A stretch of DNA of 64,000 bases from Bacillota bacterium. Lineage in GTDB: Bacteria; Bacillota_I; Bacilli_A; RF39; UBA660. This document shows, piece by piece, positions 1 through 64,000 of the stretch. The stretch covers positions 3,011 to 67,010 of the forward strand of contig SVAH01000007.1 of assembly GCA_015059485.1 (NCBI GenBank), given 5' to 3'. The notes under the pieces are model-generated. The model had not been told where the DNA came from. It saw only the letters and a list, made by a program, of their open reading frames with translations, and searched no databases. The number at the start of each line of letters is the position of its first letter. Positions within the stretch are counted from its first letter, which is position 1. Both the position numbers and the translations under genes were made by a program.

Positions 1-1
1 T

Positions 2-132
2 AGTAAAATGTGTTTTTGCTCCCCAGACTCGGATGCTGCACAAGCTGCAATTAAAGTAAGAAAGAATTAATAATTAACTTTACAATTTAAATTTAAAAGA
101 CTAAGTAAATCAACACAACTTAGTCTTTTTTT
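2..132 (+). repeat. Junction repeat family A, copy 1 (frame open to window edge)
   Basis: Coding remnant ...SPDSDAAQAAIKVRKN* ends at 70. Core ACAAGCTGCAATTAAAG at 40..56. Hairpin AGACTAAGT..ACTTAGTCT plus T-run at 98..132. Confidence 0.7.
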
Positions 133-159
133 GTGATATAATTTTATTAGGTGATAAAA

Positions 160-723
160 ATGATTAAGGGTAAAGTAATAATTGTTGCAGGAAATAAAAG
201 AGCTGGTAAAACAACACTAACAATGATGTTACATGATAAATATAATTATAATTATTATAATTTTGATATGTTATTGGATTCCATTGAAGCATCATTTCCT
301 GTATTAAAAGATCATAATGATGATAAATATATTTCTTTACTAAATGAAATGGTAAAAAGAAGTTTGGACGATGCCAACAATTATGGTGTAAGTACAGTAT
401 ATGAATACATCTTTACTCCTCAACAATTGAGTAATTTCAAATTTAAAGATCAAGTTCAAATTTATTTCTTGGCGAATCTAGACATAACTGAGGATAACAT
501 AAGAGAAGATATGAAAAAATACTCAAAACCATTTGACTGGCCAAGTTATGTATCTGTTGAAGATATCGAAAGAAATGTAAAAGAAATTATTAATAAAAAT
601 GAACAATTAAAAATAGAATGTCCGAAATATAAATTTGAATTAATTAATACGAGTAGAGGAGACAATAGAAATATAGTATTATCTAAACTAGCCAATAGAA
701 TTGCAAGTGTAGAAAAATCTTAG
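160..723 (+). CDS. P-loop NTPase / kinase-like protein
   Basis: ORF 151..723. ATG at 160 follows a TAGGTGAT SD. Walker A GNKRAGKTT at the N-terminus. Paralog of 12208..12759. Confidence 0.6.
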   Translation: MIKGKVIIVAGNKRAGKTTLTMMLHDKYNYNYYNFDMLLDSIEASFPVLKDHNDDKYISLLNEMVKRSLDDANNYGVSTVYEYIFTPQQLSNFKFKDQVQIYFLANLDITEDNIREDMKKYSKPFDWPSYVSVEDIERNVKEIINKNEQLKIECPKYKFELINTSRGDNRNIVLSKLANRIASVEKS

Positions 724-747
724 TTTTATTTCTAACAAATATATATA

Positions 748-984
748 AGTATATACAACTGTAATAGAAGCAATGATAATTTCTTTGATATGACTAAATA
801 TGCTTGAGATGGTAATATTGGACATATAATTGAAGAAATAAAAATTTAATTAAATAAATAGTTATTAAAAAAGTCATTTTAGTAAATATAAATGACTGCT
901 GATATAAAGATAGTACAAGCTGCAATCAAAGCAAAAAAGAACTAATATATATTATTAAAAGACTAGGTAAAACTAGTCTTTTTT
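748..984 (+). repeat. Junction repeat family A, copy 2, with embedded NUDIX 3' fragment
   Basis: AGTATATAcaACTGTAATAgAAGcAATG block at 748..775. AAGTCATTTTAGT at 871..883. Core ACAAGCTGCAATcAAAG at 915..931. Perfect hairpin AAAAGACTAG..CTAGTCTTTTTT at 957..984. Confidence 0.75.
775..860 (+). pseudogene. Decayed 3' fragment of a NUDIX gene (copy of 10659..10745)
   Basis: Near-identical to the last ~87 nt of CDS 10341..10745 (GATAATTTCTTTGATATGAC...GGACATATAATTGAAGAAATAAAAAT). Contains an in-frame TGA where the intact copy has GGC. No 5' part present. Confidence 0.7.
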
Positions 985-997
985 ATATTCATAAAAT

Positions 998-1018
998 AGT
1001 AATATTGCGATTAATCTT
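998..1018 (+). repeat. Family B right-arm half-site (AGTAATATTGCGATTAATCTT)
   Basis: Inverted match to ATCGCA.TATTA at 1951..1975 on the other side of the CDF gene. Confidence 0.5.
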
Positions 1019-1060
1019 ATTTTTTAAAAGTATGATATAATTAATATGGAAGTGATAGGA

Positions 1061-1948
1061 ATGAAGAAAACTGAAAAAAATATATTAATAGCTTTTATTT
1101 TAAATATATCTTTTTCAATATTTGAATTTTTTGGTGGTTTATTTACTAATTCAGTAGCCATATTATCTGATTCAATTCATGATTTAGGAGACGCATTATC
1201 TATTGGAATATCTTATTTTATGGAAAGAAAAAGTAAAAAAAGTGCTGATAATAAATATACTTATGGATATATTAGATATTCTGTATTAGGTGGAGTAATT
1301 ACTACAACTATATTAATAGTAGGATCAATATTAGTAATTATAGGGGCTATAAAAAGATTGTTTAATCCTGTAGAGGTTAATTATAATGGAATGATAATAT
1401 TTGCAATAGTGGGAGTAGTATTAAACTTTTTAGCAGCATATATTACAAGAGAAGGTAACTCAATAAATCAAAAGTCAGTTAATCTACATATGCTTGAAGA
1501 TGTTTTTGGGTGGATAGTAGTATTAGCTGGAGCCATTATAATGAATTTTACTGATATAATAATGATTGATTCAATAATGAGTATTGGAGTGGCAGTATTT
1601 ATTTTAGTAAATGCTTTAAAAAATTTAAAACAAGTATTAGACTTATTTCTTGAAAAAACACCTAAAGAAATTGATATAGGTGAATTGAAAAAGCATTTAT
1701 TAGAAATAGATGGAGTTGATGATATTCATCATATTCATGTGTGGAGTATTGATGGATTTAATAATTATGCAACAATGCATATTGTCACAAAATCAAAAAA
1801 TATTAAAAATGTAAAACACATGATTAGAGAAGAATTAGAAGAACATAACATTTGTCATGCTATTTTAGAAACAGAAGATGAAGTATGTGATGATAAAGAT
1901 TGTCATGTTGAATTTAAAGAGAAAACCTATCATCATCACCATCATTAA
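1061..1948 (+). CDS. Cation diffusion facilitator (Zn/Co/Cd efflux) transporter
   Basis: ORF 1046..1948; ATG at 1061 after GGAAGTGATAGG. SDSIHDLGD motif in TM2, six TM segments, HHIHVW cytoplasmic domain, His-rich C-terminal tail. Confidence 0.85.
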   Translation: MKKTEKNILIAFILNISFSIFEFFGGLFTNSVAILSDSIHDLGDALSIGISYFMERKSKKSADNKYTYGYIRYSVLGGVITTTILIVGSILVIIGAIKRLFNPVEVNYNGMIIFAIVGVVLNFLAAYITREGNSINQKSVNLHMLEDVFGWIVVLAGAIIMNFTDIIMIDSIMSIGVAVFILVNALKNLKQVLDLFLEKTPKEIDIGELKKHLLEIDGVDDIHHIHVWSIDGFNNYATMHIVTKSKNIKNVKHMIREELEEHNICHAILETEDEVCDDKDCHVEFKEKTYHHHHH

Positions 1949-1950
1949 AT

Positions 1951-1975
1951 AATCGCACTATTAAGATATTACGAG
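1951..1975 (+). repeat. Family B left-arm copy (AATCGCACTATTAAGATATTACGAG)
   Basis: Starts 3 nt after the CDF stop codon. Same motif follows the stops at 8989, 19670 and 20133. Confidence 0.6.
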
Positions 1976-2015
1976 AAAAAAATATAGTTATATTTTTGAT
2001 AAGATATATTATTGA

Positions 2016-2180
2016 AGTATATAATCAGGTAAGAAAGAATAATTGAAGGTATTATAAAACAAAGTTTTACTTAATCCAAAGTTGAATATTTTATCGCCTT
2101 CTTTTGAACACTACAATACAAGCTGCAATTAAAGCAAAGAAGAATTAATAAATAAAGACTAGGTAAAATTAGCCTTTTTT
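2016..2180 (+). repeat. Junction repeat family A, copy 3
   Basis: AGTATATAatcAgGTAAgAAAGAATAATTG block at 2016..2045. Core ACAAGCTGCAATTAAAG at 2118..2134; remnant ...IQAAIKAKKN*. Partly degenerate hairpin plus T-run at 2154..2180. Confidence 0.7.
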
Positions 2181-2254
2181 ATGTTATAATGAATGTAATA
2201 TTTAATGTTTGTTTAATAAAAAAGAGTTTAATTATATTTGAGGTGGTGAAAACT

Positions 2255-2944
2255 ATGCGAATATTAATTGTTGAAGATGAAGAATCTCTTGCTGAATTAG
2301 TTGCAAATAGATTAAAGAAAGAAAAATACATTGTTGATGTTTCTCTAGATGGAGAAGACGGCTTATATAATGCTTTAATGGATGTATATGATCTTATAAT
2401 ATTAGATATAATGTTACCAGGTATTAATGGTATTGAAATATTAAAAGAAATAAAAAAGAATAATATCAAAGCTAAAGTAATAATGCTAACAGCTAAATCT
2501 GAACTTGAAGATAAATTGCTTGGATTTAGTGAAGGTGCTAATGATTATATTCCAAAACCTTTTCATATAGATGAAGTAGTAGCAAGAGTAAATGCACAGC
2601 TTAGAATAGAAAAAGTTAAAAACAATAATCTTGAGTTTGGTGATTTAATATTAGACTTAAAAACATCTGATATTATTAATAAAAATAATAATGAGAGAAT
2701 AAATATAATTAACAAAGAATTTCAGCTCTTAGAATACTTTATGAATAATCCAAATCAAGTTCTTTCAAAAGAAATGATATATGATAAAGTATGGGGCTTA
2801 GAAAACGACTCTATATCTAATAACTTAGAAGCATATTTATCATTTATTCGTAAAAAATTAAAATTAATTAATTCCAATGTGGGAATTAAATCACTTCGAA
2901 ACATTGGATATAAGATGGAGTATAACGATGAAGGAATTAAATAG
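2255..2944 (+). CDS. OmpR-family response regulator
   Basis: ATG at 2255 after GAGGTGGTGA. MRILIVEDEE, DLIILDIMLPG, LTAKS receiver motifs. Winged-helix C-terminus LSKEMIYDKVWG. Confidence 0.9.
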   Translation: MRILIVEDEESLAELVANRLKKEKYIVDVSLDGEDGLYNALMDVYDLIILDIMLPGINGIEILKEIKKNNIKAKVIMLTAKSELEDKLLGFSEGANDYIPKPFHIDEVVARVNAQLRIEKVKNNNLEFGDLILDLKTSDIINKNNNERINIINKEFQLLEYFMNNPNQVLSKEMIYDKVWGLENDSISNNLEAYLSFIRKKLKLINSNVGIKSLRNIGYKMEYNDEGIK

Positions 2945-4142
2945 AAAAGTATTTAAAACTATATTTTGTATATTATCATTATTTATAATAACAGGTATTG
3001 TTATTTATAATGTAAGTTCATATAAAAAAGAATATGAAAGTGTTAAAAGAACTTTAAAGATGGTAGAGGAAAGAAGTAAGAATGAACCAAGGGGATTTAA
3101 TAATTTTGTTCCAGAACCTAGAGAAAGAAATTTTGACAATATAATGATTATGGATTATGAAGTATATACAGTTAAACTTAGTAACAGCAAGATAGAAAAA
3201 ATAATTAGTCATAGTAATGATACAAGTGATTTTGATATTGAAAATATTGCAAAAATAATTATTGGTAAAAATAAAGGTATAAGCATTGGTAATCTTTATA
3301 GTAATAATTATTCATATAATTACACTGATAACACAGTTATAGTAATTAATACTAATAATATTAATAAAAAACTAACGCTTGTATTAATTGAATCATTTAT
3401 AGCATTAATTGGATTTGAGATTATAATTTATTATATTTCTAAAATGCTCACAAAAAGAATTACAAAGCCAGCAAATGAATCATTTTTAAAACAAAAAGAA
3501 TTTATTGCAGACGCATCACATGAACTTAAAACACCACTTGCAGTAATAATGGCATCATCAGATGAACTTAAAAGTGATAAAAAGAACGCCAAATATGTAG
3601 ATAATATTAAATATGAATCTGAAAGAATGAATACATTAATTAAAAGCTTACTCGATTTATCAAAATTAGAGAATGGAGTATCAATAAATAGTTATAAAGA
3701 TGAAAACATTTCTAAAATAATTGAGAGAGTTAGCTTAACATTTGAGGGAATAGCTTTTGAACAAGATATTAAAATTAAAACTAATATTGAAGATGACATA
3801 ATATTTAAATGCAGTAAAGAAGAAATAGAAAAACTAATATCTATCATACTTGATAATGCTATTAAACATAGTTACAAAAAATCTTCGGTAATTGTCAATG
3901 TGAATAAAGATAAAAATAATATCAATATTGAAATAATTAATTTTGGAGATCCAATTAAAAGTGGAGATGAAGAAAAAATATTTGAAAGATTTTATCGAGC
4001 AGATAAATCTAGAAATAGAGATGCTAACCGTTATGGATTAGGACTTGCTATAGCAAAGAATATAGTAATTAATCACAATGGAACAATAAGAGCAAATTCC
4101 AAAGATGGAAAAACAAGTTTTATAATAAATTTAAAAAAATAA
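2928..4142 (+). CDS. Sensor histidine kinase
   Basis: ATG at 2928 overlaps the RR stop. Two TM segments. H-box ADASHELKTPL, N-box LDNAIKHS, FERFYRAD, G-box GLGLAIAKNIV. Confidence 0.85.
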   Translation: MKELNRKVFKTIFCILSLFIITGIVIYNVSSYKKEYESVKRTLKMVEERSKNEPRGFNNFVPEPRERNFDNIMIMDYEVYTVKLSNSKIEKIISHSNDTSDFDIENIAKIIIGKNKGISIGNLYSNNYSYNYTDNTVIVINTNNINKKLTLVLIESFIALIGFEIIIYYISKMLTKRITKPANESFLKQKEFIADASHELKTPLAVIMASSDELKSDKKNAKYVDNIKYESERMNTLIKSLLDLSKLENGVSINSYKDENISKIIERVSLTFEGIAFEQDIKIKTNIEDDIIFKCSKEEIEKLISIILDNAIKHSYKKSSVIVNVNKDKNNINIEIINFGDPIKSGDEEKIFERFYRADKSRNRDANRYGLGLAIAKNIVINHNGTIRANSKDGKTSFIINLKK

Positions 4143-4173
4143 GAACATTAGAGAATTATTTAATGTTCTTTTA
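4142..4173 (+). terminator. Rho-independent terminator after the kinase gene
   Basis: AGAACATTA..TAATGTTCT hairpin followed by TTTT. Confidence 0.6.
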
Positions 4174-4406
4174 ATTTTTGTTATGTATTCTTATATTGTC
4201 GAAAGGAAAAGGTGATATATGATTAGATTTATTAAATATTAGTAAAAACTGAAAAAATCAGATATTAATAAAAGTCATAAAGATAATAAATGGAGATGAT
4301 ATATGAATTAATAAAATTTAATGTTTATTTAATAAAATTATCATATTATTGTTTTGATGGAGGAGATGATAATTAAAATGAATAAACAAAATAGTGAGGT
4401 GATAAA

Positions 4407-6089
4407 ATGTATATTATAAAGAATGCTCTAGTTAATATTAAAAGAAATAAAGGAAGAAATATTCTAATTGCTTTAATTATAATGGTTATTTCAGCAGCTT
4501 GTGCAGTAACTCTTGCTATTCGTGAAAGTGCTGAAAAAATAATAACTAGTTATGAGGAACAAAATAAAATAGAAGCAACCATTAGCCTGAATAGAGAAAG
4601 TATTATGAAAGAATTTAGAGATAGTAACAAGAGCCAGGAAGAAATGATTAGTGCTTTTAATAGTATAGAGAGTGTTACTGAAGAAGATATTATTAATTAT
4701 GGTGATAGTGACTATTTAGAAAGTTTTTACTATACTTATGATTTATCGGTAAATGCAAAGGATATTAAAGAGGCAACAGATAGTTTAGTAAAAGAAACTA
4801 CAACAACAAAAACTGAAACAACGACAAAGACAGAGCAATTTGAAGGATCAAGTGGCGGAAATAGACCTGGAATGCCACCAAGTGGTGGAGGTTCTAGAAC
4901 CACTACTAATAGGAAAACAACTACTACTCAGATTGAAAAAATATTTAATGAAAAAGCTAGTGCTGGAGCATTTAACTTGATTGGTTATAATAGTTACGAT
5001 GACATGAAAGATTTTATAAGTGGTAATTATGTAGTTACAAGTGGAGAATTAAGTAGTGATTTTGAAAGTGACACTTGTGTTATTAGTGAAGAACTTGCTA
5101 CTTTAAATAATCTAGAAGTTGGAAGTAAGATTACTATTGTAGATCCTAAAGATAGTACAAAGACATATGAACTTGAAGTAACCGGAATTTATAAAGAAAA
5201 CACAGATTCATCAAGTAATATGAAAAACATGTTTACAAGTTCAGCAAATAAAATTATCACTAATATTAATTTTGTGAAGAAAGTATTAGCAGGAAATAGT
5301 GAATTAAATGCAACTATAACTCCAACATTTATAGTTAAAGATGCAGATAGTGTAGAAAAATTTACATCCGAAATAACTGAAAAAGGATTATCTACTTATT
5401 ATCAAGTAACATCAAATTTAGAGACAATCGAAAGTGCTACTGAATCAGTTAAAAATGTTAGAATATTTGCAACTACATTCTTACTTATTACATTAATAAT
5501 TGGTGGTGTAGTATTAGTTGTAATTAATATGATTAATATTCGTGAAAGAAAATATGAAATAGGTGTTTTAAGAACAATAGGAATGAAAAAAAGTAAAGTA
5601 TCATTACAGTTCATGTTTGAATTATTAGTAGTATGTTTAATAGCACTATTAATGGGAGCAGGAATTGGATCATTTACAAGTGTTCCAGTTGCCAACTCAC
5701 TTCTAGCCAACGAAATATCAAATGCTAATAGTAAATATGAGAATATTAATAGTAATTTTGGTCATCGTGAATCTTTATCTGATAATCAAAAAGAAGAAAC
5801 TAAAGAAGAAAGTGTTGAAACTACAGAAGAATCTAGCAAAACTGATGAGAATAATACAGAATCCACTACTAGTGATAAAACTGAAACATCAAGTAGCAAA
5901 GAAAGAAAGCAACCATCATTTGGTATTGCCAGAGTAGAACAAGTAGATGATATAAATGCGGTTGTAAATTTAAAAGTATTAGCTGAGTTGCTTGGAATTG
6001 GCTTATTACTTACACTAATTGGAAGTCTTGCGAGTATGATTGCAATTTCAAGATTTTCACCGTTAACAATATTAAAGGAGAGAAGTTAA
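4407..6089 (+). CDS. FtsX/MacB-type ABC transporter permease with Ser/Thr-rich inserts
   Basis: N-terminal TM, large extracytoplasmic domain, C-terminal FtsX-like 3-TM bundle (RERKYEIGVLRTIGM). Directly precedes the ATPase gene. Confidence 0.75.
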   Translation: MYIIKNALVNIKRNKGRNILIALIIMVISAACAVTLAIRESAEKIITSYEEQNKIEATISLNRESIMKEFRDSNKSQEEMISAFNSIESVTEEDIINYGDSDYLESFYYTYDLSVNAKDIKEATDSLVKETTTTKTETTTKTEQFEGSSGGNRPGMPPSGGGSRTTTNRKTTTTQIEKIFNEKASAGAFNLIGYNSYDDMKDFISGNYVVTSGELSSDFESDTCVISEELATLNNLEVGSKITIVDPKDSTKTYELEVTGIYKENTDSSSNMKNMFTSSANKIITNINFVKKVLAGNSELNATITPTFIVKDADSVEKFTSEITEKGLSTYYQVTSNLETIESATESVKNVRIFATTFLLITLIIGGVVLVVINMINIRERKYEIGVLRTIGMKKSKVSLQFMFELLVVCLIALLMGAGIGSFTSVPVANSLLANEISNANSKYENINSNFGHRESLSDNQKEETKEESVETTEESSKTDENNTESTTSDKTETSSSKERKQPSFGIARVEQVDDINAVVNLKVLAELLGIGLLLTLIGSLASMIAISRFSPLTILKERS

Positions 6090-6090
6090 T

Positions 6091-6756
6091 ATGAATAAAG
6101 AAATAGTATTATCATTAAAAAATGTTAGTTATCGTTACCCAGATGCAGCAAAAGATGAATATGTTTTAAAGAATATTAATTATGAATTTGAAAAAGGTAA
6201 AACATATGCCATTAAAGGTAAAAGTGGTAGTGGTAAGACAACACTTCTATCATTAATTAGTGGATTAGAGAAAAAATATGAAGGTGAAATATCATATAAA
6301 GATAAAAAACTATCAAAAATGAATTTGGATGATTATCGTAGTCAAAATGTTGGAATTGTATTTCAAAGTTACAATTTATTGCCTCATTTAACTGCTCTTG
6401 AAAATATCATATTATCAATGGATATTAGTAAAGTAAAAGCAGATGATAAAAAGTGCCTTGCTATAAATTTAATGGAACAAGTTGGACTTTCTAAAAATAT
6501 GGCAAATAGAAGGATATTAAAATTATCTGGAGGAGAGCAACAAAGAATAGCAATAGCAAGGTCGCTATCATATAATCCAGAAATAATTCTTGCTGATGAG
6601 CCAACAGGTAATTTGGATCATGATACAGAGACAGAAATTCTTAATATATTTAGTGATTTAGCACATAAACAAAATAAATGTGTAATAATTGTTACGCATT
6701 CTGGAAATGTATGTAATTTAGTTGATAAAGTTTATGAACTAAAAAAGGAAAATTGA
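6091..6756 (+). CDS. ABC transporter ATP-binding protein
   Basis: Walker A GKSGSGKTT, signature LSGGEQQR, Walker B IILADEPT. Confidence 0.9.
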   Translation: MNKEIVLSLKNVSYRYPDAAKDEYVLKNINYEFEKGKTYAIKGKSGSGKTTLLSLISGLEKKYEGEISYKDKKLSKMNLDDYRSQNVGIVFQSYNLLPHLTALENIILSMDISKVKADDKKCLAINLMEQVGLSKNMANRRILKLSGGEQQRIAIARSLSYNPEIILADEPTGNLDHDTETEILNIFSDLAHKQNKCVIIVTHSGNVCNLVDKVYELKKEN

Positions 6757-6770
6757 AAGGAGTGATATTA

Positions 6771-6989
6771 ATGAAAGAAAAAGTAATAGTATTTATTGTA
6801 GGTTTATTGTTAGGTGCTATTATCTCAACAGGATCAATTTATTTCTATACAGTAGCTAATAGTTCAAATAATAATCAAGGTTCAAGAATAGAGATGAATG
6901 GTGGTACTCAGCCAAGTATGCCAAATGGTGAAAGGCCAGAAATACCTAATAATAACTCACAAAATAATAGCAGGACTAATAATAATTAG
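6771..6989 (+). CDS. Small membrane-anchored protein with Asn-rich tail
   Basis: ATG at 6771 after AAAGGAG. One TM helix, then a low-complexity tail. Confidence 0.45.
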   Translation: MKEKVIVFIVGLLLGAIISTGSIYFYTVANSSNNNQGSRIEMNGGTQPSMPNGERPEIPNNNSQNNSRTNNN

Positions 6990-7000
6990 TAGGTGAGTAT

Positions 7001-8596
7001 ATGAAAAAGATAATTAAATATTTTAGTTTCCTATTAATACTTTTATCAGTTTTAACTTTAAAAGTTAATGCTACAAGTAAAAGTATATATGTTAATTTGA
7101 ATGCATTAGAGTATTCTTTAGATAAAAGTAATTATACAAGTATTTTTGAATATAACTCACAAGAAGAATTTTTAAAAGATTATAAGTCTGGTAGTTTACC
7201 TGATATTTATATAACAAATTTCTTGTTTGATGGAGTATCGAGTGTTAAAACTCCAGATTTAGATGATTTTATAGAAAATGATTCTAATGATACTAAAATT
7301 AAAACACTAGAAATAAAAGTAATAAATATCAACACTACTGGAAACATAGAATTTACCGGTGAGATAAAAGGCGCTATGATTGGAGTAAATACTAATAATA
7401 AAACTGGTAATATTGATATCATATTAAACAATGCAAGTATAAATACTGATTCCAAAAAAGCTCCTGCGATATATGTATATAACAAAGATAAAAATTATAC
7501 TGATTGCAAAGTGACAATAAAAACTCTCTCTGGAACAAAAAATTATATTGAAGGTGGTAAACTCAAAAAAGTTAGTTTAATAGGATCAGATGAATTAGAT
7601 AGTTATAGTAGTTATTATTCTAATGACAATTTAACTAATTATAATAAATATTCATCTTATTATGGAATTTATACAAGTGATGAAATAAAGAATATTTTAT
7701 TTGCAACAGTACAAGCTGATAGTGAAGATTTAGCTGATGGTGATCCATATTACTTTTATAAATGTAGTGGAGCAATAAGTTCTGATATCGATTTGTATTT
7801 TGAGGGTGAAGGATATTTAAAAGTAACTGCTAAAGATGAAGGTATTGAAACTAAAGGAAATCTAACTTTTAGTGGAGGAACAGGAGATTATGAAATATAC
7901 TCAGAAGATGACGCTCTTAATACTACTACTGCAAATAGTAATGGACAAACAGTGAGAAATGATTTAACTATCAATGTTAACTCATTACTTGCATCGGTTT
8001 CAACAGATGCTGATGAAGGAGATGCAATAGATTCTAATGGTAAATTAACAATAAATGGTGGAACTATTTATGCGTTTGCTCATCCTACTAGTGGAGATGC
8101 TGGTCTTGATTCAGCAAATGGTATATATATAAATGGAGGTACTGTAATAGCAACAGGTAATATGGCAGATGCAATATCAAGTGATTCAAAACAAAAATAT
8201 ATATTTGCTAGTTTTAACAAGATAAGTTCTGACACATTAATTGTAATTAAAAATCAAAATGATGAAATAATTACTGCTTTTAAAACAGGAAGGAATATAG
8301 GTAATTTATTATATAGTAGTAAAAATTTAGATTATGAATCATACAAAATATATACTGGTGGAACTATTGATGGAAAAGAAACAAATGGATTATATACAAA
8401 AATAAATAGCTATACCGGTGGAGAAGAAATTGTATTTAATGATGCAAGTAATAGTATGAGATTAAGAGAAAATAATAATTTAAGTAGTGTTTTATTAAAA
8501 GCATTATTGATTGAAACTGGATTGCTTATAACAACTGTTTCATATTACATTGTAAGTAGTTATACAAAAAAGAAACAAAAGATTATTAGTAAATAA
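7001..8596 (+). CDS. Secreted beta-helix, carbohydrate-binding-like protein (Cthe_2159-like) with sorting-signal-like tail
   Basis: Signal peptide. Repeated GDAIDSNGKLTINGGTIYA / GLDSANGIYINGGTVIA motifs. C-terminus LIETG + hydrophobic stretch + KKKQK. Confidence 0.55.
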   Translation: MKKIIKYFSFLLILLSVLTLKVNATSKSIYVNLNALEYSLDKSNYTSIFEYNSQEEFLKDYKSGSLPDIYITNFLFDGVSSVKTPDLDDFIENDSNDTKIKTLEIKVININTTGNIEFTGEIKGAMIGVNTNNKTGNIDIILNNASINTDSKKAPAIYVYNKDKNYTDCKVTIKTLSGTKNYIEGGKLKKVSLIGSDELDSYSSYYSNDNLTNYNKYSSYYGIYTSDEIKNILFATVQADSEDLADGDPYYFYKCSGAISSDIDLYFEGEGYLKVTAKDEGIETKGNLTFSGGTGDYEIYSEDDALNTTTANSNGQTVRNDLTINVNSLLASVSTDADEGDAIDSNGKLTINGGTIYAFAHPTSGDAGLDSANGIYINGGTVIATGNMADAISSDSKQKYIFASFNKISSDTLIVIKNQNDEIITAFKTGRNIGNLLYSSKNLDYESYKIYTGGTIDGKETNGLYTKINSYTGGEEIVFNDASNSMRLRENNNLSSVLLKALLIETGLLITTVSYYIVSSYTKKKQKIISK

Positions 8597-8710
8597 TAAA
8601 TATACTCCTTTCTAAAAAAATGTAGTCTTAAAAAGATTACATTTTTTAATTATATTTTATAATTTAACTTTTATTTAATATTCACTGTTTATGATTAATA
8701 TATCAAAGGA

Positions 8711-8989
8711 GTGATGAATAAAATGAATACAATTAGAATAGAAAAAGATATAGAAGATGCAAATGACAAATTATTTTATTTACAAAAAGAAAGTGGAATC
8801 TTAAAAGACTATAATGACTATAACATGCCACCGTTAATAGTAGAATATAAAAATGATAAATTTAATCTGGTAGATGGGAATCATAGATATAGTACTTTAA
8901 AGAAACTAGGCATTAATAAGTATTATGTTATTATATGGGGAAATAAAAATTTAGAAGAAAATATTATTAAATTTTTAGGATTAAAATAA
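8711..8989 (+). CDS. Small ParB/Srx N-terminal-domain-like protein
   Basis: LVDGNHRYSTLKKLG resembles the ParB-N DGxHR motif. Only 92 aa, stand-alone. Confidence 0.4.
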   Translation: MMNKMNTIRIEKDIEDANDKLFYLQKESGILKDYNDYNMPPLIVEYKNDKFNLVDGNHRYSTLKKLGINKYYVIIWGNKNLEENIIKFLGLK

Positions 8990-9012
8990 TCGGAAGATTA
9001 AGATATTACGAG
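8988..9012 (+). repeat. Family B left-arm copy (AATCGGAAGATTAAGATATTACGAG)
   Basis: Overlaps the stop codon of 8711..8989. Confidence 0.6.
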
Positions 9013-9070
9013 CAAAAATACAGTGACATTTATGGTGACATTTATGATATAATTATAATAGGGTGTAGAT

Positions 9071-9703
9071 ATGAAAAATAAAAAGTTAATTAATTGGTTA
9101 TGCTTATCTGGCATTATTAGTATTATATTTTACTTATTACATGATATAGTTGGTGCTATGAACTATCCTGGATATAACTGGATGAGTCAGGCAGTAAGTG
9201 ATTTAACATCTACTGATGCACCATCATTTGTTGTAGCAAGTGGATTTACAACAGTATATAAAGTATTAACTTGTTTATGTTGTGCATTATTATGCATATT
9301 AGTAAAAAATGAAGATAAGAAAACATTAAGAATTGGAGTGTACTTATTTTCTATAATGAATTTTATATCCGCAATAGGATATGCATTATTTCCATTATCT
9401 AGTGCAGGATATGATGGAAGTATTCAAAGTTTTATTCACGTATATATCCTAACTACTTTAGTTGTTTTATTATCAATAGTATCTCTTGTATTAATTGCTA
9501 TTGGTTCATTTAAAAGCAAATATAAGTTACTTGGAATACTTGCAATAACATCACTTGTATTAATGTTTTTAGGAGCTGTAGGTAGTGCAAATGTACCAAA
9601 AGATATATTTGGTGTAGTAGAAAGATTGAGTACATATAGTGCAGTAGTATTTACTGGTATACTAGGAATATTTGGATTCAAAATAAACACATCAAAAGAT
9701 TAA
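9071..9703 (+). CDS. Polytopic membrane protein (DUF998-like)
   Basis: Six predicted TM helices. Family assignment is from memory only. Confidence 0.4.
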   Translation: MKNKKLINWLCLSGIISIIFYLLHDIVGAMNYPGYNWMSQAVSDLTSTDAPSFVVASGFTTVYKVLTCLCCALLCILVKNEDKKTLRIGVYLFSIMNFISAIGYALFPLSSAGYDGSIQSFIHVYILTTLVVLLSIVSLVLIAIGSFKSKYKLLGILAITSLVLMFLGAVGSANVPKDIFGVVERLSTYSAVVFTGILGIFGFKINTSKD

Positions 9704-9848
9704 GATGAAAGATAACAAATGTAAGAAGTAGGAATATTCCACTTGAAAAAAATATTTCATTCCGTATTATACTAAAATGAATTAATATGGTAAAAAAACT
9801 AGATTATTAATCTAGTTTTTTTATGATATAATTTTATTAGGTGATAAT

Positions 9849-10331
9849 ATGCAAATAATTGAATATGAAGAAAAATACTTAGAAGATGTTAAAGATTTAT
9901 TAGTAGAACTAGAAGAATACATATTAACTATTGATAAAGATCATCTAGATCAATTGCATCCAGAATATCGTGATAAGATGGCTATATTAGATTTAGAAGA
10001 AGTTAAAAACAATAATGGTAAATGCTTTATAGCTGTAGAAAATAATAAAGCAGTAGCAGTAATAATGGGAATAGTTGGAACATATGATGAGTATGACTAT
10101 TTGGATTATAAGTGTCCAAAAAGGGGAAAAATTACAGAATTAATAGTATCAAAAAATGTAAGAAGTAGTGGACTAGGGCAACAACTAATGAAAAAAATGG
10201 AAGATTATTTTAAGAGTATAGGATGCGAGTATGTTGTGATTGATGTATTTGCATATAACGATCTAGCTATCAATTTTTATAACAAGCAAGGATATCATAC
10301 AAGAGGATTAGCTGATATTAAAAGATTATAG
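9849..10331 (+). CDS. GNAT family N-acetyltransferase
   Basis: Acetyl-CoA motif A VRSSGLGQQLMKKM; size about 160 aa. Confidence 0.8.
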   Translation: MQIIEYEEKYLEDVKDLLVELEEYILTIDKDHLDQLHPEYRDKMAILDLEEVKNNNGKCFIAVENNKAVAVIMGIVGTYDEYDYLDYKCPKRGKITELIVSKNVRSSGLGQQLMKKMEDYFKSIGCEYVVIDVFAYNDLAINFYNKQGYHTRGLADIKRL

Positions 10332-10340
10332 GAGATATTT

Positions 10341-10745
10341 ATGAAACAATATAATATAGTTGTAATTTTTAACAAAGAAATGAATAAGACTTTAATGTGC
10401 AAAAGAACTAAAGAACCATATATAGGTATGTATAATTTAGTTGGTGGTAAAATAGAAAAAGAAAATGATGGTTTAAATGAAGCATATAGAGAATTAGTTG
10501 AAGAAACTAATATTAGCAAAAATGATGTAGAGTTAAAACATTTTATGAATATAGAATATGTTTCATTTAATAAATCATTAGAGGTTTATTATGGAATATT
10601 AAATAAAGATGTTGAACTAGTAGAAGAAGTTAATAAACTTGAATGGGTAGATATAAATGATAATTTCTTTGATATGACAAAGTATGCTGGCGAAGGAAAT
10701 ATTGGACATATAATTGAAGAAATAAAAATAGATTTAAATAAATAA
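10341..10745 (+). CDS. NUDIX hydrolase
   Basis: Nudix box GGKIEKENDGLNEAYRELVEETN. Confidence 0.85.
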   Translation: MKQYNIVVIFNKEMNKTLMCKRTKEPYIGMYNLVGGKIEKENDGLNEAYRELVEETNISKNDVELKHFMNIEYVSFNKSLEVYYGILNKDVELVEEVNKLEWVDINDNFFDMTKYAGEGNIGHIIEEIKIDLNK

Positions 10746-10755
10746 CAATTAAAAT

Positions 10756-10884
10756 AAGTCATTTTAGTCAGAAATAGAATGATATATTGTTCTAATAGGT
10801 ATGGGTAACAAGCTGCAATTAAAGTGAGAAAAAATTAGAACGCATAAGGTGAATGTAAGACTAGATGATTAATCTAGTCTTTTT
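10756..10884 (+). repeat. Junction repeat family A, copy 4
   Basis: AAGTCATTTTAGT at 10756..10768. Core ACAAGCTGCAATTAAAG at 10808..10824 (remnant QAAIKVRKN*, TAG stop). Hairpin AAGACTAGAT..ATCTAGTCTTTTT at 10857..10884. Confidence 0.75.
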
Positions 10885-10910
10885 GTGGTATAATTAATTT
10901 AGGTGATAAT

Positions 10911-11423
10911 ATGGAAAAAATAATTACAAATGATTATAATCTAAAAGATGAAGATATGACTGAACTTGTAGTAAGAGTTAAAATATTATTAATTAATAGT
11001 AATAATGAAATTCTATTAGGTTATTCACATAATGAATATCAATGTCCAGGTGGGCATGTTGAAGAAGGTGAAAATCTAATAAGTGCTATTAATCGAGAAG
11101 TACAAGAAGAAACAGGTATAGAATTAAATATTAAAGATGCTGAACCATTTGCATGCTCAATAGGCTATTATAAGGATTGGCCAGCAGTTGGCAAAAATAG
11201 AAAGATTGAAATTTATTATTACGAGATTAAGACAGATGAAAAACCAAATTTAGCTAATACAAAGTATACTGAATCAGAAAAGAAAGGTAATTTTGAATTA
11301 AGATACATCCCAATAGAAAACGTGGAAAATGAGTTTATTAAAAATGCTGAAATCTATGAAGATAAACACGGTATAGCAAAAGAAATGTTAAAAGTATTTA
11401 AAATATATAAAAATATAAATTAA
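10911..11423 (+). CDS. NUDIX hydrolase
   Basis: Nudix box PGGHVEEGENLISAINREVQEETGI. Confidence 0.85.
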   Translation: MEKIITNDYNLKDEDMTELVVRVKILLINSNNEILLGYSHNEYQCPGGHVEEGENLISAINREVQEETGIELNIKDAEPFACSIGYYKDWPAVGKNRKIEIYYYEIKTDEKPNLANTKYTESEKKGNFELRYIPIENVENEFIKNAEIYEDKHGIAKEMLKVFKIYKNIN

Positions 11424-11428
11424 TATAC

Positions 11429-11541
11429 AAGTCATTTTAGTCTTAATCGTCCCAAACTTGCCTATAGTACAAGCTGCAATTAAAGCAAAGAAATAATTGA
11501 ATGCAAAAGACTAAGTAAATGTCGTACAACTTAGTCTTTTT
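11429..11541 (+). repeat. Junction repeat family A, copy 5
   Basis: AAGTCATTTTAGT at 11429..11441. Core at 11469..11485 (remnant ...PIVQAAIKAKK*). Hairpin AAAAGACTAAGT..ACTTAGTCTTTTT at 11505..11541. Confidence 0.75.
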
Positions 11542-11570
11542 GTGCTATAATAAATTTAGGGGTGTCTACT

Positions 11571-12236
11571 ATGAAAAAAATAATTTGGATATTCGGAGAA
11601 TCAGCAACAGGAAAACTAACACTTATAAATAATCTATATAATAGTGATATTAATACAATTAATACTTTTAATATGAATAATAAAAAAATTAGTATTAGTG
11701 AAATAACTTTAGAAGATAGAAATCACGATAAATATGATAATGTTGTAGATATGGATTATTATGATGATTCTTTGATAGAAGAAGATGGACTTTATTTTAA
11801 TAAAGAAAATGCACTATTAAGAAGAAAAGGAATAATGTATGATATAGAAAACTTTTTAAATAACGATTCAGATGTTTTATTAATTAAAGGACAGGTTAAT
11901 GATATGAATACCAAAAGAGGTAATATTGTAGGCATTTTTTTAGATCAATATGCAAATAGAAATGATTTAGAAATAGAAGTATTTATATTACAAGTAACAG
12001 ATAAAGATATATTAAAAAATAGAATAGAAAGTAAACCTTGGTTTAAAGAATTTACTCATCAAGAAGAAAAAGATAGGTTATTAAGTGAAATACCTATTAA
12101 ACAAGAAAAACATAAGAATGATGTTATAAGTTGTTTTTCTAGTCATAGTATTCCAATAAGTATAATAGAGTCATTAAATAATAGTTATAGAATAGAAGGT
12201 GTTATAAATGGGAAAAGTAGTAATATTAGGAGGTAA
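11571..12236 (+). CDS. Hypothetical P-loop-like protein
   Basis: ATG at 11571. Degenerate Walker A GESATGKLT. 3' end overlaps the next gene by 29 nt. Confidence 0.35.
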   Translation: MKKIIWIFGESATGKLTLINNLYNSDINTINTFNMNNKKISISEITLEDRNHDKYDNVVDMDYYDDSLIEEDGLYFNKENALLRRKGIMYDIENFLNNDSDVLLIKGQVNDMNTKRGNIVGIFLDQYANRNDLEIEVFILQVTDKDILKNRIESKPWFKEFTHQEEKDRLLSEIPIKQEKHKNDVISCFSSHSIPISIIESLNNSYRIEGVINGKSSNIRR

Positions 12237-12759
12237 TGCTAGAAGTGGTAAAACTACACTAGCGTATAAATTACAAAAACAAGGATTTAATAGAATATCA
12301 TTTGATTTATTAAATACATATATTGAAGATGGATTAAATATTAATTTTGATGATCTAAGTGAAGAAAAAAAGTTTAATTTTTTTGAATCTGTTGTTAATG
12401 AAGCAGTAAGTGAATCAGAAAATGAAGATATTAATATAGTTGTAGATATGTATGATTATCTACCAAAAGATATAGAAAAGTTAAGTAATAAGGATAAAGT
12501 AGAAACTTATTTTTTTGCATATCCAGAATGTACAAAAGAAGAAATAAAATATAATGTAGTACATTATGCAAAGCCAACCGATTGGATAGCACAAGTAAAT
12601 GAAGAATACTTAAATAGTTGTGTTGATAGATTCTATGAAAGAAACAAAATATTAGTAGAAGAATGCAATAAGTATAATATAAATTTAATAGATACAAAAA
12701 GTGGAGATGAAAGAAATAAAATTATTGAAGATTTATTCAATAAAATAATTAATAAGTAG
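12208..12759 (+). CDS. P-loop NTPase / kinase-like protein (paralog of 160..723)
   Basis: Walker A GNARSGKTT. Collinear similarity to 160..723, including the KP.DW and SGD.RN motifs. Confidence 0.6.
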   Translation: MGKVVILGGNARSGKTTLAYKLQKQGFNRISFDLLNTYIEDGLNINFDDLSEEKKFNFFESVVNEAVSESENEDINIVVDMYDYLPKDIEKLSNKDKVETYFFAYPECTKEEIKYNVVHYAKPTDWIAQVNEEYLNSCVDRFYERNKILVEECNKYNINLIDTKSGDERNKIIEDLFNKIINK

Positions 12760-12790
12760 TCGAAGTCTTATTAATACCAAAATACATTCT

Positions 12791-12951
12791 AGTATATATT
12801 ACTGTAATATAAGGAATGCTTAAAGTACAAAAGAGCACTTAAAATGATATAAATTTCACCATCCCGAATGGAGCAGTTGTACAAGCTGCAATTAAAGAAT
12901 AGAAGAATTAATATAAAATGATTAAAAGACTAGGTAAGATAGTCTTTTTTT
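12791..12951 (+). repeat. Junction repeat family A, copy 6
   Basis: AGTATATATTACTGTAATATAAGGAATG at 12791..12818. Core at 12881..12897 (remnant ...GAVVQAAIKE*). Hairpin AAAAGACTAGGTAAGATAGTCTTTTTTT at 12924..12951. Confidence 0.75.
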
Positions 12952-13084
12952 GATATAATTTATATAGGTGATAATAATATGCATTTAGTAGAAATATTTG
13001 AAGGTATTGTTGGAGTTGGTTTTATTATTGCAGCTAATTGGCAGCAAACAGATTTTTGATGGAATATTTTACTCAAAAAAGTAA

Positions 13085-13969
13085 GTGCAGTGGTTAGTGA
13101 AAAAAATTCTAATTGGAGTATTTCTATTAATATTATTATCTGATAATTGTTATGCTATAGTAAAACCAACAAGTAAATTTTATGTAAATGATTATGCAAA
13201 CGTATTAACTGATGAAGTAGAAAGTTATATTTATAATAATAGTGTTAAATTATATAATGAAACATCTTCGCAAATAGTAGTTGTAACTGTTAAAAATCTT
13301 GAAGGTAAAGATTTAGAATCATATGCAACAGAGTTATTTAGAAATTTTGGAATAGGAGATAAGGAAAAAAATAACGGATTACTTTTATTACTTGCATTAG
13401 ATGAAAGGAAATCTAGAATTGAAGTGGGATATGGCCTTGAAGGAATTCTAACAGATGGAAAAACTGGAAGAATACAAGATGAATATATGATTCCATATTA
13501 TAAAGAAAATAACTTCAGTGAAGGAATGCTAAATGGTTATAAGGCTTTGTTTGAAATAGTGGCAAACGAATATGGATATACTGGGAAAGTAACTAAGGCA
13601 ACTAAAGTAAGTGAAGAAATAGAAATCCCTAATTCTATAGCTACTTTAATTGGATGTAAGTTAATACTTACTCTAGTATTGATTGCAATAGGGTTTAAAA
13701 ATAGAAAGATAAGATTTATTATTTTTTGTATATTAGAAATTGCAACTATTATTTTAGGCTATTTAACGTTTAAAATAGATCCTGCTCTAGCAATAACATT
13801 TGCATTTCTAGGTACAATATTCAATTTAGCCGTTAATGTAGATAATCAATCTAGTTTTTCTAGTGGTGGAAGACACTATAGCAGTGGGCACTCATATCAC
13901 AGTAGTGGTTCTTCTCATCATGGTGGTGGCGGTTCTTCAGGAGGTGGAGGCTCATCTAGATCTTTTTAA
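13085..13969 (+). CDS. TPM-domain (YgcG-like) membrane protein
   Basis: Signal/TM segment, YVNDYANVLTDE and GLLLLLALDERKSRIEVGYGLEG motifs, TM segments, Gly/Ser/His-rich tail. Start uncertain (GTG 13085 or 13097). Confidence 0.7.
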   Translation: MQWLVKKILIGVFLLILLSDNCYAIVKPTSKFYVNDYANVLTDEVESYIYNNSVKLYNETSSQIVVVTVKNLEGKDLESYATELFRNFGIGDKEKNNGLLLLLALDERKSRIEVGYGLEGILTDGKTGRIQDEYMIPYYKENNFSEGMLNGYKALFEIVANEYGYTGKVTKATKVSEEIEIPNSIATLIGCKLILTLVLIAIGFKNRKIRFIIFCILEIATIILGYLTFKIDPALAITFAFLGTIFNLAVNVDNQSSFSSGGRHYSSGHSYHSSGSSHHGGGGSSGGGGSSRSF

Positions 13970-13977
13970 GTTATAAT

Positions 13978-14020
13978 GCAATTAAAATAATCTAAAGCTA
14001 AGGTAAAACTAGCTTTTTTT
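13978..14020 (+). repeat. Short family A copy (GCAATTAAA + hairpin AAAGCTAAGGTAAAACTAGCTTTTTTT)
   Basis: Half core followed by a family-type terminator hairpin. Confidence 0.5.
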
Positions 14021-14096
14021 ATTTATAAAATATATAATACGCTAAACTAAATAATTTATAAAACTATGATATAATTGACATAGGTTGGTGATAAAA

Positions 14097-14573
14097 ATGT
14101 CTAAACTGTCAAATGTGCTAATGATGCTACAGTTACTTCAAAATAAGAGAAAGTATAGTATAAAGGAATTATCAGATAAGCTGGAAGTATCTCCAAGAAT
14201 GATAAGACAGTATAAAGATGAATTAGAATACGCAGGTATTTATATTGAAACAATATATGGGCCTTATGGAGGTTATGTATTAAATCAAGATGTTAAGATA
14301 CCAGAAAAATTTATTAAACCAGAAAATATTAAATTAGATAATAAAGAATATTATAATTTATTAAGTAAATGTATTAATAGTCATAATAAATGTTATATAG
14401 AGTATTATTCAAAAGAACACGATAAAATGACTAAGAGAATAATTAGACCATATAATTTAATGATACTAGATAATGAATGGGGAGTAGCGGCATATTGTGA
14501 AAACAAACAAGAAATAAGACATTTTTATTTAAATAGAATAACTTTAATAAAAGAATTAGATGAAAAGTTTTAA
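14097..14573 (+). CDS. Short HTH + WYL-domain transcriptional regulator
   Basis: ATG at 14097. HTH IKELSDKLEVSPRMIRQYKDEL. WYL-like RIIRPYNLMILDNEWGVAAYC. Confidence 0.55.
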   Translation: MSKLSNVLMMLQLLQNKRKYSIKELSDKLEVSPRMIRQYKDELEYAGIYIETIYGPYGGYVLNQDVKIPEKFIKPENIKLDNKEYYNLLSKCINSHNKCYIEYYSKEHDKMTKRIIRPYNLMILDNEWGVAAYCENKQEIRHFYLNRITLIKELDEKF

Positions 14574-14631
14574 TGTGACATAAATACTTCCTAATCTAGT
14601 TATATATTTATTTTAGAAAGAAGGTAAATAT

Positions 14632-15123
14632 ATGATTAAGTTAGATCAGTATCGTGATACTTGGATGTCACAAAAATTCGATGAAATTATTGGCTTTTAT
14701 CCTAGAGAATTTTATCCATTAGATAATTTTTCATCATTTAAAGTAGAATATAATGGATATTTATATTCATCTGCAGAGGAAGCTTTTCAAGTAAATTTAT
14801 TTATAGATGATTACCCAGAAATAGCAGAAGAAATTAAAAATAGTCATTCTGCACATGAAGCTCAAAAAATAAGATTTAAATACGAAAACAAAATAAAACT
14901 AAGTTCTAATGAAATATTAGAATTAATGGAAAAAATATTAAGGTGTAAAATAGAACAAAATCCTTATGTTTTGAAAAAATTATTAGAAACAAAAGAATAT
15001 ACTATAGTTGAAGATTCTCCCAAAGACAATTATTGGGGATGGGGAGTAAATAGAGATGGAGAAAACAAACTTGGAAAAATATGGATGAAATTAAGAGACG
15101 AATATAAAAATAAGTTATTATAG
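14632..15123 (+). CDS. NADAR (YbiA/DUF1768) family protein
   Basis: FYPLDNFSSF..YLYSSAEEAFQ, NYWGWG and NKLGKIWMKLRDE motifs. Confidence 0.7.
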   Translation: MIKLDQYRDTWMSQKFDEIIGFYPREFYPLDNFSSFKVEYNGYLYSSAEEAFQVNLFIDDYPEIAEEIKNSHSAHEAQKIRFKYENKIKLSSNEILELMEKILRCKIEQNPYVLKKLLETKEYTIVEDSPKDNYWGWGVNRDGENKLGKIWMKLRDEYKNKLL

Positions 15124-15225
15124 TCTAATTGTTTCATTCATTACTGCGAGGCAAGCTGAATTCAAATCGAAGGAAGTTGGGTTAAATATTTATTAATTTA
15201 TGTTATAATATTTATGGAGGTACTT

Positions 15226-15762
15226 ATGAATTGTATAAGAGTTTTAAAAGACGAAGATTTTGGGTTGAAGTCAATTGAATTTAATAATCCAAGAATAAGA
15301 TATGGGGCAAGAGGTATAGTTATACGTGATGATGATAAAATAGCTATTTTTAATAAATCTAATAAGAATGAGTATAAACTTCCTGGTGGAGGCGTTGATG
15401 AAGGCGAAAACATTGAAGAAGCTTTCAAAAGAGAAGTAATGGAAGAAACTGGATGTGAAATTGAAATAATTGGTAGATTAGGTACAATAGAAGAACATAA
15501 AAGTTTAGATAATTTTAAGCAAATATCACATGTGTTTGTAGGAAAGGTTATAAACGATACAAATAAATTAGAGTTGACTCAAAAAGAAAAAGATGAAGGT
15601 GCAAAACTTCTTTGGGTAACTAAAGAGGAAGGCTTAAGACTTATAACTGATTGTTATGAAAATTTAAAAGAATCTGAATATGAAAATCTATATCATAGTA
15701 GATTTATAATTAAAAGAGATAAATATATACTAGAGTACTACATTAATTTAGAAAATAAATAG
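15226..15762 (+). CDS. NUDIX hydrolase
   Basis: ATG at 15226 after GGAGGT. Nudix box PGGGVDEGENIEEAFKREVMEETGC. Confidence 0.85.
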   Translation: MNCIRVLKDEDFGLKSIEFNNPRIRYGARGIVIRDDDKIAIFNKSNKNEYKLPGGGVDEGENIEEAFKREVMEETGCEIEIIGRLGTIEEHKSLDNFKQISHVFVGKVINDTNKLELTQKEKDEGAKLLWVTKEEGLRLITDCYENLKESEYENLYHSRFIIKRDKYILEYYINLENK

Positions 15763-15813
15763 CTAGGTAGTGAAGCGAACTATTCATGGTTCACTTCAAA
15801 AACTTAGTCTTTT

Positions 15814-15842
15814 TTGACAAATTTACATAAAAGTGCTATAAT
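15814..15842 (+). promoter_or_regulatory. Sigma-A type promoter of the valS leader
   Basis: TTGACA (15814..15819), 17-nt spacer, TATAAT (15837..15842). Confidence 0.65.
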
Positions 15843-15849
15843 CTTCTCA

Positions 15850-16086
15850 TATTCAAAAAACGAGGAACAAGAGGAGTAAAATAGTTAGTAGCTATTAGGA
15901 ATGAAAGGTCACCGACTGAAAGCCTTTCTTAGTGAAGAGTATTTGAAGGTAGCTTGGGAGTTGTATATCTGAAAAAAGTAGTAGGATATAATGTTAGTCG
16001 CATTAAGACTTCAAGGTAATAGAAATATTACGAATTAAGGTGGTACCACGACAAGATCGTCCTTTATGGATGGCTTGTCTTTTTTG
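15850..16086 (+). promoter_or_regulatory. T-box riboswitch leader (Val)
   Basis: Stem I elements (AGGAGTA, distal GACTGAAAG loop). T-box AATTAAGGTGGTACCACG at 16034..16051. Terminator GACAAGATCGTCC..GGATGGCTTGTC plus T-run at 16050..16086. Candidate specifier GUA within GAAGGUAGC; the register is ambiguous. Confidence 0.8.
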
Positions 16087-16190
16087 ATTTTAGGAGATGA
16101 TTAAAATGAAATTTATTTTTAAGGGTGATTATGTACGAGTCTAATGATTTTAATTTACTAAAAATAATAAAATAAGAAGGAGAGATTAAA

Positions 16191-18608
16191 ATGTTAGATA
16201 AAAAATATATTGCAAATGAAAAAGAGAGTATTTGGTTAAATTATTGGAAGGAAAATGGAATATATGATTTCAAACCAGATCAAAGAGAAGTATATTCAAT
16301 AGATACTCCTCCTCCAACAGTTAATGGTAAGATTCATATAGGGCATATCTTTTCGTATACACAAACAGAAATGATTGCTAGATATAAAAGATTAAGTGGG
16401 TATAATGTATTTTATCCATTTGGTTTTGATGATAATGGATTACCTTCAGAAAGATTAGTTGAAAAAGAACAAGGTAAGAAAGCTCATGAAATTGGAAGAG
16501 AAGAGTTTTCTAAATTATGTTATGAAACAACTGATAAGTATGAAAGTGAATTTCAAGAATTATTTAGTAAGATGGGAGTTAGTACTGATTGGAAATATCA
16601 TTATAAAACAGTTAGTCCATCAACTATTAAGATAAGTCAAAAATCATTCTTAGATTTAATTAATAAAGGACATTGTTATCATAAAGAATCACCAGCATTA
16701 TGGTGTAATGAATGTTTAACTTCAATAGCACAAGCTGAACTTGAAACAAAAACAATTAAAACAACATTCAATTATATTAATTTTAAAACCAAAGAAGATA
16801 ATGAAGAATTTACTATTGCTACAACAAGACCTGAGTTATTACCTGCTATTGTATGTGTATTTGTAAATCCTAATGATGAAGCACACAATCATTTAATTGG
16901 TAAAACAGCTTGTATTCCAGTAATAGATGTAGAAGTTCCTATTATGGCAGATGAAAAAGTAGCCATAGATAAAGGTACTGGCGTAGTTATGTGTTGTACT
17001 TTTGGAGATCAAACAGACATTGAATGGTGGAAAAAATACAATTTACCACTTAAATATATTTTTACTGATGATGGTAGAATTATTGATTCTGTTCCTAACT
17101 ATGGTGGAATGAAAATTAAAGAAGCTAGAAAACAAATTATTGAGGATTTACAAGCTGGTGGATATGTAGTTAAGATTGAAGAATTAGAACATGAAGTAGG
17201 GATACATGAAAGATGTGGTAAAGAAGTAGAATATTCAGTAATGAAACAATGGTTTATTGATATCATGAATCATAAAGATGATTTCATTAAAATTGGAAAT
17301 GAAATTAAATGGTATCCTGAACATATGCATAATAGATATAATGAATGGGTTGAAAATGTTTTATGGGATTGGTGTATATCAAGACAAAGATATTTTGGAG
17401 TTCCATTTCCAGTTTGGTATTGTAAGACCTGCGGTGAACCAATTTTTGCTGATATAAATGATTTACCAGTTAATCCATTAACAGATAAACCTAAAACTGA
17501 TAAATGTTCAAAATGTGGATGTACTGAATTTATTCCAGAAACTGATGTAATGGATACTTGGGCAACTTCTTCAGTAACACCATTAATTAATATGAGATAT
17601 GGTGAAGAAGAAAACTATGAAGATATCTTAAAACCAATGAGTTTAAGAACTAATGCTTCTGAAATTATTAGAACTTGGGATTTCTATACAATAGTTAAAA
17701 GTTTTTATCACTTTGGAACTAGACCTTGGGATAATGTTATGATTTCAGGATTCGTTATGGCTAACAAAGGAGAAAAAATTAGTAAGTCAAAAGGTAATAG
17801 TAAAGTAGAACCAATGGATCTTATTAATGAGTATTCTGCAGATGTATTAAGATATTGGGCTGGAACTGGTAGACTTGGTACTGATATCGTATTTAGTGAT
17901 GAAACATTATTAAGAGGTAAGAAGCTAGTAAATAAAATTTGGAATGTTTCTAAATTTATTGAAATGCATTTACAAGATTATGAAGATAAAGAATTTAATG
18001 ATTTTGAATATATTGATAAATGGATACTTGGTAAATATCAAGAAATGGAAAAACAATTCATTAAGTACTTAGATGATTATGAAGTAGGATTAGCATTAAA
18101 TTTACTTGAAAAATTCTTCTGGAATTTCTGCGATAATTATATTGAAATTGTTAAACATAGATTATATAGACCTGAAGAATTTGGAGATATTCCAAGATAC
18201 TCAGGACAAAAAACAGTTTATACTATTCTTTATAAATTATTACAAGACTTTAGTATTTACTTCCCATATATAACTGAAGAAGTTTATCAAGAGTTATATC
18301 ACGATAACAAATCAATTCATATAACAGAGATTAAACCATTAAAATATAATTTTGAATCAGAAATTAAAAATGGTGATTTAATGGTTGATATTATCAGTCA
18401 AGCAAGGGGAGAAAAATCAAATAATAATTTATCTTTAAAGACATCAATTAAAAATTTAGATTTAAGTTTAAACAGTGAACTTAAAGATGCAATTAATAAA
18501 TCTATTAAAGATTTTAAAGCAACATTATTTATTAATAATCTAATAATAAATGATTGTGATAAAGATTATACAATTAACAAAATTGAATTAGATTTAGAAT
18601 CTGAATAA
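16191..18608 (+). CDS. valS: Valyl-tRNA synthetase (short archaeal/actinobacterial-like type)
   Basis: PPPTVNGKIHIGH (HIGH), KISKSKGN (KMSKS), FYPFGFDDNGLPSE. 805 aa with no long C-terminal coiled coil. Confidence 0.85.
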   Translation: MLDKKYIANEKESIWLNYWKENGIYDFKPDQREVYSIDTPPPTVNGKIHIGHIFSYTQTEMIARYKRLSGYNVFYPFGFDDNGLPSERLVEKEQGKKAHEIGREEFSKLCYETTDKYESEFQELFSKMGVSTDWKYHYKTVSPSTIKISQKSFLDLINKGHCYHKESPALWCNECLTSIAQAELETKTIKTTFNYINFKTKEDNEEFTIATTRPELLPAIVCVFVNPNDEAHNHLIGKTACIPVIDVEVPIMADEKVAIDKGTGVVMCCTFGDQTDIEWWKKYNLPLKYIFTDDGRIIDSVPNYGGMKIKEARKQIIEDLQAGGYVVKIEELEHEVGIHERCGKEVEYSVMKQWFIDIMNHKDDFIKIGNEIKWYPEHMHNRYNEWVENVLWDWCISRQRYFGVPFPVWYCKTCGEPIFADINDLPVNPLTDKPKTDKCSKCGCTEFIPETDVMDTWATSSVTPLINMRYGEEENYEDILKPMSLRTNASEIIRTWDFYTIVKSFYHFGTRPWDNVMISGFVMANKGEKISKSKGNSKVEPMDLINEYSADVLRYWAGTGRLGTDIVFSDETLLRGKKLVNKIWNVSKFIEMHLQDYEDKEFNDFEYIDKWILGKYQEMEKQFIKYLDDYEVGLALNLLEKFFWNFCDNYIEIVKHRLYRPEEFGDIPRYSGQKTVYTILYKLLQDFSIYFPYITEEVYQELYHDNKSIHITEIKPLKYNFESEIKNGDLMVDIISQARGEKSNNNLSLKTSIKNLDLSLNSELKDAINKSIKDFKATLFINNLIINDCDKDYTINKIELDLESE

Positions 18609-18662
18609 TTATTTTAAATCTAACTGCACTTACTACTGCAGTTAGGGTAAATTAGAATTTAA

Positions 18663-18688
18663 AAATATCGCAAAAAATACAATAGAGT
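18663..18688 (+). repeat. Family B-related fragment (AATATCGCAAAAAATACAATAGAGTG)
   Basis: Resembles ATTACGAGCAAAAATACAGTG at 9006..9026 and ATTACGAGAAAAAAATATAG at 1968..1987. Confidence 0.35.
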
Positions 18689-18900
18689 GATTAGTGATAT
18701 AATAAATTTGATTAAAAAAGTTAAAAAAAGTCATTTTAGTCCGTAGGAGTGGTTCCTACATTGTTCCAATGCTTATTGCGGGGCATGGTGGATACATTTA
18801 AAACAGGTGCAAATTAATAATAGTTGAACATAGTAATATAATATGTAAAGTGAATGAAAAACTCGTTTTTTGTGTTATAATGAGTATGAGGTGTATAAGC

Positions 18901-19275
18901 ATGAAATGTTTAAATTATATATGTACAATTGATGATATGGGTGAAGTAAACGATATATTATATCAAGTAAATTATTATTTGTTTGAAGAAGTCGATTGTT
19001 CTGAGGAAGAAGCAATTAAGTTACAAGAAGCACTTGAGAGAAAAATACGAGTTGAAGAACGTAAAAAAGAAGTAGCTAATAATTGTGGAATTTATCAAAA
19101 AAATTATTATCTTAACGTTAGAAAAAGTAAGGACAATTCATTATTTGATAGTTCAGATAGTTACATAAAAAAAGATGAAGATATAAAAAAACATTTATCT
19201 AAACGTGGATTTGATGTAATAAGTATTATAGACCCATCCGAATATATTAAATTTAGTAATAAAACACATATTTAA
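18901..19275 (+). CDS. Hypothetical protein
   Basis: ATG at 18901 after GAGGTG and a TGTTATAAT -10. The track's GTG start at 18850 lies upstream of that promoter. Confidence 0.4.
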   Translation: MKCLNYICTIDDMGEVNDILYQVNYYLFEEVDCSEEEAIKLQEALERKIRVEERKKEVANNCGIYQKNYYLNVRKSKDNSLFDSSDSYIKKDEDIKKHLSKRGFDVISIIDPSEYIKFSNKTHI

Positions 19276-19290
19276 ATTAATAATGATTTT

Positions 19291-19358
19291 CTTGCAATAT
19301 TTTAATATTACGATAAAAGAGATTTAAATCTCTTTTTTTTGATTTGTTTTATATTGCG
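19291..19358 (+). repeat. Family B variant with terminator
   Basis: CTTGCAATATTTTAATATTACGAT, hairpin AAAGAGATTTAAATCTCTTTTTTTT, then ATATTGCG. Confidence 0.45.
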
Positions 19359-19420
19359 GTGTATTATATTACTTGCAAGCAGATTGCTTGTTTATGAGTC
19401 TTTTCAAGGAGGTGTGTAGT

Positions 19421-19670
19421 ATGTTAAATACAGACTATACCAAAAATTCGTGTAAAAGATATTGCACTATCATATGTGAATAGCGCGGGATATATAGAGT
19501 TAATCCAAAGAGTTGGTGAAATATCCCAAGAACCACAATATAAGAAAGATTTCTATGATTTAGTATTAGATGTATTTGATAATAAGTCTTATGATAGTTT
19601 AAAAGAACTATATGAATATGTAATAGGTGATTTTAAAATAACTGATTTTGTATTAAAAACTGAATTATAA
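19421..19670 (+). pseudogene. Small hypothetical gene split by a 1-nt frameshift in an A5 run
   Basis: ATG at 19421 has a strong SD (AAGGAGGTG) but stops after 20 codons. The +1 frame is open from 19428 to 19670. The frames join at the A5 run 19442..19446. Confidence 0.45.
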
Positions 19671-19671
19671 T

Positions 19672-19749
19672 ATATCGTAATATTAAGATATTCCCGTGCA
19701 TTAAGGTGAGAAACAATCTCATCTTTTTTTAGTAATCTTACGATATATT
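19672..19749 (+). repeat. Family B palindromic element, full copy
   Basis: ATATCGTAATATTA...(hairpin GGTGAGAAACAATCTCATC + T7)...TAATCTTACGATAT. Begins 2 nt after the stop codon. Confidence 0.7.
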
Positions 19750-19794
19750 AAAAAATAATAAAGTATGATATAATGCCAATAGGTTGGTGATATT

Positions 19795-20133
19795 ATGAAA
19801 CATGAAATGAAATTAAATAATGGTCCTTTTAAGAATATTAAAAATGGTACAAAGACAATTGAGTTAAGATTAAATGATGAGAAAAGGCAATTGTTAAAAA
19901 TAAAAGATTTAATTGAATTTACTAATAGGGAAACATTGGAACAATTGTTAGTAGAAATAGAAAATCTATATCATTATCCTTCATTTGAAGAATTATATAA
20001 ACACTTTGATAAAGTTGCTATGGGGTATAAGGAAGATGAAGGAGCTGATCCAAAAGACATGGAAGAATATTATTCAAAAGAGGAACAAGAAAAATATGGA
20101 GTTTTAGGAATTGAAATAAAAAAAGTAAGATAA
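19795..20133 (+). CDS. ASCH-domain protein
   Basis: N-terminal NGPFKNIKNGTKTIELRLNDEKR pattern; about 110 aa. Confidence 0.55.
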   Translation: MKHEMKLNNGPFKNIKNGTKTIELRLNDEKRQLLKIKDLIEFTNRETLEQLLVEIENLYHYPSFEELYKHFDKVAMGYKEDEGADPKDMEEYYSKEEQEKYGVLGIEIKKVR

Positions 20134-20208
20134 TCGTAAGATTAAGATATTCCTGTACATTAAGGTGAGAAATAATCTCATCTTTTTTTAGTAATATTGC
20201 GATGATTT
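20132..20208 (+). repeat. Family B palindromic element, full copy
   Basis: AATCGTAAGATTAAGATATTCCTGTACATTAAGGTGAGAAATAATCTCATCTTTTTTTAGTAATATTGCGATGATTT. About 90 percent identical to 19672..19749. Confidence 0.7.
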
Positions 20209-20294
20209 ACATTTTTTTGAAATTATATCAATTAGCATGATAAAAATAGATAAGTCTATGGTATAATGTTAATATTAGTAGAGGGGATTTATTT

Positions 20295-20750
20295 ATGGAT
20301 GAATTTAATACGTTTGAAAAAGTAAAAATCATATTTGAAAGTGTTAATGCTTTAGGAGAAAGTAATGTATTTTTTGTTGCTTGTAAAGATAAAGAAAAAT
20401 CTAATGGAATGGTGTCTGGTATGGAGTATCCATATGATGGATTATTAATAAATGATTCTGAAAAAGGTATTACAATGTTTTATCTAAAAGCAAATGCTTT
20501 AAGTGGATTAATTACTTTAGCAAAACCATCTAAAATGACATTGGATAAAGAGCATTATATATTTATACCAAAAGAAAACATTAAAGAAATCAAAATAAAA
20601 AAATTTGCTTTATTAAATTCTAAAACAAAAAGAATTGAAATAAATACATTAGATGGTAAATCATATAAATTATATGCAAATATAGAAGAAAAAGATTTTC
20701 CATATCAAAAAGAAAATTTTAATAAATTTATAAAAAAGTATGAAAAATAA
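20295..20750 (+). CDS. Hypothetical protein
   Basis: Good SD (GAGGGG). No recognised motifs. Confidence 0.4.
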   Translation: MDEFNTFEKVKIIFESVNALGESNVFFVACKDKEKSNGMVSGMEYPYDGLLINDSEKGITMFYLKANALSGLITLAKPSKMTLDKEHYIFIPKENIKEIKIKKFALLNSKTKRIEINTLDGKSYKLYANIEEKDFPYQKENFNKFIKKYEK

Positions 20751-20783
20751 TAAATTTATAAAAGAATAAAAGGAAGTTTTAGG

Positions 20784-21350
20784 ATGAGTAAAGTTTTGGA
20801 TGTTATTAAGAATATTATGATTTACTTTATATGTTTTGCATTTATTGGTTGGATATATGAAGTTATATTATTTTTAGTTGAAGACCATATTTTTGTAAAT
20901 AGAGGTGTATTATATGGACCATGGTTACCAGTTTATGGTACAGGAGGTTTAGTTATTTATTATTTATTTTATCGCTTTAAAAATAAAGTAATAAAAGTTA
21001 GAAATATAAATATAAGGCCATTACTAATATTTATATATATTACAATAACTGCGGTTTTTATAGAATTATTAACAACTTATATTTGTGACTTTATTAATTC
21101 TGATTGGAGAACACTATGGTTCTATGGAGATAAGTTTATGAATTTTGAAGGGCGTATTGCTCTTGTTCCAGGGTTGAAATTTGGATTAGTTGGAATAATT
21201 GGAGTGTATTTAATTGTTCCTTTAATTGATAAAATTAAAAATAGTAATAAAAAAACAACTGTATCTTTTACATATGTAATTATATTATTATTTTTAATAG
21301 ATGTTATTATTCATTTATTTATTGGTGGTACATATAGTGGACCAGTATAA
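20784..21350 (+). CDS. Polytopic membrane protein (putative 'ABC-transporter type IV'/DUF1113-like)
   Basis: Five to six TM helices; GWIYEV motif near the N-terminus. Family assignment is from memory. Confidence 0.4.
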   Translation: MSKVLDVIKNIMIYFICFAFIGWIYEVILFLVEDHIFVNRGVLYGPWLPVYGTGGLVIYYLFYRFKNKVIKVRNINIRPLLIFIYITITAVFIELLTTYICDFINSDWRTLWFYGDKFMNFEGRIALVPGLKFGLVGIIGVYLIVPLIDKIKNSNKKTTVSFTYVIILLFLIDVIIHLFIGGTYSGPV

Positions 21351-21377
21351 TACTTATTGTACAAGGAGAGTGATTAT

Positions 21378-21929
21378 ATGGAAATTAAATATGAAAAGGC
21401 AACAGAAAAAGATGCATATGCAATTCGTTATATAGGTGCACATAGCTGGAAAGAAACATATAAAGGATTAGTATCAGATGAATATTTAAATTATAAAGTA
21501 GAGCATTTTGAAGATGGCATTGAGAAGCAAAAGAAAATTCTACAAAATGAAAATAATAACTTTTATATTGCAAAAGTAGATGACAAGACAGTAGGATTTG
21601 TTAGTTATGGTAATTATGAAGATGAAAAATATAAAGAATATGGTCATATAGGAGCGTTGTATCTATTAAAAGATTACCAAGGATATGGTATTGGAAGAGA
21701 ATTATTTAAAATAGCTTTAGAGGGATTAAAAGAATTAGGATATACAAAAATGGAATTAGAATGTATGACTGGAAATTCAACAGTTAACTTTTATAAAAAA
21801 TATTTGGGTGAAATTGTAGATGTGATTGATTATCCATTAAATGGTGGATTCTCAGTTAATGCCGATATAATGATATTTGATATAGAAAAATCATTAAAAA
21901 TAATTAATAGCAATCAAATTAGAAAGTAG
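21378..21929 (+). CDS. GNAT family N-acetyltransferase
   Basis: ATG at 21378 after AAGGAGAG. Motif A LKDYQGYGIGRELF. Confidence 0.8.
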   Translation: MEIKYEKATEKDAYAIRYIGAHSWKETYKGLVSDEYLNYKVEHFEDGIEKQKKILQNENNNFYIAKVDDKTVGFVSYGNYEDEKYKEYGHIGALYLLKDYQGYGIGRELFKIALEGLKELGYTKMELECMTGNSTVNFYKKYLGEIVDVIDYPLNGGFSVNADIMIFDIEKSLKIINSNQIRK

Positions 21930-21977
21930 TAACAAATATAGTTTATTATGTTATAATTAATTAAAGGATGTGATATT

Positions 21978-22655
21978 TTGAAAACAGGAAAAAGTATAAT
22001 ATGGGGTATAGTTTTGGTAGTGGTTGGTGTTCTTCTAGGGCTTAAGTCATTAGATATAGTAGACATTAATATTTTCTTTGATGGATGGTGGACATTATTT
22101 ATTATAGTTCCAAGTTTTATAAGACTATTTACAGATGATGATAAAACAGGAAGTATTCTATTTTTAATAGTAGGTATATTATTATTACTTGCAGCTCAAG
22201 ATCTAATTAGTTATAAAATGTTTGGAAAATTGATATTTCCATTAATAATTATAATGATTGGTTTATCATTATTATTTAAAAACATGTTTAACAAAACTAT
22301 TAATAGAAAAATAGAAAAACTTAATTCTACTAAGGAATCAAAAGAAGAATACAGTGCAATATTTTCAGGACAAGATATTAATTTGGATAAAGTTGAATTT
22401 AATGGTACTACAGTAAATGCAATATTTGGTGGGGCTAAATTAGATTTGAGAAATGCAATAATTAAAGATGATGTAGTAATAACTGGTAAAGCCATATTTG
22501 GCGGAATAGATATATATACACCAGATGATGTAAATGTACAAATAAAATCAAATTCAGTATTTGGTGGCGTAGATAATAAAAATAAAAATAGTGATAAAAA
22601 ACATACTATTTATATTGATGCGACTTGTGTATTTGGTGGAATAGACGTTAAATAA
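21978..22655 (+). CDS. LiaF-like / cell-wall-stress membrane protein
   Basis: TTG start after AAAGGATG. Four TM helices, then a C-terminal repetitive FGG(V/I)D beta-rich domain. Confidence 0.45.
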   Translation: MKTGKSIIWGIVLVVVGVLLGLKSLDIVDINIFFDGWWTLFIIVPSFIRLFTDDDKTGSILFLIVGILLLLAAQDLISYKMFGKLIFPLIIIMIGLSLLFKNMFNKTINRKIEKLNSTKESKEEYSAIFSGQDINLDKVEFNGTTVNAIFGGAKLDLRNAIIKDDVVITGKAIFGGIDIYTPDDVNVQIKSNSVFGGVDNKNKNSDKKHTIYIDATCVFGGIDVK

Positions 22656-22677
22656 TATTTTTTAGGAGAAAGACAAA

Positions 22678-23151
22678 ATGAATAAATATATGCAGATTGC
22701 AAAAGAATTAGCTGATGATAATTTAGAAACAAATGTAGGTGGACCTTTTGGTGCTTGTATCGTAAAAGACGGTAAAATAATTGGAAAAGGTTCAAATCAT
22801 GTATTAAAGAATAATGATCCAACGGCACATGCAGAAATTGAAGCAATAAGAGATGCTTGTAAAAATATTAATTCACATGATTTAAAAGGATGTGAAATAT
22901 ATACAACATGTTATCCATGTCCAATGTGTTTGTCAGCAATTATATGGTCTAATATAAAAACGGTATATTATGGAAATACTAAAGAAGATGCTGAGTTTAT
23001 CGGATTTAGAGATAAACATATTTATACTAATATTGATAAAATAAATTCTGAAAATAGTATAGATATTTTAAGCATGTTACCTTTAGATAGAGAAGAGACT
23101 ATAAAGACATTTAATGAATTTGTTGCGAAAAAAGACAAAACAATATACTAA
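22678..23151 (+). CDS. CDA-fold nucleoside/guanine deaminase
   Basis: Zinc motifs HAEIEAI and PCPMCLSAI; 157 aa. Confidence 0.8.
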   Translation: MNKYMQIAKELADDNLETNVGGPFGACIVKDGKIIGKGSNHVLKNNDPTAHAEIEAIRDACKNINSHDLKGCEIYTTCYPCPMCLSAIIWSNIKTVYYGNTKEDAEFIGFRDKHIYTNIDKINSENSIDILSMLPLDREETIKTFNEFVAKKDKTIY

Positions 23152-23160
23152 AAAGAAATA

Positions 23161-23184
23161 AATTGAGAGATTCTCAATTTTTTT
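23161..23184 (+). terminator. Rho-independent terminator
   Basis: AATTGAGAGATTCTCAATT followed by a T-run. Confidence 0.65.
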
Positions 23185-23355
23185 AATTAGTAAATTTATG
23201 ATAAAACTATTAATGAATAGATTGAATTATATTCTTTGCAATCAAAAAATAAATAATGTATAATGAATTATATGGGGGATGAGTCCTATGAGTAAAATAT
23301 TTGAAGAAGATATAAAAAAATAAAAATTATTTCTTATGAAAAAATTATTGAAATA

Positions 23356-24015
23356 TTGAATAATCAAAAATCAAGCTGTGTGATTGATTTGGTGAAATGT
23401 ATTGATTCAGAAACTAAAGAATATTATATTTTAGTTTTTATTAATGATTTTGTTAATGAAGTACGCTTAGAATATTTAGCACCAGAGCGTAATGAAAAAA
23501 ATATATATGTGAATTTGATTAAAAAAATTAATAAATCGGTTATGAATGCAAAATTTCTTATAGATAATACAGGGAAAAATCATTTGTTTGCATGTTCTAT
23601 AAAAAATAATTTAGTATATTTTCCAAAAGACAAATCAAAATGTTGGATAAAAAATGTATGTGATGAATTATCTATAGAAGTTGAAGAAATAGAATATTTT
23701 GGAGTAGAAGATACAGGTACTATTGGAATTCAAGAAAAAGCAAATTCAAGAAAAATAGAAGAAACAGATTTAGCTCTATTAATATATGAAACTTTAGAAA
23801 ATCCAGATGAATTTTATAAAAAAATTGGTGAAAAATTAACTCCGGATGAAAGAAAATATATTAAATCATTTTTAAGAAAAGAATGTAAAACTTGTACAAA
23901 TTCAATGTGTGATGTAGAAAAACAAAAAAATATTAAAAATGATTGCCTTACATGGGAAAATAATGAATTAGTTGGTGAATATAAAGTATTAAAATTAAAT
24001 AGAAAAATAAATTAA
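23356..24015 (+). CDS. Hypothetical protein (probably 5'-truncated by a frameshift; see findings)
   Basis: The track ORF uses a TTG start without an SD. The frame stays open upstream to 23305. Confidence 0.4.
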   Translation: MNNQKSSCVIDLVKCIDSETKEYYILVFINDFVNEVRLEYLAPERNEKNIYVNLIKKINKSVMNAKFLIDNTGKNHLFACSIKNNLVYFPKDKSKCWIKNVCDELSIEVEEIEYFGVEDTGTIGIQEKANSRKIEETDLALLIYETLENPDEFYKKIGEKLTPDERKYIKSFLRKECKTCTNSMCDVEKQKNIKNDCLTWENNELVGEYKVLKLNRKIN

Positions 24016-24018
24016 GTA

Positions 24019-24167
24019 TTGACAAATAAAATAAATAATGTATAATTATTGTCAAGTGAGGAGACATAAGCAAACAGGTGAGCTGTCTCGGGTGGTTGCC
24101 TACACGATCTTTTAATTTAAAAGTACGGAGTCACGAAATGGTGATTTGCCGTGCTTTTTTTCTATTT
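24019..24167 (+). promoter_or_regulatory. Promoter plus ~110-nt structured leader ending in an intrinsic terminator
   Basis: TTGACA at 24019..24024, TGTATAAT ending at 24046. Stem GGAGACA..TGTCTC. Hairpin ACGGAGTCAC..GTGATTTGCCGT plus T7. GGTGGTTGCC mimics the terminator 3' arm. Confidence 0.4.
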
Positions 24168-24206
24168 TAAAACGGTATTTCACAAAAGAAAGGAGTGTGT
24201 ATTGAT

Positions 24207-24632
24207 ATGGAAAAAAGAGAAATTGGAAGATTTTATGCAATTTCATTTAACAATGTTGTTTATGAGTTTATTGTGTATGATGATAATACAATTAATTGTC
24301 CAACATTAAATATTAATTCTATTGAAACAATAAGACTTAAACCAAGATTTGTTTTAATTGGTGAAAAATTACATTATGAATTAGATGTTAAACCTAATAA
24401 TAGGTTTTCAGATTATTCAGAATTAATTGGAAACTATGTAATAGATGAAGAATTGTTCTTTTATTTAAAAGTAAATAGAATGATCAAATATAGTACGGAT
24501 ATGGCATATCTATATGGTTTTAGTGATAAGAGTGGTTTTGATGATAATAGATATGGTGTAGGTAGTCCATATAAATGGTCAAAGAAAAAAGGACCTATAC
24601 TGGAAAAACAAAAACATGGACATTTTAATTAG
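24207..24632 (+). CDS. Hypothetical protein
   Basis: ATG at 24207 after AAAGGAG. Confidence 0.4.
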   Translation: MEKREIGRFYAISFNNVVYEFIVYDDNTINCPTLNINSIETIRLKPRFVLIGEKLHYELDVKPNNRFSDYSELIGNYVIDEELFFYLKVNRMIKYSTDMAYLYGFSDKSGFDDNRYGVGSPYKWSKKKGPILEKQKHGHFN

Positions 24633-24731
24633 CAAAAAACACAATAACTGAAAAAATATTGTGTTTTTTAAATAATAAAAAATAGAAAATAATATGATAT
24701 AATCAAATTAAATGATAGGAGGTGATAAATT

Positions 24732-25556
24732 ATGTTAAAAGAAATTAATACTAATAATAAAGTATTTACTAGCAAAGAGTTTCAAAAAGATAAATATAAA
24801 TTTTTATTAATATTACAAAATTTACAAAGTAAAACATTAAAATTGTATAGTGATGAAGAAAATTATGTTTTGTGTAGAGGTGGAGTTGAATGGCCTACAT
24901 GGATATGGACAATAGATAATTTTGATAAATCACTATTAACCGAAATAGAAGAAGCGATAGATATATATAGATTAGATATTGATACAAGATTTACTTGTAA
25001 AAAGGAATTATATGATTTACTTGTTAAAGATAATTTTGAATCATTGGGAGATTATTATTTTGAAATGGGATATTTAGTTTGTGATAAAACTATTGAACCT
25101 AAAAAATGTGATGGCTATTTTGATAAAGCAACAAAGGAAGATGAAGAAGTATTAACTAACTTTATATATAATGAATCTCATGAAATATCAGATGTAAAAA
25201 GCCTATCTATAGAAGAAGCAAAAAAAGCATTTGAAAAAAGACTAAATTCAGGTAATTATTATGTATGGAAAAATGATAATAATGAAATAGTTGCGCAAGC
25301 CCACTATAGCGTGGTAGATGGAAATGCTAAAGTAGCAGGAGTATATACAATACCAGAAGGAAGATCAAAGGGATATGCAGGTAATACAATATATCAGTTG
25401 ACAAACATAGCATTAGAAAACGGATATCACGTATCATTATATACCGATTATAAATATATTCCTTCAAATAAAGCTTATAAAAATGTTGGATATGTAGACA
25501 AAGATGTATTGATAAATTTTAGTTGCACTAGAGTAAAATCTTATGAGAGAAGGTAA
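24732..25556 (+). CDS. GNAT-domain protein (C-terminal acetyltransferase domain)
   Basis: C-terminal RSKGYAGNTIYQL motif-A-like segment. Confidence 0.6.
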   Translation: MLKEINTNNKVFTSKEFQKDKYKFLLILQNLQSKTLKLYSDEENYVLCRGGVEWPTWIWTIDNFDKSLLTEIEEAIDIYRLDIDTRFTCKKELYDLLVKDNFESLGDYYFEMGYLVCDKTIEPKKCDGYFDKATKEDEEVLTNFIYNESHEISDVKSLSIEEAKKAFEKRLNSGNYYVWKNDNNEIVAQAHYSVVDGNAKVAGVYTIPEGRSKGYAGNTIYQLTNIALENGYHVSLYTDYKYIPSNKAYKNVGYVDKDVLINFSCTRVKSYERR

Positions 25557-25560
25557 AAAT

Positions 25561-26070
25561 ATGGTAAATGAATTATTTAAATATGGAAAGTGTTTTTTTA
25601 CAAAACCTAATATTGAAAATGTAGATGACATGGTAGAGATGATGAATAATGAGAATATTTCCTCAATGTTATTTAATGGGAAAAGAACGGTAACAAAAAA
25701 GCAGGAAATCGATTGGATAAATAAGCATCAAAATGACAATACATTTTCAATTTATGATATAAAATCTTTAAAGTATATCGGTAACTGCGGTTTCAACGAA
25801 ATAGAAAATGATCGAGGAGAAATTGGACTTACTATATGTGAAGGGATGCAAGGAAAACATTATGCTAAAGATATAATTAATGGTTTAATAGAATATGGAT
25901 ATAATACTCTAAATTTAGATGAAATATATTGTATAATTTTTTCTGATAATATTAGATCGTTAAATTGTGTAAAACAATTAGGCTTTGAAGAATATAAACG
26001 TGATAAAAATGTGTTAAAAAGAAATGGTATAGAAGTAGACGATATTTACTTTAAGTTAGAAAGGAAATGA
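25561..26070 (+). CDS. GNAT family (RimJ/RimL-like) N-acetyltransferase
   Basis: ATG at 25561. Size and pattern GNCGFNEIE..GEIGLTI..QGKHYAKD. Confidence 0.65.
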   Translation: MVNELFKYGKCFFTKPNIENVDDMVEMMNNENISSMLFNGKRTVTKKQEIDWINKHQNDNTFSIYDIKSLKYIGNCGFNEIENDRGEIGLTICEGMQGKHYAKDIINGLIEYGYNTLNLDEIYCIIFSDNIRSLNCVKQLGFEEYKRDKNVLKRNGIEVDDIYFKLERK

Positions 26071-26074
26071 AAAA

Positions 26075-26854
26075 ATGAATAGAGAAGAGATAATAAATAA
26101 TCATTATAATAATTATTCTGAAGATGATAGATTTACAAAAGATAATTATCATAGTTTGGAATATACTGTATCTAAAACATACTTTGATAAATATATTAAA
26201 CCTGGAGATAGAATATTAGAAGTTGGTGCTGGAACAGGAGCATATTCTTTATACTATGCTAATAAAGGTTATAAAGTTAATGCGATTGAATTTGTAGAAC
26301 ATAATTTAAATATTTTAAAAAGTAAAATAGCTGATAACATGGATATTGTGGCAGAACAAGGAGATGCAGTTAATTTATCAAGATTTGAAGATAATACATT
26401 TGATGTGACTTTAGTTTTAGGACCACTATATCATTTATATGAAGATAATGAGATAAATAAGGCTATAAGTGAGGCGATTAGAGTTACAAAAAAGAATGGT
26501 ATTATAGCACTAGCTTATATAACAACTGATGGCGTGTTTGCTTCTTGGGCTATTGATCACTTAATTGATGGATATCCAAAAAGTTTTGATGATAATTTTA
26601 AACTAGTAAGAGAACCAGAAGAAATATTTGGAACGTTCTATATTCAAGAATTCAAGGATATAATGAGCAAATTCAATGTAACACTATTAAATAGTGTAGC
26701 AACTGATGGTATTGCTCCCTTAATGGAAGAAAAAATAAATGCACTGTCAGAAGAAGAGTTTAAAGTATGGGAAAAATATCAATTATCAGTATGTGAAAGA
26801 GAAGATTTACAAGGATATAGCTGCCATATGTTATATATCTGTAAGAAAAATTAA
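26075..26854 (+). CDS. Class I SAM-dependent methyltransferase
   Basis: Motif I RILEVGAGTGAYSL; post-I acidic residue. Confidence 0.85.
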   Translation: MNREEIINNHYNNYSEDDRFTKDNYHSLEYTVSKTYFDKYIKPGDRILEVGAGTGAYSLYYANKGYKVNAIEFVEHNLNILKSKIADNMDIVAEQGDAVNLSRFEDNTFDVTLVLGPLYHLYEDNEINKAISEAIRVTKKNGIIALAYITTDGVFASWAIDHLIDGYPKSFDDNFKLVREPEEIFGTFYIQEFKDIMSKFNVTLLNSVATDGIAPLMEEKINALSEEEFKVWEKYQLSVCEREDLQGYSCHMLYICKKN

Positions 26855-27026
26855 ATAATGAATTAAACAAAACTAGAAAATAGTTATTTTATTCATTGTT
26901 CTAGTACTAAGAAAAAAGTATTAATTAATAATTTTGATAAAAGCAAATATTTGATGAATGTGCTTTTTGCTAGTAAAAGTATACTATCGGATACTAAAAT
27001 ATTAAAAAGATAAGGTGGTGGTTAAT

Positions 27027-28136
27027 ATGGAAGTAAGAAATAATTATAAAGAATGTCTAACTAATTTAGCATGTTCTATTAGAAAATATTTTGAACTAGA
27101 ATATAAACATAATACACTTGATTATATCGATAAAATACTAAGTGAGTATAATCCTAAGAATGTAGTAACAATCCTTTGTGATGGAATGGGTTCCATTATA
27201 TTGGATAGAATGTTAGATAAAGATTCGTTTTTAGTAAGAAATAGAATAAAAACTATCACAACAGTTTTTCCAGCTACAACAGTAGCGGCAACTACTTCTA
27301 TGATGACTGGTTTAAATCCAGTAGAAACAGGAATGCTTGGTTGGGATATGTACTATAAAGATATTGACAAAACAATAACAGTATTTATGAATACTGAAAA
27401 AGGTACTGAAAATATATTAGATGAAGCAAAAGAATATAATGATAAACATATGATAAGAAAATCTATTATGGATGAAATAAATGAAAAAACTAATTATAAA
27501 GGTTATACTTTATTTCCATTCGGAGAAAATCCATATAATGATTTAGATGATATGTTTAAAATTATTAAGGATAAATGCTCAACTGATAAAAAGAAATATA
27601 TATATGCATATATTACAGAACCTGATCATACAATGCATGATATAGGGTGTGATAAAAAAGAAATAAAAGATATAATACTAGATTTAAACGATAGAATAGA
27701 AGAATTAAGTAATAGTTTAAGCGATACAATTATTTTTGTAGTGGCAGATCATGGACATCATAATGTTGAAAATATTCATTTAGAAGATTATCCTGATGTA
27801 GTAGCTTGCCTATTAAGAAATACATCATTAGAGCCAAGAGCTGTTAATTTCTTTATTAAAGAAGACAAAAAGCAGAAATTTAAAGAATTATTTAATAAAT
27901 ATTTTTCGAATGATTTTGATTTATATGATATGAATGATGTAATTAAATCTAAATTATTTGGTGATGGAGAAGAAAATGAAATATATAGAGATGCTTTAGG
28001 AGACTATTTGGCAATAGGAAAAACAAATAAAACACTACTTTATAATGGTAGTGAAGAATTAAAATCACAACATGCAGGATATACAGATGACGAAATATAT
28101 GTTCCAATTATATTATCAAAAACTAAAAAGAGATAA
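27027..28136 (+). CDS. Alkaline-phosphatase-superfamily (phosphodiesterase/pyrophosphatase-like) protein
   Basis: ATG at 27027. Metal-site motifs LCDGMGS, FPATTVAATTS, EPDHTMHD, ADHGHHN. Confidence 0.6.
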   Translation: MEVRNNYKECLTNLACSIRKYFELEYKHNTLDYIDKILSEYNPKNVVTILCDGMGSIILDRMLDKDSFLVRNRIKTITTVFPATTVAATTSMMTGLNPVETGMLGWDMYYKDIDKTITVFMNTEKGTENILDEAKEYNDKHMIRKSIMDEINEKTNYKGYTLFPFGENPYNDLDDMFKIIKDKCSTDKKKYIYAYITEPDHTMHDIGCDKKEIKDIILDLNDRIEELSNSLSDTIIFVVADHGHHNVENIHLEDYPDVVACLLRNTSLEPRAVNFFIKEDKKQKFKELFNKYFSNDFDLYDMNDVIKSKLFGDGEENEIYRDALGDYLAIGKTNKTLLYNGSEELKSQHAGYTDDEIYVPIILSKTKKR

Positions 28137-28184
28137 ATGTCTCTTTTTTTAATTTTATGCTATAATTTTATTAGGAGTGATAAT

Positions 28185-29060
28185 ATGAATGAGTGTGTAC
28201 TTGAGATTAAACACCTAAAAAAATATTATGGAAATATAAGAGGTGTAGAAGATGTATCTTTAAAGATTAACAAAGGAGAAATATATGGATTTATTGGACC
28301 TAATGGTGCAGGGAAAAGTACTACTATTAGAACAATAATTGGATTAATAAATAAAACTGATGGTAAGATTTATATAAATGGAAAAGAACATAATAAAGAT
28401 GATATAGAAACGAAAAAAATAATTGGCTATTTACCTAGTGAAATTAATTTATATGATGATATGAGTGTTAAAGAATTATTTGATTATCATGAATCATTCT
28501 ACAAATTTGATACGTCAAAAAGAAGAAAAGAATTAGTTAAGTTATTAAAGATACAAGAAAATAAAAAAATAGAGGATTTATCTTTAGGAAATCTAAAAAA
28601 AGTAGGAATAGTGCTTGCTTTAATTCATAATCCTAAAATACTAATATTAGATGAACCAACAAGTGGACTTGATCCACTTATGCAAAGTATATTCCATAAA
28701 TTATTATTAGAAGAAAAGAAGAAAGGAACAACAATACTTTATTCATCTCATGTATTAAGTGAAGTTTCAAATTTATGTGATAAAATTGGGTTTATAAAAG
28801 ATGGAAAAATAATAAAAGAAGATTTAATAGAAAATATTAAGAAAAATAATTATACATATTTAACTATAAGATCTAATGATATAAAAAAGATAAAGAAAGA
28901 ATTAAATTTAGAAATAAAAGAAGAAAAAGAAGAAAAAGTAAAATTTATTAATAATATGGATTGTAATACACTAATAAATAAATTATCTAAATATAATATA
29001 GATAGTTTATTAATAGAAGAAATAACATTAGAAGATTTATTTGAAAAATATTATAGGTAG
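28185..29060 (+). CDS. ABC transporter ATP-binding protein (ABC-2 type)
   Basis: ATG at 28185 after TAGGAGTGAT. GPNGAGKST, ILILDEPTSGLD. Confidence 0.9.
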   Translation: MNECVLEIKHLKKYYGNIRGVEDVSLKINKGEIYGFIGPNGAGKSTTIRTIIGLINKTDGKIYINGKEHNKDDIETKKIIGYLPSEINLYDDMSVKELFDYHESFYKFDTSKRRKELVKLLKIQENKKIEDLSLGNLKKVGIVLALIHNPKILILDEPTSGLDPLMQSIFHKLLLEEKKKGTTILYSSHVLSEVSNLCDKIGFIKDGKIIKEDLIENIKKNNYTYLTIRSNDIKKIKKELNLEIKEEKEEKVKFINNMDCNTLINKLSKYNIDSLLIEEITLEDLFEKYYR

Positions 29061-29068
29061 GTATTAAT

Positions 29069-29860
29069 ATGATAAGAAGAGAGTTAAAGTTTAATTTTAA
29101 AAGTTTCGTAATATGGACTAGTATTTTAATAGCAATATTTTTAGTAGTTTTTTTAATATATCCATATATAATTACTGATGATACAGTTAAAAGTATGGAC
29201 GAATTAATGAGTGTTTTTCCACCTGAAGTTTTAAAAGCATTTAATATGGATATGTCATCAATAGAAACAGTATATGGGTGGTTAAAATCAGAAGGGTTTA
29301 TGTTTGTGCTATTAATTGTTGGTTTTTATTCATCAATACTAGGTGGTAATATCTTACTTAAAGAAGAAAATGATAAAACAATAGAATATTTAGGAGCTAT
29401 ACCTATAAAAAGATCAAAGATAATAACAAATAAAATAATAGTAAGTATTATTTATATAATTTCAATGGTACTGCTACTAGGTATATTTAATTATATAGGT
29501 TTATTAGTAAGTGGCGATTTTGAGCATAAACAATTTATTTATCTAAGTATTACACCAATATTAATTGGTATACCACTTTTTGCTATTAATTTATTTATAT
29601 CAACATTCTTACATAAAACAAAGAAAACAATAGGTATTAGTTTGGGTATGGTATTTATCTTTTATTTATTTAACGTATTATCAGAATTATCTACTAATGT
29701 AGAATTTATGAAATACTTTAGTATTTATACATTAGCAGATGTAAGAAACGTAATTTCAAATGTTTCTATTAATATGGTTAATGTAATTATTAGTGTCTTA
29801 ATTACTATATTATTTTTAATTGGAACATATATAAGATATGGTAAAAAAGAATTGATTTAA
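29069..29860 (+). CDS. ABC-2 type transporter permease
   Basis: Six TM helices; immediately downstream of the ATPase gene. Confidence 0.6.
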   Translation: MIRRELKFNFKSFVIWTSILIAIFLVVFLIYPYIITDDTVKSMDELMSVFPPEVLKAFNMDMSSIETVYGWLKSEGFMFVLLIVGFYSSILGGNILLKEENDKTIEYLGAIPIKRSKIITNKIIVSIIYIISMVLLLGIFNYIGLLVSGDFEHKQFIYLSITPILIGIPLFAINLFISTFLHKTKKTIGISLGMVFIFYLFNVLSELSTNVEFMKYFSIYTLADVRNVISNVSINMVNVIISVLITILFLIGTYIRYGKKELI

Positions 29861-29953
29861 TAAAAAAATGTCAAAAAAATCAGATTAATATATTTTAATA
29901 ATGACTTTTTTTCATAAAACTGTTATAATGTTATGGAAGTATAGGTGTAGTTT

Positions 29954-31489
29954 ATGAAAAAAGGCAGAAATAAAAATTTACATATAGTTTTATTAATGAT
30001 AATTACAATTATATTTGTAGCGGCAGGATATTTAAAAGTATATTTTTCAAAAACAAATTTTGAAGAAATTATTTTTTATGTAAGAAGCGGGTTAGACAAT
30101 GGAGATATGAGTGTTTTTTGGTATGCTGTAAAAGTATGTTTACCATTCATAATAGTATTATTTACTATATTTTATAGTTTATTTTATGAAATACCATTTA
30201 AAAAAGAACAAACTATAATAATTAAAAATAAAAAAATATATCCTGTTAGATTTTTTAAAGAGCATGTAAAAGGTGCAACAATAACATTATTTGTTTTATC
30301 ATTATGTTCAATATCTTGGAGTGTTAATTTGTTAAATTATGTTATATATACTAATTTTCCATCTAATTTTATTGAAGAAAATTATGTTAATCCAAAAGAA
30401 ACAGAAATAAGATTTGATGAAAAAAGAAATTTAATAATGATATATGTCGAATCACTTGAAACATCTTTATTTACAAAAGAACAAGGTGGATACTGGAAAT
30501 ATGATGTAATACCAGAATTATATAAAATATATAAAGATGATGATACCGTAGTTTTTTATGATAAAGATATATCACAGACCTCAAATATGATACAAGGTTC
30601 ATCTTGGACAACGGCATCCTTAGTAGCCAATTCATCAGGTGTTCCATTTAAAATAAGAATTAATAAAAACGGGTATCATTCAAAAAATTTCTTAAATGGT
30701 AGTTATACATTAGGCGATTTACTTGAGGATAACGGTTATTATAATGAATTAATATCAGGTGCAACGACATCATTTGGTGGATTGAAAGAATTTTATAAAA
30801 GACATGGTAATTACAATATAATTGATAAAAATACACTTAAGAAATATGATTTAAAAATGAAAAAAGATGATAAAGGAAAATGGGGATTTAATGATAAATA
30901 TTTATTTGAAGTAGCAAAAAAGAGATTAGATGTAATATCTAAACAGGATGAACCATTTAATTTGAATTTGGTTTCTATAGATACTCACTTTGTAGATGGC
31001 TTTGTTGGAAATTATTCAGAAACAAAATATAAAGAACAGTATGAAAATGCATATGCAACAACATCAAGATTAATTTATGATTTTGTAGAGTGGGTAAAAA
31101 TGCAACCTTATTATGAAAATACAACCATTGTTATAATGGGAGATCATCTATCAATGCAAGATGAATTCTTCTTTAAACATAGAGTGAAGGATAGATATGT
31201 GTACAATTGCATAATAAATCCAAGAAATAATATTGGAAAACAAAAAAATAGAGTAATAACAGCACTTGATACATATCCAACTGTTGTTTCTGCAATTGGA
31301 GGAAATATTAAAGGCAATAAATTAGGTTTAGGAGTTAACTTATTCTCAAAAGAAAAAACACTTGCTGAAAAACTAGGGGTAAAAAAATTAGATAGAGAGT
31401 TAAGAAAAAAATCAAAATTTTATAATGATAACATATTAAATGATGAATATTTAAAAAAGTTTGAATTAGATAAGAAAGTAGGTAGTTAA
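29954..31489 (+). CDS. LtaS/sulfatase-family membrane transferase
   Basis: N-terminal TM bundle plus extracellular sulfatase-like domain (SSWTTAS, IMGDHL). Confidence 0.65.
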   Translation: MKKGRNKNLHIVLLMIITIIFVAAGYLKVYFSKTNFEEIIFYVRSGLDNGDMSVFWYAVKVCLPFIIVLFTIFYSLFYEIPFKKEQTIIIKNKKIYPVRFFKEHVKGATITLFVLSLCSISWSVNLLNYVIYTNFPSNFIEENYVNPKETEIRFDEKRNLIMIYVESLETSLFTKEQGGYWKYDVIPELYKIYKDDDTVVFYDKDISQTSNMIQGSSWTTASLVANSSGVPFKIRINKNGYHSKNFLNGSYTLGDLLEDNGYYNELISGATTSFGGLKEFYKRHGNYNIIDKNTLKKYDLKMKKDDKGKWGFNDKYLFEVAKKRLDVISKQDEPFNLNLVSIDTHFVDGFVGNYSETKYKEQYENAYATTSRLIYDFVEWVKMQPYYENTTIVIMGDHLSMQDEFFFKHRVKDRYVYNCIINPRNNIGKQKNRVITALDTYPTVVSAIGGNIKGNKLGLGVNLFSKEKTLAEKLGVKKLDRELRKKSKFYNDNILNDEYLKKFELDKKVGS

Positions 31490-31490
31490 A

Positions 31491-32117
31491 ATGTTTATAA
31501 TAAAAGTTCATAAATCAGTAATTGTAACATATTTAGGAGTTATATTTGCAAGTATAGCAATGTATTTTGCATTTACAAAAATGGCATTTTCAGAAATATC
31601 ATATTTAAGATATTCACTTATATTCTTAGTTTTATCTGGAATTTGTGATATGTTTGATGGTAAAGTTGCACGTATGTGTAAAAGAACAGAAGAAGAAAAA
31701 GAATTTGGAATACAAATTGATTCACTTGCAGATACAGTTAATTTTGTAGTACTTCCAGTTGTTATAATGTTATCACTTGGTATGAATACAATCTTAGATG
31801 TAGTAGCATATATGTTACTAATATTATGTGGAGTATCTAGACTTGGATATTTTAATGTTCATGCAAGTATGGATAATCCAGTAAAATTTTATAGTGGACT
31901 TCCCGTAACATCAACTGCAATAATATATCCACTTCTTGGATTACTGCATGGAAATATTTCTGAAAATCTATTTCAAAACATATATTTAGTAGCAACATTT
32001 TTAATAGCCTTCTTATTTGTAGCAAAAATAAAAGTTCCAAAATTAAAAGGACTTGCATATGTAATAGTCCCTATATTGGCTGCAATATTAGTGGTATTAT
32101 TATTGGTAATTAGATAA
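31491..32117 (+). CDS. pssA: CDP-alcohol phosphatidyltransferase (phosphatidylserine synthase-like)
   Basis: D(x)2DG(x)2AR...D(x)3D motif: CDMFDGKVAR...QIDSLADTV. Confidence 0.8.
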   Translation: MFIIKVHKSVIVTYLGVIFASIAMYFAFTKMAFSEISYLRYSLIFLVLSGICDMFDGKVARMCKRTEEEKEFGIQIDSLADTVNFVVLPVVIMLSLGMNTILDVVAYMLLILCGVSRLGYFNVHASMDNPVKFYSGLPVTSTAIIYPLLGLLHGNISENLFQNIYLVATFLIAFLFVAKIKVPKLKGLAYVIVPILAAILVVLLLVIR

Positions 32118-32938
32118 TGTATTATGATATAAAAAATGATAAAAAAATAATTATAAAAGAATCATCAGCACTAAAATTTTTATATAATACATTAATTGGA
32201 AGGCTACTATTAAAAATATTTACCACTAAGTTTGTTGCAAATACATATGCTAAATATATGAACTCTAAATTATCTAAAAGAAAAATAAATAAGTTTATTT
32301 TAAAAAATAATATAAATATGGATGATTATGAAGAGAAAGATTATACATCATTTAATGATTTTTTCATGAGAAATGTAAAAAGTGGTAAGAGAAAAATTGA
32401 AGATGGTCTTTTTGCTATTTGTGATAGTAAACTTAGTGTTTATAAAATAGATGAAAATTCTAAATTTAATATTAAGAATTCTATATATACGGTTGAAGAA
32501 TTAATTGATGAAAAAAGAGATTATAAATATGCATTAATATTTAGATTGTGCGTAGATGATTATCATCACTATATATTTCCAGATAGTGGAAAAGTAATAA
32601 ATAGTAAGTATATTAATGGTAAACTACATACTGTGCAACCTATTGCATTAAAAAAGTATAAAGTATTCCATGAAAATAGCAGACAAGTAACATTTTTAGA
32701 TTGCGATAATTTAGGAGATGTTTGTATAATTGAAGTTGGTGCATTGATTGTAGGTAAAATTGTTAATGAAGATGTTAAAAGTTTTAAAAGAGGCGATGAA
32801 AAAGGCCATTTTGAATTTGGAGGTTCTACAGTTATAATGCTTCTAAATAAAGATATAGAAATAAACGAAAAAATAATTGAAATGAGTAATAATGATATTG
32901 AAACAATAGTTAGGATGGGTCAAAATATAGGGAGGTGA
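32117..32938 (+). CDS. psd: Phosphatidylserine decarboxylase
   Basis: Self-cleavage motif FEFGGSTVIML; start overlaps the pssA stop. Confidence 0.8.
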   Translation: MYYDIKNDKKIIIKESSALKFLYNTLIGRLLLKIFTTKFVANTYAKYMNSKLSKRKINKFILKNNINMDDYEEKDYTSFNDFFMRNVKSGKRKIEDGLFAICDSKLSVYKIDENSKFNIKNSIYTVEELIDEKRDYKYALIFRLCVDDYHHYIFPDSGKVINSKYINGKLHTVQPIALKKYKVFHENSRQVTFLDCDNLGDVCIIEVGALIVGKIVNEDVKSFKRGDEKGHFEFGGSTVIMLLNKDIEINEKIIEMSNNDIETIVRMGQNIGR

Positions 32939-32963
32939 TATTATTAAAAGCTTTAAAAAATAT

Positions 32964-33974
32964 TTGCTAATGTTATTTTTTTTAATTTTAATAATATTCT
33001 TCACTTGCTACACCATATATGATAAAGAATCATTTTTATTATTAAAAGAAAATATACGAGATATAAAGTATTATTATATAATAATATGTTTAGTTATAAT
33101 ATGTTTATACTTCTTACTGCAAGGTATTTATATGAAAAGCATACTTAATACTTTAAAACATAAAATATCGTTAAAAAAGGGAATATTTTATTCTATGCTA
33201 GAATTTTATTTTAGTGGTATAACACCTTCATCAACTGGTGGACAGCCAGTTCAATTATATTACATGACTAAAGATGATATACCTATTAGAAAAAGCTATA
33301 TAACCTTAATGCTTAATACAATTTATTTTAAAATAATAATACTAATAATGGGGATAGTAGCACTATTATTTAAAAGTGACATAATTTTTTCTAGTAGACA
33401 TATATATATTTTTTTCTTCATACTAGGCTTTGTAGTGGATCTTGCAATTGCACTTATTGCATTGCTTTTAGTGTTTAAGCAAAATTTGGTAAAAAGAATG
33501 TTAAATAAAATAGTAAAAATTGGTAAAAAAACAAAAATTTTTAGAAAAAAAGTAGAAAATTTAAAAGAAGATGAAATATTAAAATTATATAATAGTGAAA
33601 TTGATTATATTTTTTCACATAAAAAAACAGTAGTATTAAATTTTTTACTTACATTTGTTCAAAGGGTATTATTGTTTTCTATAGCGTATGTTATATATAG
33701 AGGATTAGGATTTAATACATATTCTTATTTTGATTTAGTAATGATTCAAGTTATAGTTCAAGTATCTATAGAGTCTTTTCCACTACCTGGTGGAGCCGGT
33801 TTATCAGAAGGATTATTACATAATATATTTGTAATGATATTTGCATCAAAACTTGCGGATGTTGGAATGCTTCTTATAAGAACTTTCTCATTCTATATAC
33901 CACTTATAGTTTGTGGTATTATTATACTAATATATAATATAATTATTAGTAATAAGAAAGAAAATGTAAAATAA
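32964..33974 (+). CDS. Flippase-like (MprF N-terminal-like, UPF0104) membrane protein
   Basis: Eight TM helices; PLPGGAGLSEG motif. Start uncertain: the frame is open upstream to the psd stop region. Confidence 0.5.
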   Translation: MLMLFFLILIIFFTCYTIYDKESFLLLKENIRDIKYYYIIICLVIICLYFLLQGIYMKSILNTLKHKISLKKGIFYSMLEFYFSGITPSSTGGQPVQLYYMTKDDIPIRKSYITLMLNTIYFKIIILIMGIVALLFKSDIIFSSRHIYIFFFILGFVVDLAIALIALLLVFKQNLVKRMLNKIVKIGKKTKIFRKKVENLKEDEILKLYNSEIDYIFSHKKTVVLNFLLTFVQRVLLFSIAYVIYRGLGFNTYSYFDLVMIQVIVQVSIESFPLPGGAGLSEGLLHNIFVMIFASKLADVGMLLIRTFSFYIPLIVCGIIILIYNIIISNKKENVK

Positions 33975-33975
33975 T

Positions 33976-34497
33976 ATGAATGTTATATTTTTAGATTTTG
34001 ATGGAGTATTATTTACTAGCCATAATAATACACAAGAGCAAATTGAAAAAAGAATATCCATTTTAGGTGATATATGCAAAGAATATAATTGTAAAGTTGT
34101 AATTGAATCATCGCATAAATATGATTTAGATGAATTTTTGAATACTAAAATAGAATGGTTAGAAAATATTTTTGAATTATTTGATAAGTATGGGATAGAT
34201 TGTATTGGTAAAACTCCTAGTGTTCAGAAAAGAATAGGATGTGCAATAATTGAAATCTGGAAAGAAGATGAGATTGAACTTTATTTGAATGAACATCCTG
34301 AAATAGAGCATTTTTGTATAATAGATGATGACGATTTAGGCCCTAATAATTCTGATTTAAATAAATTTAGAGATCATTTAGTACAAACGACTTTTTACTC
34401 AGATAATTATGAAGAAGAAGGACTGCTTGAAATTCATAAAAAACAAGTAGGAAAAGTATTAATGTTAGATAGAAAAAATAAAATATCAGTAAGATGA
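33976..34497 (+). CDS. HAD-like hypothetical protein
   Basis: N-terminal FLDFDGVL (DxDx motif I). Confidence 0.35.
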   Translation: MNVIFLDFDGVLFTSHNNTQEQIEKRISILGDICKEYNCKVVIESSHKYDLDEFLNTKIEWLENIFELFDKYGIDCIGKTPSVQKRIGCAIIEIWKEDEIELYLNEHPEIEHFCIIDDDDLGPNNSDLNKFRDHLVQTTFYSDNYEEEGLLEIHKKQVGKVLMLDRKNKISVR

Positions 34498-34596
34498 TAG
34501 TAAAAAAGAAATGTAAAGAATAGTAAAACACTATTCTTTTTTATTGATAAAATAAGATTTTTTAAGTTAAAATAAAGATAGAATAGGAGAATGACT

Positions 34597-35757
34597 ATGC
34601 GATATGGATATAAAAAAAGTTTTATAGTTATTAATTGCATATTAGTTATTTCATTAGTATTTTTATTATTAAATGTATTTATATTAAAGCAAGTTGAATT
34701 TTGGTTTTGCGGACTTGCAACATTAATTCCGTTTATTATAATTGCTTTAAGATATGGCTATGAATCTAGAAATAGAAGATTTACATATGAAACAATGTTT
34801 TATATTTTTAGTTTTACGATTGTATATTTGATTATTACTTATATGCTTGGTATATCTACTGGATTTAATTTAACTATTTATAGATTAAACTCAACAAATT
34901 TTTTAACAAACATTATACCTTATATATTTGTAATAATAAGTGGAGAATTATTAAGATATGAAATTGTAAGAAAATGTGATACATCACCACTTGCATACAT
35001 ACTTGTTACGTTAATATTAATAATAATAGATTGTACAATTTATTTAACTACTTTTGATTTATTAACAGGTGATGGTCAAATAAAGTATATATGTTATATA
35101 ATTTTACCTAGTATTTCTAAAAACTGTTTATTATTATATACAACTAGAATAGCGGGACCATATCCAAGTTTAATATATAGGACACTTACTGAATTAAAAA
35201 ATTTCATAATTCCAATTGTTCCCGATTTTGGAATGTATTTTGAAAGTGTAATTTTAACAATTATTCCAGGAATTATTGGATTTATGATTTATAGTAGTTT
35301 AAAGCAATATCAAAATAAAGAAGTAGAAGGTAAAACACTAAAACAAAGTAAATTTTATATTTATGCCTCAATTATAGTAATAATAGTTGCAGTAATATCA
35401 TTAGTTCTTTTATCGTGCTGCAGATTTAAATACGGGATGTTATCAATTGGCTCAGGATCAATGACTGGAACAATAAATAAAGGTGATGCTGTCATATATG
35501 AATCTTTAAATAAAAATAATGTACCTGAAAAAGGAAAAATAATAGTATTTAGAAAAGAAGAAAAAGTAATAGTTCATAGAATAATTAAAGTTGTAAAAGT
35601 AAGCAACACAGAGACTGTTTATTATACTAAGGGTGATGCAAATAAAACGGAAGATGGCTACCCAATACCTACAAAAGATATAATTGGAATTGTTAAAAAG
35701 AGAATAAAATATATTGGATATCCTTCAGTTTTTTTGTACGAAATGGCAAAAAAATAA
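34597..35757 (+). CDS. SipW-type (S26B) signal peptidase I fused to a ~270-aa polytopic N-terminal domain
   Basis: C-terminal GSGSMTGTINKGD (catalytic Ser), VHRII (His), TKGDAN. Preceded by about 8 TM helices. Confidence 0.65.
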   Translation: MRYGYKKSFIVINCILVISLVFLLLNVFILKQVEFWFCGLATLIPFIIIALRYGYESRNRRFTYETMFYIFSFTIVYLIITYMLGISTGFNLTIYRLNSTNFLTNIIPYIFVIISGELLRYEIVRKCDTSPLAYILVTLILIIIDCTIYLTTFDLLTGDGQIKYICYIILPSISKNCLLLYTTRIAGPYPSLIYRTLTELKNFIIPIVPDFGMYFESVILTIIPGIIGFMIYSSLKQYQNKEVEGKTLKQSKFYIYASIIVIIVAVISLVLLSCCRFKYGMLSIGSGSMTGTINKGDAVIYESLNKNNVPEKGKIIVFRKEEKVIVHRIIKVVKVSNTETVYYTKGDANKTEDGYPIPTKDIIGIVKKRIKYIGYPSVFLYEMAKK

Positions 35758-35830
35758 GAACAATACCATAAAAAATTAATTGTAAAGTGTAAAATGAAAT
35801 GGTATAATCTTTTTAGAATAGGTGATACAT

Positions 35831-36856
35831 ATGAGACTAAAACGAAAATATGGTGTTATATTTTATTCAATACCAACGTTAGTTTGTACAGTATTATTAA
35901 TACTTGAAATTAATTACGCAAATAATAAAGTTGATGTAGCTAGTGTTTCATATAATGAAAGTAGTGATATATCTTACAAAGTATATTTAAAAGAAAATAG
36001 TTATTATGAGACACCATATTTGGATGAAAAAAGTAGTTATATAGCAAGTTTAATAGATAATTTTACGATTGATTATAAGTATTTAAATACATTTAGCGCT
36101 GATATTGATTATACATTAAAATATGGTGTGACAGCAGATTTAGTAGTATTTGATTCAAGCAATGATAAAAAACCAATCTATACTAAAAAATATACATTAG
36201 CAGATGAGCAAGAAATAAAAGGATTTGGAAAAATGGCTAAAGCAGATTTGTTGAATCAGGTTATAAATTATGATGAATATAATGAAATTATTAATGAATT
36301 AAAAAGAGAAATAGTACCAAATGCAAACTTAAAGATTAACTTTAATACTAAATTTGTTGGTAAAAATAAAGCAATTGGCAAAGATATTATAAGTAATAAA
36401 ACAAGTACTTTAGATATACCTATATCTCAAAAAACAATTGATGCCAATCTTAAAAAGAATAATACATCCAGTAATCAAACAGTTACCAATAAAAAGAGTT
36501 TAAGCGTTCCATTAATTGCACTGTTAGTTGGAACTATATTACTATTATTACTGACATTAATATACTATGTATTATACATTATTAAAACAGCAGAAAAGAA
36601 AACTAAATATGAACAAAAGCTTAATAAAATATTAAGAGAATTTGATAGAGCTATAACCGAAGCAAAAGGAAAATTGAGGTTAGATCGAAATGCAAATACA
36701 ATAGAGATTAAAGATTTTATGGAATTACTAGATGTACATGATAATTTCAATATACCAATTATTTATTATCGTATCAGTAGTACGAAGAGTGTATTTATTG
36801 TAAAAAATGGAAATGATATTTACTATAATGTAATGAAAAGTGATGATTATGAATGA
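35831..36856 (+). CDS. Bitopic membrane protein of the kind found beside SipW peptidases (DUF5305-like)
   Basis: N-terminal TM, a ~220-aa exodomain, a second TM, a cytoplasmic tail. Family name is from memory. Confidence 0.35.
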   Translation: MRLKRKYGVIFYSIPTLVCTVLLILEINYANNKVDVASVSYNESSDISYKVYLKENSYYETPYLDEKSSYIASLIDNFTIDYKYLNTFSADIDYTLKYGVTADLVVFDSSNDKKPIYTKKYTLADEQEIKGFGKMAKADLLNQVINYDEYNEIINELKREIVPNANLKINFNTKFVGKNKAIGKDIISNKTSTLDIPISQKTIDANLKKNNTSSNQTVTNKKSLSVPLIALLVGTILLLLLTLIYYVLYIIKTAEKKTKYEQKLNKILREFDRAITEAKGKLRLDRNANTIEIKDFMELLDVHDNFNIPIIYYRISSTKSVFIVKNGNDIYYNVMKSDDYE

Positions 36857-36869
36857 TTGACAAATAGGA

Positions 36870-36897
36870 TGTAAACATTTTATAAAAAATGTTTACA
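36870..36897. promoter_or_regulatory. Perfect 12-bp-arm palindrome overlapping the -35 of the fibre-subunit promoter
   Basis: TGTAAACATTTT-ATAA-AAAATGTTTACA. TTTACA (36892..36897), 17-nt spacer, TATAAT (36915..36920). Confidence 0.4.
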
Positions 36898-36952
36898 ACA
36901 AAAAAATACTAAGTTATAATGAAATTAATAAAATAGAAAAGAGGTTTTTAAA

Positions 36953-37570
36953 ATGAAGGAAAGCAAAAAGTTTTTACAAGTATTTTCAGTATTAGCACTT
37001 GTAGTTGCTGTATTAGGTATTTCAGTAGGATTTGCAGCAATGTCTACACAATTAAATGTAACTGGACAAGTTAAAGTTGATCCAGCAAAATGGGATATTA
37101 AATTTACAAAATATGAATTTGATGATTATGGTACAGATGCTACAGCAACAACTAAAGCAGCAGAAGGTACTAATCCAGCAAAACCAATTATGAATGATAC
37201 AACATTTAGTGATTATGAAATTGTCCTTACAAAACCTGGTGATAAAGGATCATATACAGTTACTGTTACAAATGATGGAACTCTTGATGCACAATTATCT
37301 TCAGTTAGTTTAGGAAACAGTTTAACTTATACTGGAGAAGCTACTGATCCTGCAGTAAAAGCTAGTGATGAAGCAATCGTTGAAAATAATGTTACTTATA
37401 CTATTACATGGGCAGATGGTTCTGAGATAGCTTCTGGTAGTGAATTAGCTCATGGACAAAGTAAAGATTTAATTATTACTGCTGAATATCCATCTGCTAC
37501 AACTGAACTTCCAACTGCACCAGTTGTTATTACTGGAAGAAACTTAACATTGACATATACACAAAAATAA
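36953..37570 (+). CDS. Secreted TasA/BsaA-like candidate fibre subunit
   Basis: Signal anchor then AAMSTQLNVTGQVKV. Thr/Ala-rich beta-type protein. Monocistronic, with its own promoter and a strong terminator. Confidence 0.45.
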   Translation: MKESKKFLQVFSVLALVVAVLGISVGFAAMSTQLNVTGQVKVDPAKWDIKFTKYEFDDYGTDATATTKAAEGTNPAKPIMNDTTFSDYEIVLTKPGDKGSYTVTVTNDGTLDAQLSSVSLGNSLTYTGEATDPAVKASDEAIVENNVTYTITWADGSEIASGSELAHGQSKDLIITAEYPSATTELPTAPVVITGRNLTLTYTQK

Positions 37571-37582
37571 TACTGAAACTAA

Positions 37583-37610
37583 AAAAGATGTAAAAATGGC
37601 ATCTTTTTTT
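37583..37610 (+). terminator. Rho-independent terminator
   Basis: AAAAGATG..CATCTTTTTTT. Confidence 0.65.
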
Positions 37611-37662
37611 AATGCAATAAAATAAATCTTATAGTATAATTATATTAATAATAGGTGGTAAT

Positions 37663-39783
37663 ATGAGAACTTTTAGAAAAAAACATAAAAGCATTGACAT
37701 GTCAATAAATTTATTATTAAAGCTGGTTGTAATTTGTAGTATTGTTACGCTATTTATTACTGTTGGTTTTTCATCATTATCTACAAGCCTTTCCGTAAAT
37801 GGAAGTGCTAAATTTATGCCAGTTGGCATGATAAGAGTAATGTCAATAGAACAAAAATCATTAACAAATGTAGTTGAAGTTGAAAAAGGATATACTACAA
37901 ATTCTATAAATGTTATAATTGATTTTGAAAATCAAACTGGAGTAGCGGTATATGATGTAAATATTACTAATCTAGGTCAAACTCCTCAAACATTAACTCA
38001 AATAGTAGAAGATATTTATTCTAATGAAGATGTAGAATATGAATTAAATGGTCTTGCAATTGATGATGTTATAGAACCTGGTGAGTCAAAAAATTTTACT
38101 ATTACTTTTAAATATAAAGAAGGTGTAGAAAATTCAGATGAAAGATTGAATGCAAAATTACAATTTGTTTTTGAAGAATATGTAGTTCCAACCACATTTC
38201 CAACTGTTTTTATTCAAAAAGGTGCATGTACATTTAATGGTTCAGATCAAAATATTTCTGGCGATGAATGTTCAAAATATACAAATAAAAAATATATAGA
38301 TACAGGAATTGCTTTATATAGCAATGAAAATTGGAAAAAAGATTACGAAATTGGATTTACTATTGATGAATTTACTTATGCTGGACAAGAAAATCAAGCT
38401 GTATTTGTAAATACTAAACTTGAAGAACAATCTAAATCTTGGCCGGGGTTAGTATTTAGACGAGGCGGAAATAATAATTCTTTAGAATTAACTCAATATA
38501 TTAATAAAGTGAAGAAAGCACAACTATTTTCTTCTAATTCAATGCCAATGACTGTAAGAATTAGAAGAAAAGATGGAGTAATATATTATTCAATAAATGA
38601 TGCAGGATTTATTGCTTTGCAAGATATGAATAATTTTAATCAACAATTTGATGTAACAACGTGGTTTGGTGCAGCTCCTAATAATTCAGGAGTTCCAATG
38701 AGATATTTGAAGGCAACAATGTCAAATATGTATGTAAAACTTGGCAAGATAGAGTCTAATTATTATACCATTGCATTTGACGCAAATGGTGGCAGTGTAA
38801 ATGAAAGTACAAGACGAGTAATTGAGGGTAGTGCTATTGGAGCACTTCCAACACCAACATCTGATATTTATGGTAAATTTATGGGGTGGTATTTAGATTC
38901 AGAGTGTACCAAAGCAGTAGATGAAAATACAATAGTTACTAACAATATGACTTTATATGCTAAATGGGATAGTACAATAGTTGCTGAAATAAATGGAGTT
39001 TTTTATAATTCTATTGAAGATGCAATTGCGAGTGTGCCAAAAACTGGAGAAGAAACAACTATAATTGTCAAAAATGATATATCTAGTAATATAAGTATAG
39101 ATGTAAATCAAAATGTAGTATTTGATTTACAAGGACATACTTTTTCAAACGTAAGCGCTGATGCATCTATAACTAATTCAGGCACTTTGAAAATTACAAG
39201 TGGAACAGTAAAATCTAATTCTGCCAATACAGCAACAATAAATAATAATGACAGTGGAGTTTTAATAATAGATGGATGTATGATAACATCATCTGGAAAT
39301 AAACAAGCTCTATATAATAATGGTGGAGTTTTAACTATTGCTGGAGATTCATATATTAAAAATACATCAAATATAAGGTCAGCAGTTCATAATTTGAATA
39401 AAGGAACTCTTACAATAACTGAAGGAACAATTATTTCCACTAATCATGCAGGTGTAAATAATGAATCTGGGACACTTGTTATTGGAGCAAAAGATGGTAA
39501 TATAAGTACAACTAGTCCTAATATTCAAGGAAAAACATATGGCATTACAGCTAATTCAAATTATTCTATTTATGATGGAATAATAAAAGGTCAAAATGCT
39601 GCTGTAAATAATCAATCAAAAATAGTAGAAATAGAAGATAATAGTGAGATTACATCAGGAAGTGAAATAATAGAAAATAAAAATTATAAAACTTTATATT
39701 TAAATTTATTAGCACCGCAATTAAATGGCGAAAATACTACTAATAATACAAATAATTTAGATAATGAAAATAGTGGAGAATAG
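37663..39783 (+). CDS. Large surface protein: TasA-like N-terminus, Listeria-Bacteroides (flg_new) repeat, beta-helix repeats
   Basis: N-terminus SSLSTSLSVNGSAKF parallels 36953. YTIAFDANGGSV...GKFMGWYLD repeat. C-terminal periodic G(T/S)L.I repeats. Confidence 0.5.
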   Translation: MRTFRKKHKSIDMSINLLLKLVVICSIVTLFITVGFSSLSTSLSVNGSAKFMPVGMIRVMSIEQKSLTNVVEVEKGYTTNSINVIIDFENQTGVAVYDVNITNLGQTPQTLTQIVEDIYSNEDVEYELNGLAIDDVIEPGESKNFTITFKYKEGVENSDERLNAKLQFVFEEYVVPTTFPTVFIQKGACTFNGSDQNISGDECSKYTNKKYIDTGIALYSNENWKKDYEIGFTIDEFTYAGQENQAVFVNTKLEEQSKSWPGLVFRRGGNNNSLELTQYINKVKKAQLFSSNSMPMTVRIRRKDGVIYYSINDAGFIALQDMNNFNQQFDVTTWFGAAPNNSGVPMRYLKATMSNMYVKLGKIESNYYTIAFDANGGSVNESTRRVIEGSAIGALPTPTSDIYGKFMGWYLDSECTKAVDENTIVTNNMTLYAKWDSTIVAEINGVFYNSIEDAIASVPKTGEETTIIVKNDISSNISIDVNQNVVFDLQGHTFSNVSADASITNSGTLKITSGTVKSNSANTATINNNDSGVLIIDGCMITSSGNKQALYNNGGVLTIAGDSYIKNTSNIRSAVHNLNKGTLTITEGTIISTNHAGVNNESGTLVIGAKDGNISTTSPNIQGKTYGITANSNYSIYDGIIKGQNAAVNNQSKIVEIEDNSEITSGSEIIENKNYKTLYLNLLAPQLNGENTTNNTNNLDNENSGE

Positions 39784-39787
39784 AGTA

Positions 39788-40681
39788 ATGATAACTACAA
39801 AAGAAATAGATAGTTTTAATGAATATTTAAACTATGAACTTGATTATTCTATTCTTACTATTAAAGGTTATAATGATGAAATCACCAAATTTTTAAATTA
39901 TTGTAAGGAACATAAGATAGATTATAAAAAAATAAGTAATGATAATATAAGAAAATATTTAAAGTATTTAGATAATTTAAAATATAGTAAAAGTAGTATA
40001 AGTAGAAATTTAAGTTCAATTAGAACATATTACAAATACTTATTAGATAAAAAGATAGTAGATAATAATCCTTTTAAAAGTATTTCTAATCCTAAAAAAG
40101 ATAAAAAATTACCTAATTTTTTAAACTATGAAGAAATAATGAAAATATTTGATTCTATTGATGAAGAAAAAATTTTGGGAAAAAGAGATAGGTGTATAGT
40201 GGAGGTATTATATGATACAGGAGTGCGTGTATCAGAGCTTGTGAATATTAAGATAAAAGATATTGATTTTAACGAGAAAACTATAAGTATATTTGGTAAA
40301 GGAAGAAAAGAAAGAATAGTATATTTTGGAGATTATTTATATGATGTATTAAATGATTATATAAATAATTGTAGAAAAATATTACTTTCTAATAAATCAT
40401 GTGAATATTTAATTCTTAATAGTAAAGGATCACAGATTACAACACGAGGAGTTGAAAAAATAATTGATAAAGTGGTTAAGGATGCATCACTTAGACATAA
40501 AATATCACCACATGTTTTAAGACATACATTTGCAACACATATGTTAAATGGTGGTTCTGATATTAAAACAATACAGCAACTTCTAGGTCATGAATCATTA
40601 TCTACAACTGGAATATATACTCACATATCAAATGATGTACTTAGAAGTGAATATTTAAAAAATCATCCAAGAAGTAGATGA
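39788..40681 (+). CDS. XerC/XerD-family tyrosine recombinase
   Basis: N-terminal SAM-like domain. HVLRHTFATHML and LLGHESLSTTGIYTH catalytic motifs. The track ORF start at 39764 overlaps the upstream gene. Confidence 0.85.
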   Translation: MITTKEIDSFNEYLNYELDYSILTIKGYNDEITKFLNYCKEHKIDYKKISNDNIRKYLKYLDNLKYSKSSISRNLSSIRTYYKYLLDKKIVDNNPFKSISNPKKDKKLPNFLNYEEIMKIFDSIDEEKILGKRDRCIVEVLYDTGVRVSELVNIKIKDIDFNEKTISIFGKGRKERIVYFGDYLYDVLNDYINNCRKILLSNKSCEYLILNSKGSQITTRGVEKIIDKVVKDASLRHKISPHVLRHTFATHMLNGGSDIKTIQQLLGHESLSTTGIYTHISNDVLRSEYLKNHPRSR

Positions 40682-40686
40682 TTTTT

Positions 40687-41382
40687 TTAATATTTATTAT
40701 TTTTTATAAACTCTTTAAGTATCTTAGTTAATGCTCTTTTTTCTATCCTTGATACATAACTTCTAGAAATTTTTAAAAGTTCTGCTATTTCTTTTTGAGT
40801 ATATTCTTTATTATTAAATAAGCCATATCTTTTAATAATTATTTCTTTTTCTCGTTTGTTTAATAAATTTAGATATCTATTTAATAATTCTATATTGTCT
40901 TTTGTATGTAAGACATCACTAATATCTGGACTAGTATCTTTTATAACGTCTATTAAGTTTATTTCATTTCCATCTTTATCATAACCAATTGAATCATTTA
41001 GACTAACATCATTTAAATGACGCTTATTACTTCTAAAAAACATCAAAATTTCGTTTTCCACGCAGCGAGCTGCATATGTCGTTATCTTAATTCCTTTGTT
41101 TTTATTATAAGAATCTATTCCTTTGATTAATCCAATGGTACCTATACTTATTAAATCGTCGGATTCAATATTTTTATTATCAAATTTCTTTACTATATGA
41201 GCAACTAATCTTAAATTATGTTCAATTAATTTACTTCTAGCCTTTTTATCCCCTTGTAACATTAAATCAATATATTTTTCCTCATCATCTTTGGATAGAG
41301 GTTGTAAAAAAACACTATTTGAATAACTACCTGTAAAGAAAATTAATCCTTTAAATAAACTAACTAATGGTAAAAACATCAT
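40687..41382 (-). CDS. sigK: Sporulation sigma factor SigK (with pro-sequence), uninterrupted
   Basis: LIEHNLRLVAHIVKKF and the pro-peptide junction SNSVFLQPLSKDDE match pro-SigK. Confidence 0.8.
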   Translation of the reverse strand: MMFLPLVSLFKGLIFFTGSYSNSVFLQPLSKDDEEKYIDLMLQGDKKARSKLIEHNLRLVAHIVKKFDNKNIESDDLISIGTIGLIKGIDSYNKNKGIKITTYAARCVENEILMFFRSNKRHLNDVSLNDSIGYDKDGNEINLIDVIKDTSPDISDVLHTKDNIELLNRYLNLLNKREKEIIIKRYGLFNNKEYTQKEIAELLKISRSYVSRIEKRALTKILKEFIKNNKY

Positions 41383-41574
41383 ACACTTCCTTTATATAAT
41401 ATTATTAAAAAAGATAACATTTATGATATATTATATTTAAGATGTAGGTGATAAAAATGACAAAAAAAACTATAACATATATTTAGAATTTAATTTGTAA
41501 AAATATGTCTATTATTCTATTTATTTTAAATAAAAAAAATGGTAAAATATAAAAAGAAAAAAGAGGTGCTTTAA

Positions 41575-42030
41575 ATGAAATTTAATAAAAAACAAAAGAA
41601 GATAATGAGACTAGGTGCTACAGTATTATTTTGTATTGCATTAGTATTATTATTAGATATGATACTTAATAAAGATGATAATAATAAATTTATAGGTACT
41701 TGGTATATGGGGTATGAAATATATGATAAAGAAACAGGAGAATTAAAGAATAAAATAGTAGAAGAATTAGTTATATTAAAAGATGGAACTTTTTATACTA
41801 ATGAAAAAATGAATGGTGAAAAAACTAATACTTCAGTATCTGGTAGTTATAAAATTAATAATAGTGAAATAGTATTAAAGTATAATCAGTTAAATAAAGA
41901 TAAAAGTAATACATTACATATAGAAAATAGTAAACTATGTATGAATTCAAATTGTAATAAATATTATACAAAAGATAAATTAGAAAAGTATTTTGGTATA
42001 AGAAGTTCTAGTAATAATGAGGGAGAGTAA
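41575..42030 (+). CDS. Membrane-anchored hypothetical protein
   Basis: N-terminal TM; no recognised motifs. Confidence 0.35.
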   Translation: MKFNKKQKKIMRLGATVLFCIALVLLLDMILNKDDNNKFIGTWYMGYEIYDKETGELKNKIVEELVILKDGTFYTNEKMNGEKTNTSVSGSYKINNSEIVLKYNQLNKDKSNTLHIENSKLCMNSNCNKYYTKDKLEKYFGIRSSSNNEGE

Positions 42031-42032
42031 AG

Positions 42033-42554
42033 ATGGATAGACTAGTACCGGATATATATGCAAAAAGTCTATATACTATTGATTATGAAAAATTAAAGGA
42101 TTCAGGAATAAAATGTATTTTGTTTGATCTTGATAATACCATAGCTCCAGTTAATATATCCTCTCCAAGTAAAGATATGAAGAAACTTGTTAATGAACTT
42201 GAAAATATGGGGTTTAAATTGCTAATTCTTTCTAATAGTCCCAAAAATAGAGTAAGGCCATTTAAAGAACAATTGAATATTGATTCAGCACATAGTGCAG
42301 GTAAACCTTTTTCTAAAAAATATAAAAAAATAATGAAAGTATATAATTTTAAAGATACTGAAATGGCTGCAGTTGGAGATCAATTACTTACAGATATTTT
42401 AGGAGCTAATTTAGCAGGTATTACTAGTATTTTAGTAAATCCAATTAGTGATACAGAATATGTATGGACGAAGTTTAATAGATTTTTTGAAAAATTTATC
42501 TATAAAAAATTTGAAAAAAGAGAAATATTGAAAAAAGGAAAATATTATGATTAG
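42033..42554 (+). CDS. yqeG: YqeG-family HAD phosphatase
   Basis: ILFDLDNTI and GDQLLTDILG motifs; synteny with yqeH. Confidence 0.75.
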   Translation: MDRLVPDIYAKSLYTIDYEKLKDSGIKCILFDLDNTIAPVNISSPSKDMKKLVNELENMGFKLLILSNSPKNRVRPFKEQLNIDSAHSAGKPFSKKYKKIMKVYNFKDTEMAAVGDQLLTDILGANLAGITSILVNPISDTEYVWTKFNRFFEKFIYKKFEKREILKKGKYYD

Positions 42555-43539
42555 AAAATGTGTAGGTTGTGGAATAAAATTACAATCAGAAAATGAAAAT
42601 AAATTAGGGTATGTTAAAAAAGAAAAATTAGATAGTGCTAAATATTGTGAAAGATGTTATAAAATGAAACATTATAATGAAGTTAAAATAACAGCATTAC
42701 CTAAGGATCAAAATCAAATACTTAAAAGTGTAGAATCTAAGGGATACTTTGTCTTTTACATGGTTGATTTATTTAATTTAACTAGTGAAGTTATAAAAAC
42801 ATATAAAAGTATAAAAAATCCTAAATGCATGGTGTTAAGTAAGATTGACTTGTTACCTAAATCATTTAATTTTAATAAGATTGTTAGTTGGTTAGAAAGT
42901 ACTTATAAAATAAAAGAAGAAATAATATTTTTAAGTTCTGTTAAAAGAGTTAATATTAATAAAATCTTTAAAATATTAGATGAAAAAAATATGACATCTT
43001 GTTTTATAATGGGATATACAAATTCAGGTAAGAGTACCTTAATTAATGCAATCTCTAATTTAGATGAAATAAATACAAGCATGATACCAAATACCACACT
43101 TGATTTTATTAATATTCATGTAGATAAATATAAGATTATTGATTCACCTGGTTTTATTTCAAACGATAATATTTATACTAATGATGATTTAAGTTTGATA
43201 AAAAAAATGAATGTAAAAAAATATATTAAACCTAGAAATTATCAAATAAAACCAGGTTGTAGTATTATTATAGAAAATAAAGTAAGAGTTACTAATTTAA
43301 ATGATATTAATAGTTTTACTTTTTATCTAAGTAATCTAATTGACTTAAGAAAAGTATATGAAAATAATGATTACTTAAAAGAATATGAACTTAAAACTTA
43401 TCATGTAAAAGATAATACAGATATAGTAATAAAAGGATTAGGTTTTATAAATGTAAAAAAAGAATGTGATATAAATATTTATATTAATAATCATAATTTA
43501 ATAGAATTTAGAAAATCATTCCTTGGAAGTGATATATAA
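42547..43539 (+). CDS. yqeH: Ribosome biogenesis GTPase YqeH
   Basis: N-terminal CxGCG..CxRC zinc finger. Circularly permuted GTPase (LSKIDLL before GYTNSGKST). Confidence 0.75.
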   Translation: MIRKCVGCGIKLQSENENKLGYVKKEKLDSAKYCERCYKMKHYNEVKITALPKDQNQILKSVESKGYFVFYMVDLFNLTSEVIKTYKSIKNPKCMVLSKIDLLPKSFNFNKIVSWLESTYKIKEEIIFLSSVKRVNINKIFKILDEKNMTSCFIMGYTNSGKSTLINAISNLDEINTSMIPNTTLDFINIHVDKYKIIDSPGFISNDNIYTNDDLSLIKKMNVKKYIKPRNYQIKPGCSIIIENKVRVTNLNDINSFTFYLSNLIDLRKVYENNDYLKEYELKTYHVKDNTDIVIKGLGFINVKKECDINIYINNHNLIEFRKSFLGSDI

Positions 43540-43621
43540 AATGATGTGTAAATCATCATTTTTTTTATTGAGTAACTATAAACTTTAAACTATAATTAAA
43601 TCACAGAAGGAAGTGTGATAT

Positions 43622-44236
43622 ATGGAAATTGAAAACAATAGTAATAGAGGCTTAAAAATTTTGGTAGGCTTACTTTTAGTAGTAGTTTTATTAATGGGAG
43701 GATTTATTCTTTATGATAAAGTGTTAAACGATAAAATTAATTCAAAAGATGATTCTGAAGTGTCTGAAAAATATCTTGAAGAAGAAACAAAAAATACTGA
43801 AAATGAAGGAATTAAAAATCCAACAAAGACAGTTAAAGTTAATTCTGAAGAATTTGAATTTGAAATACCTGATAATTTAGTATACTATTCTAACGATCAA
43901 GGATTAACTATTAAAGATAAGGATAATACATGGAGCATAAATATAGGACAAATTAATGAAAGTTACGCATCTTATACTAATAATATTTTTGAAAATTTTA
44001 GTGATACTTTTGATGTTTCTAATTTTAAAAGAGGTTTATACAATAATGTAGAATTTACATCAGTAGAAGTATCAACTAATTCATATAGTAATACAAAATA
44101 TATTGTTGCATATGCTAAAGCAGATAATAATTACTGTTTTAAAATTTATGTTGATGATTTAGTAAATAATTCATTTAATTATGATGTATTATCAATTATA
44201 GCACCTATTATAGATTCAGCTGTTTATGTAGGTTAA
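43622..44236 (+). CDS. Membrane-anchored hypothetical protein
   Basis: Single N-terminal TM. Confidence 0.3.
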   Translation: MEIENNSNRGLKILVGLLLVVVLLMGGFILYDKVLNDKINSKDDSEVSEKYLEEETKNTENEGIKNPTKTVKVNSEEFEFEIPDNLVYYSNDQGLTIKDKDNTWSINIGQINESYASYTNNIFENFSDTFDVSNFKRGLYNNVEFTSVEVSTNSYSNTKYIVAYAKADNNYCFKIYVDDLVNNSFNYDVLSIIAPIIDSAVYVG

Positions 44237-44342
44237 AATATTTTTATCTAATAAGTAATATAAGAGCGTTTGCTCTTTTTTTCTTCTTTGAATAATTGTT
44301 TTAATATGATAAAATAAAGTAGTAAAAATGGAAGTGAAGTAT

Positions 44343-46100
44343 ATGAGCAAAATAAAAGTAATGAGTGAAAATTTAGCTAATAAAATAGCAGCTGGTGAAG
44401 TAATAGAAAAATGTTCCTCAGTTGTTAAGGAACTCGTTGAAAATAGTATAGATGCTAATTCTACAGAAATAATAGTAGAACTTGAAGATGGCGGACTTAA
44501 AATGATAGCTGTAAAAGATAATGGAAGTGGTATGGATGAGGATGATGCTGAAACTGCTTTTTTAAGACATGCTACTAGCAAGATTTATCGTGATGATGAT
44601 TTATTCTTTATTGGAACGTTAGGTTTTAGAGGTGAAGCTTTACCATCAATAGCTTCAGTATCAGAAGTAGTACTTAAAACATCTACTGGTGATATGGGGA
44701 CAATTATCCATATTAAGGGTGGCAAAATCTTAGAGAAAAAGTCGTCTGATGCTTTAAAAGGAACAAGTATAACAATTACTAATTTATTTTATAATACACC
44801 AGCAAGACTTAAATATTTAAAGTCAGAACAAAGTGAACTTGCAAACTCTGTTATGTTAATTGAAAGAGAAGCACTATCTCATCCAGGTATAGCTTTTAGT
44901 TTAATAAATAATGGACGAGTATTAGTTAAAACTAGTGGAAGTAATAATTTACTTAAAACAATACATGAAGTATATGGGCTTAATATATCTAGTAAGATGA
45001 TAGAGATAAAAGCATCTAGTGATGATTTTGATATATATGGTTATGTATGTAAACCGGAAATATTAAAATCTAATCGTAATCACATGATAACAATAGTAAA
45101 TGATAGAGTAGTTAGAAATAATGATATAAATAGAACTATAAATGATGCTTATTATACTTATAAACCAGATATTAAATATCCAATAGTGGTACTTAAAATA
45201 GATACAGATCCAACTCTAATAGATGTAAACATTCATCCAACTAAACAAGATATAAAAATATCTAAAATAGATGTATTAAATGACTTGATATTTAATACAC
45301 TAAAAAAAGCATTATATGAAAATTTACTTATACCAGATGCTGCTTTTAGGTTACCTGAAACTTACAATGAATTTAAAAATGAAGTATTAGAGTCTAAAAT
45401 AGAAGAGATTGAAGAAAAATATGAACAAAAGGAATTTGTACAAACTGAGTTTAATTTGGCAGATTTAAAAGAAGAAGAAAAAGAAGAAACTATTATAATC
45501 AATGAAGAAATGAAAAAATTAAAACTTTATCCAGTTGGACAGGCTCATGGAACTTATATAATAGCAGAGGATGATGAAGGCGTATATTTAATAGATCAAC
45601 ATGCAGCTCAAGAAAGAGTAAACTATGAAAGAATACAAGAAAAAATGAAAGATAAAAAAGTGATGACAACAGATATGTTAATTCCAATAACTATAGAACT
45701 TTCTCAATCAGAATTTTTAAGTTTAAAAGAAAATTTTGATTATTTAAAAGAACTTGGATTTGATGTAGAAGAGTTTGGGATTAATACAGTAGCTTTTAAA
45801 GGACATCCAACATGGTTAGTTGAAGGATATGAAGAGGCCGCTATTAGAAATATTGTTGATTTAATAATAGATGATAAAAAGAAATTTGATAAAGATAGAT
45901 TTAATGATCACATGGTTAAATCCATGGCTTGTAAGATGAGTATAAGAGCTAATACACCAATGTCTAAAGAAGCAATGGAAGAGTTACTAAATGAACTTGT
46001 ACAATGTAAAAATCCATATAACTGTTGTCATGGTAGACCATCTATAATTAAATTTACAAACTATGAACTTGAGAGAATGTTCAAAAGAGTTATGAATTAA
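44343..46100 (+). CDS. mutL: DNA mismatch repair protein MutL
   Basis: ANKIAAGEVIEKCSSVVKELVENSIDA, GFRGEAL, DQHAAQER, CHGRP motifs. Confidence 0.9.
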   Translation: MSKIKVMSENLANKIAAGEVIEKCSSVVKELVENSIDANSTEIIVELEDGGLKMIAVKDNGSGMDEDDAETAFLRHATSKIYRDDDLFFIGTLGFRGEALPSIASVSEVVLKTSTGDMGTIIHIKGGKILEKKSSDALKGTSITITNLFYNTPARLKYLKSEQSELANSVMLIEREALSHPGIAFSLINNGRVLVKTSGSNNLLKTIHEVYGLNISSKMIEIKASSDDFDIYGYVCKPEILKSNRNHMITIVNDRVVRNNDINRTINDAYYTYKPDIKYPIVVLKIDTDPTLIDVNIHPTKQDIKISKIDVLNDLIFNTLKKALYENLLIPDAAFRLPETYNEFKNEVLESKIEEIEEKYEQKEFVQTEFNLADLKEEEKEETIIINEEMKKLKLYPVGQAHGTYIIAEDDEGVYLIDQHAAQERVNYERIQEKMKDKKVMTTDMLIPITIELSQSEFLSLKENFDYLKELGFDVEEFGINTVAFKGHPTWLVEGYEEAAIRNIVDLIIDDKKKFDKDRFNDHMVKSMACKMSIRANTPMSKEAMEELLNELVQCKNPYNCCHGRPSIIKFTNYELERMFKRVMN

Positions 46101-46177
46101 ATAAATTTATTAAATAATTAAAAGAATAGGCTTTTTATAAGCCTTTTTATTTGATATAATACTATTTAGGTGATTAT

Positions 46178-47485
46178 ATGTTTGAATATATGGGAGATAG
46201 AATATCAAATGCTATAAAAAATATAAAAGGAATGGGACGTATTACTGAAGATAATATATCTGATGCAATGCGTGAAATTCGTATGGCTTTACTTGAAGCA
46301 GATGTTAACTATCAAGTTGTAAAAGAATTTGTTAATAATGTAAAAGAAAAAGCTTTAGGCGAAGATGTAGCTAAGAGTTTAAAACCAGACGAATTATTCA
46401 TAAAAATAGTTAAAGATGAATTAGTAGATCTTCTTGGGAAAGATTATGTTGCACTTGAGACAAGTAAGAATCCAACTATAATTATGTTAGTCGGTTTACA
46501 AGGTAGTGGTAAAACTACAACTTGTGGTAAGCTTGCTAATTTACTTAGAAAAAAGCATTCTAAGAAACCTCTTTTGGTAGCTTGTGATATATATAGGCCA
46601 GCTGCTATAGAGCAATTGCAGACAATTGGAAAATCATTAGATATTCCAGTATATACAGAAGGTAAAAAGGAAGTAACTACTATTGTTAAAAATGCACTAG
46701 AATATGCAAAAGAAAATAAAAATGATTATATAATAATAGATACTGCTGGTAGACTTCATATTGATGAAGATTTAATGAATGAGCTAAAAGATGTAAACGA
46801 ACTTGCACATCCTCATGAAGTGATACTTGTGCTTGATGCTATGATGGGTCAGGATGCTATAAATGTAATAACTGGCTTTAATGAAAACTTACCACTTACT
46901 GGTTGTATATTAACTAAACTAGATGGCGATACAAAAGGTGGAGTAGCCTTATCAGTAAGACATCTAACTAATGTGCCAATTAAATTTGTTGGTAATTCTG
47001 AAAAATTAGATGGACTATCTGAATTCTATCCAGAAAGAATGGCTGAAAGAATATTAGATATGGGAGATATAATGTCAATAGCTGAAAAAGTTGAGGGCAT
47101 TATTGATGAAGATGAAGCTAAAAAACAAGCAGCAAAAATGAAGAAAGGAAATTATGATTTAGAAGATTTCCTTGCTAATTTAAAACAAATAAAGAAGCTT
47201 GGACCACTTGAAAACATTTTGAAAATGTTACCTCAGGCAAGAAAAATGGGACTTAACAATGTAAGTATTGATCCTAAACAAATGGCACATATTGAAGCAA
47301 TAATATTATCAATGACGCCATATGAGAGAAAACATCCAGAAGTACTTAAAGCAACAAGAAAACAAAGAATTGCTAAAGGTAGTGGAAGAAGTGTAGAAGA
47401 AGTAAATAGATTGCTTAAACAATTTGAAGATATGAAAAAAATGATGAAAGGTTTATCAAATGGTAATTTTAAAATGCCATTTTAA
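46178..47485 (+). CDS. ffh: Signal recognition particle protein Ffh
   Basis: GLQGSGKTTTCGKL, DTAGRL, TKLDGD; Met-rich M domain. Confidence 0.95.
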   Translation: MFEYMGDRISNAIKNIKGMGRITEDNISDAMREIRMALLEADVNYQVVKEFVNNVKEKALGEDVAKSLKPDELFIKIVKDELVDLLGKDYVALETSKNPTIIMLVGLQGSGKTTTCGKLANLLRKKHSKKPLLVACDIYRPAAIEQLQTIGKSLDIPVYTEGKKEVTTIVKNALEYAKENKNDYIIIDTAGRLHIDEDLMNELKDVNELAHPHEVILVLDAMMGQDAINVITGFNENLPLTGCILTKLDGDTKGGVALSVRHLTNVPIKFVGNSEKLDGLSEFYPERMAERILDMGDIMSIAEKVEGIIDEDEAKKQAAKMKKGNYDLEDFLANLKQIKKLGPLENILKMLPQARKMGLNNVSIDPKQMAHIEAIILSMTPYERKHPEVLKATRKQRIAKGSGRSVEEVNRLLKQFEDMKKMMKGLSNGNFKMPF

Positions 47486-47512
47486 GTAAGATATAAAGGG
47501 AGGGTTTATTAA

Positions 47513-48658
47513 ATGAATATAACAACTAATATTTTAGACATAATAAAAAGTAATAAAAAAATAGAACAAATAATTGAAATTGAAAAAAGATTAGACAAAA
47601 TAAAATGTGAAATAAAAGAGGCTAAAAATAGTAGTGAAATAATGCATTTAAAAAAACTATTGGATACAGAGATGCAATTAAAAATTGATCAAACAAAATT
47701 AAAGGATATCTTAAATAAAGAAGAATTAGAATTATATAAAAATATTATGATATATTTAGAATATAATAATTATGCAGATGAAATTAGAAAAATAGAAAAA
47801 ATTTCTAAAAAATCTAGTTACTTAGATAGTACAGTTAATTCAGAAGGAAGAAAAAAAGAAATAGATAGAAATTTAGTAACTTATTATAATTCATGCGTTT
47901 CTAAGAAAAATGAAATAAGTAAAGAGTATATGAGAGCATTTAATATATTACAATCATATAAATTAACTGATGATATTTCACAAGAAAAAGAAATTAAAAA
48001 ATCTGAAGAAGTAGTACCAGTAATTACAATTAATGAATCAAAACAAGAAATAAAAGAAGATTCTAGTAAAATTGAAAAAGCATATAAAAGAAAAATGAAA
48101 AAGTTTCTTACAGGCCTTGCACTTGGAGTTGCAGCTTATGTATCATTATTTTCTTTTGGCAATTCTAAAAACACTCAAACGAAAGAAGATGCTAGAATAG
48201 AAAAAGAAACTACATTTGAAACTAATGATATAGAAGATACAGTTAATGTAACTTCAAATCAAATTAAAGATGATAAAAATGCTGAAAAAAGAGTTATAAC
48301 TCATGAATTTGTAGATAAAATTAGTAGTGTAAAAACAGAAGGTGAAAGTGAAAGTTTAACTATTGGAGATAGTTTTACAGTTTCTAATGATTCTAAAATA
48401 ATGGTAGATGAATATGAAGCAACTTATTATGAAAATGGAAAAACTCCATATTATAATAGTGATGAATATAGGGTAGTTGAAGCAGTAGTATATGAAATGC
48501 CTGATGGTAAAATAGTTGTAGCAAGAAATAAAGATGAAATTGATTATTGTGAATGTGTTAATGGTAAAAATGTTACAGCATATTTATCATCATCACAATA
48601 TGGAATTGAAGGTTTTTATAACTCACAAGATGTAATTGCAAGAAAAAGGATAAAATAA
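47513..48658 (+). CDS. Hypothetical coiled-coil / single-TM protein
   Basis: ORF with SD. Central TM FLTGLALGVAAYVSLFSF. Confidence 0.3.
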   Translation: MNITTNILDIIKSNKKIEQIIEIEKRLDKIKCEIKEAKNSSEIMHLKKLLDTEMQLKIDQTKLKDILNKEELELYKNIMIYLEYNNYADEIRKIEKISKKSSYLDSTVNSEGRKKEIDRNLVTYYNSCVSKKNEISKEYMRAFNILQSYKLTDDISQEKEIKKSEEVVPVITINESKQEIKEDSSKIEKAYKRKMKKFLTGLALGVAAYVSLFSFGNSKNTQTKEDARIEKETTFETNDIEDTVNVTSNQIKDDKNAEKRVITHEFVDKISSVKTEGESESLTIGDSFTVSNDSKIMVDEYEATYYENGKTPYYNSDEYRVVEAVVYEMPDGKIVVARNKDEIDYCECVNGKNVTAYLSSSQYGIEGFYNSQDVIARKRIK

Positions 48659-49137
48659 TGGAATCATATTTAAATGGGATTAGAGTTATTATAATTACCG
48701 ATAATAATTTGGATAGCTTTGAAAAAAGAGACAATGTATATATTGATAAAACTCTTGGGATTGTTATGTATAACTATAGTTTTGGCATGCACCAGGATTG
48801 TATAAATGACTTTATTAGTCATTTCGGTAAAGATTATATTTGTGCAGAAAATTTAGCTGATATAGGAAATGTTGTTTTTCAAGTAGCTAAAGCAGGCGAT
48901 AAATTTATGCTATTAAATCATTTACCTAAAAGTATGTCTAATAGACAATTGAATGGATATTTGGAAATAATTAATAAAGTAAAAGATGAAGATTTGTTTT
49001 TAGTTAGAGTAAAAAGAGCATATGATAACAATTTTTCGTTTACTTTTAAAGAAAACTTTAATGAAAATTTATATTGTGATGTAGTATGTGAATATTTAGA
49101 ATTACAACAAAAAGAACAAGGTACAGGCAGAAAATAA
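48658..49137 (+). CDS. Hypothetical protein
   Basis: Start overlaps the upstream stop (TAATG). Confidence 0.3.
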   Translation: MESYLNGIRVIIITDNNLDSFEKRDNVYIDKTLGIVMYNYSFGMHQDCINDFISHFGKDYICAENLADIGNVVFQVAKAGDKFMLLNHLPKSMSNRQLNGYLEIINKVKDEDLFLVRVKRAYDNNFSFTFKENFNENLYCDVVCEYLELQQKEQGTGRK

Positions 49138-49203
49138 ACAAAATACCCATACATAATTAATAATAAAACATAAAATACACTAAGAAAGGAAAGTGTATTT
49201 TTT

Positions 49204-49533
49204 ATGTTTGAAAATAAAAGATGTTATGATAAAGAATATATGAAAGAAAACTATCCAGAGGCAGTAGAAACAAATTACAGTCAAATGGATTATCAAATGG
49301 GAATGGGACAAATGATGTGCCCTAAAGTAGATTGTACTAATATGTGCCCTCCAGTTATGGAATGTCCTAAAGAAAGATGTTGCCATAGATACATATGTTA
49401 TGAAGTACCACATATAGTACCTTGTAATACTAGAATAATAAATCATCATATATATCGTCATAATTATATACCTCAATATACATCATGTGAAGAAAACGAA
49501 TATTCTAATGTTTATGGCCCAAAATGTTGCTAA
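49204..49533 (+). CDS. Cys/His-rich CotD-like spore coat protein
   Basis: Composition and the HHIYRHNYIPQYT pattern. Weak call. Confidence 0.35.
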   Translation: MFENKRCYDKEYMKENYPEAVETNYSQMDYQMGMGQMMCPKVDCTNMCPPVMECPKERCCHRYICYEVPHIVPCNTRIINHHIYRHNYIPQYTSCEENEYSNVYGPKCC

Positions 49534-49602
49534 AAAAAATAGTTGAATTAAATCAGCTATTTTTTTATCTACCAAATTATAAAAAAAGTTATGAAAAGTA
49601 AA

Positions 49603-49764
49603 TTAAATACCTAATGTTTTTGCTTCTCTTGCAGAAGTTATAACTTTTTGTCCGTTAATAGTCTTCTTTTGTAAATTAGGTTTTTGCTTAGTCTTAGTAC
49701 ATCTATGAGAATGTGAAACCTTATTTCCAACTAAAGGTTTTTTCTTTGTAATTTTTGTAGCCAT
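49603..49764 (-). CDS. rpmB: 50S ribosomal protein L28 (absent from the ORF track)
   Basis: Minus-strand translation MATKITKKKPLVGNKVSHSHRCTKTKQKPNLQKKTINGQKVITSAREAKTLGI. SD GATGAGGTGA upstream. GN.VSHS and NLQKK motifs typical of L28. Confidence 0.8.
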   Translation of the reverse strand: MATKITKKKPLVGNKVSHSHRCTKTKQKPNLQKKTINGQKVITSAREAKTLGI

Positions 49765-49921
49765 TTTAGTCACCTCATCTTTCGCTTTCCCTTAAAATTT
49801 TACTATAAAATGATTGTAAAGTCAAATAGTTTATGTCAAACGATTAAAAAAATTATAAACTCCACTTTACAAAGTACTTCGGGTAGGGTATAATAAGAAC
49901 AGAATAGAGGAGTGTCTTAAT

Positions 49922-51265
49922 ATGAAATTAGAAAGATTTAAAGTAAAACAAGATAGACCTAGTATAAAAATATTATTAATATCATTTTCTATTATCTTAT
50001 TATTTGTGTTTATATTTTTATTAAATAAATCACATGCACTATATAAAGTATCAGAATCACATGATGTAATAAAAGCAAGAGTAGGAAACTTTATATATAA
50101 TATAAATTATGATTTAGATGGAGGATCTCTACCAGATGGAGTAGAAAATCCATCAAGTTATTCAAGTGTAGAAGAAACAACTATAGCTAATCCAGTAAAA
50201 GAAGGATATACATTTAAAGGCTGGGAAGGTTTTAGTAGGAATTTATTTAATCCAGAAAATGCAGAAGAGGGTTTTATAGATGATGTAACAGGCAATCTTT
50301 TAAATCATGAAAATACTATATCAGCTAACAGTGGTTTTATAGAAATTAAATCTAGTGCACCATATACAATTCAGCCAAGATTGTCTTCTGGGAATTGGGG
50401 AGCATTTTATGATACAAATAAAACGTTTGTAAGTGGTTTTACATATTATGGAAGTTAAACTATAGTTTCACCAGCTAATGCTAAATATATAAGATTTACT
50501 ATAAGTTATTCTAATAGTAATCCAGATTGGAGTACAACAACTCAATTAGAAGAAGGAGATACTGCTACAGAATGGGAACCACATTTAAAAAAAGATATAA
50601 TAATACCTAAATTTACAAGAGGAGATATATCTTTAAAAGCTATATGGGAGCCAAATACATATACAGTAACATTTGATGCAAATGGAGGAACTGTAGATAC
50701 TGCAAGTAAAGAAGTTAAATATGGACAAGCTTATGATAATCTACCAACACCAGTAAGAGATGGATATACTTTTAAGGGATGGAATGGTAAGAATATGTTT
50801 AATGAAGAAGAAATATTAATGACTATTGAAGGAGCAACTAAAGAAAATGGGGATTATAAATTTAGTGTTGGCTCAGCTCATAGTAAATATTATAATGGTA
50901 TACCACAATTGTCTTTTAAAGAAAATACTTCGTATACGTTGAAGATAAATGGACATGTAGATGAGTTTTCAACTCCTGGAAGAAGACTTTTATTTGTTAT
51001 AAATTATTCAGATAATACTCATGATGATGTGGCTCTTAATTATACATCAGATATAGTTATTACCTATACAACACCAGCAAACAAAACTATTTCTAATATA
51101 ATAATGTCGTATGGTACAGGTTCAGGTGTTAATGCTTATATAAAAAAGGTTCAACTTGAAGAAGGAGATACTGCAACAGAATATGAACCATATTATATAA
51201 CAAATGATACAAAGGTAGTAAGACATGAAGATCATACTTTAAAAGCAATATGGGAAGAAGAATAA
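49922..51265 (+). pseudogene. Surface protein with two flg_new repeats and two LEEGDTATE(W/Y)EP modules, interrupted by one in-frame TAA
   Basis: ORFs 49922..50458 and 50795..51265 share a frame. No other stop lies between 50459 and 50794. The domain repeat spans the stop. Confidence 0.55.
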
Positions 51266-51286
51266 GGCTTAAATAAGCCTTTTTTA
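51264..51286 (+). terminator. Rho-independent terminator
   Basis: AAGGCTTAAATAAGCCTT followed by a T-run. Confidence 0.65.
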
Positions 51287-51327
51287 TGTTATAAAAGTTC
51301 TAGTTTTGGCTATATTTGTCGAAAGCA

Positions 51328-51355
51328 TTGAAAATAAAAAAAGAATCTCTATAAT
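51328..51355 (+). promoter_or_regulatory. Promoter of the candidate toxin mRNA
   Basis: TTGAAA, 16-nt spacer, TATAAT. Confidence 0.45.
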
Positions 51356-51457
51356 AGAGACTTTGAGAAGCGGAGTTTCTGATGTTTACCTCTCTAGTCA
51401 GGGCGAATTATTCAGGCGGTTTTGGTTTAATTGAGGACTGAAGGAGAGGAAGTAATT

Positions 51458-51538
51458 ATGAAGAAAGACACAAGAGAAACAGCACTTTATATTATAATTT
51501 TTATTTTATTGCTTATTATCATAAAGATTTTAGGTTAA
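51458..51538 (+). CDS. 26-aa hydrophobic peptide, candidate type I toxin
   Basis: SD GGAGAGGAAG. MKKDTRETALYIIIFILLLIIIKILG. Preceded by a ~95-nt 5' UTR. Confidence 0.4.
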   Translation: MKKDTRETALYIIIFILLLIIIKILG

Positions 51539-51540
51539 TA

Positions 51541-51626
51541 AAATAAAAGCATCTTATTCAAAGTGAATAAAGATGCAACCACCATAGTGGTAAGCATCTA
51601 GCCCGAAGGATATCTGCTTCTCACTT
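51541..51626 (-). ncRNA. Candidate antisense antitoxin RNA (convergent, overlapping the toxin 3' region)
   Basis: Minus-strand TTGTAA (51656..51661), 17-nt spacer, TATTAT (51633..51638). UUCG-capped imperfect stem. Terminator GCATCTT..AAGATGC + UUUUAUUUU. Confidence 0.3.
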
Positions 51627-51670
51627 AAATAAATAATAACATAGTTTAATATAAATTACAATCTGTAAAA

Positions 51671-51782
51671 TATTATAAAATCTCTTGACAATGTACTTCG
51701 GATGGGGGGTACAACAAGAACATAATCACATGATGTAATAAAAGCAAGAGTAGGAAACTTTATATATAATATAAATTATGAT
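51671..51782 (+). repeat. Partial duplicate of 49851..50113 with an internal ~150-bp deletion
   Basis: 51671..51723 matches the promoter region 49851..49903. 51724..51782 is near-identical to 50055..50113 (AATCACATGATGTAATAAAAGCAAGAGTAGGAAACTTTATATATAATATAAATTATGAT). Confidence 0.75.
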
Positions 51783-51814
51783 AATAAAGTAAAAAAACAT
51801 CTTCTGATGTTTTT

Positions 51815-53302
51815 TTATATTAAATCTAAAGTTTCTACTTCTTGTTGAGGTATTTCTTTAGCAAATTCAGTAGGTGTTTGAGGTATTGTACTTTCAATAG
51901 TTTTAGGTTGTTCTACTACAGATTGTGTAGTAGGTGTATTAATTATTGGCACGGTTGTAGCTATATTAGGTTGTATTGTAGGTTCTGTATTATTGGAAAC
52001 TGTCATAGTATTTTCAACTGGTGTAGAAGTTTCTAATATTTCATCACTAGGAGGAGTATCTTTACCCATAATAGCATCTTTAATATCTTGATCATCATCA
52101 CCAAAGTCTGAATCAACTTCAATAACTCTAAGTACTTCGTCAATAGAAGTTAAACCATTTAATACTTTATCAAGTCCATCTTGTAATAATGAAACAGTAT
52201 GTTCTTTTTTATATATTATTTCTCTTAATTTATCTTTTCTTAAATTACTTAATATTGCATCTCTAATTTCTTGATTAACTTGTAATACTTCTTGTATTGC
52301 AATTCTACCTTTATATCCTTTATAACATTCATCACAACCAACTGGTGCATATATTTCATCAACATCAAGTCCCATAGCTTTTTTAAATATCTTCTTTTCA
52401 TAATCAGTTGTAGCTCTTGATGTTCTACATTTAGGACAAAGTTTTTTAGTAAGTCTTTGTGATACGATACCAACTAGTGCAGAACCAAGTAAATATCTTT
52501 CAACGTCCATATCAAGTAAACGTTCAATAGTATTAAGAGAATTATTAGTATGTATTGTAGATAAAACTAAATGCCCAGTTATGGCTGCACGAATAGCAAT
52601 ACGAGCTGTTTCATCATCACGAATTTCACCAATCATTATTGTATCAGGGTCCTGACGAAGAATACTTCTAAGTGCAGTGGCAAATGTAAGTCCAATTTCT
52701 GATTGTGCTTGAACTTGATTAATACCTTCAATTTTCATTTCTACTGGATCTTCTACGGTAATAATGTTTCTTTCTTTAGTATTAAGTTTATCTAAAATAC
52801 CATATACAGTAGTAGATTTACCAGTACCAGTAGCACCAGTTACAAGGATTATCCCATTAGGGTTAGCTATAACTTTTTTTAATTTTTCTAAACTTACTTC
52901 TGAAAAGCCTAAAGTTTCAAGACCTTCCATGCTTTTAGCATAGTCTAAGATACGAATAACTACTTTTTCACCATAAACAGTTGGTAGAGTAGATACACGA
53001 AGATCTAAATTTCTATCTTCAATAGTTGTTTTAATAGCACCGTCTTGAGGAAGTCTTGATTCAGTAATATTCATACCTGCTAAGATTTTAATTTTTGTTA
53101 CAACATGATTTTTAATACCTAAAGGGAGCATAGTATAATCGACTAGCTCACCATCTATTCTAATTCTTATAATAACATTTTCTGCTCTAGGGTCACAGTG
53201 AATATCAGATGCACCTCTTTTTACGGCGTCAATAATGATTTCGTTAACAATATCAGCAACTGGCATGTTTTCATAATCAAAATCTCTTAGCATATGTATC
53301 AC
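51815..53302 (-). CDS. GspE/PilB-family secretion/pilus ATPase with Thr/Pro/Gln-rich C-terminal tail
   Basis: Walker A GATGTGKST, IMIGEIRD, His box GHLVLSTIHTN, CPKC..CDEC zinc site, and a ~95-aa low-complexity tail. Confidence 0.85.
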   Translation of the reverse strand: MIHMLRDFDYENMPVADIVNEIIIDAVKRGASDIHCDPRAENVIIRIRIDGELVDYTMLPLGIKNHVVTKIKILAGMNITESRLPQDGAIKTTIEDRNLDLRVSTLPTVYGEKVVIRILDYAKSMEGLETLGFSEVSLEKLKKVIANPNGIILVTGATGTGKSTTVYGILDKLNTKERNIITVEDPVEMKIEGINQVQAQSEIGLTFATALRSILRQDPDTIMIGEIRDDETARIAIRAAITGHLVLSTIHTNNSLNTIERLLDMDVERYLLGSALVGIVSQRLTKKLCPKCRTSRATTDYEKKIFKKAMGLDVDEIYAPVGCDECYKGYKGRIAIQEVLQVNQEIRDAILSNLRKDKLREIIYKKEHTVSLLQDGLDKVLNGLTSIDEVLRVIEVDSDFGDDDQDIKDAIMGKDTPPSDEILETSTPVENTMTVSNNTEPTIQPNIATTVPIINTPTTQSVVEQPKTIESTIPQTPTEFAKEIPQQEVETLDLI

Positions 53303-53427
53303 TTTCCCTTTATTCTATTTATAATTATACAATATAATATAATTTTTAACAATAATTATTTATTAATTGGCACATAATTTGACAAAAAAAATAAACTTAA
53401 TATATTAAAATTGTTTTAGGTGATAAT

Positions 53428-54390
53428 ATGAAAAAAAGATTTAAGACACATAGAAATAATTTTAATAAACTTATAATAAAAACTTTAATTTTTATTTGTA
53501 TAGTTTTATCAGTGGTAATTCTTTCTTTTAATATGTTATATAATAGCGTTACAAAAAAAATAACAGATATAGAAGTAATGAATATTTTATTAAATAATTC
53601 AAATATCAATTTTTCAAAAATTTTTCCTAATAATGGAATTGATTTTATTATTAATTATACTTTAGGAATAGATCTGAATAATAAAAAAGAAGTAAATGAT
53701 AATTCAAAAAAAGTAGTTAATAAAATTGATGATTTTTTAAAAGATGATATGGAAGAAAATGTATTAGAAAAACCATTGGTATATATATATAATACCCATC
53801 AAACGGAAGAATATAAGAAAATAAATATAAATGAATATAATGTAACTCCGACAGTGCTTCATGCATCTTTTATACTAAAGAATAAACTTGAAGAGTTAGG
53901 TATTAGTGCGATTGTTGAAAAAAATAGTATAAAAGAAATACTTAATATAAATGGATGGAATTATAGAAATTCTTATAAAGCATCAAAAATATTAGCTAAA
54001 GATGCTTTAGAAAAAAATCAAAGTATTAAATATGTTATTGATTTACATAGAGATTCGGTAAATGAGAATATTGCTAAAACAACAATTGATGGCAAAGATT
54101 ATGCTAAAATAATGATTGTTTTAGGAAAAGGACATGATGGATACGAAAATAATTTGAAAATGGCAACTAGAATAAATGATTATTTAAAAGAATTTAATGA
54201 ATCAATTACTAGAGGAATAGATATAAAACAAAATTCTGGTATATATAATCAAGATTTATCGCAAAATGCAGTACTAATAGAGATAGGAGGGCCATATAAT
54301 GATATTAATAGTGTGAAAAACTCGATAGAAATACTTGCCAAAGTTTATAAAAGGGTGATTGATGAAGATGAAAAAAAAGAACAAACCTAA
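53428..54390 (+). CDS. spoIIP: Stage II sporulation protein P
   Basis: N-terminal TM; VYIYNTHQTEEY, VIDLHRDS, LIEIGG motifs. Confidence 0.75.
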   Translation: MKKRFKTHRNNFNKLIIKTLIFICIVLSVVILSFNMLYNSVTKKITDIEVMNILLNNSNINFSKIFPNNGIDFIINYTLGIDLNNKKEVNDNSKKVVNKIDDFLKDDMEENVLEKPLVYIYNTHQTEEYKKININEYNVTPTVLHASFILKNKLEELGISAIVEKNSIKEILNINGWNYRNSYKASKILAKDALEKNQSIKYVIDLHRDSVNENIAKTTIDGKDYAKIMIVLGKGHDGYENNLKMATRINDYLKEFNESITRGIDIKQNSGIYNQDLSQNAVLIEIGGPYNDINSVKNSIEILAKVYKRVIDEDEKKEQT

Positions 54391-54697
54391 TCCATTTTTA
54401 AGAGTTTTAGGAATTTTATTTATAATATATATATCGTTATCAATTGCAAGTTTTAGTGGATATTATGAAAATAAAATAAATGAAGAAGTAACATTAACTG
54501 AAGAAAATATAAAAAAATTTGAACGAGATATAAAAGAAAATAAAGAAATAGATATTAATAATTATATAGTTTCAAAGAAAAAAGATTATCGAGGGTTTGC
54601 TAGTAATATGGGAGATAATTTTTCTGGTTTTGTTGAAAAATTATTAACTGAAGAACTTGGAAAAGTAGGAAATGTTATAAAAAAACTATTTTCATAA
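54362..54697 (+). CDS. Small membrane protein
   Basis: One TM helix; overlaps the spoIIP 3' end. Confidence 0.35.
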   Translation: MKMKKKNKPNPFLRVLGILFIIYISLSIASFSGYYENKINEEVTLTEENIKKFERDIKENKEIDINNYIVSKKKDYRGFASNMGDNFSGFVEKLLTEELGKVGNVIKKLFS

Positions 54698-54761
54698 AGT
54701 TTTATAAAATAAATAGTGAAAACTAGTCAATTTTTTGATACAATTTATATGGTGGTAATAT

Positions 54762-55904
54762 ATGAAATTAGTTACATTAAAAAAAGAGTATGATTTATTA
54801 CTTAAAGATACTATTACTGAGTATTTAAATCCTAATTTTGTATATCTTCCAATTAAAGAAGAGACAAAGCTTAAAATAGATCCAAAAGGTTATGTACATC
54901 GTGGTGAAGAATTATATGATTTACAATATAGTCCAATATCAGGTAAAATACTAGGAATTCGAGAATGTTATAGTACATTTGGATTTTCAAAATTTTTAGT
55001 AGTAGGAAACGATTTTAAAGAAAAAACTGTTAATAGATTAGGTGTTAGGAAAAATTTATCTAAAATAAGTAAAGTAGAATTATTTGAACTTTTAAAAATA
55101 TATGATGAAAAAATGTATAATGATTTTAATATGTCATTTAAAAAAATAATGATTAGTGGAATAGAGGAACAGCCTTATGTGGGTAATTTCATGTATATAA
55201 ACGTTAATTATACAAAAGAAATACTAGATATGATAGATTCACTAGGAGATATATTTGATATTAATGATATTAATTTCCTTATAAAAGATACAGATTATAA
55301 TAGTATTAATTCAATTAATGATATGATAGGAATGTATAATAATGTTAATGTTAAATTTTTACCAAATAAATATTTGATAAGTCATAAAGATATCCTAAGT
55401 AAATTTTTAAATATAAACGAAGAATTTTTGTATTTAAATGTAGAACAAATATATGATTTATATCAGTATTTAAAAAGAAGAAAGCCTAAAGAAGAAAAAT
55501 TTATTACCATTACTGGTAATGCAATTAATAATCCTCAAGTAATAAAATGTAAGGTAGGAGTAGTACTTAGCGATGTTATTAATGATTTAATTGAATTAAA
55601 TACTGATCAATTTGTAGTAGTAGAAAATAGTTTGTTAACAAATAAAGAATTAGATTATAAAAGATATATTATTACAAATGATTTAAGAGCAATATATATT
55701 ATGAAGAAAGAAAAAATAAAAGAAGAAGAATGTATAAGATGTGGCAAGTGTGATGAGATATGTCCGATGAAAATAAAAGTATCATCACTCGTTAATAATA
55801 GAAAATGTAGTAAGGATTTATGTATTCATTGTGGTCTTTGCAGTTATATATGTCCAAGCTATATAAAAATAAATAGATATTTAGATGGTGATAGTAATGA
55901 GTAA
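54762..55904 (+). CDS. RnfC-like protein (barrel-sandwich N-domain + 2x[4Fe-4S] motif)
   Basis: CIRCGKCDEICP and CIHCGLCSYICP. N-terminus resembles RnfC_N (VHRGEELY..SPISGKILGI). Confidence 0.5.
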   Translation: MKLVTLKKEYDLLLKDTITEYLNPNFVYLPIKEETKLKIDPKGYVHRGEELYDLQYSPISGKILGIRECYSTFGFSKFLVVGNDFKEKTVNRLGVRKNLSKISKVELFELLKIYDEKMYNDFNMSFKKIMISGIEEQPYVGNFMYINVNYTKEILDMIDSLGDIFDINDINFLIKDTDYNSINSINDMIGMYNNVNVKFLPNKYLISHKDILSKFLNINEEFLYLNVEQIYDLYQYLKRRKPKEEKFITITGNAINNPQVIKCKVGVVLSDVINDLIELNTDQFVVVENSLLTNKELDYKRYIITNDLRAIYIMKKEKIKEEECIRCGKCDEICPMKIKVSSLVNNRKCSKDLCIHCGLCSYICPSYIKINRYLDGDSNE

Positions 55905-56745
55905 TATATTTTTACATTATAAAAAAAATAATATTAATTTATTATATATTAGTTGTTCTATTTTATTAATATGTTATGGTTTTTATAAAAATGGAATACT
56001 TTTATATAGAGATACAAATGGTAATGTTTTAACTTTGATTAGGCCTATATTAATACCACTAATAGCCATAGGAGTATCTCAAATAATAAATTACATAAAA
56101 AATAAAAAAATTAGTATAAATAATAATTTAATATATATTTTACTTTTAAGTTTAAGTGTGCCTCTTAATATTAATATACTAGTGTATACTATGTTTATTA
56201 TAGTAATAAGTTTATTTTTAGAATTTTTATCTTCCAAGTTAAAAGTTAATATTAATTATATTGCTCTTTTTAAAATTCTATTAATACTAATATTATTTAT
56301 ACTTCATAATTATCAATATGCAAATCAAATGGAATTATTACATAAATATTCATATAGTTTACTAGATATATTATTTGGAAGAGGTATATCTGGAGTTTGT
56401 ACATCATCAATGATATTAATAATAATTAGCTATATGATATTATGTACAAATTATTATTATAAAAAAGAAATACCATTTATTAGTTTATCAGTATATTTTG
56501 CATTAGCACTGGTGTTTAAATTTGTATTTCATAAGGTAATTATTTTAAATAGTTTAATTCTTTATTCGTTAGTATTTATAGCATCAATAAGTTTTATGTC
56601 TCCAGTATCTAAATTAGAAAAAATGATCTATAGTATTATAATTGGAATATTAACATTTATATTTACGTATTATTTCAATAGAAATGATGGAGTAATATTT
56701 GCAATTTTTATAGCATCTTTTATTAATTTTTTTGATTTAAAATAA
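55897..56745 (+). CDS. Polytopic membrane protein, weakly RnfD/NqrB-like
   Basis: About 8 TM helices. FMSPVS resembles the degenerate FMxTDPVT FMN-attachment region. Overlaps the upstream stop. Confidence 0.35.
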   Translation: MSNIFLHYKKNNINLLYISCSILLICYGFYKNGILLYRDTNGNVLTLIRPILIPLIAIGVSQIINYIKNKKISINNNLIYILLLSLSVPLNINILVYTMFIIVISLFLEFLSSKLKVNINYIALFKILLILILFILHNYQYANQMELLHKYSYSLLDILFGRGISGVCTSSMILIIISYMILCTNYYYKKEIPFISLSVYFALALVFKFVFHKVIILNSLILYSLVFIASISFMSPVSKLEKMIYSIIIGILTFIFTYYFNRNDGVIFAIFIASFINFFDLK

Positions 56746-56803
56746 AAAAAATGTCGAACGATATTTATTTAAAAAATATCGTTTTTTTGTTATCATAAAA
56801 AAC

Positions 56804-57280
56804 ATGAAAAAAATTATTTTTTTAATAGAAGTACTTTTAGTATTAACATTTACTAATTACTATGAAATAACTTTAAAAAAATCTTCTTTTGAAGAAACTT
56901 TTTATCATGATAAAATAGTTATTTCAAAAATAAATTTAGATAAAAATTTTTATTCTTATAATGAGACTAATGTTGATAATAATATAATTCTTTTAAAGGA
57001 AAGTAATATAAATAATTATTTTTTAATATTAGCTGCTCACTCAGGTTCATCTTCTATTTCGTATTTTAAAAATATTTATAAATTAAATAAAAATGATTTA
57101 GTAGAAATATATTTAAATAAAGAAAAAGTAGAGTATGTAGTTAAAGAAATAATATATATTAAAAAGAATGGAAAAATAAAAATATCTAAAAAGGAAAATA
57201 ATAATGTTTTGTATTTAACAACTTGTGACAAATTTAATCTAAAAAGACAATTATTAATAAAATGTGTCAAAAAAGTGTAA
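56804..57280 (+). CDS. Small sortase-like transpeptidase
   Basis: N-terminal TM. His in LILAAHSG, LTTCD cysteine motif, Arg in KRQLLIKC. Confidence 0.5.
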   Translation: MKKIIFLIEVLLVLTFTNYYEITLKKSSFEETFYHDKIVISKINLDKNFYSYNETNVDNNIILLKESNINNYFLILAAHSGSSSISYFKNIYKLNKNDLVEIYLNKEKVEYVVKEIIYIKKNGKIKISKKENNNVLYLTTCDKFNLKRQLLIKCVKKV

Positions 57281-57355
57281 AAAAATCGATTTTTTTTAAA
57301 TAAAAAAAGGAAATTGGCCCTTTACTTGTAATATATATAATTAGGAGGGTTAAAA

Positions 57356-59089
57356 ATGGCAGGTATTAGCGATTCAGAGTTAAATGAACTTAGATTACGA
57401 GCTGATATCGTCGATATTATATCAAGTTATATTCCATTAAATGAAAAAGGAAAAAATTATTGGGGTGTATGTCCATTTCATGAAGACCATTCACCATCTA
57501 TGAGCGTTTCAAAAGATAAACAGATATACAAATGTTTTTCATGTGGAGCAGCTGGGAATGTATTTAGTTTTGTAGAAAATTATGAAAATGTTTCGTTTAT
57601 GGAAGCTGTAAAAATTGTTGCAGAAAAAGTTGGCTTTAATTTAAGTGGAAATATTTCTATAAAAAAAGAAACTAAATTTACAAGAGAATATGAAATGATG
57701 GATATTGCTTTAAAGTATTTTCAAAACACACTTAATACTAAAGAAGGAAAAGAAGCATTTAAATATCTAAATGATAGAGGTCTTAGTGAAAATGATATAA
57801 AAGAATTTGATATAGGGCTTTCGCCTTGTAACAATTCACTGAATGTATTGCTTGAAAAAAAAGGCTTTAATTATAATGAAATGATGGATGTTGGATTAAT
57901 ATTAGATTCAAGTAATATAAAAGATGTTTTTTCTGAAAGAATAATGTTTCCAATTCATAATATTGATGGAAACGCTGTAGCATTTACTGGACGTGTATAT
58001 AATAAAGAAGATAGAGCAAAATATCTAGGCAGTAAAGAGACCAAAATATACCATAAAAGTAATATTTTGTTTAATTATCATAGGGCGAAAGATGCAGTAA
58101 AACTAAAAAAAGAAATAGTATTAGTTGAAGGTAATATGGATGCTATCAGATTATATATAAATGGTATTAAAAATGTTGTAGCACTTATGGGAACTGCATT
58201 AACAAAAGAGCAAATTGAAATAATAAAAAAATTGAGATGTAAAGTCATACTTATGTTAGATAATGATAATGCTGGTGAAAAAGCAACATATGATATATCA
58301 TTATTGCTTGAAAATGCCAATATAGAAACATATGCAGTTAGGTTAAGTGGTGAAAAAGATCCAGATTCATATATATTGAAAAATGGAGTTGAAGCAATTT
58401 TAGAAAATATTAAGAAAAAAATACCAATTAATGAATTTAAATTACAATATTTGAAAAAAGATAAAAACTTGACAAATACAGATGATTTGGTAAAATATGT
58501 GCGTGTTGTTATAGATGACTTAAAAAACTCAAAAGATGAAATATTAAGAGAAGTAACATTAAAAAAGTTAAGCACTGAATATAATTTATCTTATGACATA
58601 TTAAAAAAACAACTTGAAGAAATACCACATGAAGAAAATAAAACTATTGTATTTGAAAAAGAAATACAACATAAAAAAACATCTTATGAAGAAGCGATTA
58701 ATAATATACTTTATTATATGATGAATGACTCAAAATATATAAAGCTATATATGAAAAATTTAGGGTACATAGACGAAAAAAAATATCGCTTAATAGCATC
58801 TGAAATAATTTGCTACTATGAACTATATAAAAGCATAAATATTGCAGATTTTATAACGTATAGTGAAAGTTCCAAAATTAAAGATGATATAATGGATATA
58901 ATAAATAATACAATGTGTGAAAATTTTTCAGAAAATATCTTCATTGATAGTATTAACTTTATAAAAAAGAAAACTAAAGATAATGAAATAAAAGAATTGA
59001 AGAAGAAATTGAAAACTACAATGGATGAACATGAAAAAGAAGAAATATTAAAAAAAATAGTAAATTTAAAAATAGGAAGTGGAGTTTAG
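57356..59089 (+). CDS. dnaG: DNA primase
   Basis: Zinc finger CPFHEDHSPSMSVS..CFSCGAAGN; TOPRIM motifs VEGNMDAI and LDNDNAGEKA. Confidence 0.9.
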   Translation: MAGISDSELNELRLRADIVDIISSYIPLNEKGKNYWGVCPFHEDHSPSMSVSKDKQIYKCFSCGAAGNVFSFVENYENVSFMEAVKIVAEKVGFNLSGNISIKKETKFTREYEMMDIALKYFQNTLNTKEGKEAFKYLNDRGLSENDIKEFDIGLSPCNNSLNVLLEKKGFNYNEMMDVGLILDSSNIKDVFSERIMFPIHNIDGNAVAFTGRVYNKEDRAKYLGSKETKIYHKSNILFNYHRAKDAVKLKKEIVLVEGNMDAIRLYINGIKNVVALMGTALTKEQIEIIKKLRCKVILMLDNDNAGEKATYDISLLLENANIETYAVRLSGEKDPDSYILKNGVEAILENIKKKIPINEFKLQYLKKDKNLTNTDDLVKYVRVVIDDLKNSKDEILREVTLKKLSTEYNLSYDILKKQLEEIPHEENKTIVFEKEIQHKKTSYEEAINNILYYMMNDSKYIKLYMKNLGYIDEKKYRLIASEIICYYELYKSINIADFITYSESSKIKDDIMDIINNTMCENFSENIFIDSINFIKKKTKDNEIKELKKKLKTTMDEHEKEEILKKIVNLKIGSGV

Positions 59090-60214
59090 ATGAAAGAGTT
59101 AAAAGTTAAAGAAATTAAAACATTAGAAGAAAGAGAAAAAGAATTAATTGAACAAGGCAAAAAGCAAGGGTATATTACTTTTGAACAATTAGCCGAAACA
59201 TTAAAAGGTTTGGACATTGAAGCTGATGACTTAGATAATATTTATAACTTATTAATGGAAAATAATATTGATGTAGTAAATGAAGGAGAAGGAGAATCTG
59301 ATGCTGGTGATTCTGAGCTTAAGAAGATAGCAGAAGAAGATGCTCCAATAGTACTTACTGATGAAGAGATTACTAAAGATATTAATATTAATGATCCTGT
59401 TAGAATGTATCTTAAAGAAATAGGTAGAATTTCGCTTTTATCACCAGAAGAAGAAGCAGAATTATCAATTAAAGTTGCTAATGGTGATGAAATGGCTAAA
59501 AATACTTTAGCTGAGTCAAATTTAAGACTAGTAGTATCTATAGCTAAGCGTTATGTAGGACGTGGACTTTTATTTTTAGATTTAATTCAAGAAGGTAATA
59601 TTGGACTTATGAAGGCTGTTGAAAAATTTGATTATGATAAAGGTTATAAGTTTTCAACATATGCAACTTGGTGGATAAGACAAGCTATTACTCGTGCGCT
59701 TGCAGATCAAGCAAGAACAATTCGTGTGCCAGTTCATATGGTAGAAACAATTAATAAAATGGCTCGTATCCAACGCCAAATGACACTTGAATTAAATCGT
59801 GAACCAACTGAAGAAGAAATAGCTAAAAAAATGGGAATTACTCCAGAAAAAGTAAGAGAAGTTATAAAAATTAGTCAAGACCCAGTATCACTAGAAACTC
59901 CAATTGGAGAAGAAGATGATTCACATTTAGGAGATTTTGTACCAGATGAAAGAAATATGTCTCCAGAAGATTATGCAACTAATGAAATACTTAAAGAAGA
60001 AATAAAATCAGTATTAATGACATTACAAGAAAGAGAACAAGAAGTATTAGAACTTCGTTTTGGGCTTGTTGATGGAACTAGTCATACTCTTGAAGAAGTT
60101 GGAAAAAGATTTAATGTAACAAGAGAAAGAATAAGGCAAATTGAAGCAAAAGCATTAAGAAAATTAAGACATCCATCACGTGCAAAAAAATTAAAGGATT
60201 TCTTAACTGACTAA
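59090..60214 (+). CDS. rpoD: Primary sigma factor RpoD/SigA
   Basis: [33 protein letters not shown], region 4.2 [19 protein letters not shown]. Confidence 0.95.
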
Positions 60215-60864
60215 TGATATCATTAAAATTAAAAGCTATTGCTTTTTTTATAGATAAAAGCGATAGAGTAGTTGATATAGGATGCGACCATGCTTATCTT
60301 GGTATATATTTAAAAGAAAATAATTTATGTAAAAGCATTATTTCAAGTGATATAAATGAAAATGCTTTGAATAATGCAATTATTAATGTAAATAAACATG
60401 GCTTAAATAGTAAAATAAAATGTATATTGTCAGATGGACTTAATAATATAAATACAGATACAGTAGATACAATAGTAATAGCTGGAATGGGAACAAAAAC
60501 CATAAAAGAAATATTAAATAGAAAAGATAAATTAAAGGGAATAAAAAAAATAATTTTGTCTTCTAATAATGATCAATACGAACTTAGAAAATATATGCAA
60601 AAAAAAGACTATAAATTAGCAGATGAAAAAATAATATTTGAAAAAAATCATTATTATGTGATATCAAAATATATTAAAGGAAAACAAAAATTAAGCAAAT
60701 ATGAATTACAATTTGGATTAAGTAAAATTGGTAAAAGAGAATACTATTCTTATTTAATTGATGAAAACAATAGAATATTAAAAAAAATACCATTTACTAA
60801 ATTAAAAAGAAGACATAAAATAAAAAGAGAAAATAGGATACTGAAAAAACTTATTAAACGTTAA
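60214..60864 (+). CDS. trmK: tRNA (adenine22-N1)-methyltransferase
   Basis: VVDIGCDHAYL and IAGMG motifs; dnaG-rpoD-trmK synteny as in Bacillus. Confidence 0.7.
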   Translation: MISLKLKAIAFFIDKSDRVVDIGCDHAYLGIYLKENNLCKSIISSDINENALNNAIINVNKHGLNSKIKCILSDGLNNINTDTVDTIVIAGMGTKTIKEILNRKDKLKGIKKIILSSNNDQYELRKYMQKKDYKLADEKIIFEKNHYYVISKYIKGKQKLSKYELQFGLSKIGKREYYSYLIDENNRILKKIPFTKLKRRHKIKRENRILKKLIKR

Positions 60865-61121
60865 ATAAAAAAAATTGGATTATTAGAAGAACTTGTGAAT
60901 TTTGGTTCTTCTTTTTTTTGTATAATATTTTTTTTAGTATCATTAGAATCGATAATATTTATATTTTTTAAAATGTCAAAAAGATTTTTAGTATTACTAA
61001 CTATTGGCTTTGCTTTTTGATACATTGGTATGACTTTATTTGCAACAGTTAATGTTTTAGAAAGCCCATTTAATATTTTAATTAAATTAAACCCTTTATT
61101 TAGACTTGGATAACCAAACAT
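60861..61121 (-). CDS. Small hypothetical protein (possibly YqfQ-like)
   Basis: Position near trmK as in Bacillus. Weak similarity only. Confidence 0.25.
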   Translation of the reverse strand: MFGYPSLNKGFNLIKILNGLSKTLTVANKVIPMYQKAKPIVSNTKNLFDILKNINIIDSNDTKKNIIQKKEEPKFTSSSNNPIFFI

Positions 61122-61201
61122 AAAATCACCTATAATATTTTATGAACACACTTTAAAAAAATGATAAAATAGAGTATACTAATTATTATAGGAGAATAAT
61201 T

Positions 61202-62968
61202 ATGATAGTAAGAAAAAATATAAATAGAAAGAAAATATTCGTTATATCAATCATAATGAGTTTATTTTTATCGTTATGTATAGTGGGTATTATATATAAA
61301 TTTTTTCCTAAGTTTAATGATTTTAAAATAAAATTTATTAAAGAAGAAAAAGATAAATTATATTTATATGTAGAAAAAGCTAAAACTTCTATTAACTATA
61401 ATGTAAATATATTTGATGAAGAAAATAATTTAATATATAAAAAAGATAGTAAAACTAATAAAATTGATATTTCTGATTTATTATTAGAAAATAATCAAAA
61501 AATTAAAGTTAGGGTGAAAGTTAAAAATAAAAAAAATAAAGAAAAGAATGCTTTAAATGAATATAAATATATTAATAAAAATGCTTCATTTCAAATTATA
61601 AAAGATCATTTTGTTAGTGAAAAGGAAAATATATTGCTTCATATAAAAGGCGTTGATAATAATGAAAAATATCATGTAGACTTATGTTATAATGATTCTA
61701 TAATATATAATACTGAAGTTACAAGTTCATTAGTACATATTAATCATTCTGATGTAGAAGGATATGATGGTAAAGTAGTAGCAAAATTATATAATTCTAA
61801 AAATAGATTAGTATCTAAATACGATATATATCTAAATGCTCCACCTGTTGGAGATATAAAAATTACATCTCCAAGTGATAATAGTGAAGTTAATTATGAT
61901 GATATAGACTTATATTATGATGGTGGAGAAAATGCAACTACAATTAGTATTAAGCTTTATAATAGCGCAAAAAAAAATAAAATAATAAATTCAATAACAA
62001 TGTCTTTTGAAAAAGGACATATAAAAGTTCCAGCATCGTTATTTAAAGAGAATACATCATATATTATGGAAGTAACGGCTGCATATCAAGGATATAATGA
62101 TATAGCTAAAACAGATAAGATAAGAATAAATATATTAGGAAAAGCAACAGTAAAGCCAGTTTATACTGATAAAAATTTCTCTGCAATAAAAAAAGATACA
62201 ATAGTTAATCTGAAAACAGATACTAAAGATGCAATAATATATTATACATTAGATGGCTCAAAGCCAGATAGGGGTAGTTTTATTTATAAAGAGCCAATAA
62301 AAATATCTATGAATACTACGATTAAAGCTTTTGCTGTAAAAGAAAATATGTATGATAGTGAAATAAATGTATATGACTTTAAAGTTCAAAATAAAGATTT
62401 GGTAATATATTTATCTCCATCTAATCAAGGAAAAAATTATGGCGTAAAAGAAGTAGGTTATACTACTGAAAAGGAGCAAATGAATTTACTTACTAACTAT
62501 TTAGAAAAATATTTGAAAGATGCTGGCGTAAAAGTATATCGAAATAATCCTAATGACATTATTGGAATAAATAATTGGTTATATGAAAGTAATATGAAAA
62601 AAAGTGACTTTCATTTTGCAATTCACTCAAATGCTAGCGAAGAACATACAGCACATGGTATGGAAATATATGTAGATACTCCAACGTCTAAATGCTTATC
62701 AATTGCATCAACAATATATGATAATTTATATGAAGAATATCCTTATAAAGACGAAAAATCAAATAGAGGAGTGAAATTTGCAAGAGGAACATTAGGAGAA
62801 GCAAATGATGAATTTATAAAGTGTGGAGCGTTAATTGAAATAGCTTATCATGATAATTATGATGATGCAAAATGGATTGTTCAGAATAAGGAAGAAATAG
62901 CTAGAAATATTGCAAATACAATTTTAGAGTTTTATCAAGTAAATGAGCAAAATAATGATATACAATAA
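61202..62968 (+). CDS. N-acetylmuramoyl-L-alanine amidase (Amidase_3) with N-terminal anchor and Ig/Fn3-like modules
   Basis: C-terminal FHFAIHSNAS, GMEIY and IEIAYHDN motifs. Middle DAIIYYTLDGSKPD module. Confidence 0.7.
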   Translation: MIVRKNINRKKIFVISIIMSLFLSLCIVGIIYKFFPKFNDFKIKFIKEEKDKLYLYVEKAKTSINYNVNIFDEENNLIYKKDSKTNKIDISDLLLENNQKIKVRVKVKNKKNKEKNALNEYKYINKNASFQIIKDHFVSEKENILLHIKGVDNNEKYHVDLCYNDSIIYNTEVTSSLVHINHSDVEGYDGKVVAKLYNSKNRLVSKYDIYLNAPPVGDIKITSPSDNSEVNYDDIDLYYDGGENATTISIKLYNSAKKNKIINSITMSFEKGHIKVPASLFKENTSYIMEVTAAYQGYNDIAKTDKIRINILGKATVKPVYTDKNFSAIKKDTIVNLKTDTKDAIIYYTLDGSKPDRGSFIYKEPIKISMNTTIKAFAVKENMYDSEINVYDFKVQNKDLVIYLSPSNQGKNYGVKEVGYTTEKEQMNLLTNYLEKYLKDAGVKVYRNNPNDIIGINNWLYESNMKKSDFHFAIHSNASEEHTAHGMEIYVDTPTSKCLSIASTIYDNLYEEYPYKDEKSNRGVKFARGTLGEANDEFIKCGALIEIAYHDNYDDAKWIVQNKEEIARNIANTILEFYQVNEQNNDIQ

Positions 62969-63036
62969 AAAAATGATTTTTTGATAAAAAAGACTTGATT
63001 ATTAATATTTAATATGGTATTATAATCATGTCGTTT

Positions 63037-63113
63037 GGGGAATTAGCTCAGCTGGCTAGAGCACCACGCTTGCACCGTGGGGGTCAAGGGTTCGAATCCC
63101 TTATTCTCCACCA
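63037..63113 (+). tRNA. tRNA-Ala (anticodon UGC), CCA encoded
   Basis: Cloverleaf read by hand. Acceptor GGGGAAT/ATTCTCC with G3:U70, anticodon loop CTTGCAC, T-loop TTCGAAT. Promoter TGGTATTATAAT upstream. Confidence 0.9.
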
Positions 63114-63168
63114 GATTGATAGTTAAGAAGTAGTTAAGACTACTTCTTTTTCTTTTTAAGGGGGAAAG

Positions 63169-63888
63169 GTGATAAAAACTTATATTGTATTAGATGAATC
63201 AGGAGCTATGCATCTAAAAAATGAAAGATATTTTGTAATAGCTGGTTTTATAACTAAGGAATTACATAAAGTGACATCTAAACATAAAAAGATAGAAGCA
63301 GAAATAAAAGAAAAAAAGAATATACCTTTAAAACAAAAAGTTGAATTTAAATCATCAAAAATAAATTCAAACCAACAGGCTATTTTTTTAAATGCTTTAT
63401 ATTCAATTTCAAGTGTAATTCCAATTGCAGTTATAGTGGATAAAGATAATTTAAAAAAATTTAAAGCAAGTGAAAACGTAGCATATAATTTTTTTGTTAA
63501 AACATTATTTAATTTTTTATTAAATTGTAATATTGATATACTTGATACTAAAAATATAGAATTTAGATTAGACAATAGAAACAATTCAGTTAAAACATTG
63601 AAAGATTTAGAAACTTTTTTACAGTGGGAATTTGATATGCAAAATATAAATATAGATGTAAAATATTTAGATTCTAAAGATAATAGAGATGTTCAAATGG
63701 CAGATTATGTTGCTAATTTAATATGGAAAAAATATAATAGGTTAAATGAAAGTTTATCTAATAAAGTAGCTAATTATGAAAAAATATATTTATCTAAATT
63801 TCCAGTAAAATTATTTGGAATAAATCCAAGCTTAAGATATCTTGAAAAAATAGAAGAAAAGTTAAAAAAACGAGTTGCAAATAGTTAA
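63169..63888 (+). CDS. DUF3800-family protein
   Basis: GTG start after GGGGGAAAG. IVLDESG N-terminus and VQMADYVA motif. Confidence 0.55.
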   Translation: MIKTYIVLDESGAMHLKNERYFVIAGFITKELHKVTSKHKKIEAEIKEKKNIPLKQKVEFKSSKINSNQQAIFLNALYSISSVIPIAVIVDKDNLKKFKASENVAYNFFVKTLFNFLLNCNIDILDTKNIEFRLDNRNNSVKTLKDLETFLQWEFDMQNINIDVKYLDSKDNRDVQMADYVANLIWKKYNRLNESLSNKVANYEKIYLSKFPVKLFGINPSLRYLEKIEEKLKKRVANS

Positions 63889-64000
63889 ATTGATGTTATA
63901 ATATTATACAGAAGACCTTTAAGGTGTATCGAACTAAGCATTATATGCGAATGCTCTAATCGTATGTTAAGTACGAGATCCCTTAGGCAAACAACTCATA

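Follow-up and report, generated by a model that had tools for sequence, protein, structure and literature searches.

The first 18.8 kb of the 64-kb window (the whole stretch of DNA that was analysed) are very probably the distal segment of an island built by tandem accretion, which has its anchor at the 3' end of ppdK, the gene for pyruvate, phosphate dikinase (PPDK). It is an SCC-like accretion island at a new target rather than an integron, and its units can be as small as one gene. Based on gene linkage and element ends, we infer that a large serine recombinase (LSR) catalyses the integration events. The initial annotation had read the array as the product of repeated site-specific integration at a single att site, a reading supported by the target gene, the integrase and the breakpoints at the core described below. 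The ppdK 3' end is a previously undescribed integration hot spot with its own recombinase family, and its hosts are low-GC Bacilli that are abundant in animal and human guts but uncultured; the literature searched contained no paper that connects serine recombinases with ppdK.

The 17-mer core ACAAGCTGCAATTAAAG occurs in five exact copies (40-56, 2118-2134, 10808-10824, 11469-11485 and 12881-12897; motif search across the 64 kb) and in one copy with a single mismatch (T12C, 915-931). All six are located on the + strand within 1-12.9 kb, in agreement with the copies and the shared orientation annotated initially. By chance, 0.37 copies are expected in the 64-kb window, the largest number in a shuffle was two, and no further matches with up to three mismatches were present elsewhere in the 64 kb. 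The half copy and the degenerate copy that had been placed at 13978 and about 15151 are both real: the half core TGCAATTAAAA at 13977-13987 touches the stop codon of the TPM gene, and the degenerate core GCAAGCTG-AATTCAAATCG spans 15151-15169. The cores most distant from ppdK show the most decay within the window. When the window copies are aligned per column, conservation climbs sharply at the core compared to its flanks and the 3' tail CAAAGAAGAATTAA is moderately conserved. Core and tail are followed by a hairpin and then by a TGnTATAAT and AGGTGAT promoter/RBS, so the promoter noted earlier behind the cores is recovered in this alignment. The same hairpin family had been claimed after each core. 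AGACTA..TAGTCTTT was indeed found five times (0 expected), whereas variant hairpins are present at the core copy at 2118 and at the half copy at 13977, and none was detected at the degenerate copy at 15151. As AGACTA..TAGTCTTT is confined to 98-12947 in the window, it is not a genome-wide terminator type. The hairpin resembles an intrinsic terminator. In total, at least ten junctions were counted in and beside the window. Junctions were also collected across genomes; this collection was picked by core match, hence its conservation profile is biased.

The core is the 3' end of ppdK (...AAAQAAIKxxKN*), with the 17-mer lying within the last 10 codons. The intact target gene that had been predicted upstream is found in a strain of the same species (L002), where an 877-aa PPDK terminates as ...VSCSPFRVPIARLAAAQAAIKVRKN*, ending in the 17-mer. 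In this strain, ppdK is joined directly to the first cassette of the window (window 34-971 matched, 938 nt at 100% identity), and L002 and the window's own contig (L001) represent an empty and an occupied site, respectively. Read in the ppdK frame, both core variants seen, T6C and T12C, leave the encoded amino acid unchanged. Among close relatives, PPDK measures between 873 and 880 aa, a variation that would be expected if its tail came from the inserts. Arrays of three to six cores occur in many MAGs and metagenome contigs, with all units in ppdK orientation. Several array loci come without a left flank; wherever this flank is present in the data, ppdK forms the left end.

The initial annotation saw no recombinase next to the array, which does not hold just beyond the window, and recommended searching upstream for an integrase, which is indeed present. 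An LSR gene ends 1,752 nt to the left of window position 1 in L001, in the order LSR, Macro, 351-aa protein, P arm and core copy 1. The LSR fragment comprises the C-terminal 440 aa and is 96.8% identical to the 562-aa LSR P0231 (PF00239 and PF07508). These resolvase catalytic and Recombinase domains are found in P0121-P0240 (532-562 aa). Five LSR lineages, mutually 55-97% identical, are all located downstream of ppdK, with P0128 and P0147 encoded 3 kb after ppdK. The element of P0226 spans the 21.8 kb between the ppdK core in L130 (12604) and a core in L237 (13677), and its order LSR-Macro-3xx aa-P arm is the same as that beside the window. P0164 is found as an identical LSR protein in an identical 6-kb element after ppdK in four hosts with different flanking genes. 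In L144 and L158, the LSR is encoded between the ppdK core and the core that follows it. This position adds to the linkage with ppdK; the LSR is frameshifted, however, which we count against our best explanation. Among the NCBIfam families, the LSRs match CcrB best (142-146 bits), followed by CcrC (102-110 bits) and CcrA (61 bits). As the CcrB cut-off is 900 (900 for CcrC and 700 for CcrA), they are not Ccr orthologues and share only the superfamily. Also against the best explanation, the right end (attR) of the window's own LSR element was recovered but its attL was not, and a search for attP-bearing viral contigs yielded none.

The four hosts of the P0164 element delimit its ends at base level. 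The left end is host-specific up to gctCAAGC(T/C) and then constant, and the right end is constant up to ctcACAAGC and then host-specific. Judging from these ends, strand exchange is restricted to CAAGC(N), the leftmost six positions (1-6) of the 17-mer, although position 6 is inconsistent between hosts, which counts against the best explanation. The remaining 11 nt of the 17-mer are conserved because every incoming unit must supply the last codons of ppdK. Independent breakpoints at the crossover were observed in L087/L161, L073/L151, L142/L164 and window/L129/L158. The att sites display a weak dyad symmetry that is strongest when its centre is placed between positions 1 and 2 of the core (on average 4.5/10 complementary versus 3.0 in controls; ≥ 7/10 in 13% of sites versus 0.6%), and the exact crossover dinucleotide is possibly the CA at positions 1-2, based on this axis. 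In L151, the array contains a remnant core to which an LSR-type P' arm has been joined, so remnant cores are still usable. A point against the best explanation is that internal junctions carry two P-type arms, which by canonical LSR rules (attP x attB only) would not make them integration targets.

Presence or absence of units between strains had been expected to break exactly at the core. Such breakpoints were found, and the left ends of small units lie at the crossover, but other breakpoints lie elsewhere: the right ends of shared blocks are often located at Box L or at stop codons and not at the next core, L002 departs from the window inside the terminator loop, and L128 shows a deletion at a 14-nt RBS repeat (ATAGGTTGGTGATA being the left breakpoint of this variant). 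These messier right ends (Box L, terminator loop, RBS) point to repeat-mediated deletion on top of insertion, and homology- or slippage-driven events clearly contribute.

We propose the following mechanism. It draws on what the data show, namely the target gene, the linkage of LSR and ppdK, element ends resolved to the base, a pair of empty and occupied sites, and the transfer of small units between species. The last ~10 codons of ppdK would serve as attachment site, with strand exchange within CAAGC(N) at positions 1-6 of the 17-mer. The elements that integrate at this site, with the LSR near the right end and an HTH protein at the left end, are 5-22 kb long. Each insertion would bring new ppdK tail codons and a terminator (P' arm), and would shift the previous tail downstream, behind the ppdK-like P arm of the element, resulting in one extra core copy. 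Small units of 0.6-1.4 kb would accumulate likewise; they have both of these arms, a compact promoter/RBS and one cargo gene, but lack a recombinase. The LSR presumably moves them in trans, as is thought for recombinase-less pseudo-SCC units. Later, deletion between any of the repeated boxes (Box L, core, terminator and RBS) would shorten or remove units.

The NUDIX170 unit is 95.9% identical over 634 nt in L158, versus 68.4% for ppdK, and the cassette is 99% identical in L129; in both, identity begins at the core and stops after Box L. Likewise, identity reaches 95.9% over the 1431 nt of a two-gene unit, versus 73.3% for ppdK. These values indicate that small units are exchanged between species. 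In the junction collection, dozens of unrelated cargo genes share the compact tail-terminator-promoter-RBS layout, and a given right arm occurs with different left arms and vice versa. NUDIX, GNAT, nucleotide deaminases, UDG, Macro/NADAR, kinases and even aminoacyl-tRNA synthetases are well represented among the cargo, a composition that suggests roles in conflict or in the housekeeping of nucleotides or ADP-ribose.

A stronger reading, which we put forward tentatively, is that of a true gene-cassette system run by the LSR, the functional counterpart of the integron in a lineage without one. Miniature single-gene cassettes, each with terminator, promoter, RBS and both att arms, could be excised by the LSR of a co-resident element and re-inserted at ppdK or any remnant core. 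They could circulate among species of uncultured gut and rumen Bacilli, and each newcomer could rewrite the last codons of an essential glycolytic enzyme. If small units move independently, they would represent a second way, mechanistically separate from that of the integron, to gather single genes and have them expressed. Excised circles had been suggested as evidence, but no circular cassette contigs were found. Somewhat unlikely, in our view, is that the small units are a graveyard, i.e. the residue of internal deletions in successive large LSR elements that never moved by themselves, with cassettes common to several species due to transfer of larger segments followed by trimming. The breakpoints at Box L, terminator loop and RBS, which indicate frequent repeat-mediated deletion, the NUDIX gene relic within the kinase unit and the decay of the most distal junctions all fit such an origin. 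It accounts poorly, however, for units of 0.63-1.4 kb with 96% identity, starting exactly at the core, between species that share 68-73% identity in ppdK, for the same compact layout around dozens of unrelated cargo genes, and for the mixed combinations of left and right arms.

Accretion may also proceed without a dedicated recombinase, by homologous recombination or gene conversion between the ~150-nt intergenic modules (ppdK 3' end, terminator and promoter) after natural transformation. These modules are 70-90% alike over > 100 nt and breakpoints are heterogeneous, but we judge this route improbable because there are junctions that share CAAGC alone between unrelated flanks (GGCCATAAAG..., AAATTTGGC..., GCCATTAAAGCGCAT...), one 6-kb element has exact ends in four hosts and an LSR gene accompanies the elements in every lineage examined. 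Even less probable is a Xer-type tyrosine recombinase acting on the core as a dif-like site (IMEX/pdif style), for which the partial dyad around the crossover (4.5/10 versus 3.0 in controls) and a Xer-type gene 0-2 genes upstream of ppdK in L130, L144, L169, L239 and L240 could be invoked. Such a gene is not adjacent to ppdK in the window's species (L002), nor in L030, L034, L058, L121 and L135; the Xer proteins encoded beside ppdK share no more identity with one another than with the Xer of the window (44-51%); and in L130 the Xer gene adjoins ppdK, yet the element carries its own LSR. By eye, the junction also does not resemble the dif sites of B. subtilis and E. coli. The XerC/D-like gene annotated in the window is indeed Xer-type (39764-40681), but nothing ties it to the array; the 706-aa ORF preceding it is, at a guess from its size, topA. 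Finally, a generic REP-like or terminator repeat family behind unrelated genes and unlinked to variable content, which the initial annotation had named as its refutation, is hardly credible despite the terminator-like hairpin, since core and AGACTA..TAGTCTTT hairpin are confined to the array part of the 64 kb, the core-plus-hairpin junction is seen in the contigs of other genomes only in arrays with ppdK at the left wherever this flank is present, and gene content varies at the repeats.

The closest analogue of the ppdK island is SCC/ECC. The att sites and ccrAB of ECC and SCC have been described (PMC6222049), as has a three-unit composite island with a pseudo-SCC (10.1101/336396). SCC/SCCmec and ECC resemble the ppdK island in several ways: the large serine recombinase(s) are borne on the element, the att site occupies the 3' terminus of a conserved housekeeping gene, each unit stands between direct repeats that stem from this terminus, composite islands hold units in tandem of which some lack a recombinase, and the cargo is highly variable. 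They differ in target (rlmH instead of ppdK), in recombinase (a ccrAB pair instead of a single LSR gene that is not a Ccr orthologue) and in central motif (TATCATAA instead of CAAGC). In addition, the hosts are here uncultured low-GC gut and rumen Bacilli, a single 0.6-kb gene can make up a unit together with a terminator, a promoter and an RBS of its own, and the array comprises at least ten junctions. SCC-style accretion is thus not peculiar to rlmH, staphylococci or enterococci. The ppdK site also provides a natural LSR/att pair with a putative crossover mapped within 5-6 bp, and LSRs are sought as genome-integration tools.

The array had further been called integron-like in logic, which is apt for its ordered, co-oriented, mostly single-gene cassettes between repeated recombination sites, for cassettes common to several species and for the newest units appearing nearest the anchor. 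It does not extend to the machinery: integrons rely on the tyrosine recombinase IntI, folded attC sites (R/L boxes, GTTRRRY) and Pc-dependent cassettes, whereas a serine recombinase is involved here, each unit has its own terminator hairpin, TGnTATAAT and RBS, and the insert must complete the housekeeping gene whose coding end serves as anchor. Inspection of 82 junctions revealed no GTTRRRY, the conserved segment ACAAGCTGCAATTAAAG being ppdK codons, and no conserved fold across the junction was found. The tyrosine recombinases seen are Xer-type only (130-155 bits versus an integron-integrase cut-off of 265, and at the XerC/XerD cut-offs). Accretion of the CIME/ICESt1/ICESt3 type at the fda 3' end reportedly involves tyrosine integrases and one or two large units. 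There too, the 3' end of a core gene hosts an element with an integrase and, in tandem with it, att-flanked units that lack one. Cis- or trans-mobilisation has been proposed for the latter, but these loci are not known to form many miniature promoter-bearing cassettes. The tycheposon-type islands of Prochlorococcus, said to target tRNA genes by means of tyrosine recombinase integrases, similarly show repeated integration at one gene end that leaves partial target copies with cargo in between, and differ in targets, integrase class, and host and element types.

Along the window, all array features lie on the + strand, and the cargo listed initially agrees with Pfam. Positions 1-39 are the degenerate ppdK-like P arm, i.e. 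the right end of the LSR element whose body lies to the left (LSR-Macro-351 aa directly upstream in L001); this arm type also precedes the attR core at 13677 in L237, and L002 has true ppdK codons in its place. Core copy 1 (40-56) is the attR of this element, with the putative crossover segment CAAGC(N) at 41-46. The junction module that follows (57-159) is identical after ppdK in L002 and consists of ppdK tail codons (KVRKN*), a hairpin (94-131), an extended -10 promoter (134-142) and an RBS. It precedes a P-loop NTPase/kinase-like cassette gene of 187 aa (160-723, Pfam) and a relic of a NUDIX gene 3' end (772-870), 88% identical to 10656-10754 (repeat family D5). Box L (872-885), a spacer and core copy 2 (together 872-931) lead to the CDF unit (957-1948), with a hairpin (957-982), a promoter and a cation-efflux gene (1061-1948, Pfam), which has a 78% identical counterpart in L010 whose left end is at the core. 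An alternative pre-core arm ('precoreX') with core copy 3 (1957-2134) precedes a long unit without internal cores (2154-10745). This unit starts with a variant hairpin and promoter, encodes a response regulator and histidine kinase, FtsX/ABC, a 531-aa protein, a ParB/GmrSD_N-like fragment, DUF998, GNAT and NUDIX134, and contains internal terminator/promoter modules at 8620-8665 and 9795-9859.

After Box L, a spacer and core copy 4 (10757-10824), the NUDIX170 cassette (10825-11443) comprises tail, hairpin (10857-10881), promoter, gene (10911-11423) and Box L (11430-11443). Core copy 5 (11469-11485) is followed by a hairpin, a promoter and two P-loop protein genes (11571-12236 and 12208-12759; unit 11505-12759, Pfam). 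A long pre-core arm (type 4), common to L019, L038, L073, L151 and L153, with core copy 6 (12764-12897) precedes a hairpin, a promoter, a short upstream ORF and the TPM-domain gene (12924-13969, Pfam). The half core, of which the crossover half is missing, and its variant hairpin (13977-14020) are followed by a promoter/RBS module with a WYL regulator (14097-14573) and NADAR (14632-15123; together 14061-15123, Pfam). Next is a decayed junction with an eroded Box L, a spacer and a core with a deletion (15119-15169), like the arm at 13497 in L144, and then a NUDIX gene (15226-15762). The array was initially thought to stop at valS. A T-box leader (15854-16067) and valS (16191-18608), together 15854-18608, lie between decayed junctions, the 805-aa product being ValS (NCBIfam PRK13208, 993 bits versus a cut-off of 738) with the T-box ahead. 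As a further decayed junction is located 3' of valS (18729-18810; Box L, hairpin-type spacer and eroded core) and strain L128 has neither T-box nor valS at this locus, valS is within the repeat-bearing region and not its boundary.

The initial annotation proposed tandem accretion by repeated site-specific integration at a single att site. Accretion at the 3' end of ppdK, the pyruvate, phosphate dikinase (PPDK) gene, is supported here, and three components of the island are newly identified: its target gene, the family of its recombinase and its crossover.

The 17-nt core ACAAGCTGCAATTAAAG occurs on the + strand of the window as five exact copies (starts 40, 2118, 10808, 11469 and 12881) and one copy with a single mismatch (915), as first described, and the sequence also contains the expected half core (13977-13987, +) and eroded copy (15151-15169, +). 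No further match with up to three mismatches was found in the 64 kb (chance expectation 0.37). Column alignment of the copies gives a fixed module order, in which a variable pre-core leads into the invariant core, and a moderately conserved tail (CAAAGAAGAATTAA), a hairpin, a promoter and an RBS follow. The hairpin is composed of an A-tract, a stem and a T-tract on AGACTA..TAGTCTTT, and is followed by an extended -10 promoter and an AGGTGAT RBS immediately 5' of the next ATG, which bears out the hairpin and promoter originally noted behind the cores. The window contains five hairpins of this type, all within the array, with none expected by chance. In single-sequence folds, hairpins are local and the crossover forms a partial palindrome, with no conserved structure across the junction.

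Several smaller elements accompany the module. Box L (AAGTCATTTTAGTC) lies 26-50 nt 5' of most cores (window 872-885, 10757-10770, 11430-11443 and 18729-18742, and many other loci) and is conserved across species, unlike the spacer facing the core. One class of these spacers folds into a small hairpin that shows compensatory changes (GTAGGTA/TACCTAC, GTAGGA/TCCTAC, GTAC/GTAC). Right behind the stop codons of several units without Box L, a short motif GATTAAGATATTACGAG is present (window 1957-1985, 8990-9015 and 9698-9712; contig L010 44-70), which may be an alternative 3' boundary element. The loop of a terminator-like hairpin encloses a second, small hairpin, GAAGYGAAC..GTTCAC, at window 15770-15800, at 3865-3892 of L002 (a contig of a same-species strain) and near 1990-2040 of contig L118; in L002 it starts exactly at the point of divergence from the window.

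An intact target gene and an integrase upstream of the window were both sought, as the initial annotation advised, and both were found. The exact protein match of the first cassette gene led to L002, which originates from another sample and encodes an 877-aa PPDK ending in ...RLAAAQAAIKVRKN*, the 17-mer covering codons (A)QAAIK. L002 is 100% identical to window 34-971, starting 5 nt 5' of the core; left of that point, the window's own contig (L001) carries the 3' part of a different gene block and not ppdK. Since ppdK in L002 is replaced by another block in L001, the two correspond to the empty (L002) and occupied (window) states of the site. The core variants T6C and T12C found across genomes are synonymous in the ppdK frame, and among relatives with 90-96% identity the PPDK C-terminus varies in length, mostly 873-880 aa and in some cases 886-929 aa. 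In the species with a 929-aa PPDK (L135-L141, protein P0118), a 52-residue C-terminal extension follows AAIK (ppdK 3' end about 12607-12790), the core reads TCAAGCTGCAATTAAAG and no repeated cores lie downstream. The insertion that distinguishes L135 from L136 (UvrD-WYL-NADAR, ~270 nt past the core) was discarded as uninformative, being a different type of event.

The putative integrase is a large serine recombinase (LSR). L001 starts with a truncated gene encoding the C-terminal 440 residues of an LSR (96.8% identical to LSR P0231 and 90% to P0226), followed by a Macro gene, a 351-aa lipoprotein-like gene, a ppdK-like right end of the element (P arm, L237 type) and the first core copy. Between the LSR stop codon and window position 1 lie 1,752 nt, and the earlier statement that no recombinase lies next to the array no longer holds. 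Pfam searches with 101 array ORFs returned mostly small enzymes (NUDIX 6, GNAT 5, cytidine/dCMP deaminase 4, UDG 3; also WYL, metallophosphoesterase, AsnA, adenosine deaminase, CDF and class II aaRS) and one Resolvase match, a frameshifted LSR with Resolvase and Recombinase domains located in L144/L158 in the 5.1-kb first unit behind ppdK, which is bounded by the ppdK core and the following core. Intact homologues of 532-562 aa are numerous, and the LSR lies downstream of ppdK and co-oriented with it in every lineage looked up. ORFs of 85 and 44 aa that flank the LSR are candidate directionality factors. In the P0128 lineage, ppdK is followed by small ORFs without Pfam match (92+64 aa, or 154 aa), a methylase, an Eco47II endonuclease, ASCH and the LSR, and in the P0147 lineage by HTH, a 762-aa metallophosphoesterase and the LSR. 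The 21.8-kb P0226 element encodes a type I R-M system, GmrSD, SSB, a small resolvase and a DnaB-like helicase, with LSR, 85-aa, Macro and 320-aa genes, P arm and core at its right. A 6-kb element with an identical LSR protein, P0164, is located behind ppdK in four hosts with different neighbours, a 1.7-kb unit intervening after ppdK in one of them. According to NCBIfam, the LSRs are nearest to CcrB, CcrC and XisF, with scores far under the family cut-offs. A Xer recombinase was rejected as the driver, as it adjoins ppdK in some lineages only and forms no distinct ppdK-linked clade. Several lineages other than the window's species have a Xer-type tyrosine recombinase gene upstream of ppdK, at a distance of 0-2 genes (L130 9027-9911, L144 4869-5747, L169 5555-6448, L239 1237-2109 and L240 1-382), which probably reflects host synteny.

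The ends of the P0164 element locate the crossover. In its four hosts, attL is host-variable through gctCAAGC(T/C) and constant beyond, and attR is constant through ctcACAAGC and host-variable beyond. As the base 5' of CAAGC is of the host type at attL and of the element type at attR, strand exchange is placed within positions 1-6 of the core, CAAGC(N). The same breakpoint is found in independent pairs: L087 and L161 are common rightwards from gcACAAGC, the unit tail retaining only ACAAGC of the 17-mer; L073 and L151 are common up to ACAAGC, beyond which L151 has an LSR-type P' arm (the element-supplied ppdK tail and terminator), GGCCATAAAGTCGAGCCAAAAATAG, also the ppdK end in L225; and in L142/L164 and three contexts of the cassette gene NUDIX170, identity begins at the core. 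In L151 this arm is fused to a remnant core deep within an array, which shows that remnant cores can be used as well. Constraint best accounts for the other 11 nt of the 17-mer and for the tail, as an insert adjacent to ppdK must complete its reading frame. A partial dyad is centred between core positions 1 and 2 (4.5/10 complementary versus 3.0 in controls), and its axis would predict CA as the crossover dinucleotide. At core position 6, the P0164 element (L239-L242) reads T (attL) and C (attR) in one host and the reverse in the three others, a pattern that fits no simple crossover placement unless host and element both vary.

Left and right arms occur in new combinations around the core: 143 junction pairs share the right but not the left flank, with identity ending 0-5 nt left of the core, and nine pairs share the left but not the right flank, with identity ending 0-16 nt right of it. 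These junctions were selected on the core and the conservation profile is therefore biased. Most interest rests on the possibility that units of a single gene move on their own. An origin of the small units purely as trimmed remains of larger elements seems less likely than not to us, even though several breakpoints lie away from the core and thereby count against a clean cassette model: the common sequence of three NUDIX170 copies ends at Box L (AAGTCATTTTAGT), followed by unrelated 26-50-nt spacers to the next core; L002 and the window diverge inside a terminator loop; and contig L128, which lacks window 14094-19794, is joined in a 14-nt RBS repeat. Against such an origin, the window and L158 share the NUDIX170 unit (window 10808-11442) at 95.9% identity, whereas ppdK of the two species is 68.4% identical, and L073 and L151 share a two-gene unit at 95.9% identity, with 73.3% for their ppdK genes. 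Judged by this discrepancy, units of about 0.6-1.4 kb have crossed species boundaries recently. We interpret the off-core breakpoints as deletions between the many short direct repeats, superimposed on site-specific insertion. Crossover in the terminator loop or promoter, suggested by the L002 and L128 breakpoints, was rejected as the main mechanism because the P0164 element ends were mapped in four hosts. Window 772-870 and 10656-10754 (the last ~60 nt of the cassette gene NUDIX134 and its 3' flank) are 88% identical, the former being a non-coding relic behind a kinase-like gene. The CDF cassette with its ~160-nt pre-core arm is circularly permuted between L010 (1-1330), from another species, and the window (914-2187): in L010 the arm precedes the core, and in the window it lies behind the gene.

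The closest known systems are the staphylococcal and enterococcal cassette chromosomes (SCC/ECC), in which large serine recombinases insert elements in the 3' end of rlmH, with ~50-nt direct repeats flanking the units and composite islands containing recombinase-less units (PMC6222049; 10.1101/336396). The ppdK island differs in target, recombinase clade, central motif and host, and it consists of far smaller units that carry expression signals of their own. The original description as integron-like is apt for the logic of accretion only; identity with integrons was rejected, as recombinase, site and promoter are all unlike. No paper linking a serine recombinase to ppdK was found in the literature searched.

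A genome-collection scan for the motif gave at least 120 matches, mostly chance or unrelated coding sequence. Among the matches listed (one genome per species), about 25 low-GC (22-31%) MAGs labelled Tenericutes, Bacilli, Bacillales or Erysipelotrichaceae carry it as a true ppdK end or as a non-coding remnant with a hairpin behind. The combined Box L and core pattern retrieved 32 metagenome contigs, many with 3-6 cores; units share the orientation of ppdK in all, and ppdK is leftmost wherever the contig includes the left flank. Searches of viral contigs for a phage attP with the 17-mer gave 51 matches, all unrelated coding sequence without a junction, and a terminal-repeat search found no circular single-cassette contigs. 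Close PPDK relatives carry the name Candidatus Coprovivens (Bacilli incertae sedis).

Pfam matches of the window genes agree with the cargo first listed, and PADLOC returned only weak matches to candidate families in this cargo. NCBIfam identifies the gene at 16191-18608, behind a T-box, as ValS; leuS, a Pfam hint, was dismissed on this basis. The array was initially thought to stop at valS. Decayed junctions are present both left of it (15119-15169) and after it (18729-18810; Box L, hairpin-type spacer and eroded core), and L128 lacks valS at this locus, which together place T-box-valS inside the variable region and not at its edge. Genes right of the array, such as 22678-23151 and 27027-28136, are conserved genes that lie behind arrays in other species. 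The window valS may be an accessory copy. At this locus, the strain of L128 (3342-3397; Logan contig DRR868891_953) is without WYL, NADAR, NUDIX, T-box valS and two small genes, its joint lying within the 14-nt repeat ATAGGTTGGTGATA just 5' of start codons; a repeat of this length could not cause a mis-join in a k=31 assembly. A second aaRS gene within such an array, besides valS, is found in L158 (6737-8269), where a 511-aa class II aminoacyl-tRNA synthetase (tRNA-synt_2b + HGTP_anticodon) has a core on either side. In the TPM cassette (window 12980-13097), a 26-codon ORF directly behind the promoter and RBS precedes the non-ATG TPM start by ~40 nt, and may encode either a leader peptide or the N-terminus of TPM after a frameshift.

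Follow-up and report, generated by a model that had tools for sequence, protein, structure and literature searches.

The signal peptidase I (SPase I) associated with AbpX fibers in bacteria and archaea was described in a January 2026 preprint as a distinct enzyme with ten transmembrane (TM) helices that occurs together with DUF5305, minor subunits, and tip proteins (10.64898/2026.01.04.697558). In the cryo-EM structure of Pyrodictium abyssi AbpX the mature N-terminus is the donor strand, and, according to the preprint, recombinant AbpX self-assembles without a helper (10.64898/2026.01.04.697558). Another such system is Tafi (Tat-fimbriae) of Haloarcula hispanica, with Tafi-like clusters in Thermococcales and Archaeoglobi, which combines the S26 peptidase TafD and the DUF5305 protein TafG with several small subunits of the donor-strand type and a large protein resembling an adhesin (PMC11821415; PMC12337348). 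Deletion of TafD blocks both subunit processing and fiber formation (PMC11821415). In the tapA-sipW-tasA operon of Bacillus subtilis, an S26B-type peptidase is likewise dedicated to a fiber subunit of the same superfamily, and SipW comprises ~190 aa with two TM segments.

Here, we analyzed a cassette of four genes, most likely for building a surface fiber of the TasA/AbpX type, in an uncultured gut/rumen bacterium. The cassette lies within a window of 64,000 nucleotides, the whole stretch of DNA under study, and all four open reading frames are on the + strand, as the original prediction had described them. The peptidase gene (34597-35757) encodes a 386-aa product with an N-terminal domain (N-domain, aa 1-252) followed by an S26B peptidase (aa ~254-386). 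Its reading frame, ending at 35757, offers alternative starts at 34591 and 34597; we place the start at ATG 34597, 6-7 nt after AGGAG, because the database copy is 386 aa long. The DUF5305 gene follows at 35822-36856, its true start probably being ATG 35831 behind AGGTGA. The small subunit gene (36953-37570) encodes a 205-aa precursor, and the large protein gene (37663-39783) a subunit-headed product of 706 aa. No cell-wall anchor gene was found at the locus, neither as an SLH domain nor as an LPXTG motif, and no regulator genes lie within it, in contrast to AbpX loci. The host belongs to a host-associated Bacilli lineage that the AbpX preprint does not mention.

The C-terminal part of the 386-aa enzyme is an S26B (archaeal/eukaryal-type) signal peptidase I. 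An anchor helix (aa 253-273) and the S26B domain (aa ~276-386), together spanning 35353..35757 on the + strand, are delimited by TIGR02228 (sigpep_I_arch, residues 256-383, 84.5 bits against a cut-off of 51.85), the Pfam model Peptidase_S26 (PF10502), Foldseek, and invariant catalytic residues. The motifs read at this end originally (GSGSMTG, HRI, and GDAN) are indeed present as GSGSM, VHRI, and GDAN...D, and S288, H327, D347, and D353 within them are invariant in 23 homologues. Ser288 and His327 form the catalytic pair, with His replacing the bacterial Lys, and H327 is the sole His of the entire protein. Foldseek relates the domain to human SEC11A/C of the eukaryotic signal peptidase complex (7p2p/7p2q, E 1e-5), the closest solved catalytic fold, and also to Streptococcus pyogenes SipA (4n31). 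The enzyme had been called SipW-type, which holds insofar as it is a dedicated, SipW-like S26B peptidase, but it is no orthologue of Bacillus SipW. The NF046067 equivalog scores 52.4 bits against a cut-off of 190, and the length of 386 aa, the nine helices, and the missing C-terminal TM segment also contradict that identity, SipW having ~190 aa with N- and C-terminal anchors. A second SPase I in the same genome is of the housekeeping type (167 aa, PF10502 135 bits).

The cassette enzyme is instead an AbpX/Tafi-type dedicated SPase I. AbpX loci share with the cassette a dedicated SPase I of about ten TM helices and ~380 aa, along with DUF5305, minor subunits, and tip proteins; in P. abyssi, the gene after abpX encodes an SPase of 380 aa whose layout is that of the cassette enzyme. 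The association of a polytopic SPase I with a nearby subunit is found here in the form of nine predicted helices and an AbpX-family subunit two genes downstream. Compared with the AbpX SPase I, the cassette peptidase has nine predicted helices and lacks a C-terminal TM segment. TafD differs further: it has four TM helices, carries an Ig-like domain at its C-terminus, and is without an N-terminal eight-helix domain.

The N-domain (34597..35352, + strand) is predicted to contain eight helices ahead of the peptidase anchor helix, as indicated by hydropathy and two AlphaFold models in agreement; one of them (189-204) is short and weakly hydrophobic. The domain is free of His throughout residues 1-252, as noted originally, and the inability of the original prediction to assign it was borne out: searches of these residues returned no family match in Pfam or NCBIfam even at E<=10, and no PDB sequence match. 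The GELLRYE motif already pointed out lies at residues 116-122; within it, neither E117 nor R120 varies among 21 N-domains with identities down to 23%. Further invariant residues are G85/G89/F90, P206/P209, and P224; helix 5 carries a conserved acidic residue, D145, and Asn176 comes close to invariance. The AF2 model of the isolated N-domain reaches pLDDT 86 and pTM 0.83; in the full-length model, pTM is 0.69 and the linker falls below pLDDT 50, leaving the relative placement of the domains uncertain. In both models, loop 89-98, with the invariant G89/F90, and loop 205-212, with the invariant P206/P209, come together in a small sheet that the positive-inside count would place on the outer face, beside the peptidase cut position.

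The only fold lead for the N-domain is a weak, model-based likeness to Rce1/CPBP and APH-1. Rce1 (4cad) gives the best TM-score (0.47-0.52, probability 0.72-0.75), APH-1 comes next (0.32-0.35), and the Foldseek E-values of about 1 are not significant. APH-1 shares the Rce1/CPBP fold and, as the scaffold of gamma-secretase, shows that a relative without catalytic activity can support a membrane protease. Like these proteins, the N-domain is an eight-helix bundle of similar size with a Glu/Arg pair conserved on helix 4; unlike Rce1/CPBP, it lacks both motif His residues, and sequence profiles give the likeness no support. The N-domain shows weak similarity, with co-linear motifs, to the N-domain of the P. 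abyssi AbpX peptidase. A frequent, already described extension had been named originally as grounds for refutation, and this applies in part: the extension is conserved, and its architecture is already in the 2026 preprint, where one sentence notes it without a fold or function (10.64898/2026.01.04.697558).

The fusion of N-domain and peptidase is real and conserved. The survey suggested originally recovered 1325 close homologues of the full-length peptidase of about 370-400 aa, mostly 384-391 aa. A search restricted to the N-domain found 487 clusters (50% identity), almost all of 370-390 aa, and across them the domain is almost invariably joined to the peptidase. A DUF5305 gene stands directly downstream of the peptidase in all ten relatives' loci inspected (10/10), and small subunits and a large protein occur near the pair. 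Per locus, relatives carry several paralogous small subunits and one large protein (505-2331 aa) with the same N-terminal motif in the same location, and some genomes hold two or three complete cassettes.

The membrane protein noted originally after the peptidase is a DUF5305 protein, which places it among the SPase I accessory proteins: PF17231 matches with 47.8 bits against a cut-off of 29 (E 1.6e-12), two TM segments are predicted (9-31 and 224-258), and an S26 peptidase is adjacent. TM1 comes first, then an outside domain, followed by TM2 (aa ~224-258) and a tail in the cytoplasm. The outside domain of DUF5305 is described as beta-rich, and the protein has been likened to the accessory subunit of the eukaryotic signal peptidase complex (10.64898/2026.01.04.697558). 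That complex (SEC11A/C and SPCS1-3) resembles the cassette in joining a catalytic subunit to extra membrane helices and an accessory subunit with domains on both membrane sides. In the cassette, by contrast, the extra helices and the enzyme form a single polypeptide, similarity to SPCS1, 2, or 3 was not detected, and the substrates are probably a handful of fiber proteins.

The 205-aa protein starts with a signal anchor and a predicted cleavage site after G26-F27-A28, followed by the donor-strand-like segment AMSTQLNVTGQVKV. A profile of its family (A5) matched the AbpX structures 9sj2_C (E 1.8e-4) and 9rhp_A (E 7e-4) over 128 columns; these modest matches were the only ones below E 0.5, and by sequence the protein falls within the TasA superfamily, on its AbpX branch. 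In the P. abyssi AbpX precursor (...GLTYA↓QWSETLSLS, arrow marking the cut), leader, cut site, and donor strand are in the same register as in the 205-aa precursor. In B. subtilis, too, the cut site has an aromatic residue at -2 and Ala at -1 and is followed by a donor strand. The locus had been described as TasA-like, which stands for the superfamily and not for TasA proper: PF12389 (TasA/camelysin) does not match the 205-aa protein at E<=10, whereas the AbpX structures do. The cassette also differs from the B. subtilis operon in lacking TapA and a subunit with a PF12389 match, and in having a DUF5305 partner. Elsewhere in the same genome, other proteins match PF12389. Pfam gives the subunit proteins at most weak DUF11/CARDB-like similarity.

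Among 25 members of the subunit family, the Ala at -1 (A28) is invariant, and an alternating hydrophobic pattern right after the cut site is kept in every member. The predicted mature N-terminus, A-M-S-T, lacks the residues of the AbpX calcium site, an aromatic one at +2 and an acidic one at +4; family members have M/L/F/I at +2 and T/Q/R/N at +4. As +2 is Met and +4 is Thr, the calcium-dependent mechanism of AbpX may not apply to the 205-aa subunit. Tafi subunits use the Tat pathway; in contrast, no twin-arginine motif was found in the cassette subunits.

The 706-aa protein opens with a signal anchor and the predicted cut site VGFS↓SLSTSLSVNG. An AbpX-like module (aa ~30-155) comes next, then a region without assignment, a Flg_new repeat, and a repeat-rich C-terminal third. 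Profile comparison of the subunit family with aa 1-233 (hhalign, probability 94.5%, E 7.8e-8) indicates that the first ~155 aa are the same module as the 205-aa subunit. The Flg_new repeat proposed originally is found at residues 368-434 (E 3.2e-16), and repeats of the kind N.GTL.I..G point to a putative beta-helix in the C-terminal third; AbpX loci differ in that the large protein here bears Flg_new and a repeat domain. The protein has neither an LPXTG motif nor a C-terminal TM segment, and it is a candidate tip adhesin. Both secreted proteins carry ...G-F-A/S↓A/S-M/L-S-T..L.V.G, the shared N-terminus that the original prediction had recognized, and across several genomes small and large proteins have G-[FY]-A↓x-hydrophobic-[ST]..L.I.G in common.

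We consider it probable that the four genes constitute a dedicated export, processing, and assembly cassette for an AbpX-like donor-strand fiber, in which the cassette's own S26B peptidase cuts and the N-domain docks the substrates. In a walled, small-genome gut/rumen member of the Bacilli, the 205-aa protein would be the major subunit and the 706-aa protein a subunit-headed adhesin, probably at the tip. Both would be exported via an unusually conserved signal anchor and cut after G-F-A/S by the cassette S26B peptidase, not by the housekeeping LepB-type enzyme. Cleavage would free an amphipathic N-terminal strand (A-M-S-T-Q-L-N-V-T-G...), which would insert into the groove of the neighboring subunit and so polymerize the fiber by strand donation. 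The peptidase would act as a membrane complex, with the eight-helix N-domain and the two-TM DUF5305 protein replacing the usual lone anchor helices. In this complex, the N-domain may be a non-catalytic dock: lateral binding of the conserved signal-anchor helix within the membrane would bring the GFA↓A site to the Ser288/His327 dyad on the outer side of the membrane. The overall reading is favored by the identified domains, the conserved fusion, the gene order, the shared motif, the AbpX homology, the separate housekeeping SPase I, and the loop sheet predicted next to the cut position, as well as by the TafD deletion in Tafi (PMC11821415); against it stand the modest AbpX match, the missing AbpX hallmark residues at +2 and +4, and a locus lacking a cell-wall anchor gene. 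A simple dock leaves E117/R120 unexplained, because the pair lies at the predicted cytoplasmic end of helix 4, distant from the cleavage site.

The conserved Glu/Arg pair could suit a different role, in which the N-domain, derived from the CPBP/Rce1 fold, would be an intramembrane hydrolase with an activity of its own, clearing or trimming the long, conserved signal anchor once the S26B domain has cut it, as a built-in signal-peptide peptidase, or making a second substrate cut. The invariant Glu-x-x-Arg on helix 4 recalls CPBP motif 1, which is EExxxR, Rce1 tops the TM-scores with APH-1 next, and the invariance, including D145 and Asn176, goes beyond that of a usual passive scaffold. Such a hydrolase is nonetheless distinctly improbable: among the CPBP motifs (EExxxR, FxxxH, and HxxxN/D) the His-free N-domain has only E117-x-x-R120 and misses the His of motifs 2 and 3, PF02517 gives no match at a threshold as loose as E 10, a profile comparison (hhalign) with 14 CPBP proteins of related genomes yields 4.5% probability, and the structural E-values stay near 1. 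Rather unlikely, too, is that the N-domain and DUF5305 form an assembly or anchoring platform instead of a substrate dock, holding the base of the growing fiber or retaining the cut subunit until its handover to the fiber end, in the manner of TapA or of SipA, an inactive peptidase that chaperones pilus assembly in S. pyogenes. A platform would fit a locus without an anchor protein, LPXTG motif, or SLH domain, a peptidase domain resembling SipA as well as SEC11, the strict linkage of DUF5305 and its beta-rich outside domain (10.64898/2026.01.04.697558), and multiple complete cassettes per genome, as fiber-specific machines would show. Against it, all catalytic residues are intact, so that the enzyme is no SipA-like pseudo-enzyme, the polytopic peptidase of P. 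abyssi occurs with DUF5305 absent, and recombinant AbpX is described as assembling without a helper (10.64898/2026.01.04.697558).

Both proteins might also be adhesins, secreted or on the surface, that act as monomers and have only a leader in common, the special peptidase then existing solely because their signal anchors are poor LepB substrates. The lack of the AbpX aromatic +2/acidic +4 pair and the weak DUF11/CARDB-like similarity are compatible with this, yet we hold it to be highly improbable: the subunit is homologous to a protein with a solved fiber structure, the alternating hydrophobic pattern follows the cut site in all family members, several small paralogues with one large protein per locus resemble a set of major, minor, and tip subunits, and the same gene set makes fibers in Haloarcula (PMC11821415).

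The small gene had been credited with its own promoter and terminator. A hairpin with a U tract, A/U-rich and of 11 bp, lies behind it (37581..37609, + strand; dG -10.1, z -3.6) and is a weak candidate for its terminator; a consensus terminator scan did not call it. Ahead of the peptidase gene, TTGATA-18-TAAAAT (34544..34573, + strand) agrees with a promoter in 10/12 positions, which is weak evidence since in this AT-rich DNA such sites are no more frequent than in shuffled sequence. The promoter-like site of the small gene, TTTACA-17-TATAAT (36892..36920, + strand; 11/12), is the best match within the 5.7-kb region. Its -35 hexamer is overlapped by a perfect 12-bp palindrome with a 4-nt loop (36870..36897; dG -10.7, z -4.2; 0/200 shuffles fold equally well), which may serve as a terminator of the upstream gene pair or as an operator.

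Biofilms of both bacteria and archaea are held together by TasA-superfamily fibres, whose subunits leave the membrane ready for assembly in a way that is, to our knowledge, poorly understood. The cassette examined here comprises four open reading frames on the forward strand, encoding a polytopic signal peptidase of 386 aa (34597-35757), a DUF5305 protein of 344 aa with two transmembrane segments (35822-36856, with the start probably at ATG 35831), a small subunit of 205 aa (36953-37570) and a large protein of 706 aa (37663-39783). The cassette is a new bacterial member of a type of system described in 2025-2026; the original observation was correct and its interpretation largely right.

In Haloarcula, the Tafi fibre system comprises the dedicated peptidase TafD, the DUF5305 protein TafG, donor-strand subunits and an adhesin-like protein, and deletion of tafD blocks both subunit processing and fibre formation (PMC11821415). 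A preprint of January 2026 on AbpX, the TasA-superfamily fibre subunit of Pyrodictium abyssi, describes the AbpX-linked SPase I of bacteria and archaea as "structurally distinct, possessing ten transmembrane helices", and reports that most AbpX loci carry minor subunits, tip proteins and a DUF5305 accessory protein (doi 10.64898/2026.01.04.697558). The polytopic extension, which had been put forward as novel, was therefore already in print without explanation: the preprint assigns the additional helices neither fold nor function, and the bacterial lineage studied here is not named in it (doi 10.64898/2026.01.04.697558). Its Table S3 lists loci of Clostridium amylolyticum, Natronincola, Thermacetogenium and Zestosphaera.

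Residues 256-383 of the window's peptidase match Pfam Peptidase_S26 and, at 84.5 bits against a cut-off of 51.85, TIGR02228, which models archaeal/eukaryal-type signal peptidases; Ser288, His327, Asp347 and Asp353 are invariant among the homologues. The nearest solved folds of the peptidase domain in a structure search were human SEC11A and SEC11C and the pilus-assembly SipA of S. pyogenes, and Foldseek matches of the full-length model were confined to this domain. Of the predicted SipW-type peptidase fused to a polytopic domain, the fusion and an S26B-type catalytic domain stand, while identity with Bacillus SipW falls, the equivalog model having clearly failed (52 vs 190 bits). An ordinary LepB-type enzyme of 167 aa is encoded in the same genome, which makes the cassette enzyme a second, specialised peptidase.

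The description of the first part as a His-free polytopic domain with a GELLRYE motif was borne out: the catalytic histidine is the sole histidine of the whole protein, and GELLRYE occupies residues 116-122, of which E117 and R120 are invariant down to 23% identity. AlphaFold modeled the full-length protein with a pLDDT of 81 and the N-domain (residues 1-252) alone with a pLDDT of 86 and a pTM of 0.83. Both models agree on helices at 7-30, 35-53, 63-88, 99-126, 131-148, 158-186, 189-204 (short) and 213-243, followed by an anchor helix at 253-273. Counting lysines and arginines in the loops places the N-terminus inside and the peptidase outside, with nine crossings if helix 189-204 spans the membrane. 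One conserved group, on the outer face, joins G85, G89 and F90 with P206, P209 and F211, whose loops form a two-stranded sheet in both models; the other, on the inner face, consists of E56, R61, E117, R120 and K126.

Residues 1-252 had no match in Pfam, NCBIfam or PDB sequences at E 10, searched either as a single sequence or with 21 family members, and a Foldseek comparison of the N-domain model with the PDB gave no significant E-value. The HMM and structure searches called for by the original prediction thus returned no family, and their best structural lead is the CAAX protease Rce1, three chains of which gave the only TM-scores above 0.4 (0.42-0.52, probability 0.21-0.75). Next came the gamma-secretase scaffold APH-1 (0.32-0.35), which has the Rce1/CPBP fold. 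We treat this likeness, drawn from a predicted model, as a lead only. The invariant Glu-x-x-Arg on helix 4 resembles CPBP motif 1, a resemblance that would suit a rival reading of the N-domain as an active hydrolase, and the absence of both motif histidines speaks against such activity. Because of these missing histidines and a negative profile comparison (hhalign against 14 CPBP proteins from related genomes, 4.5% probability), we do not place the domain in the CPBP family. An unlikely reading is that the N-domain is a degenerate Rce1/CPBP/APH-1 fold lacking both catalytic histidines, which would scaffold a complex of N-domain, S26B domain and DUF5305 protein and, through an APH-1-like grip on the transmembrane helix of the substrate, let only fibre subunits with the conserved anchor be cut. 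If true, this scaffold would join two membrane-protease families not known to cooperate and provide a simple bacterial model of substrate selection by signal peptidase complexes.

The gene after abpX in the P. abyssi locus encodes a 380-aa peptidase whose catalytic domain aligns with residues 246-375 of the window enzyme (25% identity, E 7e-12). As the alignment is confined to these residues, an N-terminal region of the same length is left over. A single-sequence search with the P. abyssi N-domain across 200 genomes of its class turned up just one additional clear polytopic peptidase. The profile built from 190 bacterial N-domains scored 13.1 bits against a second Thermoprotei polytopic peptidase, with nearly the full domain aligned (E 0.006 in a genome-sized database), and 7.2 bits against the P. 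abyssi enzyme, with 3.5 bits for the best of 400 composition-matched shuffles; a search of the two archaeal genomes with alignment A4 gave no match. The motifs GxxxGFxxN, ExxR and PxIP are co-linear in the bacterial N-domains and both archaeal peptidases. On these sequence comparisons, we take the bacterial and archaeal N-domains to be homologous, short of proof.

A DUF5305 gene (above the Pfam cut-off) lies directly downstream of the polytopic peptidase in each of the ten loci examined in related genomes. The loci of relatives hold one to four small proteins of 180-230 aa, with four paralogous subunits in locus L046 of genome G014, and most also hold one large protein of 505-2331 aa. A profile of 25 small proteins matched the solved AbpX structures 9sj2 and 9rhp at E 1.8e-4 and 7e-4 over 128 columns, its sole matches below E 0.5; with the closest 21 sequences only, the match was weaker (E 0.075). 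The TasA/camelysin model of Pfam gave no match to the 205-aa protein. In the 706-aa protein, the residues up to ~155 form the same module as the small subunits (hhalign 94.5%, E 7.8e-8), and beyond them lie an unassigned region, the Flg_new repeat noted in the original prediction and a repeat-rich C-terminal third.

Around the predicted cut, the 205-aa protein reads ...LGISVGFA / AMSTQLNVTGQVKV, the 706-aa protein ...LFITVGFS / SLSTSLSVNGSAKF and the AbpX precursor of P. abyssi ...IGLTYA / QWSETLSLSATIS. Alanine at -1 is the only invariant residue across the subunit family, one Asn excepted, and in several genomes the small and the large proteins alike show G-[FY]-A followed by x-hydrophobic-[ST]..L.I.G. 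The small residues at -3 and -1 fit a signal peptidase I site, and the alternating pattern after the cut fits a beta strand. The subunit N-termini had no NCBIfam match at E<=10, the SipW-cognate signal-peptide model included. Mature AbpX is taken to start with Q-W-S-E, from a predicted cleavage after 54 residues, and its donor strand in the cryo-EM structure is W2-I12 (doi 10.64898/2026.01.04.697558). Both window proteins align with this mature N-terminus in the same register, but at +2, where AbpX carries an aromatic residue, they have Met/Leu, and at +4 they have Thr in place of its calcium-binding acidic residue. Conservation thus gives good support to the predicted processing site common to both proteins, whereas the cleavage at that site is a prediction.

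Most likely, the 205-aa and 706-aa proteins would be exported with their conserved signal anchor and cut after GFA/GFS by the cassette peptidase, acting in complex with the N-domain and the DUF5305 protein. The mature proteins would begin at A29 and S39, respectively. The freed N-terminal strand would then drive polymerisation into a fibre, with the 706-aa protein as its adhesive end subunit. Under a rival reading, both secreted proteins would instead be non-polymerising adhesins; the homology to AbpX, whose fibre structure is solved, argues against this. As for the N-domain, a role as an assembly or anchoring platform would suit its constant DUF5305 neighbour; the unusually conserved anchor, together with one conserved patch on the outer face near the place where cleavage is required, leads us to infer that it docks the anchor helix of the substrate. 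Since the catalytic partner and the predicted substrates are known, its role can be tested in a heterologous host. Under the processing-and-polymerisation mechanism, the cassette probably gives these small-genome Bacilli adhesive fibres.

The fusion, whose conservation in the clade was to be surveyed, proved real and widespread. A word-based search found 1325 homologues, the best hundred of 384-391 aa. With the N-domain alone as query, HMMER run in full against 1.84 billion representatives gave 487 clusters at 50% identity, and almost every match listed was 370-390 aa long. Short matches were read as fragments, as they end abruptly and have no peptidase motif. The eight-helix domain is a well-defined family without a Pfam entry. 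Among 399 sampled species of the same class, those with the domain include 21 of the 49 in the window's own family, and it is present as a full-length protein in two further families. Of the species sampled from one family, about 40-60% have the AbpX-type system, frequently with two or three copies, and, polytopic peptidase included, it is a common feature of a large lineage of uncultured gut and rumen Bacilli. Named records come from uncultured Bacilli, 'Tenericutes' and Erysipelotrichaceae MAGs (rumen, reindeer, rabbit, Hadza gut), 'Clostridium sp. CAG:1000' and 'Firmicutes bacterium CAG:582'. Two or three separate polytopic peptidase genes are present in ten genomes of ~1 Mb (G002, G010, G017, G021, G024, G315, G348, G392, G455 and G546), a notable investment for such reduced genomes. 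Where other phyla (Asgard archaea, Clostridia, a Pacebacteria MAG) gave matches, these covered the peptidase only and were to two-TM enzymes of the ordinary kind, 150-330 aa long, so the extension is not a general S26B feature. The 812-aa metagenomic homologue P0125 was rejected as a DUF5305 fusion: its polytopic peptidase part stops after the GD motif and is joined, truncated, to a metallophosphatase/5'-nucleotidase, so that it probably reflects chimeric assembly or gene disruption rather than a natural fusion.

The source assembly (G000; 1.4 Mb, 74% complete) encodes penicillin-binding proteins and six sortases, indicating a walled organism. Some 17 kb downstream of the cassette is one sortase-domain ORF of 179 aa (56921-57241; G000 C26:59931-60251); the other five are elsewhere in the genome. 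Outside the window, four more G000 proteins (219-596 aa) have classic TasA/camelysin-type N-termini (...STYA/FFSA..., ...TSFA/YYRA...), at C3:17658-18317 (+), C11:429-2219 (+), C19:33600-35378 (-) and C16:78857-79681 (-). PF12389 scored above its cut-off in two of the three scanned, the 219-aa protein and one of ~600 aa, and one of these two also has an FGE-sulfatase-like match. As only one S26B peptidase was found in this incomplete assembly, the polytopic enzyme may have TasA-superfamily substrates of two classes.

The subunit gene had been predicted to have its own promoter and terminator. The best promoter-like site of the region (11/12 matches) does lie 33 nt upstream of the 205-aa gene, and an A/U hairpin follows it, but promoter-like sites are equally common in shuffled sequence of this DNA, the G+C content of which is 21-30%. 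A palindrome of 12 bp with perfect pairing (GTAAACATTTTA/TAAAATGTTTAC; 4-nt loop; 36870-36897; z -4.2) lies over the -35 hexamer of this promoter, and could be the operator of a fibre-expression repressor or the terminator of the peptidase-DUF5305 pair. Together, these signals are compatible with a major subunit expressed separately and strongly, with a degree of read-through.

Directly upstream of the cassette, a run of membrane-lipid and envelope genes (29954-34497) encodes an LtaS-like sulfatase-domain protein, a CDP-alcohol phosphatidyltransferase, a phosphatidylserine decarboxylase, an LPG_synthase_TM/flippase-like protein and a HAD_SAK_2 phosphatase-like protein; this neighbourhood is not kept in the inspected loci of relatives. 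Downstream, a XerC/XerD-like tyrosine recombinase gene (39764-40681; 330 bits against TIGR02224, just below the cut-off of 335) overlaps the last 20 nt of the 706-aa gene. It is followed on the opposite strand by a sigma-70-family factor gene (40687-41382), and a similar sigma gene follows the large protein in a relative's locus, L047.

Follow-up and report, generated by a model that had tools for sequence, protein, structure and literature searches.

The window analysed here, a single stretch of 64,000 nucleotides, belongs to a MAG of 1.41 Mb (35 contigs, 25% GC, estimated completeness 74%), and the locus under study occupies a gap of 549 bp (51266-51814) between the stop of an adhesin-like gene (51265) and the end of a minus-strand gene for a PilB-like ATPase (51815). 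The original prediction had described a gap of about 550 bp lying beside a duplication scar, and this setting was recovered: positions 51721-51782 match 50052-50113 at 98%. The elements of the locus, most of them forming one module with two predicted convergent transcription units, are as follows.

51264-51281, plus strand: terminator of the upstream adhesin-like gene (terminator-like hairpin and T-run), the left boundary of the module
51290-51327, plus strand: conserved block 5' of the promoter, with the box TTTGTCGAAAG (51315-51325), kept in nearly all copies from several species
51328-51355, plus strand: promoter of the peptide mRNA, TTGAAA-16-TATAAT, agreeing with the consensus at 11 of 12 positions
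51361-51626, plus strand: predicted mRNA of the peptide (putative toxin), minimum extent, folded as 266 nt
51364-51374, plus strand: 5' strand of helix H1, UGAGAAGCGGA, pairing with 51613-51623
51381-51390, plus strand: 5' strand of helix H2, GAUGUUUACC, pairing with 51589-51598
51389-51395, plus strand: anti-Shine-Dalgarno (anti-SD) CCUCUCU, pairing with the Shine-Dalgarno (SD) in the MFE structure
51443-51449, plus strand: SD GGAGAGG, read from the sequence, 8 nt 5' of the ATG
51458-51538, plus strand: ORF of 26 aa, translated as MKKDTRETALYIIIFILLLIIIKILG, putative membrane toxin
51589-51623, plus strand: 3' strands of H2 (51589-51598) and H1 (51613-51623), with a small variable hairpin between them (51599-51612)
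51540-51626, minus strand: predicted antisense sRNA of about 87 nt, putative antitoxin, from fold and conservation
51539-51576, minus strand: sRNA terminator, from fold and covariation, with a hairpin at 51549-51576 and a U-run at 51539-51548 (an A-run on the plus strand)
51633-51661, minus strand: sRNA promoter, with -35 TTGTAA (51661-51656), a 17-nt spacer and the extended -10 TGTTATTAT (51641-51633)
51685-51782, plus strand: context outside the module, a decayed poly-G-spacer promoter (TTGACA 51685-51690, G6 51704-51709) followed by the 5' scar of an adhesin gene (51721-51782)

The individual elements agree well with what had been read from this DNA before. The promoter TTGAAA-16-TATAAT, the strong SD followed by a 26-aa peptide ORF and the minus-strand TTGTAA-17-TATTAT (51661-51633, here found to carry a TG extension) all stand where they had been described, with the noted ATG off by at most one base. 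The conserved block likewise starts just 3' of the terminator of the upstream gene in other copies, and its box TTTGTCGAAAG, which also occurs 5' of some unrelated genes in the same genome, is possibly the binding site of a regulator. No plus-strand terminator was found before 51793-51818, so that the 3' end of the mRNA is not fixed within the module.

Paralogous copies, for which the original prediction had proposed to search the genome, proved to be numerous: blastn, nhmmer and a covariance model each returned 12 full-length copies in the host MAG, of which the seven closest share 75-87% identity with the window copy in blastn, and several promoter-only fragments were found as well. All four congeners searched carry several module copies, and a pattern scan with the conserved 3' region retrieved 77 loci in about 15 other MAGs with titles such as uncultured Bacilli (Hadza gut), Erysipelotrichaceae RUG14121 (rumen) and Firmicutes bacterium CAG:582, together with one chance match in Desulfogranum. 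From the pattern-scan loci 84 nhmmer hits were extracted, which together with the earlier copies gave 79 distinct module sequences. When one genome per genus was searched by blastn across about 150 genera of the same family, the module was found only in the genus of the host. Weak blastn hits in other genera, obtained in the search of the congeners, proved to be AT-rich coding sequence without the module. The covariance model R2, which replaced a first model (R1) built on an implausible RNAalifold structure, found exactly 12 copies in the host genome and three weak matches in other genera, one of them (G167, peptide MENKIFVIQLLKYISIIIFLRIIYNIINQK) a true diverged copy and the other two false positives. 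Neither blastn against plasmid and phage collections nor a pattern scan of IMG/VR gave a module match, and an association with mobile elements or prophages was therefore dropped.

This collection of copies supplies the weight that the single locus lacks. Promoter-like matches in the AT-rich region around the locus (10) are no commoner than expected from shuffles (12.1), so the pattern in a single copy is not significant by itself, and significance comes from conservation across the 79 copies. By a simple regular expression, a TTGNNN-15..18-TANNNT promoter occurs at the position of the peptide promoter in 61 of the 79 distinct copies. Comparison of the copies shows a predicted sigma-70-type promoter in a position to transcribe the gene of the 26-aa peptide into an mRNA of 266 nt or more.

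The window peptide begins with a short charged stretch (M-K-K-D), after which comes a single hydrophobic (TM) helix. Lack of ORF conservation in related loci had been named as grounds for giving up the original prediction; instead, 71 of 80 copies retain an uninterrupted ORF of 22 aa or more that has this architecture, the peptides being 24-36 aa long, and a few module copies carry stop codons in the frame. At least eight peptide subtypes were distinguished, among them MKKDTRETALY..., MNKDTRLFLQ..., MSKKDFLIGLL..., MTKKDFLILGLF..., MNKNDYIISRLF..., MKKDNQIRLLY..., MFKKSFKQDVL... and MFKHQFKIELL..., all of them built from a short N-terminal part with charged residues, a single hydrophobic helix and a C-terminus that is very short. 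In a comparison of ORFs of equal length (144 pairs, not independent of each other), pN/pS is 0.31, and the differences at codon positions 1, 2 and 3 number 603, 225 and 723, the second position being depleted of changes. These figures indicate that the ORF is under selection to keep a hydrophobic peptide. Searches of Pfam and NCBIfam with seven peptide subtypes gave only noise, Pfam being without a match at E up to 10.

On the opposite strand, a minus-strand extended -10 (TGnTATTAT, TGnTATATT, TGnTATAAT or TGnTAAAAT) stands at a fixed distance from GUGAGAAGC (GUGAG) in 78 of the 79 copies, and a TTG -35 is located 16-18 nt upstream of it in 67. The -35 region is non-homologous between copies, and such a drawing of the -35 from unrelated flanks argues for selection on promoter function. 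In the window copy the predicted transcript is 87 nt long (51540-51626), close to the RNA of about 85 nt complementary to the 3' region of the peptide mRNA that had been proposed; across copies the predicted length is 80-100 nt, with the end at a hairpin and U-run beside the stop codon. For the 87-nt RNA, the predicted fold (MFE -25.9 kcal/mol, z = -3.1) consists of a stem-loop capped by UUCG and a terminator hairpin. The UUCG-capped stem of the original prediction is thus present in the window copy, and its UUCG loop is specific to some copies and not conserved. The minus-strand terminator claimed together with it, a hairpin at 51549-51576 followed by UUUUAUUUU, has a bulge and was not listed by a first terminator scan; fold and alignment both show it. 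Its stem co-varies at 6 of 12 pairs, and since a T-run 3' of the hairpin on the plus strand occurs in none of the 79 copies, the hairpin would terminate only the minus strand. Among 40 distinct sRNAs, 89.6% of the cells are paired, against 36-52% when the partner is slid, with nine compensatory pairs, and both the hairpin and the 5' stem-loop co-vary. Within the host genome, the sRNA regions fall into three groups, with identities of 80-94% within and 60-77% between groups. Rfam gave no match at the locus, with E up to 1 over 50000-53000 and at the gathering threshold over the whole window.

The predicted sRNA is perfectly complementary to the whole 3' UTR of the mRNA as far as the stop codon. 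Since this region contains the 3' strands of H1 and H2, the 5' ends of sRNA and mRNA are identical in sequence. The sRNA promoter lies 7 nt past the long-distance lock that these helices form. A second contact of the sRNA with the translation start region, in the manner of Fst or SprA1, was also considered and was rejected, the duplex energies being no better than those of shuffled sRNA (z about 0).

The predicted mRNA itself is strongly folded. The 266-nt fold has an MFE of -78.7 kcal/mol (z = -6.1), and none of 200 shuffles was as stable. The original prediction had pointed to GAGAAGC at the 5' end (51365-51371) as complementary to GCTTCTC (51616-51622), allowing a hok-like 5'-3' fold-back; the complementarity is there, and the fold-back is backed by compensatory changes and extends further than first noted, into two helices of about 21 bp in total. 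H1 has 90.9% of its cells paired and 5 of its 11 pairs changed on both sides; H2 has 88.4% of cells paired and three compensatory pairs. RNAalifold recovered H1 unguided, and a separate local RNAalifold run also recovered H2. In permutations of the lock 5':3' duplexes, the cognate mean was -29.9 against -25.1 kcal/mol for permuted partners, with none of 20000 permutations as low. In an alignment of 23 sequences (A1), 87.5% of cells are paired against 38-44% (about 41%) with the 3' partner slid, both-side changes occur in 18 of 40 pairs against 12.4 in shuffles, and the covariation score of 0.305 was reached by none of 500 shuffles, which gave 0.182; as the copies are related, these shuffle-based statistics overstate independence, and the slid-partner controls and the subtype-level permutation are the fairer measures.

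An anti-SD that co-varies with the SD and occludes it was absent from the original prediction. It sits about 55 nt 5' of the SD, and the two strands change together across subfamilies: CCUCUC/GAGAGG, CCUCC/GGAGG, CCGCC/GGCGG, CCACC/GGUGG, AAUCACUU/AAGUGAUU and GCUACCUU/AAGGUAGU. For ten subtype representatives, the cognate anti-SD:SD duplexes averaged -15.0 kcal/mol against -10.1 when permuted, with 0 of 20000 permutations as low, and the SD is predicted to be unpaired with a probability of about 0.2. The 5' strand of H2 overlaps the anti-SD in several subtypes, and in these H2 and the anti-SD/SD pairing may be alternatives. In sum, comparative sequence analysis shows an mRNA that is predicted to be closed by SD/anti-SD pairing and by a long-distance 5'-3' lock of about 21 bp.

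[quoted passage not shown] A small ORF for a hydrophobic peptide of this kind is present here (26 aa, intact in 71 of 80 copies, pN/pS 0.31), as is, at the level of gene prediction, an antisense RNA gene (promoter in 78 of 79 copies, one-way terminator, co-varying structure), and the predicted mRNA fold occludes the ribosome-binding site (SD/anti-SD covariation, z = -6.1). A hallmark described for type I TA systems is a primary transcript that cannot be translated, whose SD is occluded by an anti-SD and whose 5' and 3' ends, in some families, interact over a long distance (PMC6733600), and an antisense RNA overlapping the 3' end is the rule among Gram-positive type I families (PMC8594479). We therefore think it likely that the locus is a member of an uncatalogued family of chromosomal type I TA-like modules, an assignment made on architecture, as the peptide matches no known toxin family and the sRNA no Rfam antitoxin. 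The multicopy family, the coding constraint, the conserved convergent unit and the covariation of the fold-back all speak for the type I reading that had been advanced for this locus from its sequence.

In such a module the peptide, once made, would damage the membrane, and the sRNA would act as antitoxin by pairing with the 3' UTR and opening the lock. The resulting duplex of about 87 bp could serve as a substrate of RNase III, leading to degradation of the mRNA while the anti-SD keeps the ribosome-binding site closed. If the supply of sRNA fails, the more stable folded mRNA would persist and could be activated.

Nothing in the sequence proves toxicity, and the coding constraint and both transcription units would fit equally well a non-toxic small membrane protein, for instance a modulator of a membrane complex, whose synthesis a cis-antisense RNA and a structured leader would adjust and which has no part in addiction or stress killing; the lack of module matches among the plasmids and phages searched points the same way. 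We regard this as unlikely, since a genome of about 1.4-1.9 Mb carries twelve diverged paralogues, their RNA partners split into three specificity groups, some copies are pseudogenised and translation is predicted to be doubly blocked by SD occlusion and the 5'-3' lock. All four traits are typical for type I toxins (PMC6733600) and rare among housekeeping small proteins.

The surroundings of the module invite two further thoughts. Seven of the other 11 copies in the host genome directly precede, within 10-25 nt, a TTGACA-(N9)-G7-10-TAAAAT promoter with a surface-protein gene of a signal-anchored family (MYMK...) that has at least ten members in the host genome, and the window copy precedes a decayed version of this promoter. 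In five host-genome copies the sRNA -35 and the surface-gene -35 stand back to back and overlap in the near-palindrome CTTGACAAG, where the two promoters might interfere.

It is conceivable, on the one hand, that the type I module works as a strand-displacement switch coupled to phase variation. The 5' ends of mRNA and sRNA, having the same sequence (GAGAAGCAG...), would then be rivals for a single docking site within the 3' UTR; binding of the sRNA would open the lock and, where lock and anti-SD overlap, pass the anti-SD to the SD, so that translation initiation would be controlled from about 150 nt away, while the ON/OFF state of the slippage-prone poly-G promoter would set the antitoxin supply and tie activation of the toxin to surface-antigen switching. 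We hold this elaboration to be quite unlikely. Partition-function folds with a blocked 3' UTR showed no consistent shift in SD accessibility (mean unpaired 0.24 against 0.19), and a translational switch upon sRNA binding is not claimed.

On the other hand, the plus-strand transcript could be a leader or upstream ORF that regulates the downstream surface-protein gene behind the poly-G promoter, as might be suggested by the adjacency in 7 of the 12 host-genome copies (and by a decayed promoter behind the window copy), by the five adjacent copies whose -35s overlap in CTTGACAAG and by the lack of a plus-strand terminator between module and surface gene. Such a role is very improbable: such a promoter is missing downstream of 65 of the 79 distinct copies, surface genes are found apart from the module as well, and the module has its own promoters and sRNA terminator, with boundaries that are conserved whatever the neighbours. 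As the adjacency holds in only 14 of the 79 copies across all genomes, we consider the module autonomous.

A non-coding dispersed repeat or miniature mobile element, with GAGAAGCAG and CTGCTTCTC as terminal inverted repeats and an incidental ORF, would explain a dispersed, multicopy unit of about 350 bp with an inverted repeat in intergenic sites beside unrelated housekeeping genes, but this MITE reading is hardly credible and was rejected for the coding constraint (the ORF open in 71 of 80 copies at 25% GC, where stops are frequent, with pN/pS 0.31) and for the copy-specific, compensatory changes of the repeats along with a second helix and the SD/anti-SD, unlike transposase-binding ends, and further because the conserved block reaches about 75 nt beyond the left repeat to include the promoter and no transposase gene was found among the flanking ORFs.

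With ORFs of less than 30 aa and no profiles, type I TA modules are nearly invisible to annotation, and they are known mainly from cultured Proteobacteria and few Firmicutes. The putative family described here would bring in a new lineage, the uncultured small-genome, low-GC Bacilli of gut and rumen, with no fewer than 12 modules in 1.4 Mb of assembled sequence. Its 79 natural variants hold enough compensatory changes to define the mRNA architecture, that is, the SD occlusion, the lock and the sRNA fold, without experiment. The three diverged RNA specificity groups within one genome are candidate orthogonal RNA regulators, and the adjacency to possibly phase-variable surface genes suggests a link between addiction modules and antigen switching. 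It is also an unusual pairing that a Gram-positive, 3'-convergent antisense layout is joined to a lock of the hok/aapA type and that the target of the antisense RNA lies on the lock itself.

The predicted 5'-3' long-distance lock (H1 and H2 here) and the occlusion of the SD by an anti-SD are shared with hok/sok of plasmid R1 and aapA/IsoA of Helicobacter pylori, and aapA is also a multicopy family with module-specific antisense RNAs (PMC6733600). These systems are Gram-negative, however, with an antisense RNA that lies over the 5' part of the mRNA, whereas that of the present module lies at the 3' UTR. Furthermore, their antisense RNA binds only after 3' trimming has removed the lock, while trimming here would remove the target of the sRNA. 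There is no sequence homology, and the peptides gave no match to Pfam HOK_GEF.

With the par locus of Enterococcus faecalis pAD1 (Fst, RNA I-RNA II; the Fst/Ldr family), the module shares convergent promoters with an antisense overlap only in the 3' untranslated end, two intramolecular helices of the toxin RNA, one sequestering its extreme 5' end and the other the SD, and a charged start of the toxin (MKD in Fst, MKKD here) before the TM helix (PMC7472228). The peptides differ from Fst in having no charged C-terminal tail, no PXXXG and no Pro/Gly motif in any subtype, and Pfam Fst gave no match at E up to 10. In place of the bidirectional terminator shared by the two par RNAs, the terminator here is one-way (plus-strand T-runs in 0 of 79 copies); in place of the direct repeats of par, the repeats here are inverted, the sRNA 5' end being identical and not complementary to the mRNA 5' end; and the second contact with the translation start is not detectable (z about 0).

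The arrangement of txpA/ratA and bsrG/SR4, to which the original prediction had compared the locus, stands as an architectural analogue and not as a homologue, there being no Pfam, NCBIfam or Rfam matches. In common with bsrG/SR4, and with bsrE/SR5, yonT/SR6 and txpA/ratA of Bacillus subtilis, the module is Gram-positive and chromosomal and encodes a small hydrophobic peptide, its predicted antisense RNA (51540-51626) is convergent with the toxin mRNA and overlaps the 3' end of it, and the SD in the toxin mRNA is partly sequestered by an intramolecular helix. SR4 acts on the decay of bsrG mRNA and, by changing its structure, also on the SD helix (PMC3834814; PMC8594479). As regards homology with BsrG, BsrE, TxpA and YonT, no match was obtained to Rfam (RatA and others) at E up to 1, or to Pfam or NCBIfam. 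In contrast to that group, the peptide here is shorter (24-36 aa) and has its charged end at the N-terminus, the overlap stops at the stop codon and does not enter the ORF, the mRNA adds a co-varying 5'-3' lock whose 3' strands are the sRNA target, and the modules lie outside prophages with 12 copies per genome. Because each named family has defining features that the module was found to lack, we file the module as a new family within a known class, whose layout is closest to that of bsrG/SR4, with a lock like that of hok and aapA and a sequestration of 5' end and SD that recalls par RNA I.

Genes for at least 10 members of the MYMK... signal-anchored protein family in G000, the metagenome-assembled genome (MAG) of the window, are preceded by a promoter with the pattern TTGACA-N9-G(7-10)-TAAAAT, in which the spacer measures 16, 18 or 19 nt, varying with the length of the G run. 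Because a G10 run occurs here in a genome of 25% GC, these poly-G promoters suggest phase variation through slippage. In both of the versions inside the window, the G runs are shortened or interrupted.

Poly-G promoter sites in G000 (contig:position): C3:7455, C3:12157, C3:18362, C4:40971, C5:35978
Further poly-G promoter sites in G000: C12:20802, C12:65383, C12:128001, C19:77, C22:45916
Versions inside the window: 51685-51715 and 49858-49893

Some copies of the putative toxin-antitoxin module are physically joined to such a promoter: the near-palindrome CTTGACAAG holds both -35 elements, namely TTGTCA of the sRNA promoter on the minus strand and TTGACA of the poly-G promoter on the plus strand. 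The overlap of the -35 elements would probably rule out simultaneous occupancy of the two divergent promoters. The window copy of the module is without this overlap.

Module copies with overlapping -35 elements in G000: C12:20802, C12:65383, C12:128001, C4:40971, C22:45916

Upstream of the putative toxin promoter lies a conserved block containing the box TTTGTCGAAAG, which in some copies forms a portion of the 22-bp near-palindrome CGTTCGCAAAATTTGTCGAACG. The same box also stands upstream of unrelated genes, e.g., a ribosome-hibernation-factor-like gene and that of a large secreted protein, and it may be the operator of a regulon that takes in the putative toxin genes.

51290-51327: conserved block upstream of the putative toxin promoter, with the box at 51315-51325
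Further box positions in G000: C16:54474, C18:8240, C19:49421, C22:44065, C22:45583

In the window, 51721-51782 and 50052-50113 form a 62-nt direct repeat (98% identity). Its downstream copy, which adjoins the module, is a leftover piece of the adhesin-like gene at 49922, from the 5' part of the coding sequence. Next comes a symmetric hairpin that probably terminates transcription in both directions and serves the PilB-like gene; it is also the earliest point at which read-through transcription of the peptide mRNA could end.

51793-51818: hairpin AAAAAAACATC-TTCT-GATGTTTTTTT, between an A-run and a T-run

Among the G000 copies, one 3' UTR/sRNA specificity group is common to two peptide subtypes, MKKDTRETALY... 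and MNKDTRLFLQ..., which suggests that recombination among paralogous modules has joined the ORF segment of one to the RNA segment of another.

Beyond G000, the Bacilli-type module was found in MAGs (TPA assemblies) titled 'uncultured Muribaculaceae bacterium', titles that are probably taxonomic mislabels. A diverged copy, L126, from a MAG of another genus of the family (G167), keeps the A-run and hairpin, the 3' motifs and the minus-strand promoter; its 5' part is missing where the contig ends. In one copy, L062 (CAKOXC010000002.1), the minus-strand sRNA promoter reads TTGACC-TTTGGGGGCGGGGTGTG-TTATTAT, and since this spacer is G-rich, a slippage-prone tract may lie inside the promoter of the putative antitoxin itself.

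Module loci in Muribaculaceae-titled MAGs: L045, L049, L060, L072, L075, L076, L081, L098, L100, L119
G167:C2:37661-37746 and flank: L126, with the peptide MENKIFVIQLLKYISIIIFLRIIYNIINQK
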